A stretch of DNA of 64,000 bases from an uncultured Gemmatimonadaceae bacterium (GCA_963829055.1 CAWHHI010000016.1:928001-992000); one strand, 5' to 3'; shown: positions 1-64,000, counted from the stretch's first letter. Translations and numbers: made by a program. The notes: a model not told the origin generated them from the sequence alone.

Positions 1-1984
1 CGTCGAACGCCTCGGGGCTCATCTTGAGCATGCGCTCGAACACCTGCTCCGTCGTCGCGCCACGTCTTGTACGCGTTGAGCATGTCCACGATGGCGCGCG
101 GCCCGAAGTCGCGCTCGATCAGCTCGCCGACGAGCGACGCCTGGTAGTACGAGAAGATGAGCTGCTGCGGGTACGCCGGCCGCATGAAGCCGTCGTTCAT
201 GCGACTCACCTTCACCAGCCGCCCGGCCTTGTAGGCGGCGAGGAACTCCGGCGTCACGTCCGCGCCCCAGCCCTTCCGAGCGCGCCGCTCCTCGAGCACC
301 GACAGGCCTTCGGACAGCCACCGCGGCACGCGGTGGTCGCTCGCGCCTAACGTGAACGTGTGCGCCAGCTCGTGCCAGAACGTCGAGCCCCAGTTGAAGT
401 CGCCCGACGTCTCGCGCCGCCGGCGAGTCCATGGCGAGCGTGGTGCCGAAGCTCACGCCCAGCGCGCCGAGGCCCGCGAGACCGACGGTGCGCACCGAGA
501 AGTCCGCGTGGCTGCGATACACCTCGAGCCGGATCGGCGTCGGCGGCTTGTACTGGTAGCGCGCCGCCAGCGAGTCGTACGCCGCCTCCGCGAGCGCGCG
601 CAGGTACGTCGACAGGAGCTCCGACTCCTTCCCGTCGACCACGAAGCGGAACCGAGGCGACGTCGTCTCGCGATAATCCTTGAACGTGTCGAGCAGGTCG
701 AGCGTGTTCTTGATCCAGACGTCGTACGGATCGCCGGCGAACGCGCGGTCGAGATTCTTCCGCCCTTCATCCATCGCGCCGACGCGAAGCTGGTTCATGC
801 CCAGCACGCCGTACGCGCGCCACGCCGTCGAGTCGGCGGCGACGCCTTCGCGCGCGAAGTCGACCGCCTCGCGCGTACAGCCGGTTCCGCGCCGCCGCCT
901 CGGCGAGGTCCGTGAAGAAGTCCGCCGCCTTCGGATTGTGCGCGAGCGCGCGACGCTTGAGCGCGTCGAAGCCGGCGCGATCACCCTGCAGGTAGCGCGA
1001 CGGCCGCGAGCACGCTCATGCCCTCGACGAGCGTCGAGTCCGTGGCGAGCGCCTTCTCCGCCTCCGCCGCCGCTGCGACGTAATCCTCGCCGTCGAAGAT
1101 AGATGGAGCCGAGGAACGCGTGCAGCCGGCGCCGCGTTAGGGTTGACCTCGAGGCTCTTCCGCACGATGTCCGCCGCCGCACCGCTCCCGTCGAAGTACG
1201 TGACGCGCGCCGACGCAAGCAGCGCGCGCGGATGCCGCGGATTCTTCGCGAGCAGCGCCGCCACGCTCTTTTTCGCGTCGCCGCTGTTGTACTTGTCGAG
1301 GAACAGCTCGATCTCGCGGAGCTGCGCTTCCTGATTCGTCGAGTCGCGCGCGATCGCCTCGTCGTACGCCTTGAGCGCGTCCTTGAACAGCTGCGGGTTC
1401 GTGACGCCGAGATACCGGCACGCCGTCCCGACGGCCATGAGCTCGTCGGACGTCAGCGACCGCCTTGCGCGTGTTGTAGATGTCGATGAACCCATCGAGA
1501 TCCTCAGGGCTTCGGCGTGCTCGCCGCGATCGAAGCGGAGAACGTCGAGGTTCAGCCGAGCGGTGAGGCTGTCCGATGCATGACCCGCCATCGCGGCGCG
1601 GAACGCCGGCTTCGGCCTCCGCGGTCTTGCCGCGAAGACGCAGCACCTCGCCTAACGCGTTCTGCAGCTCCACGCCGGACGGGCCAGCGACGAACCGCTT
1701 GCCCGGCGTCCTCGGCGTCGGCGTACTTGCCGATCTCCGACAGCGTGCGCAGCAGGCCCGCGCCGACTCGCGACGGCCGTCGGCCCGTCCTTCGCGGCCA
1801 ACGTCCGGTAGATGGCGATCGCCTCGTCGTACTTGCCGCTGCGCTCGAGCTCACCAGCGCGCTTGAGCTCCGCCGGATCATCCTGCGCGCCCTGCGACGC
1901 CCACACGGGGCGGTCGTTCGCGCACGACACGCTCGCGACCGTCGCGAGCAGCAGCACGAATCGCATCATCGGCGCGTGAATCAT
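1..1984 (-). CDS. TPR-repeat protein with C-terminal peptidase MA-like (HEXXH) domain; frameshifted, runs off window start
   Basis: Pieced from ORFs 1652..1984, 1016..1591 and 19..1218. N-terminal signal-like segment (MMRFVLLLATVASVSC) and TPR-like helices. My translation near 290-390 gives FWHELAHTFTLGASDHRVPRWLSEGLS. Confidence 0.7.
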
Positions 1985-3016
1985 GGCCGACCTCCCGTCA
2001 CATCACGGATCGCCTTGTTCTTCTCGGCGAGCTGCACCAGGAGATCCTCGAGCGCCTTGCTCGTAGGCGGTCGAGTCCATGGCCGTCTTGCGGCGGCGCA
2101 GCGAATCGATGCTCGTTTCGATCGCAGTCCTTCTCGCGCTCGAGTGCAGCCACGCGCGGATCGCTCGATGCCCCGCGCGCGGCCGCGGTCGACACTCCCG
2201 CTGCGTCCGCCGAGAAACACGCGCCGAGCCAGCGCGCCATCCGCGGACTTCGCGTCGGGCGCGCGCCGTTCCTTTGTGATCGCCGTTGTCGTCGAGCTGC
2301 GCGTGCTCCGTGAGCATGTGGTTCTCGCTCTCGTAGGCGCGCGCGACTTCGCGCCGCGCGTACTCGAACGCCTCGAGCACCGAGACGCGGCCGTCCTTGT
2401 CCGCATCGGCCACGTCGCTCGCGTACGCCTGCACGAAGTAGGTCGCGAAGCGCGTCTGGTTGCTTCTCCATGTCCGACTTGGTCGCCGTCGCGATGACGC
2501 GATTCGGACCGGACAGCGTGGCAATGAAGCCGCCGCTCGCGCTCGCGGCGTTCACGATCGCGATGATCGGCCCGCCAACGGGATCGAGCATGCGCGCGAA
2601 GTCGGCCGCGGTGATGTCCGGCCCCGGCACGTTGAACTTCGACGTCGCCTGGTCGTCACCGCTACCGTGACCGATCAGCATCACGAACAGCACGTCGCCG
2701 GTTTTGGAGCGTGCGCCGAGCGCGGTGAGCTCGCGTTCGACGTTCTCCTTCGTCGACGCCGCCTTGATCCGCGCCGCGTCACGCGCCGGATTCTCCGCGA
2801 GGTACACGATGTCCGAGTCGGGCACGCCGAACCGCGTCTTGAGCGCGTCGATCATCGTCGTCGCCTGCTTGAAGAACACGTCGGCGTACTGCGGCTCGCC
2901 GGCGACGCCGCTCACGATCAGCACGCGCGCACGACCGGTCCTCTGCGCGCGCGCGACGCTGGCGCGCGCGCCGCGGCAGACACCAGGAGCGCGAGACACG
3001 CACGCACGATCCTCAC
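1981..3016 (-). CDS. Secreted caspase/C13-fold-like protein; frameshifted
   Basis: ORFs 1998..3272, 2003..2524 and 1981..2406 give VMLIGHGS...NAASASGGF and ADADKDGRVSVLEAF. GTG start overlaps the upstream stop; ATGA overlap with the next gene. Confidence 0.55.
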
Positions 3017-5308
3017 GCGAGCCCTCGCAGCTTTCGATAGCCCCACTCGCTCGTGATGAGCGCGATGAGCAGCAAGAACACGATCGGCATGTCCCACAGA
3101 TCCTTCCGGTCCACGACCGTGTTCCCCACATCGGTGAACACGATGTCCTTCGCGAGGTCGGCAACCTTGTCGCTCGTGTAGAACCGGCCGCCGGTTTCGT
3201 CCGCGATGCGCCTGAGGAGCGGCGCGCGCATCTCGGCACCGAAGTACTCGGTCGAGAGATCGCCCGACGCAATGTACGACCGGTCGCTCACGATCGAGTC
3301 GGTTCCCATTCGCGTCCGCACGTCGACGCTGTACAGCCCGCGCTCCGTCGGCGTGAATGACGTCTTGTACTCGCCGTCGCGCGTCACCGACCACTCGAGC
3401 GGCATCTCGGTGACGGTTCCGGACGGCGACGTCACACGCGCGACGGCCTCGGCGTTGTTCACCTTGAGGAACGTGCGGTCGGAGATCTCGGCGTTGAGCT
3501 CGACCGGATCGCCCGGCGACACCTGATCTCCCGGCGGCGGCGACCATGACACGCGACGGCACATCGTTCACGAGCCACCGAGCAACTGGCGCCAGAACGA
3601 CTCGAACGTCATGTCCTCGAGCGACATTGACGGGTCCATCTGCCACAGCCACGAGTCCTGGATCGGAAACACGATCGCCTTCCCGCGACCATAACGCTGG
3701 AACGCGAGCACGGTCTCACGATCGCCGCCCTTGGCCGGTGTCCCCGTCAGAAGCACCGTCGCACCGGGCTTCGCGCGCCCAATGCGATTCACGCTCGACA
3801 CCGGCGGCATCGTCTTCCACCGCTTGGCCGACAGGCTCTCGGCTTCGGCGATCTGCGTGGCCGCATGTAATCGCGCCCGGCACGGTCACATCGACCTTGA
3901 GCTCGCTGAAGTACGGCGTCTTGCTCTCGACGGTCCGCCGACGAGGTCGACCGGAAGCACTTCCGCCACCGGCGTTCCCGCAAAGCCGCCCTCGCCGAGC
4001 GCGCGGCGGCCGCCTAACGCCAGCAACCCGCCGCCGCGCTCGCTCACGAAATCCGCCAGCATGCGAAGCTGGTCGCCCGTGAAGTAGCTCGCCTCCATGC
4101 TGCCGAGGATGACGCCCTTGTACGCGAACAGCTCGTCGCGCGTCTTCGGAAATCCGGACACGAGATCGAGGCTGTCGTCGACACTGAAGCGCCGGAACTG
4201 ATCCTTCGCCAGCCGCTGCAGCGTGACGATCTGCAGGTTCTTGTCATCGCGCACGGCGCGACGCAGGAACGGCATTTCGGGCCGCGGCTCACCTTCGATG
4301 TACAGAATCTTCTCGCGACGATCGCTCACGTTCACGATCGCCTGCTGCGTGTTGTTCTGCGCGAACCATCTCGCCGGGCTGCGGCGGCGATCCGGAACGT
4401 GAGCACGCGCGCGCCGGCTTCGGTCGTTGGCACGCGAACTCGAATCGGAATCGCTTCACCGTCGCCGGACAGCGTGACCGACTGCGTGCTGACGATGCGC
4501 CCGCCGTCCTCGACGATCAGCTGCACCTTGTCGCCCCGTGTAGCCGCGCTGCGCGACCATTACGTCGACCACGAGCGACGCGCCCACCAACACACTCCGC
4601 GGCGCTTCGATGCGACTGACTTCGATGTCCTTCGTGAATCGCTCGCGACCGACGCCGACGGTGAACACCGGCACGTGCCGCGCGCCGAGCGACATCACCG
4701 CATCGGTGAGCGAGCCACGCGAGTTGTCCGCGCCGTCGGAGACGAGCACGAGGCCCGAGAGCGGTACGCCCGTGAGCTCCTGACGCGCCGATTCGAGCGC
4801 GGGGCCGAGCTGCGTGCGCACGCCGTCGTACGAGAGATCGCCAAGCTGCGCGACACGCTCGCCGTTGCCGGAGAAGCGAAAGAGCCGAACGACGAACTTC
4901 TGCGCGAGCGCCGCGTACAGCGAACTGTCGCGGCCGCCAAGCAGGTGGCGCACCGCGTCGGCGCGCGTGGCGCCGTTCAGGTCGGCGATGCGCATGCTGC
5001 GCGAGTCGTCCACCAGCACACCGACCACGTTGCGTTGCGGCACCGCCTCGGATACGACGAGGACCGGATGCAGCAGCGGCGATCGATGGCGAGCGCCAAC
5101 GCAGCGAGGCGCAACCCGATGCAGCACCGCACGGTCGCGCGGACCGCCGCGCATGCGCAACCGCGCGTATGCGATGAGCGCCGGAACGCCGATCGCCAGA
5201 GCGATCGCGATGACGATGTACGTGCGCCGGGCCAGCCGCGAACGCGAGCCGGCCCTTCTCGAACACCACGGGCCGGTACTTGAACAAGAACTCGAACAGA
5301 GCTTCCAA
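3013..5308 (-). CDS. Membrane protein with vWA-like and glutamine-amidotransferase-like domains; multiple frameshifts
   Basis: TTG start after GGAG (MEALFEFLFKYRP). MIDAS-like VLVDDSRSM...LVLVSDG, ILYIEGEPRPE and C-terminal LITSEWGYRKLRGLA across ORFs 4456..5160, 3886..4335, 3568..3810 and 3013..3564. Confidence 0.7.
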
Positions 5309-5702
5309 CGCCACTCCGACGAAGACGCGCTGTGTCGACTCTATCGAGGGCCGACCGAATGCCCGACCCTCGACCGTTCCTGCAGTTACGCGAGTGCACG
5401 AGACGCCGCTGGCAAACACCGGCGCACGTCGCTAACGCTCGGGTTCTCTAGTGGATAATCTCGGCCCGCGCGGCAGGTCGGCGACCGCTCGAGGGCCTCC
5501 TTGCAATCCTCTGACAATGCACACCGCATTGCTAGAGGCGAAGCGATGGGAAGGCAATGCATTGACGGAAGATGGCGCACGTTACACGCATCGGCACCAC
5601 CGGTTCCGCGGACGGGGCCACACCGCGAAATTCCCGGGGCCGGTAACGACGGAACGGGACGGGTCGTCGGCGAGCCATCACACCACGTCGCGGCACAGTG
5701 GC

Positions 5703-5989
5703 TCAGTCGCCGCGAATGGCCGCGCGCAGCCGCTCGCAGTCGTGCAGGAGCAGCTGCGGTCACCTCTTCGTCGCCGCCGTACGTCTCACGCTTCCGGTCG
5801 CTGAAGAGGATGTCGGTCCAGGCCGCGATGCTCGACGACCTTTTCGCGGACGACGTCTCGCGCCCCGGGCGCTCGCGCAGTTGATCGACCAGGATACGGA
5901 TGTCGTCCTGCGCCCGTCGTCATCTCGCCGCGACGTGGACGCAAGCCCTCGATCTGTCGTACGATCGCCAGTGCTTCTTCGCGCGTCAT
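5703..5989 (-). CDS. Small hypothetical protein, frameshifted
   Basis: Purine-rich leader then MTREEALAIVRQIE; protein-like continuation in other frames (IAAWTDILFSDRKRETYGGDEEV...LLHDCERLRAAIRGD). Confidence 0.35.
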
Positions 5990-6165
5990 CCCCCCTCGCA
6001 GGTCAGCGAGCTGGTCATGCTTGTCGTCGCGCGGACGCCGATGCGACGCGCCGTCACAGCGAGCGCGACAAAACAACGACGCCCGGGTTTCGCGCAATGT
6101 GGAGAACCTGAGCTGCCTCGCCGGCTCGTTATCTTCACGGCGTCTTCGCCCTCCCGATCACCGCC

Positions 6166-7144
6166 ATGTCCGATCATCAATCGCGTGCCTGACGCCGTCG
6201 CACCGTTGCACGGGCCCGCACGTCCGACTCGCCGCGCCCGACCACGATCGTCGAGGCTCCCCGTCTCGCCGCGCACCTCGGCGTCGACGTCTTCATCGCG
6301 ACCGAGACATTCCAGCGCACGGGAAGCTTCAAGTTCCGCGCTGCATTCAATGTGGTTGCCGAACGTGCCCCACCCGCACGTGATCGCGGCGTCGTCGGGC
6401 AACTTTGGTCAGGCCATGGCGTACGCGTGCAAACTGTTCGGCAAGCGCTGCACCGTCGTCATGCCCGCGAACTCCGCACGCGTGAAGGTGGATGCGGTGC
6501 TCAGTTACGGCGGACGCGTTGACCTCGTTGACACGACGAAAGTGAAACGCGCGGCGCGAGTCGCTCAGCTCGCCGCGGAGCATCCGGATGCGTACATCGC
6601 CAGCGCCTACGATGATCCGTTCGTCATCGCCGGCAACTCGTCGCTCGGCGACGAGTTGGCGGCGCTCGCGCTGCCGCCGGATGTGGTCGTGGCACCGGTT
6701 GGCGGCGGAGGCCTGACGTCCGGGCTGGTGCAGGCCGCGCAGCGCTCGAAGCATCCCATGCGCGTCATCGGCGCCGAGCCGCTCATGGCGAACGACGCGG
6801 CACGGTCGCTCCGCGAGGGCCATATCGTCGTGAACGAGAACGAGCCGCAGACCATCGCGGACGGGACGCGCACGCTGAGCGTCGGGCGCTACAACTGGGA
6901 GATTCTGAAGGACGGCATCGAGACCATCGTGGAGGTCCCGGAGGACGCGATCCGCGACGGCGTGCGTCTCCTGTTCTCGCTCGCGAATCTCAAGGCGGAG
7001 CCGACGGGCGCACTCGGCGTCGGCGCGCTGCTGACGTCGCCCGAGACGTTCCGCGGGCGACGCGTGTGCTGCGTGGTGACGGGTGGCAACGTCGACCCGG
7101 CTGTCTACGGCGCGATCGTCGCTCCCGCGAACAGCCAGGCCTAG
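6166..7144 (+). CDS. PLP-dependent serine/threonine dehydratase family protein (5' frameshifts)
   Basis: TGSFKFRAAFN PLP-lysine motif in an adjacent frame near 6320; ASSGNFGQA, PVGGGGL, AEPTGA and VTGGNVD motifs. Confidence 0.85.
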
Positions 7145-7167
7145 CACCGTACAGCGGTTACACGCAG

Positions 7168-7698
7168 TTACGCCGCCAGCGGCGACACGAGCGGCATGGC
7201 GCGATAGAGCAGCGCCAGCATCTCCAGGTCGCCGTGCGTGCGCGCACGGTCGGATGCGGACACGCCATCACGGTCCCGCGCCTCGACCGATGCGCCGCCG
7301 GCGATGAGCGTCACGCATGCCGCCTTGTGGCGGAACATGCTCGCGTACATGAGCGCGGTCATTCCATCCACGGTGGTGGCGTTCGCGCGCGCATTCCGCT
7401 CCAGCAACAGTCGAACGGTGTCGGCGTGTCCACCGATCGCCGCGCCCATGAGTGGTGTGCGGCCAGTGAGGTCCGTCGCGTTGACGTCGGCGCCCCAGTC
7501 GATCAGCAGGTCCACGACTTCTTCGTGCCCGTTCGCCGCGGCAACGATCAACGGCGTGTTCCCACGGCGGTCCCGCGCCTCGAGCGGCGCGCCCGCAATG
7601 AGCAGCGCGTCGACCGCGCCGGCATCACCGCGATACGCCGACTCGAACAGTGCCTTGCCTCTATTCATCAGATCGGTCATGTCGCTCATAGCAATCAA
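7168..7698 (-). CDS. Ankyrin repeat protein
   Basis: Repeated GxTPL/TAL..AA..GH...V.LL motifs (GNTPLIVAAANGH, GRTPLMGAAIGGH, GMTALMYA). Confidence 0.92.
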   Translation of the reverse strand: MIAMSDMTDLMNRGKALFESAYRGDAGAVDALLIAGAPLEARDRRGNTPLIVAAANGHEEVVDLLIDWGADVNATDLTGRTPLMGAAIGGHADTVRLLLERNARANATTVDGMTALMYASMFRHKAACVTLIAGGASVEARDRDGVSASDRARTHGDLEMLALLYRAMPLVSPLAA

Positions 7699-7709
7699 TG
7701 TCCTCGCCG

Positions 7710-8016
7710 CTACCGGCGATTGGCGGACGCTGCGGTCAATCGCATGCGCCGCTCGAGAGTCGTGACGTACGCGCGCATCACTTCGGCGCGCAGTCGGTAG
7801 TGCACGTACTGGCCGTCTCTGCGCATCTCGATGACGCCGACTTCGACGAGCACTCGAAGGTGGTGCGACATCGTCGGCTGCGAGACGGGAAACTCATCGC
7901 ACAGGTGCTGACACGCGGCGTCGCCGCGCGCGGCGATCCGTTCGAGAATTGCCAGGCGCCGCGCGTCGGCGAGCGCCTTCGCGATGCGGAGAAAGTTTTC
8001 GGCTCGTGAGCACCAT
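7710..8016 (-). CDS. ArsR/SmtB family transcriptional regulator (missed by ORF track; frameshift near start)
   Basis: Manual translation: ...FLRIAKALADARRLAILERIAARGDAACQHLCDEFPVSQPTMSHHLRVLVEVGVIEMRRDGQYVHYRL, a typical ArsR HTH. Confidence 0.85.
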
Positions 8017-8054
8017 ATAGACGATCATCAATCTAATCGATGATTGTCTATATG
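8014..8054. promoter_or_regulatory. Inverted repeat at the ArsR start; candidate autoregulatory operator
   Basis: CATATAGACGATCATC-AATCTAATC-GATGATTGTCTATATG: AT-rich, 16-bp arms with one mismatch. Confidence 0.65.
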
Positions 8055-8089
8055 GGAGGACGTGGACGGCACCGCGCCGACCAATTTTT

Positions 8090-8177
8090 GTTCCCGGTTC
8101 GCCGGTTCGCCGTTCGCCGTTCGCTCCCGGTTCGCCGTTTCCGTTCCCGGTTCCCGTTCCCGATTCCCGGTTCCCGC
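8090..8177. repeat. Degenerate short tandem repeat (GTTCCCG/GTTCGCC units)
   Basis: About a dozen 6-7 nt units between the pnkp stop and the ArsR promoter. Confidence 0.7.
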
Positions 8178-8194
8178 TTTCTCTGCCGTGATCT

Positions 8195-10790
8195 CTACAA
8201 ACGTGGATCCACCGGCTCGCTCTCGAGTGCGAGCACACCGAAGACGCACTCGTGCACGCGACGAAGCGGCTCGCCCCGTACGAATCGCTCGAGACCTTCC
8301 ACGCCAAGCGCGAACTCTCTGAGCGCCAGCGAGCGCTTGGAGGACAGTCCGCGCTGACGCAACCGCGCGAGATTCTCCGGGAGCGTGTACTCAGGACCGT
8401 AGATGACGCGGAGATACTCCCGGCCTCGGCACTTCACGGCCGGCTGTACGAGGCCACGCGGCCCGCGCGCGATGAACGACGCTGGCTTCACGACCATCCC
8501 TTCACCGCCACGTGATGTCATGTCCTCCCACCAGGCGGTCGCGGTCGCCTCGTCATCGGCACTGGCGAGATCGACCGTCCGATGCGCCGTAGTGAACAAC
8601 ACACCGGAGTCGTCCGCGGAGCACACGCCGCCGGCAGTCTCGAGATGCCACGCATGGTCCTTCGTCGTGTGCACGGCACCGGCGGTCGCGAGCACGTGGA
8701 AAGGCGCGAGCCTGAGGTCCGAGACGGACGCGACGGGCCAGCAATAGCGTCGCCACGCCTCCGTGTACCGCGTCACGAGCGCGTCACGCTCGCTGAAACG
8801 TTCGAGCAGCGCATCGAGACCAGAAGTACGATCACCCGCGGCGCGCAACGTCGCCACCGTCTCCGACAGCGCGCCCTTCGCTGCGGCCGAGACGGCGGCA
8901 TACTGCTGTCGGATCAGCTCCTGCGCCTTCGCGGACCACGGCATCAACTCACAGTCGAGCAACACCCAATCGGTCTCGAGGCGTGCCCAAAGGTCGGAGC
9001 CCTGCAACGCGCGCTGGAGAATGTCCAACAGCCCCCGCTCGAGCGCGACGTCATCGAAGAAACGACGGCCCGTGCGCGTGTAGATGAAGCCCGGCCCCTC
9101 ATCGACGATGCCAAAGCGACGGCGGGCGGCGTCCTCATCTCGGCACACAATGACCACCGCGCGGGAGCCCATGTGCTTCTCCTCGCACACGACGTTAGGC
9201 ACGCCGTAGCGCCGATAGTACGCGAACGCCTCGGTCGGGTACTCGAGGTACCCCTCGCGCGTCGACGTCTCCGAGGGAGAGATCGTGGGCGGCAGATACA
9301 CGAGCCACTTCGGATTCGCCGCGAACCGACTCATGACCTCGAGTGCCGCGGTCGCGTTCTCTTCGCGAATCGTGACGTTGTGATGCAACGCCGTCGCGAT
9401 GATGCGCTTCCCGGTGACATCCGCCAGATCGAGCACCTCGTCTTCGCGCTGCTGCGTGGACAGGCCGGCGGCGGCCGACGTGGCAGCAACCAACGGACGC
9501 GCAGGCTCGGCATAGACGTGCGCAGCCGGGACGGACACCAGTTCCTTCTCCGGCCATCGCAGTGCCGTCAGCTTGCCACCGAATACGCAGCCGGTATCGA
9601 TGTTGATCGTGCGGTTCAACCACTCGGGCTCGGGGACCGGCGTGTGACCGTATACCACGTGCGCAGGACCACGATATTCCGCAGCCCAGTTGTAGCGGAT
9701 CGGGCAGCCCGAATTCGTCCGTCTCGCCTGTGGTTTCGCCGTACAGGGCGAAGTCGCGCACTTTCCCCGACCCGCGGCCCTGCATCTCCTCCTTCATCCC
9801 GGCGTGCGCCACCACGAGCTTCCCGCCGTCCAGCACGTAGTGACTCACGAGTCCGTCGAGGAAGGCGGCGACCTGCTCGCGAAACTCCGGCGTCTCCCGT
9901 CCGAGCTGCTCGAGCGTCTCGGCCAGACCGTGCTTCACCTGTACGTCGCGCCCGCGCAGCGCCTTGACGAGCTTGAGATCGTGATTGCCCGGGCACGGCG
10001 AGCGCCGTGCCCGCGTTCGCCATCGTCATCGCGATGCGCAACGTATCGCTCACGCGAGGACCGCGGTCCACGAGGTCACCGACGAAAACGACCTTGCGCC
10101 CGTCAGCATGCGCGAACACGCCTAACGCGTCGCGCGCGTAGCCGAGCGCCTGCAGCAACGCCTCGAGCTCATCAGCGCAGCCGTGCACGTCGCCGATGAT
10201 ATCGAACGGACCGCGGTCGCCCTTCCGGTTGTTCCAGAGCGGCTGTCGTTCGATGGTCACCCGGGCGACGTCCTCAGGCGTGCGAAGGACGTGAAGATGA
10301 CGGAACCCTTCGCGCTGCAGGTTGCGCAGCGACTTGTGAAGTTGCCCGCGCTGCTGCCGTATCACGTGCCCGCCAAAGGTGCGATCCGCGCGCGCGCGGT
10401 TGCGCTCCTCGCAGACGCGCTCGGGCATGTCGAGCACGATCGCGACCGGCAGCATGTGATAGCGGCGCGCGAGCTCCACGAGCGGCTTGCGAGACTCGGG
10501 TTGCACGTTGGTCGCATCGACGACGGTCAGCAGGCCCGCCTCGAGCCGCTTGGCGGCGATGGTGTGCAGGACTTCGAACGCCGCCTTCGTCGCGCCCTGA
10601 TCGTTCTCGTCGTTCGAGACGAGTCCGCGGCAGAAGTCGGACGAAAGTGTCTCGAACGGACCGAAGTGCGTGCGCGCGAACGTCGACTTTCCACACCCGG
10701 ATGGACCGATCAGCACCACCAGCGACAGCTCGGGAATGGTGAGCGTGCGTGGTGGCGCGGGGCGAGATTGTCTAGCGTGTGCTCAGACAT
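8195..10790 (-). CDS. pnkp: Polynucleotide kinase-phosphatase (kinase / metallophosphoesterase / ligase-adenylyltransferase); frameshifted
   Basis: GPSGCGKS P-loop; [17 protein letters not shown] and IDTGCVFGG phosphatase motifs; [15 protein letters not shown] and KCRGREYLR ligase motifs; C-terminal EPVDPRL. Confidence 0.93.
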
Positions 10791-12216
10791 CGGCCACCGC
10801 GTTGCCAGTGCGTTCCGCGCGCTCGAAGACGGCCATCTGCGTCGGGGCACCGACATCCGGGTCCACGGGGCCGACGGCCGCGAAGCGAACGCCGTACGCG
10901 AACCGGTCCGCAACCGCGCTTCCCCACCGCTCGAACTCGGCGCGCGTCCACTCGAACCGATGGTCGCGATGCCTGAAGCGTCCGGCCGGTAATGAGGGCC
11001 ACCGCACGTTGTATTCGGCGTTAGGCGTCGTCACGACGAGCATTCGCGGACGCGCGAACTCGAACGCCACCCGCTCGAACGCGGCGAGCCGCGGACGGTC
11101 GAGATGCTCGATCACCTCGACCACGGCGGCCGCCTCGAAGTCGGCCAGCCGTGCGTCGCGATACATGAGCGACCCGTGGAGGAGCGTGATCCGTTCGCGC
11201 TGTTTCGGCGGCATCCGGTCGAGCTTCAACCGATCCGCCGCCGTCTCGAGCGAGCGGTATGAGACGTCCATGCCGACAATGCGCGTGAACTGGCGCTCGT
11301 CGAGCAGCCGTCGGAGCAGCCGGCCCTCGCCGCACCCGAGATCGACCACTGAGACGGCCCCGCTTTCGCGAATGGCGTCGGTGACCACCTGGAGCCGTTG
11401 CTCATGGAGGCTCAGCGGGCGCTCCAGCGCGCGCTCTTCGGCGTCGCGTTCGACGGGCGCGCCGGTGTCCTCGTCCGGATCGTCCTCGATCACCAGCCGC
11501 GCGATGGCATCTCGCACGAGTGAGTGACGATGCTTGAGGTAGCGGCGCGCGATGAGGTCACGCTCGGGGTGCGACGCCAGCCACCCTTCGCCATGCCGCA
11601 GCAGCTTCTCGACTTCGTCGTCACCCACCCAGTAATGCTTCTCGTCGTCCAGGACCGGGATCAGGACGTACAGATGGGTGAGCAGTTCCGCGACTCGCTT
11701 CGTGCCGTGTAGCGTGACGCTGAAATAGCGACTGAGACCCGCTTCCGGCGTGAACGCGTCCAACGGCGCCTGCGCCGCGATCACCGTGTAGCCGAGCGGC
11801 TCGAACAGCCGTCGCAGCAGGTCTTCGCCTCCCCGGCAGGGCACCGCCGCAATGTGGGCTTCGAGCGGTATGGCCGACGCGGCAAGCTCCGCGCGCTCCT
11901 TGCTCCGCCCCGCCATGGCGCTCGCGAACACCTCCGAGATGGCGACGCTGAGGAAGGATGAAGCCACATACGGCCGGTCGTTGACGTACTGGGTCAACAA
12001 GCCGTCGCCCCCAGTCGCGCCGCGTCCACGAACGAGTCCAACGGGATCGATGTCGAGGATCAGCGCCGCCGTGCAGCGGGCGTCCGACGCGTCCGAATAC
12101 ACGACGTGTGCCCGGCCGAAGGAGAGGTCGAAGCTCTGCGCACGCGACGGATGCTTGTGGAGCAGGTACCCCAGGTCGGTCGCGGGGCGATGGGTAGTCG
12201 TGATGGTGAGCAGCAT
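10783..12216 (-). CDS. hen1: 3'-terminal RNA ribose 2'-O-methyltransferase Hen1
   Basis: N-terminal MLLTITTT..PATDLGYLLHKHP and YVNDRPY; MTase VDLGCGEG, EVIEHL, TTPNAEYN and FRHRDHRFEWTRAEF; overlaps the pnkp start. Confidence 0.95.
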   Translation of the reverse strand: MLLTITTTHRPATDLGYLLHKHPSRAQSFDLSFGRAHVVYSDASDARCTAALILDIDPVGLVRGRGATGGDGLLTQYVNDRPYVASSFLSVAISEVFASAMAGRSKERAELAASAIPLEAHIAAVPCRGGEDLLRRLFEPLGYTVIAAQAPLDAFTPEAGLSRYFSVTLHGTKRVAELLTHLYVLIPVLDDEKHYWVGDDEVEKLLRHGEGWLASHPERDLIARRYLKHRHSLVRDAIARLVIEDDPDEDTGAPVERDAEERALERPLSLHEQRLQVVTDAIRESGAVSVVDLGCGEGRLLRRLLDERQFTRIVGMDVSYRSLETAADRLKLDRMPPKQRERITLLHGSLMYRDARLADFEAAAVVEVIEHLDRPRLAAFERVAFEFARPRMLVVTTPNAEYNVRWPSLPAGRFRHRDHRFEWTRAEFERWGSAVADRFAYGVRFAAVGPVDPDVGAPTQMAVFERAERTGNAVADV

Positions 12217-12468
12217 GCGAGGGCCTGGACGGAATACAAAATCGCGTCGCCGACGGTCACCCGAGCATTCTGCGCTCGGTAGCGATCGGACACGCGCCTA
12301 ACGCGCTGTGCCGGACGACTCGTGACGATCGGGACGCGACTCCCTGGGCTGGGAGTGTACGCGGCGTTTCGCCGCCCTGTCAAGGCGGGCCCTGGCGCCC
12401 GTCGGCTTCGTTAGGCGACCCCCGGCGCGACCTTGCGGTGCGCCCCGGGCGCGTTAGATACCCGATAC

Positions 12469-12858
12469 ATGCCGTACAGGTACGAGATCGACGTCGATCG
12501 CCGGGTGGTGATCGCGACACTCTGGGGCAACGCTTCGATCGTGGATGTCAGGGCGATCATGGCGGAGCTATACGCAGACCCGAAGCACTCGTTCTCCATG
12601 CACCGCGTGTACGACTGCCGCGATCTCACCCGCCTTCCGACGGTGGGCGAGATCCGTGGGGTGGCCGAGATGTTCCGGCAACGGGTCGATCCGGGCATCA
12701 AGGCCAGGCGGGCAGTGGTCGTCAACCCTGGAGCCCAGTACGGACTGGGACGCATGTTCCAGGCGCTCCTGGACCTCGTCGGCGTCGAGCTGAACGTATT
12801 CTCCGACCTCGAAGAAGCGATCACCTGGGCCGCCGAGCCCGGGCCGCGCGCCGTCTAG
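12469..12858 (+). CDS. Hypothetical SpoIIAA/STAS-like small protein
   Basis: MPYRYEID...YDCRD...RRAVVV...YGLGRMF...VFSDLEEAITW pattern. Confidence 0.6.
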   Translation: MPYRYEIDVDRRVVIATLWGNASIVDVRAIMAELYADPKHSFSMHRVYDCRDLTRLPTVGEIRGVAEMFRQRVDPGIKARRAVVVNPGAQYGLGRMFQALLDLVGVELNVFSDLEEAITWAAEPGPRAV

Positions 12859-13156
12859 CGAGAGCAGAGGCGCCGCGTTAGGCATCGTGCCACCCCGTGC
12901 CCGCGGTGGTGAGTGCTGGTGGATGCCCTGTCACCGCTGGGTTCGCACGCGATCGGGGCCATAGCGGCCTTGGGCTTGCATGGGATTCAAAATAAGTGAG
13001 CCCAGGCAGTTCCTCCGGGAGCGAGCCCGGGGACGGTCCGGACCAGCCACGGTCCGACGGGCTTACCACGCCCGCGCTGATTTCGACATAGGCCCGGCAA
13101 GCGCTGACCCCTCTGCCGACGGTTGGTGACTCCCATGAGCGGCAGAGTTTGCGACT

Positions 13157-13903
13157 ATGGAATCGACGCAGCACGCGCAGCACGCCACCGAACCGAATCG
13201 GCTGCTCCGGGCTATGCCTCCCGACGAGTACGCGGCCCTCATCGAATACATGGAGCCAGTCGAGTTGCCCTCGCGGTACGTGCTCTGGCAAGCCGAAGCC
13301 ACCATCAGGTCGCTCTATTTTCCGCGCAGCTGTGTCGTCTCGTTCCTGCTGCCGCTCAAGGACGAGCAACCCGTCGAAGCGGCGACGGTGGGACGGGAAG
13401 GCATGGCCGGCACTCCCGTGCTGCTGGGCGTACGCGTCACCAACGTCCAGGCGATCGCGCAGGTCCCGGGCGCCGCACTACGCGTTGACGCCGAGCGTTT
13501 CATGGCGCAGGTGCGATCAGCGGATGGAAAACTCTTTCCGCTCATGCTCCGCTACGCGCAGGCGCTCCAGGAACAAACCACGCAATCGGTAGCGTGCAAC
13601 CGTCGTCATGGCATCGACGAGCGCTGCGCGCGATGGCTGCTCATGACACAGGATCGTGTGGGCACCGATCGGTTCCCCCTCACGCAGGAGTTTCTGGCGT
13701 TCATGCTCGGCGTGCGACGCGCCACAGTCACCGTCGCGGCGGGCATGCTCCAACAGGCCGGGCTCATCCGTTATCACCGCGGTCAGATCATGGTGCTGGA
13801 CCGCGAAGGGCTGGAGGCGGCGAGCTGCGAATGCTACGGGGCGGTCCGGCGAACATACGATCAGTTGCTGGGCGACGGAGGTTCCGGGGCCTCATCAACA
13901 TGA
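13157..13903 (+). CDS. Crp/Fnr family transcriptional regulator
   Basis: NRLLRAM, VGREGMAG, ACNRRH..ERCARWLL, LTQEFLAFMLGVRRATVT HTH, LEAASCECY. Confidence 0.93.
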   Translation: MESTQHAQHATEPNRLLRAMPPDEYAALIEYMEPVELPSRYVLWQAEATIRSLYFPRSCVVSFLLPLKDEQPVEAATVGREGMAGTPVLLGVRVTNVQAIAQVPGAALRVDAERFMAQVRSADGKLFPLMLRYAQALQEQTTQSVACNRRHGIDERCARWLLMTQDRVGTDRFPLTQEFLAFMLGVRRATVTVAAGMLQQAGLIRYHRGQIMVLDREGLEAASCECYGAVRRTYDQLLGDGGSGASST

Positions 13904-14083
13904 ATCGAACGAGACGTCCCGCCGCGTACGCTGGCGTACATTCGAGTGCACGCGAGCGTACGAACAAACCGCCGTAAGCCGTTGTGGCGCAAACACTTGT
14001 ATGGCGTCAGCGCTCCTGCTAAAATGAGTCTATCCACGTCGCGGAATGGCGCGACGAGTCCAGTCAGCTGGAGAGGGTGACGC

Positions 14084-14446
14084 ATGCATATGGATTTCCG
14101 GTATGTGGGGGTCTCGGGTAACGCATCACGAGCCGGGAGTGTGGCCGGCGTGGCGTCGAAAGTGGCCGACCTGCTGTCGGACGGCCGGATGCAGGCCCAA
14201 GTGCGAAAGGGCGCCGTACCAGAAGCCCCATGGCGGGAGGCCCTCCGGGCTATGTGCGATGAAGCGCACGCGACGGGCGTGCCGCCGGAGCAGCTGCTCC
14301 GCGAGGTCAAGGAGGCAGTCGCTATTCTGTGCGACACGTGCGCTGTCCCCTACGGGCCGGCACGCATGGAGTTCACGAGCCGCGTCGTGACACTCTGTAT
14401 CGAGGAGTATTACGCGTTTGCCGGTGATATCAGCGCCGGGACATAA
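14084..14446 (+). CDS. Hypothetical protein
   Basis: GGAGAGG RBS; helical C-terminus EAHATGVPPEQLLREVK...VVTLCIEEYY. Confidence 0.6.
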   Translation: MHMDFRYVGVSGNASRAGSVAGVASKVADLLSDGRMQAQVRKGAVPEAPWREALRAMCDEAHATGVPPEQLLREVKEAVAILCDTCAVPYGPARMEFTSRVVTLCIEEYYAFAGDISAGT

Positions 14447-14796
14447 CGCTTCCTCAGACTCCACCCGATCGAGCAGATGACAATGGCCACGGCCAGGAGA
14501 CCGGCCGGCCGAGGACGCAACGCACCGGACAGTACTCCGAGTGCAACGGCGGTTGGAGTAGCAGCGGCGGAACGCCAAGCCGCGCCCCAGCATTCGATCG
14601 GAACGCCAGAGACTGGCGGGCGCGCAGGTATGCGTCACTGCCCCGCCGAACCATAGGTGGTTGCGCGTAGCCGGCCGGCCCGGTAAATGCTTGGGATGGT
14701 AAGCATAGCCGTGCCGTCGGTGGGACCCGGACGCGCCAAGGCAGGTGGCGCTTCGCGGGCAGCGCGGTGTGTCCCGTCGTACTCTCAGGCGGTCCC

Positions 14797-15177
14797 GTGG
14801 CGATTCTACACGTCGAAGACAACGATTCGGTTCGACGCGCAGTCCACCGCGCGCTCACGGTGTTCGGGCTCGCGGTCGTGTCCGTCGAGGGGGTGGGCGC
14901 CGCGAAGGCGGCACTCGCGGAGCGTACCGACATCACCGGCGCGTTGCTCGACATCCAACTCGGTGATGGGAGTGGAATCGACCTCTACCAGTGGATTTCT
15001 ACCCACCGCCCCGACCTCGCCGAGCGCGTCGCGTTCGTGACCGGCAACGCGGACGCGGAGAGCTCGGCACCGCTGGCGGCGATTGGCTGCCCGGTATTCC
15101 CGAAGCCGTGCGCGATCCTCGACCTCACGCGCGTCGCCGCCGAGTGGGAGGACGCGGCGGACGCCAGTCCTCGGTGA
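14797..15177 (+). CDS. Single-domain response regulator (receiver)
   Basis: ILHVEDN, LLDIQLGDGSG (phospho-Asp), FVTG and PKP motifs. Confidence 0.85.
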   Translation: MAILHVEDNDSVRRAVHRALTVFGLAVVSVEGVGAAKAALAERTDITGALLDIQLGDGSGIDLYQWISTHRPDLAERVAFVTGNADAESSAPLAAIGCPVFPKPCAILDLTRVAAEWEDAADASPR

Positions 15178-15368
15178 ACGCGCGCTGAGTTCTCCCCCGC
15201 CAGGCCCATCGAGCACGCGCAGGCGAAGCGACTCCGGAACCGCGCGTGCGGCACGTCCGCTGCACGGCTCACTCGAATACCTCGCGATCCGTCCGCCTAA
15301 CGATCTGGATTCACAGCTCGAGGGCTCCGGCGGCGGGCGGCCCGCCCCGCCCCGTCAGTAGGGCCGCG

Positions 15369-15602
15369 TTAGGCGCTCTCCGCCACGGCGGCCATGCCGA
15401 GTGAGGTGAGGTCGACCAGAAAGACGTGGGGCCGGTCCGAGTCGGTCTCGTAATTCGGCAGCTCGTGCAGCAGCGCGAGGCCCTCGCTCACGGCGAGCGC
15501 GGAGAAGTGCGCGTCAACGTCGTCTCGGCGGTCGATTTGATTCTCGGGCCGCCGCTCCGGGAGGCCGCGGAGCCACGCTATCAGTCCGGTGTCGTACGCC
15601 AT
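15369..15602 (-). CDS. Small hypothetical protein
   Basis: 77-aa ORF with GGAG upstream and ordinary protein composition. Confidence 0.45.
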   Translation of the reverse strand: MAYDTGLIAWLRGLPERRPENQIDRRDDVDAHFSALAVSEGLALLHELPNYETDSDRPHVFLVDLTSLGMAAVAESA

Positions 15603-16019
15603 CCGTCGTCACTCCGCTCGAAGACGTTCCCCTCCTCCGCCGGTCAGCACCATCGTCCGCGCTGCCCGGCTCCCGCAAGAGTTGCCCTGGGCGCCTCCCG
15701 TCGGTCCCGCAGCGATCCCGTACCGCGCGCGACGTATGCGGTCGGCATGCCGCCGTGCCTGATCTCGCGCTCACTGGTTGCGGTCGGCGACTGCACTCGT
15801 GCCGCGTACAATAATTCACCGCGTCCGGGGAGCGCGAGCGTGAAACGGCGAGGAACACTTACTCCCGTGTCCCGCGATCCACGTGCCTCGCACGCAGCGG
15901 TCGAGCGGGTCGGGTCGCGTCGGCCGCGGCTGGCGGGACCGACGGCCCCGGCGCATTTTGCGGCGGCGCCCAGCCGCGGCGCAGAACCCGAGTACGGGAC
16001 TAAGGGTGGATACGAAGCA

Positions 16020-16407
16020 ATGGCCCGCGTGGCCCACGTGGCCACGACGTGTCTGGCATGGGGCGGTCCGGGGCGCGCTCGTCGCGGCGGTGATCGGCGT
16101 CGCGGGCCTCGGCCTCTACCTCTGGGCGCCCGACGACTTCGGCGACACGCCGCGGATACTCGCGGCCGTGGCCGCCGGCGTGTTCGCGTTCCACGTGATG
16201 ATCATGCTCCTCGCGCCGCTCGGGCGGTCACGCGCCGGGCGGCTCGCCGCCGGTGCGGCGGCGGGCGCGGTGCTCGGAGTCGTCAGCGGGCGGATCCTGG
16301 CGGCCTCCCCGCAGGCGTGGGAGCGCGGCCCGTACTGGGTGCTCGGTTGCGTGGCGGTCGGGATGGTGCTGGGGCGGCGGGAGCTTAACCGGCTGTACGA
16401 CGACTAG
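16020..16407 (+). CDS. Hypothetical multi-pass membrane protein (start uncertain)
   Basis: About four hydrophobic segments in the C-terminal part of ORF 15883..16407. Confidence 0.45.
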
Positions 16408-16526
16408 GAATGCTGCGTGACGGGCGGCCACGCCGTACCGCGCTCGCACTTCGCGCGCGCCGATCACGCGGACCTCGAGCCGCTCAAGCGGGCGATTCTG
16501 GGGCGGCGGGAGGAGCTGACCCGGCC

Positions 16527-16736
16527 CTAGTACGGCCGGAAGTGCTGCCAGGCCAAGTACGCGAACGCCCCCAGGATCGGCACCCACAGGCCCCACGCGA
16601 GTTTGCCGCGCACGAACACGGCGGTCGCCGCCGCGCCGAACACGAGCCCGGCCGCCAGCCACGCCTTGGGGGCTGTGAGCGCGTTGAGGAGGAATCCGAA
16701 CACGTCGCCTAACGCGCCGAATATGGCGTCGCTCAT
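16527..16736 (-). CDS. Small membrane protein
   Basis: GAGAGG RBS; 69 aa with two hydrophobic helices. Confidence 0.55.
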   Translation of the reverse strand: MSDAIFGALGDVFGFLLNALTAPKAWLAAGLVFGAAATAVFVRGKLAWGLWVPILGAFAYLAWQHFRPY

Positions 16737-16799
16737 CGGGACCTCTCGTTCGGGATGCTGGAGTACGCGACCCCGAACGGTGCATGCTCTGCCGCGCGA

Positions 16800-17812
16800 C
16801 CGCTACCAGGCGGGCAGCGCAGCGCCGGCAGCAGGGACATCTTGCGAATCGCGTCCATCAGCGACAGCGACTTTTCCTCTCGGACATAACGAGCAAGTAC
16901 TCGCGAGTACGTCCCGGCCTGACGAGGGTGGCTCGACAGGCCGTCGCTGGCGATCATCGTGAGCGGCAATGTGGCTGCCATGGCGACGATCGAGTCCGGA
17001 TTCATGTGGATGAGGACGTACACCGCCTTGCCCGATGCGTGCAGCGCATCGAACCTCGTCTGCGTCAAACGCTCGCCTGTTTCGGGAAGCTCGATGGCAT
17101 CATAGCCAATCGACCGCCGCTCTCTCCAACCGGGATTGAACAGCGCCGACGCGATGCTCGTCATCCCCGCGCCATACGGATACGCCTCGGTGGTGATGTC
17201 GAGCCCTCGTGCGCGAGCCCCTTCGATCATCGTCAGGCAGTCGCGCACGAATCGGATGCGGCTGGAGTTAATGTGGACGATGTGAACCGGCGCGCCGGAG
17301 ACCGCGCTCGCTGCGATCATTTCGCCGACGGACTCAACACTGGACCCGGGCTCGAGCGCGCCGACGCTCCGGATGTGAACAAACACCGGCAATGCCATTT
17401 CGCGGCCTCCTGGAAGATCCGGATGATCTCGAGCCGCGTTGCGCCAGGCGTGTATTCCAGCCCCATCCCACGCCTAACGCGCCGGCGGTGAGGCCCCTGT
17501 CGAGGAACGCGAGCTGACGCGCAATCTGTTCGTCGCTGGCAACGTTGTTTGTCGCTGGCCCGATGGCGGATCGTCGATCGATCCCGCTTCTCCCATCACG
17601 CTTGTCGCAAGCGTGTCGCAAAGGCGAGCACGCGCGCCGCTTCCTGGCTCACAGTGGCGCCATAGTTGATCAGCGCTTTTCCCTCACGCACCGCCACAAA
17701 TTTTGCAAAGTCAGGCACGCCGCTCTCCATCTGAGCGCAGACGTCACACCGTCCAACGCCTTCAACCGATACGCGGCCGGACTCTGGTCGTGCTGATGAA
17801 GTCAATGAATCT
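16800..17812 (-). pseudogene. Amidohydrolase (D-aminoacylase/D-glutamate deacylase-like) fragment, truncated at both ends
   Basis: FID(L)HQHDQ...DGVTSAL, VHIVHINS, TTEAYPY, IASDG..HPR.AGTYSRVL and AIRKMSLLPA. The N-terminus and the C-terminal beta segment are absent. Confidence 0.7.
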
Positions 17813-18790
17813 CTCAGTGGCGGCATAGTCCGCGTTCGCGAGCGTGACGATGCCTGACCGCGTCGCGGGAATCACAATGTTCTGCGTCACGATGCCGGCG
17901 ATCCCACCACCATGCGAGAGGATCACCGCGTCGCCCGTCTTCTGAACACCGAGCCCGCAACCGTAGGTAGTCAGCCGCCCGTCGGTCAGCGCACGCGGCG
18001 TGGTGAGCTTGGAATACGAGGCAGGACTGAGCACCTTGCCATCGATGAGCGCGAGATCCCAGGCCAGCAAGTCGGTCGGCGTTGACCAGATCGCGCCTGC
18101 GGCACCGATCCATCCCTGCGCTTCGGGTGCAACGGTCGTGGGGTCTGCGAGCGCGTACGACGTGTAGCCGTTCGCGGTATTGGAATCGTTAGGGATTCGA
18201 TCGAAGGCCGTGCGCGTCATGCCGATCGGTGTGAAGATCCGCTCTTTCATGAACTCACCGACCGATTTTCCCAATGCCGCCTCGATCGCCTTGCCGAGGA
18301 TGAGGAAGTTCGTGTTGCTGTACGACCATCGCGATCCCGGCTCGAAGTCGAGGGGACGAGTCGCATAACGCGCGATGACGGTGTCGGTCGGTTCCGGCTT
18401 CGCCATCTCGCGCACCACGAAGTCGAGCGGGTAGTAGTCCCGATAGCCGGAGACGTGCTGCCCGAGATCCAGGAGCATGACGTCGTTCGCTCGCGTCGCC
18501 GACGGGAAATATTTCGCGACGCGATCGTTCATTGACAGCTTGCCCTCCTGCTCGAGCAGCAAGGCGGAACTGCACGTGAACTGCTTGGTGACGGAGCCGA
18601 TGCCGAACATGGTCGTTGGGGTCACCGGCAGCTTCGGTTCGAGCGATCGAAACCCGTAGCCTTTGGCGAGGACGACTTTCCCGTCCTGCATCACGCCCAC
18701 GGATAATCCGACGAGTCGTTTCTCCGCACGACGCGCTGGATGAGGGAATCGACCTCGTTGACGTCGATCGCCGGAACGGAACAGTTGGCA
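17813..18790 (-). pseudogene. Serine hydrolase (beta-lactamase-related) fragment
   Basis: SxxK (GSVTKQF), YSN (WSYSNTNF) and HGG motifs; no clear start or signal peptide; C-terminus runs into amidohydrolase sequence. Confidence 0.75.
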
Positions 18791-18834
18791 CGCGAGGCGT
18801 GAGCACGACCTCGGATGAAAGGCCCGAAAACAGC

Positions 18835-18866
18835 AAAGCGCGCAGTCCGTCAGGACCGCACGCTTT
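18835..18866 (-). terminator. Hairpin just downstream of tRNA-Met
   Basis: AAAGCGTGCGGTCC-TGAC-GGACTGCGCGCTTT on the minus strand (stem with G-U pairs), followed by GCTGTTTT. Confidence 0.55.
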
Positions 18867-18872
18867 ACCAAA

Positions 18873-18946
18873 TAGCAGGGGCGGGACTCGAACCCGCGAC
18901 CCCGGCATTATGAGTGCCGTGCTCTAACCAGCTGAGCTACCCTGCC
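18873..18946 (-). tRNA. tRNA-Met (CAT), elongator type
   Basis: GGCAGGG/CCCTGCT acceptor stem, D arm TAGCTCAGCTGGTTAGAGC, anticodon loop CTCATAA, GTTCGA T loop; CCA not encoded. Confidence 0.93.
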
Positions 18947-19097
18947 GCGCTGGGACACGGATAATAACATCCTGCGGCGGCTGGCCATAGTCGCCGCCGA
19001 TCATAGCCTCCCGCGAGCGCGTCGGCAGGTTAGCGGATTCTTGACCGGAGCTCATGCCCCGCTCGTCATCTGCCGTACCCCGCTCTGGGAGCCTGTC

Positions 19098-19583
19098 ATG
19101 ACGACGCCCGCCCGGCCGACGCCAAGGCACAACAACGTCGCCGCGATCGTCTCAGAAATAGTCGAAGAGGCACGGAAGAACGCCGAAGAACCGGCGCCTT
19201 CCAGGTCTCGTGCGGTTCCCAGCTACATCGCTGCCGGGGTCGTGTTCGCCATGTGTGCATGGGCCTGGATCGCTCCCCCCGCGTGGCTCGTCCCCCAGCC
19301 AGTCGGTGCGCCGTCCCGTGACTATCGCGAGGCGAGCGCACGAGTCGCGCTCGCGCTCCACGCTCAGCGCATCGAGGCCTACCGAGCGTCGCACGGTCGG
19401 CTGCCGGGCACGAAGCAGGAAGTCGGCATCGCCAGCGAGCAGATCGCCTACGATCGAACCGACAGCCTGAGCTTCGAGCTCGTTTCCCGAGTGGACGGCC
19501 AGCCCGTGACGTACAAGTCGTCGCAACCGCGCGACCGCTACCTCGCCGAAGCGATGACCGCCCTGAGCCGAGCCCGCCGATGA
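19098..19583 (+). CDS. Hypothetical membrane-anchored protein, pseudopilin-like C-terminus
   Basis: Single TM (YIAAGVVFAMCAWAWIA) then RIEAYRASHGRLP; coupled to the pilin gene via ATGA overlap. Confidence 0.6.
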   Translation: MTTPARPTPRHNNVAAIVSEIVEEARKNAEEPAPSRSRAVPSYIAAGVVFAMCAWAWIAPPAWLVPQPVGAPSRDYREASARVALALHAQRIEAYRASHGRLPGTKQEVGIASEQIAYDRTDSLSFELVSRVDGQPVTYKSSQPRDRYLAEAMTALSRARR

Positions 19584-20051
19584 AGCGCCTAACGAAGATT
19601 CGTCGACGAACGCGTCGCGGGTTCTCGCTGATCGAGCTCATGACGGTCATGGCCGTGATTGGCCTGCTCGCAGCGCTCAGCGTGCCGCGGTACCGCGACA
19701 TGAAGCGCCGGGCGTACTCCGCGAATGTGCTGAGCGACTTCAACACGGTTCGCGTTGCCGCCTACAACTACTTTGCCGACAACTCGACATACCCGCCTGA
19801 CGGAAGCGCGGGTACCCCGCCGGCGTCCATGACCAATTACCTGCCGCAAGAACTTCACGTTCGCCAACGACAACTACACGCTCGACTACGATGTGTGGCC
19901 ATCGCCGTTGGACCCGACGCAGCTCGTCGTTGGCGTCACGGTCACGTCCAGCGATCAGGAGCTCGTCAACATGATCGCGCGAAACGTTCAGGCCGGCGGC
20001 ATCGGGATCAACGTCGGAAGTGGCTACACCTACATCTTCGCGGGGCTGTAG
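19580..20051 (+). CDS. Type IV pilin / pseudopilin (frameshift near 19850)
   Basis: Class III signal RRG|FSLIELMTVMAVIGLLAALSVPRY; continues in another frame (FTFANDNYTLDYDVWP...YIFAGL*). Confidence 0.85.
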
Positions 20052-20070
20052 CCGAGTATCCCTCGAAGAC

Positions 20071-20113
20071 GAAAACGAACGAGGCCGCCCTATAGGCGGC
20101 CTCGTTCGTTTTC
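20071..20113. terminator. Bidirectional intrinsic terminator
   Basis: Perfect hairpin GAAAACGAACGAGGCCGCC-CTATA-GGCGGCCTCGTTCGTTTTC between the convergent pilin and tRNA-fMet genes. Confidence 0.85.
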
Positions 20114-20123
20114 AGGCTTCACA

Positions 20124-20197
<74 letters not shown>

Positions 20198-20304
20198 TCA
20201 GTGCCTTGAATCTAGACTCGTGAACATCGAAGTCAAGGTGGGGCGCCACGTTGCGATGGCGTGCTATTGCGCGTGATTGCTATTGCCTCGAGACTGATGA
20301 TGCA

Positions 20305-20598
20305 TTAGCGCGCGCGTGCAGAGTCGACGGTGGCGAATCGATACAGCAGTTCCTTGTCGCCGCGGACCATGCCGAATTCCTCACGCGCGATGCGCTCCTG
20401 AACGGTCGCGTCGGTCAGGATCGCCTTCTTTACACGCGCCAGCGAATCGACGTCGTGACGCAGCGAATCGATCTGCGCGCGAAGCCGAATGGAACGCGAC
20501 CGCTGCGCCAGGAGATCGTCGGTGCCCCACTCACCGCCCTGCACGGCGAACACGATCGCCGCGATGACGACGCACCAGAAGAGCACGCGCCGGATCAT
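20305..20598 (-). CDS. ftsB: Septum formation initiator (FtsB/DivIC family)
   Basis: N-terminal TM, coiled coil and ERIAREEFGMVR; follows eno as in the common eno-ftsB arrangement. Confidence 0.8.
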   Translation of the reverse strand: MIRRVLFWCVVIAAIVFAVQGGEWGTDDLLAQRSRSIRLRAQIDSLRHDVDSLARVKKAILTDATVQERIAREEFGMVRGDKELLYRFATVDSARAR

Positions 20599-20604
20599 CG
20601 ACCG

Positions 20605-21954
<1,350 letters not shown>

Positions 21955-22725
21955 TCAATCAGCGGCGGAGGCGCCCTCACGCGCCGGCGCGGTCGGCGCC
22001 ACACTCTCGATTGCATACAGGTCGCGCATCGCCACGGCCATACGATCCCGCACCAACCGCGACAGACGATTGCGATCCTCGTATGTCAAACCATCAGCCG
22101 GGATCGGCTCGAGAAAGTGAACGTTCACGACGTGCGGCCGGACGAAGAACGAATCGCGCGGCAGCACCTCGATCGTGCCGTGAACGATGGTCGGAACGAT
22201 GGGGACACCGGCGGCGACGGCGAGCACGAACGGCCCCTTCTTGAACTCGCGCAACCGGTAGTCGTAGCCGCGCGTGCCCTCGGGGAAGACGACGACGGAC
22301 GCACCGGCGCGGATGCGCTCAGCCGCCGCGCGGTACGACTCGAATGCAGACTTCCGGTTCTCGCGCTGGATCGGGATCATGCCCGCCGCGCGTGCGGCGC
22401 GCCCGAAAATTGGAACGCGAAACAACTCCGCCTTGCCAATGAATTTGTAGCGCGGCAAAACGGACGCGAGCGCGAGCACGTCGAACCAGCTCACGTGGTT
22501 GCTGACGAAGATGCGCGGGGCTCCGGACTGCATTCGCTCGGCGTTATGCAGCCGAACACGGATGCCCGCAGCCCACATGAGACACGACGCCCACCACCGT
22601 GGCGCGTTGTCGTAGATGCCCCCCTCGCGATCCTTCACGCCGAACAGCGCCGCGATGATGACCATGAAGCCGAAGAGCGGCGTCATGGTGATCGCCGTGA
22701 GAAAGACGAGGAGGGTGCGCATCAT
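21955..22725 (-). CDS. plsC: 1-acyl-sn-glycerol-3-phosphate acyltransferase
   Basis: NHVSWFD (HX4D), FPEGTR and FKKGPF. Confidence 0.92.
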   Translation of the reverse strand: MMRTLLVFLTAITMTPLFGFMVIIAALFGVKDREGGIYDNAPRWWASCLMWAAGIRVRLHNAERMQSGAPRIFVSNHVSWFDVLALASVLPRYKFIGKAELFRVPIFGRAARAAGMIPIQRENRKSAFESYRAAAERIRAGASVVVFPEGTRGYDYRLREFKKGPFVLAVAAGVPIVPTIVHGTIEVLPRDSFFVRPHVVNVHFLEPIPADGLTYEDRNRLSRLVRDRMAVAMRDLYAIESVAPTAPAREGASAAD

Positions 22726-23669
22726 ATTGAAAAGTGGTCGTGACCGGATGGCAGGTCAACGAACCGGCCCTTCGCTGCGATTCTCACCATCCCTTCTCCC
22801 GTACCTGGCGCCGAGGCCGTACCAACCCGTGTCAGCGGAACACCGAACTCGCGTGCGAATGCGTGCTCGTCGATCGCGACGGGCGTCGCGATGAGAAGCT
22901 CGTACTCCTCGCCGCTGTTCGTCGCATCCAATGGCGACGTGCCACGAACGATGGGCATGGCCTCGAGCTCGAGGCAAACATCGACGCGACTCGCCGCCGC
23001 CAAGTGGCGCACGTCGGCCGCGAGTCCGTCCGAGATGTCGATCGCCGCCGTTGCCCCGTGCGCGGCAAGCCACAGCGCCTCGCGAATGCGCGCGGATGGA
23101 CGCGCGAAGCGTTCGCGATGCTCGGGCAATGGGACGCGTCCATGCTCCCACGCGTCGAGCGCGCAGCGGGGTCCACCGAGCGTACCGGTCACGTAAAGCG
23201 TGTCGCCGGCTCGCGCAGCATCTCGACGGAGTGGGTGCGTGGCGAAGCCGAGCACGGTCACCGTGAGCGAAAGCTCGGTGCCGCTCGTGAGGTTGCCGCC
23301 GGTGATCGGCGCGCCAAACGATCGCGATGCGTCGCCGATGCCCTCGGCAATTCCGCCCAGCGCGTCGCGCCAGCGTTCAGGAACGCTCAGCGCGACGAGC
23401 ATCGCGATGGGCGTGGCGGCCATGGCCGCGAGGTCGCTCAGAGCGGCAGTGGCCGCGCGGTAACCTATTTCGGGCGGCTCGAGCCAGGCGCGACGAAAGT
23501 GGACGTTTTCCACTGTCGCGTCCGTGGACGCGACGAGCCGAGTACCGGCGGGGACATCGAGCACGGCAGCGTCGTCGCCGATGCCGCGGGCCGCTGTCCC
23601 CCAGCGACGAACGAGATCGCGAATGACGTCGAACTCGCGGCCGGGGCCGAGCGAAATGCTATCGCTCAC
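22722..23669 (-). CDS. thiL: Thiamine-monophosphate kinase
   Basis: GIGDDAA, HF, SDLAAM, IDISDGL and GEEYELL motifs; GTG start inferred. Confidence 0.92.
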   Translation of the reverse strand: MSDSISLGPGREFDVIRDLVRRWGTAARGIGDDAAVLDVPAGTRLVASTDATVENVHFRRAWLEPPEIGYRAATAALSDLAAMAATPIAMLVALSVPERWRDALGGIAEGIGDASRSFGAPITGGNLTSGTELSLTVTVLGFATHPLRRDAARAGDTLYVTGTLGGPRCALDAWEHGRVPLPEHRERFARPSARIREALWLAAHGATAAIDISDGLAADVRHLAAASRVDVCLELEAMPIVRGTSPLDATNSGEEYELLIATPVAIDEHAFAREFGVPLTRVGTASAPGTGEGMVRIAAKGRFVDLPSGHDHFSI

Positions 23670-25212
23670 TGACGTCGTCTCGGCGTGACCCGATCGGCGG
23701 AAGCACCGCGAGTACGGGCGGGCGCGGCGCCGGAAGTGGTTCGCTCCACACTCGAGCGAGCGCGCCAATGACATCCTCGATGGTCGTGCCGCGCGCGCCG
23801 ACGCCGTCGGCGATCTCCGCGGCGCGCCCATGAACCCACGCCGCGCACGCGGCCGCTTCGAGCGTGTCGTCTATCTGTGCAACGAGCGTCCCGGCGATTC
23901 CGGAAAGGACGTCGCCACTCCCGCCGGTCGCGAGCGCGGGCGTTCCCGTGGCCGAGACGAGGCTTCGTCCGTCGGGCGCGGTAAGCACGGTCGGCACACC
24001 CTTCAGCAAGACGACACAGCCCAACCTCTTCGCGAGGTCACGGCCGGCGTCGAATGGCGAACGGAGCACGTCGTCGACCGAGGTTCCGCTCAGGCGCGAG
24101 AATTCCACTACGTGCGGCGTGATGAGCGCCTTCCTGTCCACGAGGAGCGCGCCGAGTGCGGATGCGTCGCCCTCGTACGCCGTGAGCGCGTCGGCATCGA
24201 TGACCACGGGCCCACGCCATACGTGGAGTATCCGCTCGATGAGCGAGCGCGCCGCGTCGCCGCGACCCAGCCCAGGCCCGATGACCACCGCGTGCGCCCA
24301 GTCGCAAATGGTATCGCGAATCTCCTCGTCGGACTCGGGCCATGGTCGCGTCAGCGCCGCGGGGGCGACGGTTTGCGAGGGGGCGATGCTCGCCGGATCG
24401 ACGACGACGCGCACCATGCCTACGCCGCTTCGAAGCGCAGCTTGTGCCGCGAGAATGCACGCGCCGGCCATCCCGCGAGCGCCACCGACGATCGCGACCC
24501 GCCGACGCTTCCCCTTGTGCGCGTTGGCCGCGATGGCTGGCACGCGCGCCGCCACCCAGCGGTGATCGATCAGCGTTGGCGCACCATCGTCCGGCATAGC
24601 GTGGAGACCGAGACCGATGTCCACGACGACCAGCCGGCCGCACCGCTCACGCCTAACGAGCGCGCCACGCTTCATCGTGCCGAACGTGATCGTGAGATCC
24701 GCCGTCACCGAGACGTCGCCCTCGCCGGTGGACGCGTCGAGCCCACTCGGCACATCGAGCGCGACGACACGCGCGCCGTCGGCGCGCAGCTGAGAGACAC
24801 GCCGGATCGCGTCGGCCACCGCGCCGCGCGGAGCCCCGCTCGAACCGGTGCCGAGGATGCCGTCGACGACGATTTCTTCGCCGCCCGTCGGCGCGCGGTC
24901 ATCGATCAGCGCGCGCGCGAGCTCCCGCTCGGCACGCGCGTCGTCGGTCTTCGTGTCGCCGACTTCAACCATGCGGACACGAATCCCAGCCGCGGCCAAC
25001 GCGCCCGCAACGACCCAGGCATCGCCGCCGTTGTTTCCGGGCCCGGCGAAAATCGCCACGCCGCGCGTCAGGCGGTCGCCGAACTCTCGCGCGATCTCCG
25101 CCGCGGCGGCAGCGCCGGCGCGCTGCATGAGCGCGCGCGATGGAATGCCGCCGTCGATCGCAGCCCGATCGCGAGCAGACGCCTGTGCGGCGGTGACGAC
25201 ATGCACGGTCAT
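23659..25212 (-). CDS. nnr: Bifunctional NAD(P)H-hydrate epimerase/dehydratase
   Basis: GPGNNGGD, DVPSG, HKG, GPGLG, TPH and LATGGSGDVLSG. Confidence 0.95.
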   Translation of the reverse strand: MTVHVVTAAQASARDRAAIDGGIPSRALMQRAGAAAAAEIAREFGDRLTRGVAIFAGPGNNGGDAWVVAGALAAAGIRVRMVEVGDTKTDDARAERELARALIDDRAPTGGEEIVVDGILGTGSSGAPRGAVADAIRRVSQLRADGARVVALDVPSGLDASTGEGDVSVTADLTITFGTMKRGALVRRERCGRLVVVDIGLGLHAMPDDGAPTLIDHRWVAARVPAIAANAHKGKRRRVAIVGGARGMAGACILAAQAALRSGVGMVRVVVDPASIAPSQTVAPAALTRPWPESDEEIRDTICDWAHAVVIGPGLGRGDAARSLIERILHVWRGPVVIDADALTAYEGDASALGALLVDRKALITPHVVEFSRLSGTSVDDVLRSPFDAGRDLAKRLGCVVLLKGVPTVLTAPDGRSLVSATGTPALATGGSGDVLSGIAGTLVAQIDDTLEAAACAAWVHGRAAEIADGVGARGTTIEDVIGALARVWSEPLPAPRPPVLAVLPPIGSRRDDVSER

Positions 25213-25296
25213 GCGGGTGTCGTCAGGCGGAAGTACATCGGGGGCGGCAGATGGTGAAACGGCGGCCTGAGGCCGCCGCTGATCGCCGCGAGTCTT

Positions 25297-25506
25297 CTAT
25301 TTGTGTGACGGACCCACGGACCGACCGAAACTGATCTCGCCGTTGTCGATTCGCAAGTTGAAGCCGCAGTCGGGGTTGCTGCACACCCAGGCCTTGTAGG
25401 TGATTGGCGCGCCATCGCGGCCGTAGTCGCTGAGCGGCAGGAGCGTGCCCTCGCGACACTTTCGGCACATCGGGAGCTCTGTTGGATTCAACGGGTCCTC
25501 CATCAC
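25297..25506 (-). CDS. Small zinc-ribbon-like protein
   Basis: CRKC...CSNPDC cysteine pairs, 69 aa. Confidence 0.65.
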   Translation of the reverse strand: MMEDPLNPTELPMCRKCREGTLLPLSDYGRDGAPITYKAWVCSNPDCGFNLRIDNGEISFGRSVGPSHK

Positions 25507-25560
25507 TTCGCAGTGAGGATCCGGGCACGGCGTGTCGTGGTGACGCCGGGTGAGCGGACG

Positions 25561-25947
25561 CTAGGCCTGACCGGCGCGTCGCCAGGGATAGTCACGCTCG
25601 AACGCCTGATCGAAGCCGAACACATCCGCGAAATCGAGGCGCGAGTCGGTGGGTTGACTGATGAGAAGGCCGAGGTCCACGAGCGTGAACACGACGTCCC
25701 CGAGATCTGCGGTGGAGCGAACGCCCCAGTGATCGAGCACCAGGCGCGCCATGACGCCGTAGCGGTCGAGCGCGAGGTCCCGACAGGCCTCCGCCAGCTC
25801 TCGACCCGTGATGTGCCGCCGCTCCGGGAGACGCGACTGCGAGAACTCGAGCGCCGAGAGAATGAAGAGGTACGCGTGCTCATGGAACCGCGGCTCGCGC
25901 AGGCGAATCTGGTCCATGATACCGTCTCGAAACGCCAACTCCGGCAA
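25561..25947 (-). CDS. Conserved hypothetical protein (Minf_1886-like)
   Basis: AYLF...RHITGRELA...YGVMARLVL.HWGV..T.D.G.VVF.LV; GAGG RBS. Confidence 0.75.
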   Translation of the reverse strand: MPELAFRDGIMDQIRLREPRFHEHAYLFILSALEFSQSRLPERRHITGRELAEACRDLALDRYGVMARLVLDHWGVRSTADLGDVVFTLVDLGLLISQPTDSRLDFADVFGFDQAFERDYPWRRAGQA

Positions 25948-26270
25948 TGCTTATCCTCTGACCAAAGGGTTCGTGTCACTCGGCGCCGCGACACCACGGT
26001 CCGCCCTTGGGAGCCGAGGGCAGGTCCCATGCCCTGCCCGGCTACCCATGGCTAAGATGTGTGCCCGTTCGGCGGGGCACAACTCCCGGAGTCCCGCTGC
26101 GATGACGAGTGACGGCGAGCGAGGGGCACGTTACGGGTGTGATGTCCGTGACGGTCGCGGTCCATCGTCGATTAGGCGAGCCTAACCGCCGGACGTGCCG
26201 TCCCCACACGCGTGTGCTGCCTAACGCGCTGCACGGGTCGATTGCCGAGGGCTCACAGCGCCTGACGCCG

Positions 26271-26289
26271 CGGCTCCGCTCGGAATGAC
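26271..26289. repeat. REP-like element half-copy
   Basis: GCTCCGCTCGGAATGAC is the reverse complement of the GTCATTCCGAGCG motif at 33575 and 36422. Confidence 0.5.
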
Positions 26290-26295
26290 CTCGCG

Positions 26296-27648
26296 TCACG
26301 ACGCCGCGACGACAGGTGCCGGGTAGAGCGGGAATGCCGACGTCAGCTCCCGCACATCCGCGCGCACGCGCTCCGAGACGCTCGCGTCGTCCGGCGACTG
26401 CAGCGCCGTATCGATCAACTCCGCGATGCGCTCCATGTCCGCCTCCTTCATGCCGCGCGTCGTCACGGCTGCCGTGCCGATGCGCACGCCGCTCGTCACG
26501 AACGGCGACTGCGTCTCCTTCGGGACCGTGTTCTTGTTCACCGTGATGCCCGCGCGATCGAGCGCCTGCTCGGCCACCTTGCCCGTCAGTCCCTTGCTGC
26601 GAAGGTCGACCAGCATCAGGTGGTTGTCGGTTCCACCCGACACGATGTGAAATCCACGCGCCATGAGTGCCGCGGCCAGCGCTCGCGCATTCGCGATGAC
26701 CTGGGCCGCGTAGTCCTTGAACGACGGGTGGAGCGCTTCCTTCATCGCGACCGCTTTCGCCGCGATCACGTGCTCCAACGGTCCGCCCTGCAGGCCCGGG
26801 AACACCGCCTTGTCGATCGCCTTCGCGTGCTGCGCCTTGCACAGAATGAGTCCACCACGCGGTCCGCGCAGCGTCTTGTGCGTCGTCGTGGTGACGACGT
26901 CCGCGTGCGGAACAGGGGATGGATACACGCCGGCGGCCACGAGTCCGGCGAAGTGCGCCATGTCCACCATGAAGATCGCGCCGACCTCGCGGGCGACGTC
27001 GGCGAAGTACGCGAAGTCGATGACGCGCGAGTATGCACTGTATCCGGCGATGATCATCTTCGGCCGATGCTCGAGCGCCAGCGCGCGCACCGACTCGTAG
27101 TCGATCAGACCCTCCTCGTTCACCTTGTACGACACCGGGCGGTACAGGATGCCGGAGAAGTTCACCGGCGACCCATGCGTTAGGTGCCCGCCATTCGACA
27201 GGTCCATGCCGAGGAACGTCTCGCCCGGCTTGAGGAACGCGAGGAACGCGGCGGCGTTCGCCTGCGCACCCGAGTGTGGCTGCACGTTCGCGTGCTCGGC
27301 GCCGAACAGTTGCTTCGCGCGGTCGATCGCGATCTGCTCCACCTGGTCAACGAACTCGCAGCCACCGTAGTAGCGCTTGCCGGGCAGGCCTTCCGCATAC
27401 TTGTTCGTCAGCGGCGAGCCCATCGCTTCGAGCACGGCGGGCGAGACGAAGTTCTCGCTCGCGATGAGCTCGAGGCCATCGTTCTGGCGTTCGATCTCGC
27501 GGTCGATCAGACGAGAGATGTCCGGGTCGGCGTCACGAAGCGCCGAACCCGGCGGACAACGATCCCATTCCGACCAGGTGATCATCCCGTTGTCTCCTGA
27601 ACCTCGGTGATTGGTGCGACCGGTGCGATCGGTGTCCTGTTTGCTCAT
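26296..27648 (-). CDS. glyA: Serine hydroxymethyltransferase
   Basis: [27 protein letters not shown] and [14 protein letters not shown]. Confidence 0.98.
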
Positions 27649-28760
27649 GCTTCGCGCGGGAACGGCGGCCACGTGCGCACGAGCGATCCGACGGCCTTCA
27701 GGCGCCGCTCGGCGAGGCGATCGGCAGCGACGTACGTCGGAATGGACTGCTCGCGCGCCAATTCGAAGACACCGAGCAACGTGTCGTAGATCTCGTCGGC
27801 CTTTCGAAGCGAGCGCTCGCGCGTCCACCCGGCGAGCTCACTGTATACGTTGATCACGCCACCGGCGTTCGCGACGTAGTCCGGCGCGTAGAGGATACCC
27901 TTGGCCTCGAGCTCTTCGCCGTGCCGCTCTTCCAGGAGCTGGTTGTTCGCGCCGCCCGACACGATCTCGACGCGGAGCTTCGGCATCGTCTTGTCGTTGA
28001 TGATGCCGCCGAGCGCGCACGGCGCGAAGATGTCGGCCTTCGTGCCGAAGATCTCGTCGTGCTCCACGGCCTGCGCTCCGAACTCATCGACCACGCGCTT
28101 CACCCGCGACGCGTCGATGTCCGTGACGATCAGGCGTGCACGCGCGGCGTGGAGCTCCTTGCACAGATAGTAGCCGACGTGGCCGAGCCCCTGCACCGCG
28201 ATCGTCTTACCTTCGAGCGAGTCCGAGCCCCAGCGATGCTTCGCCGACGCCTGAATCGAGCGGAACACGCCGTGCGCTGTCACGGGCGACGGGTCGCCGG
28301 ACTTGTTGGCGAGACCGGTGACGTACTTGGTCTCCATGTGCACGAAGTCCATGTCCGCCGTGCTCGTGCCGACATCCTCGGCGGTGATGTAGCGGCCGCC
28401 TAACGAATCGACGAACCGGCCGTGGGCGCGGAACGTCATCTCGCGCTTCGTGCTCCGGTTGTCGCCGATGATGACGGACTTGCCGCCGCCCAGGTTCAGG
28501 CCGGCCACCGCGTTCTTGTACGTCATCCCGCGCGAGAGGCGAAGGGCGTCGATGATGGCCTCCTCATCGCTCGCATAGTGCCAGAACCGCGCGCCGCCGA
28601 GCGCCGGGCCGAGCGTCGTATCGTGAATGGCGATGACGCCCCGATAGCCGCTCGATTTGTCGTGACACATCACGACCTGCTCGTGGCCCATCTCGGCCAT
28701 GGTGTCGAACAGCGCGAGGGAGCCCGTGGGCGTGGCGTCTATGGTTGCGAGAGAAGACAT
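27645..28760 (-). CDS. Glu/Leu/Phe/Val dehydrogenase (leucine dehydrogenase-like)
   Basis: [34 protein letters not shown] and PDYVANAGG. Confidence 0.95.
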
Positions 28761-28812
28761 GGCGGTGAGAATGGGAGAGGGTGAGCGGGCGCGTTCGTCA
28801 GAACAGCGATCA

Positions 28813-29977
28813 TCAGGACTGCGCGTAGAGCTCTCGCGCGATCACGATGCGCTGGATCTCGGACGTGCCTTCGTACAACTCGGTGACCTTCGCGTCGCGG
28901 AACAAACGTTCGACGGGATACTCCTTCACGTAGCCGTAGCCGCCGAAGATCTGCACTGCTTCGGTGGTGACGTACATCGCCGTCTCGCTCGCGAGCAGCT
29001 TGCTCATCGCGCTGAACTGCGTGATGGGCTCGTCGCGATCCTTCGCGGCGGCGGCCGAATACAGCAGCGCGCGTGACGCGGTAACGCGCGTCGCCATGTC
29101 GGCGAGCTTGAACTGGATCGCCTGGAACTCCTTGATCGGCCGATTGAACTGGCGCCGTTCAGCCGCGTAACGCGTCGCGTGCTCGAGCGCCGATCGCGCG
29201 ATGCCGACCGCCTGCGCGGCAATGCCAAGCCGGCCGTTGTCGAGCGACTGCATGGCGTAGATGAAGCCCGAATGCTGATCACCGAGCAGGTTCGCCGCGG
29301 GAACGCGCAGGTTCTCGAAGTGCAGCTGCACCGTCGGCGACGCGCGAAGCCCGAGCTTCGTCCTCCTTCTTGCCGACGTGAAAGCCCGGCAGGTCAGGGG
29401 TGATGATGAACGTGCCGATACCGCGCGCGCCGCGACGATCGTTAGGCGTGTCGGTGCGAGCCATCGCCAGAATCACGTCGGCGTGGCTGCCGCTCGTGAC
29501 CCATGCCTTCGTGCCGTTCAGCACCCAGCAGTCGCCGTCGCGCACTGCCTGCGTGCGCAGTGCCGCGGCGTCGGAGCCGGCCTCGGGCTCGGAGAGCGCG
29601 AAGGCGCCTAACCATTCGCCGCGCGCCATCGGCTTGAGGAACTGCTCCTTCTGCTCGTCGTTGCCGTAGCGCAGGATCATCTGCGTCGGCAGCGAGTTGT
29701 GCACGCTCATGAGCACCGCGACCGACGCATCGACGGCCGCGATCTCCTCGAGCGCGACGAGGTACGTCCGCGTATCGAGGCCGAGTCCGTCGTACTCCTC
29801 CGGAATGAGCATGCCGAGGAATCCGAGCGCGCCCAGCTTGCCCGCGATCGCCTCGTCGTACGCTTCAGCGCGATCCCACGCGTCGGAGTGCGGCGCGATC
29901 TCGGCCTTCGCGAAGTCGCGCGCCGTACGCTGGATCTCGCGCTGTTCTTCGGTCAGAGGAATGAGAGCCCAGGACAT
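28813..29977 (-). CDS. Acyl-CoA dehydrogenase (frameshift near 29360)
   Basis: ALSEPEAGSD, NGTKAWVT, RRQF, FQAIQFKLADM, GGYGY and YEGTSEIQR. Confidence 0.95.
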
Positions 29978-29980
29978 ACG

Positions 29981-30835
29981 TCAGGCCGTGCCGTACTTGT
30001 AGAAACCGCGGCCGGTCTTCCGGCCGAGCCATCCGGCCGCGACGTACTTCTTGAGCAGTGGGCACGGGCGGTACTTCGGGTCACCGAGGCCCTCGTGCAT
30101 CACCTCGAGAATCGCGACGCAGGTATCGAGTCCAATGAGGTCCGCGAGCGCGAGCGGGCCCATCGGGTGATTCATGCCGAGCTTCATGACCTGGTCGATC
30201 GCCTCGGGCGTCCCGACGTCCTCCATGAGCGCGAAGCACGCCTCGTTGATCATCGGCAGCAGGATGCGGTTGGCGACGAAGCCGGGGAAGTCGTTCACCT
30301 CCACGGGCGTCTTGCCGAGGCGCGTCGCGAGGTCCATCACGCGACGTGTGGTTTCGTCGGACGTCGCCAGACCGCGGATGACTTCGACGAGCTGCATGAC
30401 CGGAACGGGATTCATGAAGTGCATGCCGATCACCTGCTCGGGGCGCTTGGTCTGCGCCCCGATGCGGGTGATGGAGATCGAGCTCGTGTTGCTCGCGAGG
30501 ATCGCGCCAGCGGGGGCGATCCGGTCCAGATCGGCGAACAGACGGAACTTGAGGTCCGTGTTTTCCGTCGCCGCTTCGACCACGACAGTGGCATTGCCGA
30601 CGCCGCCCAGGTCGGTGCTCGTCGCGATGCGGCCTAACGCCGCCTGCCGATCGTCGGCCGAGAGGGCATTCTTCTTCACCTGCCGGTCCATGTTCTTCTC
30701 GATCGTCTCGCGGCCGCGACGGAGCGCGTCCTCCGAAACGTCGATCATGGTGACCGGGATGCCCGATTGCGCGAACACGTGCGCGATGCCGTTCCCCATC
30801 TGCCCCGCCCCGATGACCGCGACGCGGTCCGTCAT
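29981..30835 (-). CDS. hbd: 3-hydroxybutyryl-CoA dehydrogenase
   Basis: [28 protein letters not shown] and GRKTGRGFY. Confidence 0.93.
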
Positions 30836-30836
30836 G

Positions 30837-31700
30837 CTATGGCTCCTCGCGGCGCCTGCGCCGCACGTAGAGGTACAACGTTCCCGACACCAGACCTAGC
30901 GCCGCGGGGAGCCCACCCTCGGGACCCCAGACACCGCCGGTCGCCCAATCCGGACCGGCGTCCACGACGCGATAGTCCGGCGTGGTGAACGGAATGCCGC
31001 TCACAGCACTGTGCAACACGCCCGCCAACACCCAATTCCACGCCAGGTGCGCGGCGAACGCAGCCCACAGGCTCTGCGTCGCGACGAGCACCGCGCCCAG
31101 GAACACACCCGCCAGCACGACCACGGAGATCGACGAGAGCGTCGCGCCCGCATTCTGCAGATGAACGAGCCCGAACACCACGCTCGTCATGCCTAACGCC
31201 GCCGGCGTTCCCCACCACTCCTGCAACACGGTGAACGCGTAGCCGCGAAACAGCATCTCCTCCCAGAGCGCCGCCGGGGCCAGGAACAGCGCCATCGCCA
31301 CTCCGGCGACGATCCAGCTGCCCGCGGGTTCGGGCACAACGCGAAGCCATCCGGCCGCCAGTAGCGGAAGCGATGGAACTCCAATCGCGGCCGCTCCGAG
31401 CACTGTCGCGAGCGCGATTGGACGAAGTCGCGCCGAGCCCGCGCCAAGCTTCACCGCTTCCCACCCCCGTGGCTCGACCCACCGAAACGTCAGCAGGTGG
31501 CCCATCACGACAGACGCGAGGAGCGCCCACGGGAACAGCACGACCCGCACACCAGCGAGCGCCAGGACCCAGCTCACGAGCGGCACCACCGCGCCGTTGA
31601 TCACGATCAACGACAGTATGATCGAGGCGGCGAAGATCGCGAGTCGCCACGGAGGCCGAAGCGTGCCCTTGGAGTCCCAAAAAAAATCGCGCGCCGTCAA
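30837..31700 (-). CDS. CPBP (Abi/CAAX) family intramembrane metalloprotease
   Basis: [13 protein letters not shown] and AHLAWN motifs with multiple TMs. Confidence 0.9.
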
Positions 31701-32275
31701 ACAGGCGCGCGAACGGTCGATTTCGGAACCAGCAGGGCGGCGACGAGAGCCTTGACCGCGTCGAGCGGGAGAAACGGGTGAATCGCGAGCGGCAACGCCT
31801 GAGCGAGACCACCGGAGATCACCGCGAGCTGAGCGAGGCCACCCAGCAGCAGAACGGTCGTCCCGGCGAGAGCAGCGACCCATCGCCCAAGCAACGTGCT
31901 CGTGCGTCGTGCGAGCGCGCCGGACACGAACGCCGCTACGGGATACGCGAACAGGTATCCACCCGTAGGGCCGAGAAAGCGGGCGATTCCGGGCGCGCCG
32001 AACGGCGAAAACACTGGAAGGCCTAACGCGCCGGCGACCAGGTACAGCACCATGCTCGCTGCGCCGGCGACCGGCCCGAGCCACATGCCAGCAAGGACGA
32101 CGACGAGCGGCTGCAGTGTGATGGGCACCGGCGTTCCCGGAATCGGCAACGCGACCTGCGACGCGAGCGCAAGCGCGATGGCGAAGCCGGCGATGCCGAT
32201 TGCGGTGACGCTCGCGGGGCGCGTGACAGCGAGCGTACCGGCGCTCGTGCTGGTCCTGCCGGTGTTGCTCGTCAT
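31697..32275 (-). CDS. bioY: Biotin transporter BioY
   Basis: [26 protein letters not shown] and PFLPLDAVK. Confidence 0.92.
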
Positions 32276-33486
32276 CAGTTCACGCGCTCCACGCTGAGGG
32301 CCACCGCGTCTCCGCCGCCGAGGCAGAGCGTCGCCAGGCCACGTTCCTTGTCGCGATCCTCGAGAGCGTACAGCAACGTCGTGAGCACGCGCGCGCCGCT
32401 CGCGCCGATCGGGTGGCCGAGCGCGATCGCGCCGCCGTTCACGTTCACGCGATCCCAATCCCATTCCAGCTGATCACCATCCGCCAGCGCCTGCGATGCG
32501 AACGCCTCGTTCGCTTCGATCAGGTCGAAATCATTGATCGACAACCCGGACTTTGCCATCAGCTTGCGCACCGCGAGCACCGGCGCGAAGAACAGTTCCT
32601 GCGGAGCGACGGCGCCGGTTCCGTAGCCCGTGACGCGCGCCATGATCGTTAGGCCGTGTGCGCGCGCATACTCCTCGCTCGTGACCACGAGCGCAGCGGC
32701 GCCATCGTTGAGCCCCGGTGCATTTCCGGCGGTCACCGTGAGACCGTCCGTCGAGCCGGACTTCGGCGGGAACGCGGGTCGGAGCTTCGCGAGCGCCTCG
32801 AGCGACGTGTCCTTTCGTGGTCCCTCGTCGGTGTCGACGGTCGTCGGTCCCTTTCGCCCCGGGATCTGCACGGGGACGATCTCGGCTTTGAACTTCCCTG
32901 CCTCGATCGCGGCGACAGCCCGCTGGTGCGACGTGAGCGCGAACTGGTCCTGACGCTCACGCGTGATCTCGGCCTTCCGCGCCGTGTACTCGGCGTGCGA
33001 GCCCATGTGTACGTCGCAGAACGAACACCAGAGTCCGTCCTTGATCATACCATCGACGAGCGTCTGATCGCCCGCCTTCACGCCATTGCGCATGCCGTAC
33101 ATGTAGTACGGTGCGTTGGACATTGATTCCTGTCCGCCGGCGATGATGACGTCGAGGTCGCCGGCCTTGATCGCCTGCGAGGCAAGCATCACCGCCTGCA
33201 GTCCGGAACCGCAGACCTTGTTGATCGTTGTGGCCGAGACGGACGACGGAACGCCGGACTTGAGCGCGGCCTGGCGAGCGGGAGCCTGACCTACCCCGCC
33301 CTGAATGACGTTGCCCATGATGACTTCTTCAATGTCATCGATGTTCACGCCCGAGCGACGCACAGCCTCGCGGATGGCGATGGCGCCGAGCTCTGGCGCG
33401 GTGAGCGGCGAAAGACCGCCGAGAAATCGCCCAATGGGCGTGCGAGTCGCCGCGACGATGACCGGCGTGCGAGATGTATCAGCCAT
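32275..33486 (-). CDS. Acetyl-CoA C-acetyltransferase (thiolase)
   Basis: [20 protein letters not shown] and LCLGGG. Confidence 0.97.
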
Positions 33487-33502
33487 GAAAGCGAGTCTCT
33501 AG

Positions 33503-33534
33503 AAAAAGGGGCTGACGCACGTGGCGTCAGCCCC
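33503..33534 (-). terminator. Intrinsic terminator downstream of the TonB-dependent receptor
   Basis: GGGGCTGACGC/GCGTCAGCCCC stem followed by TTTTT on the minus strand. Confidence 0.8.
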
Positions 33535-33574
33535 AGAAAGCTATTGAGAAGGTCAAGCGTCTGGAATCGCTGTC

Positions 33575-33599
33575 GTCATTCCGAGCGAAGTCGAGGAAC
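33575..33599. repeat. REP-like element partial copy
   Basis: GTCATTCCGAGCGAAGTCGAGGAAC matches the copies at 36422 and 36440. Confidence 0.55.
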
Positions 33600-33607
33600 G
33601 ACAACCG

Positions 33608-36321
33608 TCAAAAGCCGTAGCTCACCTTCGCCCACAGGAAGCGCCCGTTGAACCCGAACGGCGAGATGCCGCTGTACGGGATTCATGCCGAAGTTCGCGT
33701 TGCCGGCGTAGTTCCGCGTGATATCGCCGTTGTCGCTCTGCACGTCGGGATAGATATCGAACACGTTATCCGCGCCCACGCTGAACGTCACGCGGTTGAG
33801 AACCTTGTACGACCCGCTCACGTCCGTCACCCACTTGGCCGAGAACGTCTGATCGGGCGGCTGGTTCGTGGCGGCGGCGATCTGACGGTTCGTCACCTCT
33901 CCGAATCGTTGCGTGCGGACGACGCCGCCAAAGACGCCCTTCGTGTAGTTCGCCGAGAGCAGCAGATTGTCGCGCGGTTGCGCTTCCTCGATGCGTCCAC
34001 GCTCCGCTCGGCCGAACAGCGCTTCGCCGAAACCGGAGAGCTCGGGCGGCGTCGGAATGACATCCGTGACGTTGGTCTTCGTGTGGTTGTAGCCGCCCGT
34101 GAGCCGCAGCACGCCGTTCCGACGGAAATCGATGCCATAGTTCGTGACGACATCGACGCCCTTCGTGCGCGTGTCGATCGCGTTCGTGAAGTAGCGCGCG
34201 CCCGCCACGTTGTTCAGCCCAATGGCCGCGAGTCGTGCCTGGATCGCCGCGCCGATGAAGTTCTCGGAGAAGACGATGCGGTCATTGATCCCGATGTCGT
34301 AGTAGTCGACGCTGACGGAGAATCGCGACGACGGATCGTAGGTCACTCCAGCGCTGTAGTTGGTCGACTTCTCCGGCTTGAGCGGCTTCGCGCCGAGTGC
34401 CTTCGCGCCATCGGTGCTGACCGGCAACGTGAGGATCTCGAGGAATTGCCCATTCACGAGGTTCGTCGCCGTGGACGAGAAGAACGATTGTCCAAGCGAA
34501 GGCGCTCGGAAGCCGCTGTTGAAGGCGCCGCGCACCGCGAGCTCCGGAGTGATGGCGAAACGTGCGGTCACCTTGGCTGTCGTCGTCGAGCCGAAGTCGT
34601 TGTAGTCCTCGAACCGGCCGGCGAGGCCGACCAACAGCCGCGACGTGACGTCACTCTCCAGGTCGACGTAGAGCGCGTAGTTGTTGCGCGTCGCATCCTG
34701 CTCGTCTGTCGGACGGAAACCCGGGAAGCCCTGCGCGCCCGGCGCGGGTAGTACCGTCGCACTGCCCGCGTTAGGTCCGTCGAGAATGCGCTGCCCGCCG
34801 TTGATCCACGACGCGTCGTCGCCCGCCTTGATCTGGTAATTGTCCCAACGGAACTCGGCGCCCGCCGCGGTGCGAATCGGCCGACCTTCGCCCAGGCTGA
34901 GCTGCTTGAAGAAATCGAGATTGGTCGTGGACTGCGCGAACACGAGGCCGCCGGCATCGAAATCCCGCGGGCTCGACGCGCCCATTGACGCGTTGTTGCT
35001 GTTCGCGACGTCGTAGTGCAGCGAGTTCCGCCCGAAGACCGAGCTCGCGTCCCATTGCCAGCCGCCGACCGTTCCCTTGGCGCCGATAGTGCCGGAGGCG
35101 TCCCAGATGTTCGTCTCGATCAGTGGCAGAAATCCATTCGGCCACAGCGCGCGCACCGTGTTGTTGCCGTTAGGCAGCCGCCAGTTCGCCGCCGACTCGC
35201 CATCGCGTCTGGCTCGCGCCGCCGAACGAGTACAGCTCGATGCCGCGCGCCGTCGTGTAGGAGCCGTTGAACATTCCCATCACGTCCTTCGTCGCCGCAT
35301 CGCCCAGACGAAGCGTCACGCGCTTCGGGTCATTGTTGCGCGGATCGCCGGCGAAGTACTGCTGACGCGGGTCGATGCCCGCGCGATTCGTGAAGCCGCG
35401 GTCCCGGTACTCGACGCCCGCGTGGAAGTAGTTCTGCTGGCCGAACACACTGCCGGCATTCGCCTGCAGGTGGGCAACCTCACCATCGTTCTCTGACGTA
35501 TGCCCCAGAGTCGCCGCCGCTTCGCCTGGCGTGCTTCCCTTCAACACGATGTTGATCACGCCAGCGATGGCATCCGAGCCGTACTGCGCCGCGGCGCCAT
35601 CGCGCAGGACCTCGATGCGCTCGATCATCGACGCCGGGATGGCGTTGAGGTCGACGCCGGTCGAGCCGCGACCGACCGTGCCGTTCACGTTGACGAGCGC
35701 GCTGTTGTGCCGACGCTTGCCGTTGACGAGCACCAGTACCTGGTCGGGCCCGAGGCCGCGCAGCGTCGCTGGCCTGACGTGATCCGAGCCGTCCGCGATG
35801 GACGGGCGCGGGAAGTTGAACGACGGCGCGAGCATCTGCAGGATCTGGTTCGTCTCGGTGCGGCCGGACGAGACAATGTCCGCCGACGTCAGCACGTCGA
35901 TGGGCACCGGCGACTCCGTGACCGTGCGCGCCTCGCCGCGCGTGCCGACGACCGCCAGCGCCTCGAGCGTGGTTGGCGAGCGCTCGAGCGCGAAGTCCTT
36001 CGTGACGGTCTGGCCGGCGGTGACGGTTACGCTGTCGTGCGTGCCGGTCCAGCCGATGAACCGCACGCGGAGCTCGTACCTGCCGGGCCGCAGCACGACG
36101 CGATACGTGCCGTCCGTCCGGCTCAGCGCGCCCGACTGCGTGCCGGTGACGAAGATCGTCGCGCCCGCAAGCGGTTGGACGCCATCAATGGCGGTGATCT
36201 TTCCCGCGACGACTCCCGACGCCTCCTGGGCGAGCGCCGGAGCGGGAGCTCCGAAAGCGAGCGCGCCTAACGAGCCGGCGAGCCCGAGAACGCGTGCGTG
36301 CAGACATTGGACGACATGCAT
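33608..36321 (-). CDS. TonB-dependent receptor (frameshifted)
   Basis: Signal peptide, carboxypeptidase-regulatory-like N-domain, plug motif IERIEVLRDGAAAQYGSDAIAGVINI, barrel strands, C-terminal ...VSYGF*. Confidence 0.92.
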
Positions 36322-36421
36322 GTGGACCTCTACGAATCGGGTGAAGCGTGCGACACCTCCGACCAGCAGCGGCGGAGGTCACTCATGGACCTAATGCTCG
36401 GTCGCCGCCGTGGCTAGAGCC

Positions 36422-36553
36422 GTCATTCCGAGCGAGGGTGTCATTCCGAGCGAGCGGAGCGAGTCGAGGAATCGTGCGTCGATAGAGGGCGCTCTACGCG
36501 ACGATCGCTCGGCCGACCGCTCGGATGCAGCCGCTGGCGCTCGTCGGAATGAC
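36422..36553. repeat. REP-like palindromic element
   Basis: Two tandem GTCATTCCGAGCGAG, then GAGTCGAGGAATC, closed by inverted CGGAATGAC at 36545-36553. Confidence 0.7.
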
Positions 36554-37441
36554 TCACCCGCCCGCGAGCCAGTTTGTGGCGATCGGCCAGCCGTGTTCCG
36601 CAGCCGCCTCTCGAAAGAATCCGAAGTGTTCGACCTTGGCGAGGCCGAGCGAACGCGCGGTGATGTGGCGATGCTCCACACGAGCATTCGAGTAGAACGG
36701 GAGCAGCGCATCCACCGCTCGACGCGGCGCGAACGTGTGGTCGTCGTCGAAGCTCAACGCCAGGATCGGCCCGCGGTACTGCGCGAACCGTTGCGCGGCG
36801 TCGCCGCCGATGGCCGCGACGAGCGCGCCAGGCGATCTGCACCACGCGGCCCAGTCCAGCGCCACTCCCTTCGGCAGGTCCTCGCCGAGGCCGACCTTGC
36901 GGCTCGGGAAGTACCCGAGTGCGTGCGAAGTCGCAGGCATGATGAGCGTCCAGAGCGCGCACAACACCCAGCGTTCGCGGTGTCCCCACAACCCCCAGTA
37001 GTTGTGCTGCGCCGCGACCATCAGCACGCGGCTCACGGGACTCGGGTCTCGAAGCAATCCGAAGATCTGCCCACCGACGCTGTGGCCGACGAGCAGCAGT
37101 GGGACGTCCGGTTGCCAGGCGGCCGCATACGCTACCACCGCGGGCTGATCGACCTCGCCCCACTCGCGCATGGACGCGACGAACCCGCGCAGCGTGCGCG
37201 GACGCGATCCTCCGATCCCTCGATAGTCGTACGTGACGACGGCGAATCCGGAGGAGGCAAGGTGCAGCGCGAAGCTGTCGTAGTACCGCCGCCTGACGCC
37301 GGTCGCGGCGTTGATGATCACGACGCCGCTGGGCGCGCGCTCGGGAGCGTACGTCGTCGCGGCGATGGAGAACCCGTCGGCCGCGGTGATGCGAACGTCC
37401 CTGGACCGCGCCCACCGGTGCGGCACGCCTAACGTGTCCAT
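36554..37441 (-). CDS. Alpha/beta fold hydrolase
   Basis: YDYRGIG, GHSVGG nucleophile elbow and HFGFF; GGAGG RBS. Confidence 0.9.
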   Translation of the reverse strand: MDTLGVPHRWARSRDVRITAADGFSIAATTYAPERAPSGVVIINAATGVRRRYYDSFALHLASSGFAVVTYDYRGIGGSRPRTLRGFVASMREWGEVDQPAVVAYAAAWQPDVPLLLVGHSVGGQIFGLLRDPSPVSRVLMVAAQHNYWGLWGHRERWVLCALWTLIMPATSHALGYFPSRKVGLGEDLPKGVALDWAAWCRSPGALVAAIGGDAAQRFAQYRGPILALSFDDDHTFAPRRAVDALLPFYSNARVEHRHITARSLGLAKVEHFGFFREAAAEHGWPIATNWLAGG

Positions 37442-37495
37442 ACCTCCCCGCGGCCGACCCTGTCTGTTCCCTGTTCCCTGGTCCCGGTTCCCCGT

Positions 37496-39436
37496 CTACG
37501 CCGTCCCCGCTTCGAGCTTGAGCGATCTGGATTTCACCTCCGCCAGCACCTTCGCGATGAATGCATCGACGGCCAGCGGAGCCGGCTTCTGCTCCTTCCC
37601 CGCCCCGCGCACGTTGATGGCGACCATGTCGCTCTCGGCCTCACGCTTTCCGATCACCGCGAGATACGGGACCTTCATGCGCACGCCTTCAGCGATCTTG
37701 TACTTGAGCGTCTCCGATCGCGTATCCGAATGCGCGCGGATGCCGGCGTCGCGCATGCGACGGGTCACCGCTTCGGCGACCGCCGCCTGGTCATCCGTGA
37801 TCGGCACCACGCGCACCTGCTCCGGCGACAGCCACGTCGGGAACGCACCAGCGAAGTGCTCGATGAGAATCGCCATGAAGCGCTCGAACGAGCCGCTCAC
37901 CGCGCGGTGGATGATCACCGGGCGATGCGCGGCATTGTCCTCGCCGACGTACGACAGATCGAACCGCTCGGGGTTCGCGTAGTCGAGCTGGATCGTCCCC
38001 AGCTGCCACGCCCGGCCTAACGAGTCGGTGACGTCGAAGTCGATCTTCGGTCCGTAGAACGCGCCATCACCGGCCTTGAGCTCGTACGGACGCCCCGTGG
38101 CATCGAGCGCCGCCTTGAGCGCGCCTTCGGCCTGATCCCACATCTCGTCGGTACCTACGCGGACCTCGGGACGCGTCGCGAACTTGAGCGTCGCCTCGAG
38201 GCCGAACGTGCGGTAGTAGCCGAGGATGAAGGACATGAGCTGGTGCACTTCCTCGGTGATCTGCCGTTCCATGAGGAAGATGTGGCAATCGTCCTGCTGG
38301 AACTGCCTGACGCGGGTGAGACCCGACAGCGCGCCGGACAGCTCGTTGCGATGCAGCACGTCGTACGTGTTGTACCGCAGCGGCAGCGTGCGGTACGAGT
38401 GCTTCTTCGACTGATACAACAGGTAATGCGACGGGCAATTCATCGGCTTGAGCGAGAAGTCGTGCTCCTTCGTCTCGTTGTCGAGCACGAGGAACATGTT
38501 CTCGCGGTACTTGCCCCAGTGCCCGGAGATCTCCCACAACGCCTTGTTGTACAGCAGCGGCGTCTTGACTTCGTGATAGCCGTCGCGCTGGAGCTCGCGC
38601 AGATAATCATTGATCGCATTGACCATGATCGTGCCGCGCTCCGTCCAGAACGCCGCGCCCGGCGCGTACTGATGGAACATGAACAGGTCGAGCTGCTTGC
38701 CGAGCACACGATGGTCGCGCCGCTTCGCCTCCTCGATGCGGAAGAGGTAGGCGTCGAGGTCCTCCTTCTTCCACCACGCGGTCGCGTAGATACGCTGGAG
38801 CTGCTGCCGCTTCACGTCGCCGCGCCAGTAGGCCGGCGAGGCGTGAAGAATCTTGAAATGCTTGAGGTACGACGTGTCCTGCACGTGCGGGCCACGGCAC
38901 AGATCGATGAACGGTCCATCGGTGTAGGTCGAGATCACCTCGTCCGGACCAAGGTCCTCGATGCGCTCGAGCTTGAGCGGATCATCGGCGAATCGCTTGA
39001 GCGACTCCTCGCGTGAGACCTCCTCGCGCACGAACGGATACTTCTCCGCCACGACCTTCCGCATCTCGGCCTCGAACGTTGCGAGGTCATCGGGCGTGAA
39101 TGGTTCGGGGACTTCGAAGTCGTAGTAGAAGCCGTCCTCGATCGCGGGGCCGAATCCGATCTTCGCATCGGGGCGCAGGCGACGGACGGCCGTCGCGAGA
39201 ATGTGCGCGGCCGAGTGGCGGAGCACGGCGAGCGATCGCGGATCCTTCTCCGTGATGACCGTGAACGCGCCGCCGCTCCGGATGGGCGTCATGAGGTCCT
39301 GCACGTTACCGTCGATGGAAACGGCGATCGCGTCGCGGAGGAGTCGCGACCCGATGGATGCGACGACGTCGCGGGCGAGGGTACCCGCTTCGACTTCGCG
39401 GGTGGCGCCATCGGGCAGTGTCAAAAGGATGGACAT
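37496..39436 (-). CDS. thrS: Threonyl-tRNA synthetase
   Basis: TGS domain, RHSAAH, DLCRGPH, RDHR, KPMNCP, LTRVRQF and GAFYGPKID. Confidence 0.99.
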   Translation of the reverse strand: MSILLTLPDGATREVEAGTLARDVVASIGSRLLRDAIAVSIDGNVQDLMTPIRSGGAFTVITEKDPRSLAVLRHSAAHILATAVRRLRPDAKIGFGPAIEDGFYYDFEVPEPFTPDDLATFEAEMRKVVAEKYPFVREEVSREESLKRFADDPLKLERIEDLGPDEVISTYTDGPFIDLCRGPHVQDTSYLKHFKILHASPAYWRGDVKRQQLQRIYATAWWKKEDLDAYLFRIEEAKRRDHRVLGKQLDLFMFHQYAPGAAFWTERGTIMVNAINDYLRELQRDGYHEVKTPLLYNKALWEISGHWGKYRENMFLVLDNETKEHDFSLKPMNCPSHYLLYQSKKHSYRTLPLRYNTYDVLHRNELSGALSGLTRVRQFQQDDCHIFLMERQITEEVHQLMSFILGYYRTFGLEATLKFATRPEVRVGTDEMWDQAEGALKAALDATGRPYELKAGDGAFYGPKIDFDVTDSLGRAWQLGTIQLDYANPERFDLSYVGEDNAAHRPVIIHRAVSGSFERFMAILIEHFAGAFPTWLSPEQVRVVPITDDQAAVAEAVTRRMRDAGIRAHSDTRSETLKYKIAEGVRMKVPYLAVIGKREAESDMVAINVRGAGKEQKPAPLAVDAFIAKVLAEVKSRSLKLEAGTA

Positions 39437-39607
39437 CGGCGGTCGATAGATACGAGTGGGAACCGGGAACTGGAAACCGGGAACCGATGGCGGCCGAAGG
39501 CCGTGACGGCGTCCGATTGATTCAGCATAGAAAGTGGTGTTTGCGAGCCTGGCGCGCGCGGAGAGCGCGGCGCGGTCAACGCGGACGGCGTGGCTTCGGC
39601 CGTCCGC

Positions 39608-39742
39608 TCAGCGCGTTCCGTCGAGCAGCGACGTGACCTGCGGCCCGTAACGGAAGTAGAGTACGAGCCCGGCAAAGAGCAGTACCACGAGCACTACCCA
39701 GGGGATCACGCGACCGATCGGAATGCGTTCTTGCGGCGGCAT
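39608..39742 (-). CDS. 44-aa single-pass membrane protein (below ORF-track cutoff)
   Basis: MPPQERIPIGRVIPWVVLVVLLFAGLVLYFRYGPQVTSLLDGTR*. Confidence 0.55.
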   Translation of the reverse strand: MPPQERIPIGRVIPWVVLVVLLFAGLVLYFRYGPQVTSLLDGTR

Positions 39743-39849
39743 CGTGTGATACAGGGTAAGTACTAGGTGGCCTTCTTCTTGCGGCGGGGTCGCGCTACAC
39801 TCTCGCTCAAGTTATCGTAGGCTAACAACCTCCGCCACAGGTGCGTGTA

Positions 39850-40629
39850 ATGTCTCCGCTTCGCTATCGCGACGACGACTCTCAAACGAGCGGGCTGCTC
39901 TACCTCGCAGCAGGCGCCGTACTGGGCCTCGCCGCAGGACTCGTCGTCTCCGATCGCTTCGGAGGATTCTCTGCGCTCACATCCAAGCTCCGCGACCGCG
40001 TCAGCCGTGTTCGCGACGAGGATGTGGACGACGAAGAGTCGGATGCCGAGGTCGACGAGGACGAGGACGATGAGGCGCTCGAGGAACGTGTCCTCGAGGC
40101 TTTCCGCAACGATCCGTTGCTGAGCGAACGCGCCATCGACATTGGCGCCATCGGCGACGGCATCATCGAATTGACTGGCTGGGTGCACGAGCCCGACGAG
40201 GCGACGCACGCAGTCACCATTACCCGCGGCGTGCCCGGCGTCGAGACGGTCGTCAATCGACTCGACGTGCGGATCGCCGGCAGCGAGGATCTCATGGACG
40301 AGATCGATGACGACCCGAGCGCACCGCTTCCCGGCGGTCGCTGGGAAGGACAGCAGGTCGGCACCGGCCGGCGGCGCCAGGGCAACTCCTCGGAGGCCGA
40401 CCGCCACGCCGATCCGAAGCCTGAGCTGGAAGATCGCTGGCTAGGCAAGGAAGAAGCGCTTCGCGAAGCCGCCGGGGAGACCGAAGGCATCGCCGAGCGT
40501 CGTCGCAGCGCAAAGAAGACGCCGAAGGGCGACCGCACCGGCGGCTCGCCAATTTCGCCCACGGGCGTACCCAAAGCCGATCACGTAGCCGATCCCGATA
40601 CGGGCCCGGACTCCATGCGCGCAGACTGA
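39850..40629 (+). CDS. BON domain-containing protein
   Basis: N-terminal TM, acidic linker, IELTGWV...VPGVETVVNRL BON signature. Confidence 0.85.
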   Translation: MSPLRYRDDDSQTSGLLYLAAGAVLGLAAGLVVSDRFGGFSALTSKLRDRVSRVRDEDVDDEESDAEVDEDEDDEALEERVLEAFRNDPLLSERAIDIGAIGDGIIELTGWVHEPDEATHAVTITRGVPGVETVVNRLDVRIAGSEDLMDEIDDDPSAPLPGGRWEGQQVGTGRRRQGNSSEADRHADPKPELEDRWLGKEEALREAAGETEGIAERRRSAKKTPKGDRTGGSPISPTGVPKADHVADPDTGPDSMRAD

Positions 40630-40655
40630 CGCGGACCGTTCCGCGACATGAGCCG

Positions 40656-40693
40656 ACGAGCCGCGAGCCCAGCCTCGCGGCTCGTTTTGTTTG
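40656..40693 (+). terminator. Intrinsic terminator
   Basis: ACGAGCCGCGAG/CTCGCGGCTCGT stem followed by TTTGTTT. Confidence 0.75.
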
Positions 40694-40772
40694 CGTGCCA
40701 CTCAATGTCGGTCAACCTCAGTCAACGGCAGTCAACTTCCGACGCACTACTCCTCGACTAACTTCCGGTCCC

Positions 40773-43583
40773 ATGAGTTCGAACGTGCAGGCCAACACAC
40801 CGACGACTCCGCAGCCCGACTTTCCGCCACAGTTCGATTTCGCCTCGGTCGAGCGCGAGATCTATGACCGATGGCAGCGGGCCGGAGCGTTTTCCGCCAA
40901 CGTGTCGCACTCGGTGCGCATGGATGGCGATCGACAGCCGTTCACGATCGTGATGCCCCCGCCGAACGTCACGGCTGTGCTGCACATGGGGCACGGGCTC
41001 GATAACACGCTGCAGGATGTGCTCATCCGCTGGCGGCGCATGTCCGGCGATGAGGCGCTCTGGGTGCCGGGCACCGACCACGCCGGCATCGCGACGCAGA
41101 ACGTCGTCGAGAAGATGATCGCGAAGGAAGGGCTCACGCGGTACGACGTGGGTCGCGACGCGTTCGTGCGCCGTACCGTGCGCTTCGTGGACGAGACCGG
41201 CGGCGCGATCCTCGGCCAGCTCCGCGCGCTTGGCGCGTCATGCGATTGGTCGCGGGCGGCGTACACGCTGTCGCCAGAACTGTCGCGCGCGGTGCGCGAG
41301 GCGTTCGTGCGGCTGTACGAGAAGGGGCTCGTGTACCGTGGGCACCGCGTGATTCACTGGTGTCCGCGCTGCCTGACGTCGCTCAGCGATGAGGAAGCGG
41401 AGTTCCAGGACACGCCGGGGAAGCTGTATCACATCAGCTACCCGCTCGCGGGTGAGCCGGATCGATTCATCACCGTGGCCACGACGCGTCCCGAGACAAT
41501 GCTCGGGGACGTGGCCGTGGCCGTGAATCCCGACGACGATCGGTATCGCGATCTCATCGGTCGCACGGTGGTGCTGCCCATCGCGAACATCGAGATCCCG
41601 ATCATCCCGGACAGCTACACCGATCCGACGTTCGGGAGCGGCGCGGTGAAGATCACACCGGCACACGACGCGAATGATTTCGAAGTCGGTCAGCGTCACG
41701 AGCTCGCGATGCCGATCGTGATCACCGCGACCGGAACGATGGGCGAAGAACCGGGACGCGAAGGCGAGCACGGCGATCCGACGGAGCGTGTGCCCGCGGA
41801 GCTCCGCGGCCTCGACCGGTTCGAAGCGCGCGAAAAGATCGCGTCGATGCTCAAGGCCGCCGGTCGGCTCGTGAAGGTCGAGCCGCATCAGCATGCGGTG
41901 CGGCACTGTTACCGGTGCGACACCGTGGTCGAGCCGCGCCTGTCGGATCAGTGGTTCGTGAAGATGAAGCCGCTCGCGGAGCCAGCGCTCGCCGCCGTGC
42001 GCGACGGCCGCATCCGCGTGGTGCCCGAGCGCTGGGAAGGCGTCTACATCAACTGGCTCGAGACGATTCGCGACTGGAACATCTCGCGCCAGCTCTGGTG
42101 GGGCCATCGCATTCCCGTGTGGTACTGCGATGCCTGCGGCCGCGTGACGGTGAGCCGCCACGACGTCTCGAACTGCCCGTCGTGCGCCGGGCCAGTGCGC
42201 CAGGACGAGGACGTGCTCGACACCTGGTTCTCGTCCTGGCTGTGGCCGTTCTCGACGTTAGGCTGGCCGAAGGACACGCCGGATCTGCGCGCGTTCTATC
42301 CGACGGACGTGCTCGTGAGCGGCCCCGACATCATCTTCTTCTGGGTGTCGCGGATGATCATGGCCGGCTTCGAGTTCATGGGCGAGGCGCCGTACCATAC
42401 CGTGTACCTGCACGGCATTGCCCGCGACATGAAGCATCGCAAGATGTCCAAGTCGTTAGGTAACGGCATCGACCCGCTCGACGTGATCGCGCGGTTCGGC
42501 GCCGATCCGCTGCGTTACACGGTGGTGGCCGGCATGGGCCTCGGCGTCGATATCATCTTCGACCCCGACGACCTCGAGAAGTCGTTCGCGCCCGGCCGGA
42601 ACTTCGTGACGAAGCTGTGGAACATCGGCCGCTTCCTGCTGACCAACGTGGGTACAGCGCCGGTGCGAACGCTGGCCGAGATCGATCCGGAGCGGCTGAC
42701 GCGATCCGATGAATGGATTCTCGCGCGCCTCGACGCGGCCATTGCCGAGTGCGATGCCGCCCTCGGACCCGCGCGCCCGAACGGCGGCCACTGGACCGTT
42801 CCGGAGCGCACGGCCGGCCTGCGACTCAACGACTTCGCCGAGACGGCTCGGCGCTTCGTGTGGAACGAGCTCGCCGACTGGTATCTGGAAGCAGTGAAGG
42901 CGCGTCTCGCGGAGGGCGCGGAAAACCGAGACGATCGCGAGGTCGCGCGAGCCGTGCTCGTGCACGCGTTCGACGGCGCGTTGCGCCTGCTGCATCCGAT
43001 CGTGCCGTTCGTGACCGAGGCGCTCTGGCAGCGGCTGCCCGGCCGACACGATCACGAGCTGCTCATCACGGCGAGCTGGCCGAAGGCAACCGGCATCCAC
43101 GACGCCGCCGGAGCCGAATTCGAGTTTATCCGCGAGGCCGTCAGCGCGCTGCGGCAGCTGCGCGGCGAGTACAACATCACGCCCGGCAAGTTGCTGCCGG
43201 CGCTCATCGTGCCCTCGCCTAACGCGCGTGCCGCCATGCTCGCCGAGTCGACGCTCATCGGTCGCCTCGCGAGGTGCACGGTCTCGCTCGCGGACGCTGC
43301 CCCCGCCGGCGAGGCGGCGGCACATCAGGTCCTGGCCGACGGATCGGAGGTCATCCTGCCGCTTGCCGGCACCATCGACGTCGCGAAGGAGTGCGCGCGG
43401 CTCCAGCAGGAGTTGGCGTCGCTCGAGAAGCAGCTCGGCGCGCTCCGGCAGCGACTCGCGAACGACGCCTTCGTGTCGCGGGCCAAGCCCGAGATCGTCG
43501 AAGCCGAGCGGCAGAAGGAACGCGAGTGGTCGTCCCGAAGCGAACAACTATCGGCCAAGGTAAAAACATTGTGCGGAGGCTGA
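40773..43583 (+). CDS. valS: Valyl-tRNA synthetase
   Basis: PPPNVT..LHMGH, DHAGIATQ, DWNISRQLWWGH, DVLDTWFSS, KMSKS and C-terminal coiled coil. Confidence 0.99.
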   Translation: MSSNVQANTPTTPQPDFPPQFDFASVEREIYDRWQRAGAFSANVSHSVRMDGDRQPFTIVMPPPNVTAVLHMGHGLDNTLQDVLIRWRRMSGDEALWVPGTDHAGIATQNVVEKMIAKEGLTRYDVGRDAFVRRTVRFVDETGGAILGQLRALGASCDWSRAAYTLSPELSRAVREAFVRLYEKGLVYRGHRVIHWCPRCLTSLSDEEAEFQDTPGKLYHISYPLAGEPDRFITVATTRPETMLGDVAVAVNPDDDRYRDLIGRTVVLPIANIEIPIIPDSYTDPTFGSGAVKITPAHDANDFEVGQRHELAMPIVITATGTMGEEPGREGEHGDPTERVPAELRGLDRFEAREKIASMLKAAGRLVKVEPHQHAVRHCYRCDTVVEPRLSDQWFVKMKPLAEPALAAVRDGRIRVVPERWEGVYINWLETIRDWNISRQLWWGHRIPVWYCDACGRVTVSRHDVSNCPSCAGPVRQDEDVLDTWFSSWLWPFSTLGWPKDTPDLRAFYPTDVLVSGPDIIFFWVSRMIMAGFEFMGEAPYHTVYLHGIARDMKHRKMSKSLGNGIDPLDVIARFGADPLRYTVVAGMGLGVDIIFDPDDLEKSFAPGRNFVTKLWNIGRFLLTNVGTAPVRTLAEIDPERLTRSDEWILARLDAAIAECDAALGPARPNGGHWTVPERTAGLRLNDFAETARRFVWNELADWYLEAVKARLAEGAENRDDREVARAVLVHAFDGALRLLHPIVPFVTEALWQRLPGRHDHELLITASWPKATGIHDAAGAEFEFIREAVSALRQLRGEYNITPGKLLPALIVPSPNARAAMLAESTLIGRLARCTVSLADAAPAGEAAAHQVLADGSEVILPLAGTIDVAKECARLQQELASLEKQLGALRQRLANDAFVSRAKPEIVEAERQKEREWSSRSEQLSAKVKTLCGG

Positions 43584-44968
43584 TCCTTCTCGTGGCCGTC
43601 GCGGGGTGTGCGCAACTTGGCTCACCCCCCGGTGGCCCCGAGGATCGTAATCCGCCACATCTGCTGCGGATATCGCCCGATACGAATGCACTGAACGCGC
43701 GGCCGAAGAGCGTCGAGCTGCGGTTCGACGAGATCGTCAACGAGCGGCCCGCGCGCGGCGGCCAGGATCTCTCGGCACTGTTTCTGGTGTCGCCGCGGAC
43801 GGGGCGCGTCGACGTCCGGTGGCATCGGAGCCGCATCGAGATCCGACCACGACGCGGGTGGCAGACGAATACGACGTACACGATCACGCAGCTCCCCGGC
43901 GTCAGCGACCTGCGCGGAAACGCCGACACCGCGCAGCATCGCTACGTCTTCTCGACCGGAGCGACCCGTCCCGCGACGGTCATCCGTGGCCGGGTGTTCG
44001 ACTGGGTCGCGGGCCGCGTGGCGCCGCGCGCGTACGTCGAAGCCGTCCACCTGCCGGACAGCCTAACGTATGGTGAGTACGCGGATTCTGTCGGGCAGTT
44101 CGAGATCCGCTACGCACCAGCGGGGCGCTATCTTCTGCGCGCGCTGATCGACGCCAACACGAACCGCGTACTCGATCGCCGTGAGCTGTTCGACTCGGCG
44201 ACCGTCACGCTCGGCGATTCCCTCACACGCGAGATGCTCGCGTTCGTCCACGACAGCGCCGGACCGGGAATCGCGGAAGTACAGGTGCAGGACTCGGTGA
44301 CGCTGCGCACCACGTTCGATCGCCCGCTTCAGCCTCGCGTTCCAGTTGTCGCAGGGCAGTTCTCGCTGAAGACTGGCGATTCGACCGTCGTCCCGATCGC
44401 GTCGGTCGCGCTTGGAACCGTGTACGAGAAACAGCAGGCGGACAGCGCGCGCGCGAAAGCGGTGGCGGATTCCGTCCGCCGAGTTCAGGAGGCGGACTCG
44501 ATCCGGCGCGCGAACCCACAGGCGGCTCCTCCGCGCCCAGCGGTACCCCTGCCAGCGGCGCCGCCGACGCAGAGACCCGGTGCGGCCAGGCGAGACACCA
44601 CACCGCCGCCGAAACCGAGCGCGCCGATCCCGGAGACGTACGCGATCATCAAGCTTGCGCGCCCGCTCGCCCCAACGACGTCGTACCGGCTCCACGTCGA
44701 CTCGCTCCGCAGCCTGCTCGGGATCGCGCGATCGTCAGACCGGGTGTTCACGACGACGCGCGCGCGGCCGCCGGCAGACACGACCAGGCCGAGGCCCGAT
44801 TCCGGTCGTCCGGCACCTCCGCGCCGTCCGCCCGGCGACGATGACCGTGCGGCGCTCCGACTGATCCGTAGCCTGTTCTCTTCCGTGCAACCCGCGCCAA
44901 CCGCCGGGTCGTACGCGTTAGGCACCGAACGCGGTTCGGTCGCGTCACGAGGATCGAGTCGACCGTGA
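43571..44968 (+). CDS. Lipoprotein with Ig-like (Big_5-type) domain
   Basis: Lipobox VAGC then AQLGSPPGGPEDRNPP, FDE and DLRGN; Pro-rich linker. Confidence 0.75.
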   Translation: MRRLILLVAVAGCAQLGSPPGGPEDRNPPHLLRISPDTNALNARPKSVELRFDEIVNERPARGGQDLSALFLVSPRTGRVDVRWHRSRIEIRPRRGWQTNTTYTITQLPGVSDLRGNADTAQHRYVFSTGATRPATVIRGRVFDWVAGRVAPRAYVEAVHLPDSLTYGEYADSVGQFEIRYAPAGRYLLRALIDANTNRVLDRRELFDSATVTLGDSLTREMLAFVHDSAGPGIAEVQVQDSVTLRTTFDRPLQPRVPVVAGQFSLKTGDSTVVPIASVALGTVYEKQQADSARAKAVADSVRRVQEADSIRRANPQAAPPRPAVPLPAAPPTQRPGAARRDTTPPPKPSAPIPETYAIIKLARPLAPTTSYRLHVDSLRSLLGIARSSDRVFTTTRARPPADTTRPRPDSGRPAPPRRPPGDDDRAALRLIRSLFSSVQPAPTAGSYALGTERGSVASRGSSRP

Positions 44969-46323
44969 GCGACCACCGGCGCGCGCTGCCATCCGTCGGC
45001 GCGCTGTTGGAGAGCCCCGAGTTCGCGCCCCTGCTGGCGCGCGCGCCGCGTCCGCTCGTCGTGGACGCGGTTCGTGCGAGCATCGACGCCGTCCGCGCGA
45101 ATCCAGCCACCGCGCCGCAGGACGCGCTCGAGTGGGCGCGCGCCGCCAATGAGCACCTCACAGCACGCGAGCGGCCATCGCTCCGCCCGCTGATCAACGC
45201 CACGGGGGTCGTACTGCACACGAACCTCGGCCGCGCGCCGCTTGCCGCGCCTGCCGTGCAGGCGATCGTCGAGACGGCGGCTGGCGCGTGTAACCTCGAG
45301 TATGACCTCGACAAGGGGGAACGCGGATCACGCTACGTGCACGCCGTGGCGTTGCTGCGCGAGCTCACGGGTGCCGAGGATGCCATCGTCGTCAACAACT
45401 GTGCGTCGGCGCTCGTGCTCGCGCTCAACTCACTCGCGGCGGGACGCGACGCCATTGTGTCGCGCGGCGAGCTGATCGAGATCGGCGGCAGCTTCCGCGT
45501 GCCCGACATCATGGCGAAGAGCGGGGCGACACTCGTCGAAGTCGGCACGACGAATCGCACGCACCTCGCCGACTATCGCGATGCGATCAGCGACTCGACG
45601 GGCGCCATCGTGAAGGTGCACCGCAGCAACTTCGAGGTCCGAGGCTTCGTCGCTGAAGCGGAGTTGGCGGAGCTGTCGCCGGTCGCGCGCGAGCACGCGT
45701 TGCCGCTGTTGTTCGATTTCGGCAGCGGCCTGATGCTCTCCCTCGACGAGTTCGGACTCCGCGGTGAGCCGACCGCCCGCGATGCGGTGCGCGATGGCGC
45801 GACACTCGTCCTCATGAGCGGCGACAAGCTGCTCGGCGGCCCACAGGCGGGCATCATCGTCGGCGACGCGAAGGCCATCGACGCGTGCCGCAAGAATCCA
45901 CTCGCGCGTGCGGTCCGCGTGGACAAGCTGACGCTTGCCGCACTGGAAGCGACGCTCGCCCTCTACCGCGATCCTGCGCGCGCGCTGCGGGAGATCCCGA
46001 CACTGGCGATGCTCACCGCGACAGCGGCGAGCCTCCAATCGCGGGCCGCGCGAGCCGCGTCGCGGCTCCGCGACGCAGGACTCTCGTGCGACGTCATCGA
46101 GACCGAGGCCAGCGTGGGCGGCGGCGCGTTTCCGACGGCCCGGATTGCTTCACGCGCCATCGCTTTCGCTGGCAACGCCGACGAGCTCGAGCGACGCGCG
46201 CGCCTCGGTGCGACACCCGTGATCGGTCGCATCGCGAACGGACGATTCCTCGTGGATATCCGCAGCGTGCCGGAAGCGCTCGACGATCAGCTCGTGCGGG
46301 CATTCGCGGGCTCGCCGACGTGA
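44965..46323 (+). CDS. selA: L-seryl-tRNA(Sec) selenium transferase
   Basis: INATGVVLHTNLGRA, SRGELIEIGGSFR, EVGTTNRT and SGDKLLGGPQAG. Confidence 0.95.
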   Translation: MSDHRRALPSVGALLESPEFAPLLARAPRPLVVDAVRASIDAVRANPATAPQDALEWARAANEHLTARERPSLRPLINATGVVLHTNLGRAPLAAPAVQAIVETAAGACNLEYDLDKGERGSRYVHAVALLRELTGAEDAIVVNNCASALVLALNSLAAGRDAIVSRGELIEIGGSFRVPDIMAKSGATLVEVGTTNRTHLADYRDAISDSTGAIVKVHRSNFEVRGFVAEAELAELSPVAREHALPLLFDFGSGLMLSLDEFGLRGEPTARDAVRDGATLVLMSGDKLLGGPQAGIIVGDAKAIDACRKNPLARAVRVDKLTLAALEATLALYRDPARALREIPTLAMLTATAASLQSRAARAASRLRDAGLSCDVIETEASVGGGAFPTARIASRAIAFAGNADELERRARLGATPVIGRIANGRFLVDIRSVPEALDDQLVRAFAGSPT

Positions 46324-46330
46324 AACGCTC

Positions 46331-46882
46331 GTGAGCCGGCGCGCCGCGTTCCTCGATCGCGACGGGACCATCATCGAGGACGTTCACTACATCGCGAATC
46401 CCGACGACGCACGCCTGCGGCCTGGTGCCGCGGAAGCGATCGCGGCGCTGAACGCACGCGGCGTTGCAGTCGTGGTGATCACGAACCAGAGCGGAATCGC
46501 GCGCGGCATGTTCACCGTCGCCGATTACGAGCGTGTTCGCGACAGAGTCGCGGAACTGCTCGAAGCCGAGGGCGCACGCATCGATGCGACGTACTACTGC
46601 CCACACTTCCCGGACGGAACGCGTGAGTGCCCGTGTCGCAAACCGGGCACCCTCCTGTTCGACGAGGCGATCGCCGATCTCGACATCGATGGCGCAGCGT
46701 CGGTGTTCGCCGGCGATCGCTTGCGTGATGTCATCCCGGCGCAGAAGTACGGCGGAACGGCATTCCTCATCCGTGCGCCGTCGACGCCGGACGCTGAGAT
46801 CGAGCGCGCGCCTTCAGTCGGAGCCATGGTCGTGGACTCGTTGCACGAGGCGGTGCAGCGTTTCCTCGATGGCGTAGCGTGA
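46331..46882 (+). CDS. gmhB: D-glycero-D-manno-heptose 1,7-bisphosphate phosphatase (HAD IIIA)
   Basis: FLDRDGT, TNQSGIARG, CPH...CPCRKP and GDR. Confidence 0.85.
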   Translation: MSRRAAFLDRDGTIIEDVHYIANPDDARLRPGAAEAIAALNARGVAVVVITNQSGIARGMFTVADYERVRDRVAELLEAEGARIDATYYCPHFPDGTRECPCRKPGTLLFDEAIADLDIDGAASVFAGDRLRDVIPAQKYGGTAFLIRAPSTPDAEIERAPSVGAMVVDSLHEAVQRFLDGVA

Positions 46883-46930
46883 TGCACGTCCCCTTCCCTC
46901 GCCCGATCCGCGTCCGGTAACATCCGCCAC

Positions 46931-47632
46931 ATGACAACGCGCGTGGCCGTTCTCGCGTCTGGAAGTGGGTCGAACCTCCAGGCGATCCTCGATCATTTCG
47001 ACACGCTCGGCAGCGCCAGCGCTGCCGCAGTCGTGCTGGTCGCGTCGGATCGCGTCGGTGCCGGCGCCCTCGATCGCGCGCGTCGGCATGGAGTCGAGGC
47101 GATCACGCTCGATCCGCTGACGCGCCGCGATGGATTGGCGCCGCTGCTCGAGTCACACGGCATCGACTTGATCGCGCTCGCGGGCTATCTGCGTTTCGTC
47201 CCAACGGACGTGACACGACGTTGGCGCGGTCGCATGGTGAACGTGCACCCATCGCTGCTGCCAGCATTCGGTGGCTCGGGCATGTACGGGTTGCACGTCC
47301 ATCAGGCGGTGATCTCGGCAGGGGTCCGCGTGACTGGTGCGACGGTGCACTTCGTCGACGAGGAGTACGACCACGGCGCGATCATCGCGCAATGGCCCGT
47401 CCCCGTGCTGGCCACCGACACAGGCGAGGAACTGGCGCGGCGCGTGCTCGATGTGGAGCACGCGCTCTACCCGGCGGCCGTGCACGCAGTAGCCGAGGGT
47501 CGTATCACGTTAGGCGACGATGGTGTCGTGCGTGGACTCATGGGTCCGTCGCGCTCGTGCGCGGCATACGCATTGTCGTCCGCCCCGTCACCGTCGATGG
47601 CTGACACGCTGTTCGCCCGTCCGGATCGTTGA
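46931..47632 (+). CDS. purN: Phosphoribosylglycinamide formyltransferase
   Basis: SGSGSNLQA, LAGY, NVHPSLLP and GATVHFVDEEYDHG. Confidence 0.96.
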   Translation: MTTRVAVLASGSGSNLQAILDHFDTLGSASAAAVVLVASDRVGAGALDRARRHGVEAITLDPLTRRDGLAPLLESHGIDLIALAGYLRFVPTDVTRRWRGRMVNVHPSLLPAFGGSGMYGLHVHQAVISAGVRVTGATVHFVDEEYDHGAIIAQWPVPVLATDTGEELARRVLDVEHALYPAAVHAVAEGRITLGDDGVVRGLMGPSRSCAAYALSSAPSPSMADTLFARPDR

Positions 47633-47687
47633 GCAACACGCACCAGCTCGCACGCAGCTACCCACCCAGCAACCAGCGCCGTTACCA

Positions 47688-49222
47688 ATGCCAAGGGCTC
47701 TTCTTTCCGTTTCCGATAAATCCGGCCTGATCGACTTCGCCCGCGGCCTGCGCGCGCTCGAGTGGGAGATCATCTCTACCGGGGGCACCGCGAAAGCGTT
47801 GCGCGATGCCGCCATTCCTGTGCGAGACGTGGCCGAGGTCACGCGGTTTCCAGAGATGCTCGATGGGCGAGTGAAGACGTTGCACCCCGTCGTGCACGGC
47901 GGATTGCTCGCGCGCCGCGACCTCGAGGAGCACATGACCGCGCTCGCGGATCAGGGCATCGACACGATCGACCTCGTCGCCGTCAACCTCTACCCGTTCC
48001 GCGAGACCGCGTCTCGGCCTAACGTGCATCCGGACGCTGTGGTCGAGCAGATCGACATCGGCGGCCCGTCGATGCTGCGGTCGGCGGCGAAGAATTTCTC
48101 GTCCGTGTTCGCCGTCGTGGATCCGGAGGACTACCCGCGTGTGCTGGCGGCGCTGCAGGCGCAGGATGATGATGTCGATCTCCGACGCACCCTCGCGGCG
48201 AAGGTGTTCGCCCACACTGGTGCGTACGATGCCGCCATCGCGATGTGGTTCGCGGAGCAGCGCGGCGAGCTGTTCCCGTCGCAGATCACCGTCTCGTTCG
48301 ACCGCGCGCAGTCGCTGCGCTACGGTGAAAATCCCGGGCAGCGCGCCGCCTTCTACGTCGAGCGTGGCCTTGGCGGCCTCGCCGCGCTCCAGCAGCGCGG
48401 CGGGAAGGAGCTGTCGTTCAATAACCTGTTGGATCTCGAAGGGGCGCTGATCGCCACCGACCCGTTCGCGGGCGAGATCGCCTGCGCGATCGTGAAGCAC
48501 ACGACGCCGTGCGGCCTCGCGGTTGGCGCGTCGCCGGTCGAAGCGTATCGCAAGGCGCTCGCGTGTGACCCGGTGTCCGCGTTCGGCTCGGTGATCTCGT
48601 TCACCACGGCCGTGGACGTCGACGCCGCCGAAGCGGTGTCGAGCCTGTTCGTCGAGTGCGTCGTCGCACCGGAGTTCTCACCGGAAGCCCTCGACGTGCT
48701 CGGCCGCAAGAAGAACCTGCGCGTGCTCGTGGGCACCGCGCGCTGGTCGCCGCGCGCGCTCGACTTCAAGCGCGTGCGCGGCGGCGTGCTCGCACAGGAA
48801 CGCGCGCCTAACGCTGCGCGATGACGCGTCATGGCAAGTCGTGACGCGGCGCCAGCCGACGGCCGAGGAGCGCCGGGACATGCTGTTCGCCTGGCGGGCG
48901 GTAGGGTCCGTCAAGTCGAACGCGATCGTGCTCGTACGCGACGGCGCGACGATCGGCATCGGGGCCGGCCAGATGTCGCGGGTAGACGCGGCGTTCGTGT
49001 CGGTGCACAAGGCCAGGACGGCCGGTCATGAGACGGCCGGGCGCCGTTCTCGGCTCCGACGCCTACTTCCCGTTCCGTGACGGCGTCGACCAGGCGGTCG
49101 AGGCGGGTGTGAAGGCGATTGTCCAGCCTGGTGGCTCGATCCGGGACGCCGAGGTGATTGCGGCCGCGGACGAGCATGGGGTGGCGATGGTGTTCACGGG
49201 ACAGAGGCAGTTCCGTCATTGA
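47688..49222 (+). CDS. purH: Bifunctional AICAR transformylase/IMP cyclohydrolase (frameshifts near 48825 and 49030)
   Basis: [53 protein letters not shown] and RQFRH*. Confidence 0.96.
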
Positions 49223-49337
49223 GCTATCAGCCATCAGCCATCAGCCATCAGCTAACGGCCAGAGGCGTCAGCAGGGTAGTTTTGAGCCTTCGCCGTCAGT
49301 GCTTTGCTGATGGCTGATGGCTGATGGCTGATGGCTG
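49222..49337. repeat. Inverted arrays of heptamer (CCATCAG)n / (CTGATGG)n
   Basis: About 4 units at 49222-49252 and about 4 complementary units at 49306-49337. Confidence 0.85.
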
Positions 49338-49434
49338 CTGCTCCGGTGACCTTTCTTCCGCCACCCTGGTTGTATCTCGGGACCCACCGCACCCGCGTCT
49401 GGGCCCGTGTTTCTTTCAATTACCTGGACCGCTG

Positions 49435-51731
49435 ATGGCTTCCACTGTTTCAGCCGATCTCGACTATCGGCCGTCGTATCTCGCGGCCGGCATCGCTTCG
49501 GTACTCGTGCTGACGCTCTACATCATCACACTGGCGCCTTCGACCGCCATGTGGGACACGAGCGAGTACATCGCCGCCGCGTACATCCTCGGACTGCCGC
49601 ACCCACCGGGCAATCCGTTCTTCGTGCTCATCGGGAAATTCTTCTCGCTGCTGCCGATCGCGAGCTCGATCGCCGCGCGCGTCAACATCCTTGCGGCGGT
49701 TTCGAGCGCCGTATCGGCCGGCATGTGGTTCCTGATCACCGAGCGCGTGCTCGTGAGCTGGTTCCCGCGTCGCTGGCAGCGTATCGCCGGCGGATCGGTC
49801 GCGGCGCTCATCGGCGCCACGGCCTTCACGGTCTGGAGCCAGTCGGTCGTCAACGAGAAGGTGTACACGGTCAGCCTCGTCGGTCTCGCGCTCTGCTCCT
49901 GGATCACGGTCCGCTGGTGCGACGAGCCCGATGGCTACAAGGCCGATCGTCTCCTCGTGCTCGTCGCGTACCTCCTGGGACTCGGCTACGCGAACCACAT
50001 GGCCGGCATGCTCGCCGCGCCGGCCGTCGCGATCGCCGTACTGATTCGCCGCCCGCGCACGCTGCTCCGCTGGAAGCTGCTGCTCGCGCTGGTAGGCGCC
50101 GCCTTCCTCGGCATCACGCCGTTCGCCACACAGCCCATCCGCGCCGCGTTCTTCCCGGCGATCAACGAGGGAGAGCCGACCGCCTGCCGCACGGAGCTCA
50201 AGGCCGACTGCACGTTCTCCGCGGGGACGTGGCAGGCGTTCAAGTACAACTTCAACCGCGAGCAGTACGGGAAGCCGCCGGTCATCGAGCGACAGGCGCC
50301 CATTCGGGGCGCAGATCGGGATGTGGTGGCTCTACTTCAAGTGGCAGTGGCTGCGCGACGCGCACGGCGAGATGCCCGCGCTTCAGGTGACGCTCGCGAC
50401 CGTCTTCCTCATACTCGGCCTGCTCGGCGGGTGGGTGCACTGGCAGCGAGACCGACGATCGTTCTGGTTCTTCGGTCCGCTGATGTTCACCATGACGCTG
50501 CTGCTCATCTACTACCTGAACTTCAAGTACGGGTATTCGCAGGATCCGGAGCTCGGCGACAACGTCGCGCGCGAAGTCCGCGACCGAGACTACTTCTACC
50601 TGTGGAGCTTCTCCGCCTGGAGCGTGTGGGCCGCGCTCGGGCTGGCGTACGTCTGGGAGACGATCGCCGCGCTCGTCGGGTCGGAAACCGTTAGGCTCGG
50701 CCGCGAGAGCCTGCAGATGCCGCGCAAGCAGAGCTGGCTCGTCGCCTCACCGATCCTCGCGCTCGCGTTCGTGCCGCTGTTCGGCAACTGGAACGCGGCG
50801 TCGCGGCGTGACGACACGACGACGCGCGACTTCGCCGCGGATCTGCTGAATTCGGTCGAGCCGTACGGCATTCTCGTCACCGTCGGCGACAACGACACGT
50901 TCCCGCTCTGGTACGCGCAGGAAGTGGAGGGCATTCGCCCCGACGTCATCGTCGCGAACACGTCGCTGCTCAACACCGACTGGTATACGCGGCAGCTCAT
51001 CCGCGCCCCAGTACGCGAGTACGATCGCCGCGAAGGGGCCGGCGATCTACCGCGGCGGAACTGGAAGAAGCCGTCCGGCCCGCCGGTCAACATGACGATG
51101 GATGAGGCGGACGCGATCCCGCTCGCGTACGACATGCGTGAGCCGCAACAGTTCACCGCCGGAAACATCCAGGCGACGATCTCGCCGCGCACGCTCACGC
51201 GCGCCGACATCTTCGTGCTGCGCATGATCAAGGACAACGTCGGACGCCCGATCTACTTCAGCCGCACCTCGGGTGGCTACGGCAGCCAGGAGTTCGGCCT
51301 CGGACCGTACCTCGTGACGCAGGGTCTCGCGCGAAAGCTCGTGCCGGACATTCCACGCGCCGCGAGCCGCGACACGATGCTCATCCCGGGCGAGGGCTTC
51401 GTCGACGTGAAACGCAGCACGGTTCTGTGGGACAGCGTGTTCCAGGCGCCGAAGTCCATCATCAAGAAGGGAGACTGGCCGGACCGCGCGTCGGTCGGCA
51501 TTCCCGCGCTCTTCGTGTCCACGGGGTTCATGATCGCGGAGGCGCAGCGAACACTCGGGAACGCGACCGAGGCACAACGCATCCTCGCCACGCGCTGAAG
51601 GCGTGGCGCGTGCGACGCGGCTGTCCGACCTGTTCAACGCGGTGCAACAAATGCCGCCGTTAGGCGCGGAAGGCGACAGTCGCGCGCTGCCGATTCCGTT
51701 GCCCGTCAAACCGGAGAGCGGAAAGAAGTAG
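49435..51731 (+). CDS. DUF2723-like GT-C fold membrane protein (frameshifted)
   Basis: LAPSTAMWDTSEY..LGLPHPPGNP, REVRDRDYFY and GDNDTFPLWY.Q.VEG.R.DV. Confidence 0.85.
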
Positions 51732-51736
51732 CGACC

Positions 51737-51845
51737 TGTCATCCCGAGCGCCAGCGTAGGGACCGTCTCGAACGTCATTGTGGCCGGACTTGCTACGATG
51801 ACGGTCAGAGAAGGTCCCTCGCCGTTTCACTCCTCGGGATGCACA
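51737..51845. repeat. REP-like palindromic element
   Basis: TGTCATCCCGAG...AGGGACC ... GGTCCCT...CTCGGGATGCACA between convergent genes. Confidence 0.6.
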
Positions 51846-51879
51846 ACTCCGATGCTGGGCCGGGTTGCGCCTCGTCCGC

Positions 51880-52710
51880 CTAACGCGGCGTGAACGCGAT
51901 GCGGATCGACGTGATGTACACCGACGTCGATCCCTCGAACCCCGAATCGACGCCGACGACGAGCCAGAGCCGCCCGCTCGCGTCGGTGGAGATCGTGACT
52001 GGCGTCGCACCGCTATCGAACTCCTTGAGCTCGTACCTCGGCACCGCGCAGTTCGCGTTCGACGTCGCGATGTTGCCGAGCGGCGTAGCGTCGCGCCCGC
52101 CGGCGAGTTGGGAGCCGTGGTCGAAGTTCGCGCGATAGTACTGCGCGGCATCGACCACACGCCCGGGCTCCACGGACGTCGCACCGGCCTTCAGCACGAC
52201 CGATTCGCCCGGCGCGCCGCCGATGCCCACGCAGTTGCGCGGCGCGTTGGTCGCGAGCGTCACCCGGAAGCGCGCGTCGTACTGCGCGTTAGGCATGAGG
52301 CCCGTCACGCCGTGCGTGACGTACATGAACAGATCGTCGCTCCGGTTCTCGCCGCTGAGGCGAATGCCCTTGCGTGACACGTCGAGCGGCGCGGGCAGCG
52401 CCGCGAGCGACGCGCCGATCGCCCACTCGGCTTCCTTCCCCACCGGATAGTCGGTGAAACCCGCGACCCAGCCCTGGTAGTCGCTCGAGAAGTCGAACGC
52501 GATGTCGTAGCTGTCGTCGCTGATGCCTGTGGAATCGCCGCAGGCGCCGATCGTGGTCGCGAACACCGCGGAAAGCATCGCGATCGCGATGCGAGGCCAC
52601 ACGCGTCGCGGGTCGGGCGTCGCGTGGCGTTGGCCATCTCGTACTGCGTGGTGACTCATGATATGACGGCAACTCGGTCGGTGTGATTCCGGATGAGGCA
52701 TGGTGGACAC
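51880..52710 (-). CDS. Hypothetical lipoprotein (true start probably downstream of 52710)
   Basis: Lipobox IGAC; FTDYP, NRSDDLFMY and VGVDSGFEG. Confidence 0.7.
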   Translation of the reverse strand: MSTMPHPESHRPSCRHIMSHHAVRDGQRHATPDPRRVWPRIAIAMLSAVFATTIGACGDSTGISDDSYDIAFDFSSDYQGWVAGFTDYPVGKEAEWAIGASLAALPAPLDVSRKGIRLSGENRSDDLFMYVTHGVTGLMPNAQYDARFRVTLATNAPRNCVGIGGAPGESVVLKAGATSVEPGRVVDAAQYYRANFDHGSQLAGGRDATPLGNIATSNANCAVPRYELKEFDSGATPVTISTDASGRLWLVVGVDSGFEGSTSVYITSIRIAFTPR

Positions 52711-52741
52711 AGCGGCATTTCTCGCGCGTCCAGCATGCCTA

Positions 52742-52783
52742 ACCTCGAACGCTCACCAGGCGTCACGGGTGAGCGTTCGAGGT
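52742..52783. terminator. Long hairpin after the M28 peptidase gene
   Basis: ACCTCGAACGCTCACC / GGTGAGCGTTCGAGGT perfect 16-bp stem; no clear U tract. Confidence 0.55.
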
Positions 52784-52815
52784 ACCACACCGAGCGGTCA
52801 GTCTACTTCGCGCGC

Positions 52816-54550
52816 CTACTGCGTGCACGCGCCGTTGGGATCCGGCTTCGGCTTGTCGACAACCGGCCTGTGATCCAGGTCCGCGACGCGTACGGCGACG
52901 TCGCGAATGAACCGGGTGACACGCAGATACTGATCGAAGTCGAGATACTGCGGCTCGTCGGTCACCTGGTGGTAGTCGCGATGACCACCCGTGGTGAAGA
53001 ACACGATCGGAATGCCGTAGCGCGCATACATGTAGTGATCGCTGCGGCAGTCAGATGTTCTGCGGGTGTCCGTCGGCATCGAGGCCATAGTCGAGCGTGA
53101 GTGCGGCCTTCGTCTTCGTGTTGACGTCCTCGACGAGGTCACCGAGCTCCGTCGATAGCCGGCGCGATCCGATGAGCTGTACGTACCCTTCGTCGCGCCC
53201 GTGGAGCAGCCCGCCGTCCTTGCTCTGGCCAGTGATGTCGCTCGTGGCGCCGCGCCCGATCATGTCCACGTTGAGCTGCGCGACGATCGAATCGCGCGGC
53301 ACGGTCGGGTGATCGGTGTAGTAGCGCGAGCCGAGCATGCCTTCCTCTTCGCCCATGTGCCACACGAAGAGCAGCGAGCGCTTCGGCTTCTCCTTCGCGG
53401 ACGCGAACGCTTCGGCGATCTCGAGCACGCCCATCGAGCCCGAGCCATCGTCGTCGGCGCCGTTGTTGATCGAGTCGAGCCGGGCGGGGTGCAGCGCACG
53501 CAGGCTGTCGGTCATCGCGCGGATGCGCGCGATCTCGTCAGGCGTCGCCGGCCGAGGCGGACTGTCGGCACCCTGCGGCCTAACGACAGTGTTGAACACG
53601 CGGATCGAGTCGTGGTCGACGGCGCCGTTCGCGCGCACGCCGACGTGATCGCTGTGCGCGCCAATCGCGACGTACTCGCCCTTGAGCTTCGCGTCGCTGC
53701 CGGGAAGAATCGCGACCACGTTGCGGCCCGGACGTCGGGCGAGCACGAACTTCACGTTCAGCTGCACGCTCTTGCCCGGCGCGCCTTTCGCGGCCGATGC
53801 GACCGGCGCGCCGAGCAACGCCTCGCCCGCGGTGCTCGTGAGCTGAAGGAACGCCGGCGTCGTCGGTGCGGAATCGGGCACGAGCTGCACGAACGTCGAC
53901 GGCGTGAACGCGTTGAGGAGCGCCGGTCGCGAGAACTGCGGCGCCGCCGACCGTGGCGATCATCGCCGCCGCGCTGACGGTCTCCATGTAGCGCTTGTAG
54001 CCCTCGGACGCGATGAACGCCTGGACATCGACTCGGCTGCCCGGCCGCGGGACGCAACACCAACAGCTTGCCGCGCACCTGATCGGGCGTGAGCACGTTC
54101 GTGGTGTCGATCGCCTGCCGCCGTAGATGACGTCGAGCGTGCGCGTGATCGGTGGCATCCCGAGTGGCGCATTCGCCAGGAAATCCGCGCCCGGCTTGAG
54201 CATCTGTCTCGCCGATCTGAATCGTCGACGACTGAGTCCATCGTCTGCACGCCGAACGGCACATCCTGGAAGTAGGTGCCCTTGTCGCCGGCGGGCTGCA
54301 GGCCGAGTCGCTTGAGCTCACCCGCGATGTACTCGGTGCCCTTCATCGCTTCGTCGCTGCCGGCCATCCGCCCGCGCATGGAGTCGTCGGCGAACCGGTA
54401 GATGCGCGTCATGAGATCAGCGGCCGTGATCTCCGGCGTGGTCTTCTTCGGATCGAGCTTGAGCGGCAACGACTGCGTCGGATGCTGGGCCAGGGCGGCC
54501 GAGCCGGCGATGAACAGCGCCGTCGGAAGAAGCGTACGAATGGTCTGCAT
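52816..54550 (-). CDS. M28 family peptidase (multiple frameshifts)
   Basis: GAHSDH, NGADDDGSG, GEEEGMLGS, NVDMIGR, RSDH and DYHQVTDE. Confidence 0.9.
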
Positions 54551-54753
54551 GTGACGGGTGAGTCAGGTTGGAGAGAACCCCGGGGCGACGGGGACGGCGG
54601 TACTCGTCGAAAGGTGTGCGGCGGTAGCGCGCTGTGTGACACCCGGTATGACGAGCCGCGCCCTACCAGCACGCCCGGCAGCTACGATGAGAAGGCCGCG
54701 GCCAAGCTCCGAGGGTTGACCCACGAGGAACGCCGAATAGACTGCGTATCCCG

Positions 54754-54836
54754 GGAGGGCTGGCAGAATGGCTAATGCAGCGGTCTTGAAAACCGCCGTC
54801 CGAAAGGACTTGGGGGTTCGAATCCCTCGCCCTCCG
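54754..54836 (+). tRNA. tRNA-Ser (TGA)
   Basis: GGAGGGC/GCCCTCC acceptor, anticodon loop CTTGAAA, long variable arm, GTTCGAATC. Confidence 0.95.
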
Positions 54837-55096
54837 CTTTATGTGACAACGAGTTGCGCGGCGAGTGACCCGGGAAAACATGTAGGGCCTCGCAGACGGT
54901 TGGACACGTGCGTGGACAGAAGGGACCGCAGCACGGTACTGGCGGCCCGTTCTGAACGTATTGCGGTGGGACCGCCACGAGTCATTGTGGAGGCGAAGCT
55001 ATTTCGCCACGTGGAGGCGCGGCGGGCCGAGCTCGAGGACGGGCGGCCAAGCCTCTAGCGTTTCGGCCCTGGGAATGGGCACCTAACGACCGAGCG

Positions 55097-55465
55097 TCAC
55101 TGCCGAAGCACCATCTTCAAGTTGACGACGTAGGGCGACCCCTTTGCCGTACACGGCAACACGCCCGACGCGGGGTAATAGCCGCCGCCCGAGGCATAGG
55201 CCGCGACGGTGAGTCCGGCGCTCTCTCGGCACTGGCTGTCGGAGAACGTGAGCTCGTAGCGCCCGGCAGCGTTCGTCCGCGTCGTGGCCACGGTTTCCCC
55301 TAACGGCTGCTGCACTTCGATCTCGGCCTCGAACGGCGCGCCGGTCGCGGCGTAGGTGACGGTCCCCGAGAGATAGAAGGTGCCGGCCGGTTGGACCGGG
55401 TTCGTGTCCCCGCACGCGCTAGCCGCGACCAGCAGTCCGAGCCCTCGTAGCGTCGTCGTGCGCAT
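55097..55465 (-). CDS. Hypothetical lipoprotein
   Basis: MRTTTLRGLGLLVAASAC lipobox; beta-rich, TNAAGRYEL. Confidence 0.65.
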   Translation of the reverse strand: MRTTTLRGLGLLVAASACGDTNPVQPAGTFYLSGTVTYAATGAPFEAEIEVQQPLGETVATTRTNAAGRYELTFSDSQCRESAGLTVAAYASGGGYYPASGVLPCTAKGSPYVVNLKMVLRQ

Positions 55466-55628
55466 GCCGTGCACCGGTGGGCGAGTGTCGAGCGAACATG
55501 CGCCGGGCGGCATCAGCGCGCTAGACCGCCGGCGCTGCGCAGGTCCGCTCCGCCGGGTCGCGATCGAGGCGCAGCGGCCCACGGTTGCCTAACGCGATAT
55601 TGTCGTCGAAGCACGCGCGCGCTCCCGC

Positions 55629-56009
55629 TCACCGAGGACTGGAGTTCGCCTCACCCTGCCACTCCGCGGCGAAGCGCCTGAGGTCGATGATGTCGAACGG
55701 CTTCCGGATGATGGGGCGGTCGATCGCCGCCAGCGGTGCCGAGCTCTGCGCGTCAGCGCTGCCGGTCACGAACGCGACGCGCTCAGCGAGGTCGGGACGG
55801 TGGACGACGAGCCAGTGGTAGAGGTCGATGCCACTCCCATCGCGGAGTTGGATGTCGAGTAACGCGCCGGCGATGTCGGCCCGCTCCGCCAGTGCCACCT
55901 TCGCGGCGCCCACCCCATCGACGGACACGACCGCGAACCCGAACGCCGTGAGCGCTCAATGGACCACGTCGCGAACCGAATCGCTGTCTTCAACGTGCAG
56001 AATCGCCAT
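55629..56009 (-). pseudogene. Receiver-domain response regulator with in-frame TGA at codon 18; paralog of 14797..15177
   Basis: MAILHVEDSDSVRDVVH*ALTAFGF...; same 381-nt length as the intact copy. Confidence 0.75.
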
Positions 56010-56446
56010 TGGACCGCCCTGAAAGAATACGGGACACGACTGCGTCGCTGACGAAGCGGCGCCGGCCTTGGCCCCTGCGGAGTACGCGAAGGTCGTCGGT
56101 CACACCTGGTGTACCGGGTGCCCGGTGGCGAAGACAGGCGAGCCTACTAACCGACAACGTGCTGCTGCTTCGCATCCAAAGCAATCTGTGGGCCGAACGC
56201 GTCGCAATAGCAGACAATGACGTACCCACCAATGCGCCCGCCCGCTCCCGCGTCATCGGAGAGGGAGACGGGAAGGCGGTAACCACACCTAACGTTGTCC
56301 GGCCCACGGCTGTGCACGATGGGCTCCATCGCGGCCCGCGACACATCGCGAGTGATCGCCTGGCGAGCGTCGAGCATGCGCCAGCTCGCATTCATTGCCG
56401 AGTACTGGCCGCGTGACACGCGGGGCCGTGCGGGCTGGCGAGTCGG

Positions 56447-58165
56447 CTACGGGCGGTACGGATACCCTGTTGCCAACTCACGCTCCAGGCGAGCGTCATG
56501 CCCGTAAATGTCCGCGTAGAAGGCCGGCGCGCCATCCGGACGCACCACAGCCGTCGTGTAGTAGATCACCACCGGAAGCGAGCGGGCAAGATCCACGCGC
56601 TGCGAGCCAGCACCCTCCTCCATCGCGTGCCGGACACGTTCAGGCGACCAGGCGGCGGAATCGCGGAGCACCCATACGCCGAAGCGTGTCGGATCCTCGA
56701 GGCGAATGCACCCGTGGCTGAAGTCCCGCCGGGCTCGCGAGAACAGCTCTTTGGCGGGCGTGTCGTGCATGTACACGTTGTGGTCGTTCGGGAAAATGAA
56801 CTTCACCAGCCCGAGCGAGTTCCGCGGACCCGGTCGCTGCCGAATCCCGATCTCCCCTCGGCCAACGCGCGCAATGTTCGCTGTCGTTGCCGGCACCGCC
56901 GGGCCGGTGTCGCCGGAGCCGCGATAGAGCTCCATGTCGTTGCGCGCCAGGTACCCGGAGCTCCGACGCATCGCGGGGAGTGTTTCGCGCGCGAGGATGC
57001 CGGGTGGGATCACCCAATACGGGCGGAACACGGCGTACAGCATGTCGCGCTCGAAGATCGGCGTTCGCCGTCCGACGTTCGCAGCTCCCACGACCACGTT
57101 CATCGTGAACGTCGGCACGCCGCTCGCGCCTAACGTGTCGTACGCGTACAGCTCGAACGCCGGCACGTTCACGATCACGAACGGCCCGGCATCGGGCGCT
57201 GGGATCCAGCGGATCCGCTCCAGTGCGAGCTCGAGCTGCCTCGCGCGTCTCGCCGGCGACACGTTCAGCGCCGCGACCGTCGCCGGCCCCAGTGCGCTGT
57301 CGATCGGGAGGCCATGCCGCTCCTGGAACCGCGCGACGGCTGCGACCACGGCGCCCGTATAGTGCCGCGTGTCCCCATCGATGGCGGTGGTCGCATCAGT
57401 CGGCAGGTCGCCGAATACTGAGAGCCGCCGCCGCAGGACCGGCATCGCTTCGAGTGAATCGCCCGGACGAACGACGTGTTTCAGCGCCAACGTCGGGATC
57501 GTCGAGTCGGCCGCGAGCGCGCGGTACCGCGCGTAGATCGTCTTGAGGTTCCGGTACTGCACGAACTTGGGCTCCGCATCGCGAACCAGTGCGGATACGC
57601 GACCTCGCTCGAGCGCGTCACGTATGAATTCCGCCAGGTCCAACTTCTTGCGCTCGACGTTTATGCCGACCGCGAGGTGCCTCGGGTTCACGCGCCCGAT
57701 GCGCACATCGGACAAATGCCGGAGAATCCCGACGGAGAGCGCGAGGTCGAACCACGCCACATCGTGCGCCGCGGGACGTGGGTCCGCCGACAGCGCGTCG
57801 AATCGACGGCCAAGCTCCGGCGCGTCGTAGTCCTCGGACCGAAGCCCGCGTTCCTCCGCGCCGCGAAGCAGATCAATGACCGCGCGTGCATCCGCCGTAG
57901 GACGCGAACTCGCGGTCCAGATCGGCCGCCAGCCAGTGGCGGCGTAGAGCGACGTCAGCTCGTCGCGATAGTACGGAAAGCGAGGCCAACGCAGTCCCGA
58001 GAGCGTCCCGGCGCGTGACCACGTTTCGAGCAGCGACGCAGCGCTGTCATTGGCTGCCGTCGATGGTGGGCGACCCGACGGCGTCTGCGAGTACACTGGG
58101 CGCGAGGCCGTCGAGGCGGCGAGCGCGATTCCCAGTACGAACCATCTGTAGCCGAGTCGCATCAT
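56447..58165 (-). CDS. L,D-transpeptidase (YcbB/LdtD-like) with peptidoglycan-binding domain
   Basis: AVARFQERHGL..D PG-binding motif, IVNVPAFEL, LGLVKFIFPN, YMHDTP and FSHGCIRL. Confidence 0.93.
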   Translation of the reverse strand: MMRLGYRWFVLGIALAASTASRPVYSQTPSGRPPSTAANDSAASLLETWSRAGTLSGLRWPRFPYYRDELTSLYAATGWRPIWTASSRPTADARAVIDLLRGAEERGLRSEDYDAPELGRRFDALSADPRPAAHDVAWFDLALSVGILRHLSDVRIGRVNPRHLAVGINVERKKLDLAEFIRDALERGRVSALVRDAEPKFVQYRNLKTIYARYRALAADSTIPTLALKHVVRPGDSLEAMPVLRRRLSVFGDLPTDATTAIDGDTRHYTGAVVAAVARFQERHGLPIDSALGPATVAALNVSPARRARQLELALERIRWIPAPDAGPFVIVNVPAFELYAYDTLGASGVPTFTMNVVVGAANVGRRTPIFERDMLYAVFRPYWVIPPGILARETLPAMRRSSGYLARNDMELYRGSGDTGPAVPATTANIARVGRGEIGIRQRPGPRNSLGLVKFIFPNDHNVYMHDTPAKELFSRARRDFSHGCIRLEDPTRFGVWVLRDSAAWSPERVRHAMEEGAGSQRVDLARSLPVVIYYTTAVVRPDGAPAFYADIYGHDARLERELATGYPYRP

Positions 58166-58428
58166 GGCTGGCAGTCGGATGCACACACGTTAGGCGGTGC
58201 CGTGACCGGGAACGCCTGTGGACGCCGAACCAACGTCAACGCTCGCACGTCGATGCCGATTGCGGCATTGCACCTTGGGGCATCGCCGTGGGTGAGCGGC
58301 TCATGCGTGCGCACCCGCTCAACCGCTGGGGGCGACACGCCGTCTTCCCTGGGCGCTGATTTTTTGGTAGAGTTTCTGTCCCCCGTCGGCCGGCGCTCGC
58401 CCTCAGACCTCCTGTCTTCACCGTGAAG

Positions 58429-58695
58429 ATGCCCCGCAAGACCAGTCGCTACGAATGCGTCGGCGGTCCTCGAGACGGCGACATGGTCCTCATCCAGCGC
58501 TCCAAGCAGAACGTCACCCTCGACGGCGCGTTCTACGAAGTGCGCCTCTGGGCGAAGATGGACGAGCACGGCCAGCGGCTCCTCTGGAAGCGCGAAGCCC
58601 TGGTGTGGGAAGGGCTGCTCATCGCGGACACCGGCAGCGACGTCATCGAACCCGCTCCGCCGCAACCGATTGACTGGCCCGGACGCGACGGCTAG
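58429..58695 (+). CDS. Small hypothetical protein
   Basis: CVGGPRDG motif; codon usage typical for this genome. Confidence 0.5.
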   Translation: MPRKTSRYECVGGPRDGDMVLIQRSKQNVTLDGAFYEVRLWAKMDEHGQRLLWKREALVWEGLLIADTGSDVIEPAPPQPIDWPGRDG

Positions 58696-58758
58696 GTTGC
58701 GTTTCCGCCGCGATGGCAACGCGGTTCGGCGTCGTACGTCCGACGCCGGTGTAACCCT

Positions 58759-58848
58759 GGAGAGATGGCCGAGAGGCTGAAGGCACCGGTTTGCTAAACC
58801 GGCATAGGGGGTCAACCCCTATCGAGGGTTCGAATCCCTCTCTCTCCG
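58759..58848 (+). tRNA. tRNA-Ser (GCT)
   Basis: GGAGAGA/TCTCTCC acceptor, anticodon loop TTGCTAA, long variable arm. Confidence 0.95.
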
Positions 58849-58994
58849 TCGAGAGTCCGTGCAATCATGATGTACCGAGGTGTCAGGATCGAGATGCCGA
58901 CTCCGTTCGGATCCCGTCCTTGGCACCTTTTTTCTTCTGCGCTCGACAGCGCTCCCCAAGAGCCACACAGAGCACCAACGCGGTCAGACCGCCA

Positions 58995-60458
58995 ATGACC
59001 ACCGCACTCCCCACTCCGCTCCGCCTCCGCTTCGCGCCGTCGCCCACCGGATATCTCCACGTCGGCGGCGCACGCACCGCGCTCCACAACTGGCTGCTCG
59101 CGCGAAAGTACGGCGGCGTGTTCCTGCTTCGCATCGAGGACACCGACCGCGCTCGCAGCACCGACGAGAGCACACGCGCCATCTTCGAAGGCCTGGAGTG
59201 GCTCGGCCTAACGTGGGATGAGGAAGTCACCTACCAGGGAGCGAATCTCGCGCGCCACCAGGCGGACGCGCGCCGCCTGCTCGACAGCGGCGCGGTCTAC
59301 CGCTGCTTCTGCACTCCCGCGGAGCTCGACCAGCGACGCGCGGAGGCCGAGGCGCGCGGCGATGCGTTCAAGTACGATCGACGCTGCGACCGCCTGGCGC
59401 CCGACGAGATCGATCGGCGCGTCGTGAACGGCGATCCGTTCGTGCTGCGGTTCCGCGTGCCCGACGGGTCCACCGAGTGGAATGACCTCGTCCACGAGCG
59501 GATCACGTTCCCGAACAAGGACATCGAGGACTTCGTCATCCTCCGGTCGGACGGCACGCCGATCTACAACATGGCCGTCGTCTCGGACGACATCGCCGCC
59601 GCCATCACGGTCGTGATGCGCGGGGACGATCACATCTCCAACACGCCGAAACAGATCCTGCTCTACGAGGCGTTAGGCGCCCGGATCCCGGTGTTCGCGC
59701 ACCTGCCGATGATCCATGGGACCGACGGCAAGAAGTTGAGCAAGCGCCACGGCGCTACCGCCGTCGGCGACTATCGCCACCTCGGCATCCTGCCCTCGGC
59801 CATGGACAACTTCCTGGCGCTGCTCGGGTGGTCGCCGGGCGGGGATCGCGAGGTCATGCTGCCGGCGGAATTGATCGACCACTTCTCGGTGGACGGCCTC
59901 CTCAAGAAGGCGGCTGTCTTCGACCTCAAGAAGCTGGAGTGGATGAACGGGCAACATCTCAACATGCTGCCGCTCGCGGACGTCGAGCCAATCATCACGA
60001 AATCCGTCGTCGCTGCCGGCCTCGCGACAGCCGATTGGTTGGCATCACACGGCGAGTGGTACAATCGGTTGTTGGAGCTGCTTCGCATTCGCGCTCGCAC
60101 CGTGGACGACGTGGTCCGCCAGGCGGGGCCATACTTCGGCGATGATGTCTCGCTCGACCCGGACGCGGTGGCCAAGCAGTGGAAGGACCCCGCCACGGCC
60201 GACATGCTGGCCGAGGCGCGGGAGGCGTTGGCGGCTGTCAGCGATTGGTCGGCGGCCGCACTCGAGGAGGCGCTCCGCCCAGTGGCTGAAGCACGCGGCA
60301 TTGGCGCGGGAAAGCTGTTCCAGCCGCTCCGCGTGGCTCTGACGGGGTCCGCAATCAGCCCGGGCATCTTCGACGTACTCGTGCTGCTCGGGCGCGATCG
60401 GTCGCTGCGGCGACTGGACGCGGCCCTGCGGAACCTCCGCGGCGATGTCGCGGTCTAA
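58995..60458 (+). CDS. gltX: Glutamyl-tRNA synthetase
   Basis: RFAPSPTGYLHVGG, LRIEDTD, RGDDHISNT and KLSKRHG. Confidence 0.97.
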   Translation: MTTALPTPLRLRFAPSPTGYLHVGGARTALHNWLLARKYGGVFLLRIEDTDRARSTDESTRAIFEGLEWLGLTWDEEVTYQGANLARHQADARRLLDSGAVYRCFCTPAELDQRRAEAEARGDAFKYDRRCDRLAPDEIDRRVVNGDPFVLRFRVPDGSTEWNDLVHERITFPNKDIEDFVILRSDGTPIYNMAVVSDDIAAAITVVMRGDDHISNTPKQILLYEALGARIPVFAHLPMIHGTDGKKLSKRHGATAVGDYRHLGILPSAMDNFLALLGWSPGGDREVMLPAELIDHFSVDGLLKKAAVFDLKKLEWMNGQHLNMLPLADVEPIITKSVVAAGLATADWLASHGEWYNRLLELLRIRARTVDDVVRQAGPYFGDDVSLDPDAVAKQWKDPATADMLAEAREALAAVSDWSAAALEEALRPVAEARGIGAGKLFQPLRVALTGSAISPGIFDVLVLLGRDRSLRRLDAALRNLRGDVAV

Positions 60459-60522
60459 CGTCGAATGACGCGCGCGGACGGCCGATCGGTGTAACAGCCG
60501 CATCGGTCGAGGCCGTAAGCGG

Positions 60523-60552
60523 TTGACCGGCAAACAGCCGGTTCGATACATT
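60523..60552 (+). promoter_or_regulatory. Putative sigma70 promoter of lexA with overlapping palindrome
   Basis: TTGACC-N18-TACATT; ACCGGC-N5-GCCGGT inverted repeat at 60526-60542. Confidence 0.5.
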
Positions 60553-60620
60553 TGGCGGAGAACGAGGGTCGCCGGGAAGTCTCGAAGAGGCTCCCGGCGA
60601 CCCGTTTTCCCGGGGGTCGC

Positions 60621-61298
60621 ATGCCGGAACAGCTGAGTACCATGGAGCGGCGGGTGTACTACTACCTGCTCGACTTCCTCGGTGAACACACGTACCAGCC
60701 GAGTATCCGTGAGATTGGGAAGCGTTTTCGTATCAAGTCCACGAAGACGGTCTCCGACGTCCTCCAGTCGCTGGCCGAGAAGGGCTACATCCAGCGCGAT
60801 CCCTCGCGCTCGCGCGGGGTTCGGCTGCTCGGGTATTCGACTGTTGGCCGCATGCAGCCGGTGCCCTTCTACGGGAAGATCGCCGCGGGAGAGCCGATGC
60901 TCATTCCCGAAAACCGCGATCGGTTCATCACGCTGGACCGCGCGTTCGTGCCGAGCGAGGACTGCTTCTTCCTGCGCGTTTCCGGCGACAGCATGATCGG
61001 CCGCGGCATCTTCGACAAGGACTTCGTGCTCGTGAATCCGTCGGCGCGCGCGAGCGATGGCGACATCATCGCGGCTCGCGTCGGCGTCGAGGCGACAGTG
61101 AAAACGCTGCAGCATCGCGGCGCGACGATCGTGCTCGAGCCCGCGAATCCGGATGAGCGCGAGCTCGTGATTTCGCCGACGGATGATTTCGCGGTGATCG
61201 GAACGATCGCGGCGGTGTTCCGTCCGTTCCACGATGCGGCACAGGAATCGGACGACGCGGGCGCCCCGCCAGAAGACAACGGCGGTCGCAACGCCTGA
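60621..61298 (+). CDS. lexA: LexA repressor
   Basis: PSIREIG HTH, SRG, AAG cleavage site, GDSM catalytic Ser and TVK catalytic Lys. Confidence 0.93.
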   Translation: MPEQLSTMERRVYYYLLDFLGEHTYQPSIREIGKRFRIKSTKTVSDVLQSLAEKGYIQRDPSRSRGVRLLGYSTVGRMQPVPFYGKIAAGEPMLIPENRDRFITLDRAFVPSEDCFFLRVSGDSMIGRGIFDKDFVLVNPSARASDGDIIAARVGVEATVKTLQHRGATIVLEPANPDERELVISPTDDFAVIGTIAAVFRPFHDAAQESDDAGAPPEDNGGRNA

Positions 61299-61304
61299 AA
61301 CGCG

Positions 61305-61338
61305 ACGACCCGCGAGACAGCGCTGTCTCGCGGGTCGT
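61305..61338. terminator. Hairpin between convergent lexA and hypothetical gene
   Basis: ACGACCCGCGAGACAG-CG-CTGTCTCGCGGGTCGT. Confidence 0.65.
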
Positions 61339-61362
61339 TAGGCGACGGAAGGCAACGCGGCG

Positions 61363-62316
61363 TTAGGGAGTCGGCGTCCGGCTCGAGCCGCCGTCAGGCT
61401 GCGCGATCGTCTTGGGCGCGCGATCCTTTTCCTGTTGCTGCCGCTCGCGCTCCTTCCGCTCGCGGAGCGACTTCACCGCGCGCCGGAACTCTTCCTCGTT
61501 CAACGCACGCGCCGCCTGAACCTGGATCTCGGCTCGCATCGACGCCATCTGGCGGTCGCGTTCCGCGGCGATTGGATTGCCCTGGGCACGTTGAGCGGCA
61601 GCAGCCCGAGCAATGCCGTCGGGATCGAGATCTTCCCGAGGCGAATGTATTGCTGGTCCATCCCGAACTTCTTGCCGTTTCGCTCGACCGTCCAGTCACC
61701 GCGCTCGAACTTGTTCGGCGTGTACCCGTTCGCCGCCATGGAGTCGCGTACGTGCTCGATGCCCGCGGCGACGACGCTGTCCATCCGAGCATCCGCGGAC
61801 TTGGGCGCGCTGACCACAGGCGCCGACGGGACCCAGATGCGCGGATCCGAATAGGAGGGCCGGATTCCCTTCGTGGGGCCGCCGCGACCGATGAGCGGTC
61901 CCGTTCCTTCGTCGACGGCGGTAGGTGTCGGCGTTGTGGAGGGCGTGACCGGGGGCACTCGTCGTCGGAACTCCGTTTGGCGCGACGAGCGGTGGAGCCG
62001 GCGTCTTGCTCGTGTTGATCGGGCGCCCATTCCCGCCACTCTTCCCGGGCGAAGTGGTTGGGCTCGCCTGCGGCAGAGCGAGGAAGCTGATGCGCTCGGG
62101 GACGACCGTCTGCTCCTTCTTACCAAACAGCGACGTGAACGGGTACGGAATCAGCAGCACGCGGAGGAGCGCCGCCCCGGCGACCACGTGCACGACGATC
62201 GAGGCGAGAACCGGCCCTGAGAGCCGCCTCCTGCCGCGATCATCAGCGCGCTTGGGATATGGACGCCGCTTGGCGCCTGTTTCCCGTTTCGCGTCGGTCG
62301 TCTGCTGGCTCAGCAT
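61363..62316 (-). CDS. Hypothetical membrane-anchored Pro-rich protein (frameshifted)
   Basis: TonB-like SIVVH TM anchor, Pro/Thr-rich linker, KFGMDQQYIRLGK, charged C-terminus. Confidence 0.55.
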
Positions 62317-62446
62317 TCCCCCCGGATTTCGGTCGGCTTGGCGACTGCGTGCCGCCAGCGCTTATAGCCCTGGTTCACAGCCGGTGTTCCACGATACGTC
62401 CAGCGCATTGCTCGCGCCACCGCAAAGGTCATCTCGTAACACAGAG

Positions 62447-63079
62447 TTATACAGAGGGCGCGGCAACCGGGTTGGTTACCATGCTCAATCCCACGATTTC
62501 GACCTCGACAATGTCGCCGGGTGCCAGCTTTCCGACCCCGGCCGGCGTACCCGTCGCGATGAGATCACCGGGCTCGAGCGTCATGATGTGCGAGATGTAC
62601 GAGAGCAGGAACGGGATCGAGAACGCCATGTCCGAGCTCTTGCCCCGCTGCCGCTCCGTGCCGTTTACCCGGGTGACGACCTCCAGGGCTGCAAGATCGG
62701 CGACAGAGACGGATCCCACCCGCGGTTTTCCGACGGGGCAGAACGTGTCGAAGCCCTTGGCACGGCTCCACTGGCTGTCACTACGCTGGAGATCGCGCGC
62801 CGTGACATCGTTCACGGCGACCAGGGCGGCGATACCGCTGACGGCGTCCGCTTCCGACGCGTGTCGCAGCCGCTGTCCCATGACAACGCCGATCTCGCCC
62901 TCGAACTCCACCTGATTCGACTGCGGTGGCAGCACGATCGACTCGCCCCCGTCGATCAGGCTCGAGGGCGGCTTGAGAAAGATGAGCGGCTCCTTGGGCA
63001 TGTCGTTGCCCATCTCACGCGCGTGCTCGAGGTAGTTGCGGCCGACGCAGACGATCTTCGACGGGCGTTGTCCAGTCAT
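62447..63079 (-). CDS. Fumarylacetoacetate hydrolase family protein
   Basis: CVGRNYLEH, FLKP, EGEIG, NDVTARD, KGFDTF and GDLIATGTP. Confidence 0.95.
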   Translation of the reverse strand: MTGQRPSKIVCVGRNYLEHAREMGNDMPKEPLIFLKPPSSLIDGGESIVLPPQSNQVEFEGEIGVVMGQRLRHASEADAVSGIAALVAVNDVTARDLQRSDSQWSRAKGFDTFCPVGKPRVGSVSVADLAALEVVTRVNGTERQRGKSSDMAFSIPFLLSYISHIMTLEPGDLIATGTPAGVGKLAPGDIVEVEIVGLSMVTNPVAAPSV

Positions 63080-63130
63080 TGCGGAGGAATGGCGTGAGGT
63101 GACGGCCGTGCTTGCGACCCGGGAGAGACG

Positions 63131-64000
63131 CTACTGACTCGAGTAGAATGCCTGAATCTTCTCCAGCACCGCGGGCCACTGGCCCACGAGACGACGAGCG
63201 GGCGGTAACGCGTCCAGCATCGTGCGACCGTATGACTTGGAGATGACGCGCGGGTCGACGAGAACGATGACGCCGCGGTCGGTTGCCGTGCGGATCAGGC
63301 GCCCGAACCCCTGCTTGAGACGCAGCGACGCATGCGGCAGCATGTACTGCCGGAACGCGTCGCCACCCTTCCGTTCGATCGACTCGCAATGCGCCGCCGT
63401 CACGGGCTCGCTCGGCACCTTGAACGGAAGTTTCGTGATGACCAGCGCGCGCAGTGCTCGGCCCGGAACGTCCACGCCTTCCCAGAAGCTCGCCGTTCCG
63501 ATGAGCACGGCGCGCTCGCTCTCGCGGAACCGCTGCAGGATCGCATCGCGCCCGTCCTCGCCGTGCACGAGCAGCGGCCAACGTCGCTCCGTTCCACGCG
63601 CGCGCAGCTCGGCCGCCACCAGTCGGACGTCGCGGTGACTCGTCGCGAGCACGAACATGCCGCCGTCCGATGCAGTGGCGACGTCGAGCACCACGCGGAC
63701 GACGAACTGGATGTGCGCCGGCGCATCAACGTTAGGCGCTGGCGCATTCGTCGGCACGGCGAGGCGGGAGTTCCCCGGGAAATCGAACGGCGATGGGTAG
63801 AGTGCCGTGCGTGGCGTGAGCTCCGGATCGTCCAGACCCAATCGTCGCCCGAGGAAGTCGAAGCGCTGCTCGGCCGCGAGTGTCGCGCTCGTCACGACGG
63901 CGGTGCGAACTCGACGAAAGAGATCCTCACGCAGAACGGGCGCGAGATCGAGCGGGACGGACGTCACCGCGATGTTGCGCTCCTTGCCGCGCACCTCGAT
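63131..64000 (-). CDS. dinG: DinG/YoaA family helicase, C-terminal part
   Basis: TSATL, SPFD, SFWEGVD, KLPF and QGFGRLIR; 5' end lies beyond the window. Confidence 0.9.
   Translation of the reverse strand: MEVRGKERNIAVTSVPLDLAPVLREDLFRRVRTAVVTSATLAAEQRFDFLGRRLGLDDPELTPRTALYPSPFDFPGNSRLAVPTNAPAPNVDAPAHIQFVVRVVLDVATASDGGMFVLATSHRDVRLVAAELRARGTERRWPLLVHGEDGRDAILQRFRESERAVLIGTASFWEGVDVPGRALRALVITKLPFKVPSEPVTAAHCESIERKGGDAFRQYMLPHASLRLKQGFGRLIRTATDRGVIVLVDPRVISKSYGRTMLDALPPARRLVGQWPAVLEKIQAFYSSQ

Follow-up and report, generated by a model that had tools for sequence, protein, structure and literature searches.

How does a non-palindromic word of eight letters come to be written dozens of times into one stretch of a bacterial genome, and what might read it? 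The question was raised by a first-pass annotation of a 64-kb window (the whole stretch of 64,000 nucleotides that was analysed) from G000, the label used here for the source genome, a Gemmatimonadaceae MAG of a soil bacterium (other G-numbers denote the other genomes compared). The word is GCCTAACG, with CGTTAGGC as its reverse complement. All 46 exact copies that had been claimed are present at the positions and strands given, 28 as GCCTAACG and 18 as CGTTAGGC on the plus strand, and they are listed below by exact match with their called-gene context.

345..352, plus: antisense to called gene, nCG-TTA-GGC (Leu-Gly)
1650..1657, plus: 5' boundary of called ORF, its TAG bounding the frame
4012..4019, plus: antisense, nCG-TTA-GGC (Leu-Gly)
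9193..9200, minus: sense, nnG-CCT-AAC-Gnn (Pro-Asn), Pnkp ligase gene
10120..10127, plus: outside called CDS
11019..11026, minus: sense, Pro-Asn frame, Hen1 gene
12296..12303, plus: ORF boundary
12409..12416, minus: ORF boundary, convergent with 12296 (121 bp, no convincing hairpin)
12876..12883, minus: outside called CDS
15295..15302, plus: outside called CDS, convergent pair with 15367
15367..15374, minus: outside called CDS
16707..16714, plus: antisense, Leu-Gly frame
17472..17479, plus: ORF boundary
19587..19594, plus: outside called CDS
20971..20978, plus: antisense, Leu-Gly frame, enolase, conserved in 5/5 aligned congeners
24651..24658, plus: antisense, nnC-GTT-AGG-Cnn (Val-Arg), absent at the homologous site in 5/5 congeners
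26219..26226, plus: outside called CDS
28398..28405, plus: antisense, Leu-Gly frame, 2–4 of 8 letters differing in congeners
29440..29447, minus: sense, Pro-Asn frame, absent in 5/5 congeners
30632..30639, plus: antisense, Leu-Gly frame, 3-hydroxyacyl-CoA dehydrogenase, conserved in 5/5 congeners
31191..31198, plus: outside called CDS, kept in 3/5 congeners
32021..32028, plus: outside called CDS, 3–5 of 8 letters differing in congeners
32647..32654, minus: sense, nGC-CTA-ACG (Leu-Thr), thiolase, kept in 4/5 congeners
35168..35175, minus: Pro-Asn frame, TonB-dependent receptor gene
36265..36272, plus: antisense, Leu-Gly frame
37427..37434, plus: antisense, Leu-Gly frame
38015..38022, plus: antisense, Ser-Leu-Gly, thrS, exact in 2 congeners and one-off in 3
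42256..42263, minus: Leu-Gly frame, valS
43217..43224, plus: Pro-Asn frame, valS
44061..44068, plus: outside called CDS
44916..44923, minus: Val-Arg frame, selA
47508..47515, minus: ORF boundary
48017..48024, plus: Pro-Asn frame, purH
48806..48813, plus: Pro-Asn frame, purH
50689..50696, minus: Val-Arg frame
51658..51665, minus: outside called CDS
51878..51885, plus: outside called CDS
52287..52294, minus: Pro-Asn frame
53578..53585, plus: Val-Arg frame, M28 peptidase gene
55587..55594, plus: ORF boundary
57128..57135, plus: Leu-Gly frame, L,D-transpeptidase gene
58188..58195, minus: outside called CDS
59206..59213, plus: Leu-Thr frame, gltX
59671..59678, minus: Leu-Gly frame, gltX
61336..61343, minus: ORF boundary
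63730..63737, minus: Pro-Asn frame

The copy at 26219..26226 lies within a 105-bp stretch in place of which the contigs of two public runs have 42 other letters.

The word is written about 5,000 times in this genome against the bacterium's own codon habits. Within the window, 100 dinucleotide-preserving shuffles gave a mean of 1.10 copies and 4 at most; the enrichment is about 40-fold instead of the ~20-fold first put forward, and the GC content is 65–68% instead of ~69%. For the hexamer core CCTAAC the count is 59, against a shuffle mean of 6.4; 13 of these lie outside the full word, among them all ten one-mismatch variants that had been listed. The enrichment is not restricted to the window, as 5004 copies were counted in the 7.78 Mb of G000 (one per 1.56 kb, on all 20 contigs), ~50 times the order-2 Markov expectation (102 expected, z about 480), which places the word 14th by count among all 8-mers of the genome and first by far in over-representation. 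It also stands against a codon-aware null run as a check: 3274 copies were observed in called CDS, while synonymous-codon shuffling within each called gene left 158 ± 10 (21-fold), a conservative figure because the shuffle retains the rare codons contributed by the word itself. No copy was present in ~128 kb of foreign DNA within the assembly. One-off variants in G000 are graded at position 1 (G 5004 > A 827 > C 428 > T 132), with no excess at inner positions. A literature search found no paper describing the word.

The absence of strict strand polarity claimed for the window holds for the whole genome, with 2457 copies on the plus and 2547 on the minus strand, 1689 sense and 1825 antisense to called genes, and, on either side of the GC-skew switch of contig C16, 367 of 665 (55%) pointing the same way as the G-rich strand. 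All four stop-free frames are used, both sense and antisense (1222, 911, 608, and 483 copies), and the word supplies 187 TAA and 157 TAG stop codons that behave as true gene ends. Outside called CDS there is 1 copy per 1.1 kb, a higher density than the 1 per 1.8 kb within them. The word overrides codon usage and runs through rare codons: 46% of x-Pro-Asn-[VADEG] contexts are spelled with it, as are 22% of the [SPTA]-Leu-Gly and 25% of the [CSRG]-Leu-Thr contexts, and 1530 of the 2964 TTA codons are located in [SPTA]-Leu-Gly contexts. Given the four frames on both gene strands, the stop codons and the higher density outside CDS, it is read at the level of DNA, not of protein or RNA. No position outside the eight letters carries more than 0.13 bit of information; with flanks this unconserved the word is not a mobile repeat. 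A dispersed repeat of the REP/MITE type was rejected, as conservation ends with the core and about two thirds of the copies are inside called CDS, not intergenic.

Turnover of the copies proceeds through point substitutions at homologous sites and involves no inserted element. Homologous sites in congeners are 1–3 substitutions apart with no indels, the word is retained in 21 of 49 site-by-genome comparisons with congeners (19% for all 8-mers), and in thrS of 11 genomes synonymous codons spell it at conserved AVR, GLT, RVR, SLG, and TLG positions. Spacing is more even than chance (variance/mean ratio 0.81–0.84 at 2–5 kb), and gaps shorter than 200 bp number 215 where 611 were expected. The pair-correlation ratio is 0.1–0.3 below 100 bp, rises to 0.4–0.5 at 100–200 bp and levels off at about 1 past 500 bp. 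Direct, convergent and divergent pairs all give this picture: copies keep apart within 200–300 bp regardless of orientation, which fits one tag sufficing per fragment and being read either way.

All seven genomes of the genus carry the word, the six other than G000 with 2501–5112 copies. Elsewhere in the order, only 28 of 300 other genomes reach 400 or more copies (23 of 140 from the same family, plus 3 of 139 and 2 of 21 from two sister families), and their distribution is patchy even within one genus. Abundance reaches one copy per 0.8 kb in G014, and congeners differ by up to 60-fold in genus g40 (66 copies in G152; 3244–4141 in G124, G156, G212, and G280). No alternative dialect word was seen in word-poor relatives in the 14 Gemmatimonad loci examined. 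Besides the counts in the six congeners, two observations argue against an assembly artefact. One MAG with contigs named k141_..., which we take to be the naming of the MEGAHIT short-read assembler, holds 1991 copies. Contigs from four independent public studies, 98–99% alike, cover the window stretch, and none of the 40 best-supported differences (446 further ones were present) falls in a word copy.

By analogy with known systems, we see an even chance that the word works like a DNA uptake sequence and was spread by molecular drive. It would then be a short tag of double-stranded DNA that part of the import machinery recognises whichever way round it lies; the type IV pilus/ComEA/ComEC competence route is the most likely place for this, another step of horizontal transfer a less likely one. 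Tag-bearing fragments of the same or related species would be imported more often and then recombined, alleles spelling the word by chance would replace alleles without it, and the drive would write the word wherever selection tolerates it (synonymous positions, stop codons, between genes). The reader would presumably act on incoming DNA, and drive, not selection on each copy, would maintain the word. Among the three options offered by the first-pass annotation (uptake signal, nucleoid or segregation site, modification), uptake is the best fit because of strand balance, use of every open frame, even spacing, sharing by relatives and turnover by point substitution, while modification is weakened by the enzyme searches given below. 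The abundance in G000 and G014 matches that of known uptake sequences, for which an excerpt of PMC1939737 quotes 1471 and 1965 copies (H. influenzae and a Neisseria genome) and describes even spacing and no orientation bias. G000 encodes ComEC, an AMIN-type PilQ, DprA, and a ComEA-like HhH protein; word-poor relatives are equally equipped (ComEC in 31 of 31 and the secretin in 30 of 31 relatives tested), so competence genes do not explain who has the word, and no candidate receptor for it was found. The patchy distribution and the lack of another dialect word in the loci examined from word-poor relatives speak against the uptake reading, and so does the exclusion zone of 200–300 bp, as it is shorter than typical recombination tracts.

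The word had been said to match no known sequence, and in one respect this has to be corrected: it is identical, in 8 of 8 letters, to the integron attC inverse-core box of this order, as seen in cassette arrays adjoining IntI genes (G021:C80, G021:C95, G019:C3), and its reverse complement is the attC core box minus one letter. According to an excerpt of PMC2669170, it lies within the attC consensus targeted by degenerate primers, which end in the same letters. G000 has an IntI of its own (C20:208041-208958, 265.7 bits), along with a handful of attC-like sites. Strand-wise pairs of boxes 40–150 nt apart number 86, 12 of them hairpin-like, and less than 2% of the copies stand in attC-like pairs, more than 98% being single, with neither partner box nor hairpin. 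IntI exceeds the family cut-off in 18 of 31 relatives, whether these are rich or poor in the word. It is present in the word-poor G007, G008, G009, G011, G012, G016, and G152 (g40; two above the cut-off, one just under), absent from the word-rich G212, G280 (both g40), G002, and G004, and broken in G014. The copies as integron attC sites were therefore rejected, being genome-wide, mostly unpaired and not tracked by IntI. A plain uptake-sequence model gives no reason to expect this match to the attC box, which may hint at a reader inside the cell. If the word is an uptake tag, the identity would suggest a reader sharing specificity with integron site recognition, and such shared specificity might, speculatively, also favour the import of gene cassettes.

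That the copies are kept by selection, as sites bound by an intracellular protein, we consider rather unlikely. They would then serve an IntI-like recombinase or other reader of the attC box (as attG/attI-like landing pads or an IntI sink), or a nucleoid-organising protein occupying 200–300 bp per site. The 8-letter identity and the IntI and attC-like sites of G000 would suit this explanation, and the orientation-independent exclusion zone could be the footprint of a bulky nucleoprotein. The degenerate attC consensus allows the variants GTCTAACG, GCTTAACG, and GCCCAACG, but these are not enriched (24, 24, and 254 copies, the last against 434 expected), and IntI is as frequent in word-poor as in word-rich genomes. 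Most copies sit within housekeeping genes, which an inserted cassette would harm; selection could hardly be sustained at 5000 separate sites in the face of codon bias, and no mutational route is known from recombinase action to in-frame point substitutions. IntI does insert cassettes at double-stranded genomic attG sites, which favours such landing pads, but the attG consensus published there is only GWT (both from part of bioRxiv 10.1101/2022.09.11.507474).

Less probable still is that several soil lineages independently tuned a DNA-import step to the near-universal attC end and so came to scavenge, by preference, gene cassettes present in environmental DNA. Their own genes would have gathered the thousands of copies as a by-product of the same bias acting on own-kind DNA. 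The determinant would be mobile, possibly cassette-borne, which would explain why congeners differ 60-fold and why abundance is graded from genus to genus.

We assign a low probability to a Chi-like signal, in which an AddAB-type helicase-nuclease would read the word, protect word-bearing linear DNA and promote recombination, hence its spread; this, too, would give a transfer bias and so a drive. The word is a frequent, non-palindromic 8-mer, and G000 has two PD-(D/E)xK nuclease-domain matches on C15, separated by 3.6 kb as an AddAB-like pair would be. Against it stand the near absence of replication polarity and the 20- to 50-fold excess against codon usage, far beyond that of known Chi sites. 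Close copies avoid each other equally in opposite and like orientations, whereas a signal with one orientation for each DNA end should not behave in this way. RecC was also not found in this genome, which is 86% complete.

A mutational drive linked to modification or repair, on the models of HIP1 and very-short-patch repair, in which a methyltransferase would mark the word and a mismatch endonuclease convert near-matches, is very unlikely. The abundance is similar to that of HIP1, and one-off variants created by C-to-T change in the word strand fall short of their expected counts (GCTTAACG 24 vs. 51, GTCTAACG 24 vs. 57, GCCTAATG 13 vs. 29). However, searches covering the C5, N6/N4, and N6 methyltransferase families and Vsr found no Vsr or C5 enzyme in the seven genus genomes or G014, no PF00145, PF01555 or PF02384 match in G000, and no N6/N4 or N6 match (PF01555, PF02384) in G267, G302, G124, and G280, while the word-poor congener G152 has both of the latter. 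The word is also not palindromic, and local repair does not predict avoidance within 200–300 bp.

An artefact of codon usage, a dispersed repeat, or basecalling and assembly is scarcely conceivable and was rejected, since, despite single-base indel differences between G000 and public contigs and chimeric foreign blocks in G000, the excess over the protein- and codon-preserving shuffle, the unconserved flanks, the word-supplied stops acting as true gene ends, and word counts in the thousands for six independently assembled congeners and for many other genera all contradict it.

If the word is a DNA uptake sequence, as we prefer to read it, its closest counterparts are the DUS that the minor pilin ComP recognises in Neisseriaceae, and the USS of Pasteurellaceae, likewise short non-palindromic words at about one per 1–2 kb. 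As described in parts of PMC1939737 and PMC2817400, these share with it equal strands without replication polarity, positions within genes in several frames and between genes, spacing more even than random, graded one-off variants, accumulation by point substitution and occurrence in related species. The word differs from them in belonging to another phylum (Gemmatimonadota), in a core of 8 bp almost without flanking preference, in its patchiness even within genera with no detectable dialect in word-poor relatives, and in its identity to an integron recombination box. As far as is known, all members of the Neisseriaceae and Pasteurellaceae carry some dialect, and in this the word differs from both families. 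HIP1 of cyanobacteria, picked up as a positive control with 16 copies in the 21 kb of locus L038, is also an octamer written into genes, by substitution, at about one per kb and with variable abundance among relatives; it is palindromic and linked to cognate methyltransferases, whereas the word is not palindromic and no methyltransferase of the searched families tracks it. Chi and the FtsK/SpoIIIE-orienting 8-mers (KOPS, SRS) are similar in length (~8 bp), non-palindromic and over-represented chromosome-wide, but strongly co-oriented with replication, while the word is 55% co-oriented, its avoidance ignores orientation and its excess is much larger. With integron attC, attI, and attG sites it has in common the letters of the attC inverse-core box of the same order, but its copies are inside housekeeping genes, do not adjoin IntI and have arisen by substitution.

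A pattern search of the window recovered all 46 exact copies of the 8-mer GCCTAACG (hereafter the word, counted together with its reverse complement) that the first-pass annotation had counted by eye, 28 as GCCTAACG on the forward strand and 18 on the reverse strand, while dinucleotide-preserving shuffles of the same DNA gave 1.1 copies on average and never more than 4. In the window the hexamer core was counted 59 times, 13 of these beyond the 46 full words, and the ten one-mismatch variants described from the sequence are all among these 13. The word is also not restricted to the window (restriction was what the annotation had named as counting against a genomic signal): it was found on all 20 contigs of the Gemmatimonadaceae MAG under study (G000, 7.78 Mb), with 5004 copies (2457 on the forward and 2547 on the reverse strand), i.e., one per 1.56 kb. 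It is the 14th commonest 8-mer of G000 despite holding TAA in a genome of 67% GC, and 7103 of the 20484 TAA/TTA trinucleotides lie inside the hexamer core. Markov models of order 0, 1, 2, and 3 predicted 297, 131, 102, and 258 copies, respectively; in the order-2 ranking the word was by far the most over-represented 8-mer and the runners-up were its own overlaps. The maximum-order expectation was dropped as uninformative, because the word itself dominates its sub-words. Once overlapping words were removed, the remaining 8-mers were enriched at most about 5-fold, save for one intergenic repeat and the variant family of GCATAACG, a second, weaker word one letter off the main one (583 copies vs. 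76 expected in G000), which genome-wide often has a T directly before it. For a codon-aware null, as the annotation had proposed, synonymous codons were shuffled within each of 5775 crude gene calls, keeping the proteins and the per-gene codon counts, and 158 ± 10 copies were obtained vs. 3274 observed in called CDS. The calls were made with our own GC3/codon-score caller and cover 75% of the genome; because each call extends between two stops, frames assigned near ORF edges are approximate.

The window (G000:C16:928001-992000, GC 65–68%) is ordinary housekeeping DNA, with genes for enolase, SHMT, thrS, valS, gltX, selA, purH, the Pnkp/Hen1 RNA-repair pair, and a TonB-dependent receptor. Among public sequences, those closest to its enolase come from soil MAGs labelled Gemmatimonadaceae, and DNA 98–99% identical to positions 20001-40000 was found in 20 public runs of 16 studies (rhizosphere, soil, freshwater sediment), which indicates that the species is widespread. 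At 8198-12297, the gene for the Pnkp ligase/kinase-phosphatase adjoins that for the Hen1 methyltransferase, forming the bacterial RNA-repair pair. At 36418-36477 lies an intergenic repeat of ~35–60 bp that many contigs of five congeners (other genomes of the same genus) also carry, at 90–97% identity; it accounts for the 8-mers that rank next in over-representation in G000. On either side of thrS (37463-37506 and 39449-39492) there are short intergenic runs with a unit of 6–7 bp, found again on many congener contigs. Single-base indels are among the best 40 of 486 differences between the window and public contigs from four studies. The TonB-dependent receptor is divided at 35173-35279 into two ORFs, plug and barrel, in different frames; inside this split, at 35211, one base is missing in public contigs of three studies, so that the split probably reflects a frameshift from a one-base assembly error. 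Similar one-base differences were seen at 25238, 29361, and 33678.

Around the genomic copies the flanks carry at most 0.13 bit per position (C or T favoured before the word, G avoided after it), so the unit is the 8-mer and no longer element, while the three-base periodicity of these flanks places most copies in genes. One-off variants in G000 are graded at position 1 (G > A > C > T), and the inner positions are strict. Set against the crude gene calls, the word occupies each of the four frames in which neither its TAA nor its TAG is in register:

Placement of the word relative to gene calls in G000
Antisense, nCG-TTA-GGC: 1222 copies
Sense, nnG-CCT-AAC-Gnn: 911 copies
Sense, nGC-CTA-ACG: 608 copies
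Antisense, nnC-GTT-AGG-Cnn: 483 copies
Outside gene calls: 1490 copies

Rare codons spell the word, yet it encodes 46% of x-Pro-Asn-[VADEG] contexts; its share is 22% for [SPTA]-Leu-Gly, 25% for [CSRG]-Leu-Thr, and 10% for Val-Arg-(Cnn). Half of the TTA codons of called genes stand in a Leu-Gly context. Mild over-use of the Pro-Asn dipeptide (observed/expected 1.38, rank 11 of 400) hints at some non-synonymous cost. The word also supplies the stop codon of 187 of the 744 genes ending in TAA and of 157 of the 1531 ending in TAG; coding potential 3' of these stops is no higher than past other stops, hence they are real gene ends.

Copies in G000 are spaced more evenly than chance would have it. 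Neighbour gaps below 200 bp numbered 215 vs. 611 expected and those of 500–2000 bp 2776 vs. 2246, and the variance/mean ratio of counts was 0.81–0.84 in 2–5 kb windows. The pair correlation (observed/expected) rose from 0.09–0.27 below 100 bp through 0.38–0.50 at 100–200 bp and 0.67–0.79 at 200–300 bp to about 1 beyond 500 bp. As this exclusion zone is approximately the same for direct, convergent, and divergent pairs, a second copy at a distance of a few hundred bases or less, in any orientation, seems to bring no benefit to whatever reads the word.

The other six genomes of the genus hold 2501–5112 copies each and are syntenic with G000, yet only 74–83% identical to it in DNA. Within window positions 20001-40000, three sites bear the word in all five congeners compared and the others show mixed presence and absence; where the word is absent, the sequence is one to five substitutions away from it, the sole alignment gap being at 24651 in the congener G003. 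The word was retained in 21 of 49 site-by-genome comparisons, which are not independent of one another, vs. 18–21% for all 8-mers. When thrS of 11 genomes (four genera) was aligned by codon, synonymous codons were seen to spell the word at conserved AVR, GLT, RVR, SLG, and TLG, and at the AVR site it occupies the same position in two genera; thrS of the word-poor G152 has ordinary codons at those positions and zero copies.

The distribution was surveyed in 301 genomes of the order from 90 genera, G000 included (the tallies comprise the unpublished genomes G013, G089, G209, and G263, on none of which an individual claim depends). Beside G000, 23 of 140 genomes of the family held ≥ 400 copies; in two sister families the figures were 3 of 139 and 2 of 21. 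The majority of the remaining genomes had < 50 copies, fewer than of the reversed control word, and abundance among the rich genomes of the survey was graded from ~450 to 4469. One genus (g40) spans a 60-fold range, from 66 copies in G152 to 3244–4141 in its four congeners G124, G156, G212, and G280; genera g20, g55, and g22 likewise offer contrasts between their members. The word-rich relative G014, from outside the genus of G000, has 6360 copies in 5.1 Mb, and a 219-kb sample of it showed the identical 8-mer, its weak flank preferences and one-off variants being as in G000. So patchy and graded a distribution suggests that the specificity determinant is frequently gained and lost. A Bryobacteraceae genome (locus L027) showed no enrichment (73 copies vs. 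561 of the control), and candidates for dialect words at L024 and L032, two loci from other phyla, were rejected as tandem heptamer repeats rather than dispersed words; these runs resemble those flanking thrS in the window.

Four blocks of G000 are free of the word, three of 31–50 kb at contig ends (GC 66–73%) and one of 10 kb:

Word-free blocks of 31–50 kb in G000
L149-L151, G000:C6:5441-55037, word-free block
L152-L154, G000:C11:1-46789, word-free block
L155-L156, G000:C6:591809-623330, word-free block

The blocks hold ftsK, aroC, folD, pepA, and rpe; second copies of these genes, located elsewhere in G000, show only 47–59% identity to them. Such divergent second copies of housekeeping genes led us to reject genomic islands, and the blocks probably stem from another organism and entered the assembly by misjoining. 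With 0 copies in ~128 kb, the misjoined DNA is an internal negative control, and native DNA is marked so sharply that the word flags foreign blocks in metagenome-assembled genomes.

A link to integrons was tested as well. In word-poor genomes most of the few copies lie in one-strand arrays, one every 500–700 bp, as in the first 23.7 kb of G021:C95 (a contig of a word-poor relative), where 26 of 27 copies are on one strand. Another array of this relative (G021:C80) ends at an integron integrase (IntI) gene, and its units end in a typical attC site, which starts with the 8-mer and closes 80–120 nt on with the complementary 7-mer, in most cases directly after a T. Strand polarity or a repeat protein was accordingly rejected for these arrays, which are integron cassette arrays. 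The arrays are large, with very uniform attC sites (G021:C95:1-30000, G021:C80:1-7400, G019:C3); at least 26 cassettes lie within 24 kb of one array, and one adjoins a broken integrase gene. Degenerate primers for conserved attC regions likewise terminate in the letters of the word, according to an excerpt of PMC2669170. The identity between the word and the attC box is too exact to dismiss, and suggests that the reader of the word shares its specificity with integron sites. G000 has a few attC-like sites of its own; box pairs counted strand-wise at 40–150 nt numbered only 86, 12 of them hairpin-like, so > 98% of the 5004 copies stand alone in ordinary DNA, and degenerate variants of the attC consensus showed no genome-wide enrichment in G000. 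IntI above the family cut-off was found in 18 of 31 relatives irrespective of word count; in g40, IntI is lacking in two rich genomes, and the poor genome has two above the cut-off and a third slightly below it. IntI alone does not account for the enrichment, and we are aware of no way in which a recombinase would produce in-frame point substitutions. An ORF of 143–164 aa on contig 4 of G000 (G000:C4, L162:2853-3344) has, of an integron-type integrase, only the N-terminal SAM-like domain; no catalytic domain is near it, and small unannotated ORFs lie upstream. This ORF was rejected as a general reader, being seen only in G000 and G002. In the window, an alpha/beta-hydrolase gene (36243-37506) is present in G000, G003, and G004, and the locus is without it in G001, G002, and G005. 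As a cassette it was rejected, having two word copies and ordinary intergenic repeats at its edges and no attC structure.

A process of the Dcm/Vsr type, or one linked to methylation, is unlikely. Searches for Vsr and for C5 methyltransferases found neither in any of the seven genomes of the genus, nor in G014; no N6/N4 or N6 methyltransferase matches were obtained in G000 (86% complete) or in its relatives G267, G302, G124, and G280, and the word-poor G152 carries both. In polarity the word is unlike Chi or KOPS: around the GC-skew switch of C16 near 550 kb, the G-rich form is on the G-rich strand in 59% and 53% of cases on either side (367 of 665 copies overall). G000 probably encodes an AddAB-like nuclease pair, and RecC was not found in this 86% complete genome. 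An artefact, a codon effect, and a repeat element were all rejected on the synonymous shuffle, the unconserved flanks, and the congener counts.

By analogy with known systems, the word is most likely DNA-uptake-sequence-like and of molecular-drive origin. Its density, strand balance, use of all admissible frames, and rare-codon cost match uptake sequences and the molecular-drive model; so do its turnover by substitution, the grading of its one-off variants, its even spacing irrespective of orientation, and its occurrence across relatives. G000 encodes a competence set (ComEC, an AMIN-type PilQ beside aroK/aroC, DprA, and a ComEA-like protein), and word-poor relatives encode these genes too, so they do not name the specificity determinant. 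The neighbourhoods of PilQ and ComEC held nothing specific, and a Xer-like recombinase near pilQ was rejected as reader, as it occurs in rich and poor genomes alike. Exact word strings matched primers and constructs only, among the matches listed from the open-access literature, where a keyword search found no paper on Gemmatimonad together with uptake sequence.

To our knowledge, sequence-specific uptake has been shown experimentally in two proteobacterial families only. If the uptake reading is true, the word would be a third, independent case, in an abundant and barely cultured soil phylum, making DNA self-tagging more widespread, and would offer a genomic marker of DNA-exchange partners in soil. 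The identity of tag and attC box would tie natural transformation to integrons, two acquisition systems studied apart. In Vibrio cholerae, a section of a 2025 study (PMC12614218) describes transformation as delivering cassettes to the chromosomal integron; speculatively, a reader tuned to attC ends could import cassettes preferentially. Known uptake sequences occur in thousands of copies, many of them inside ORFs, evenly spaced and without orientation bias, as set out in part of PMC1939737. The word resembles them in its abundance, its presence in ORFs, its even spacing, and its absence of orientation bias.
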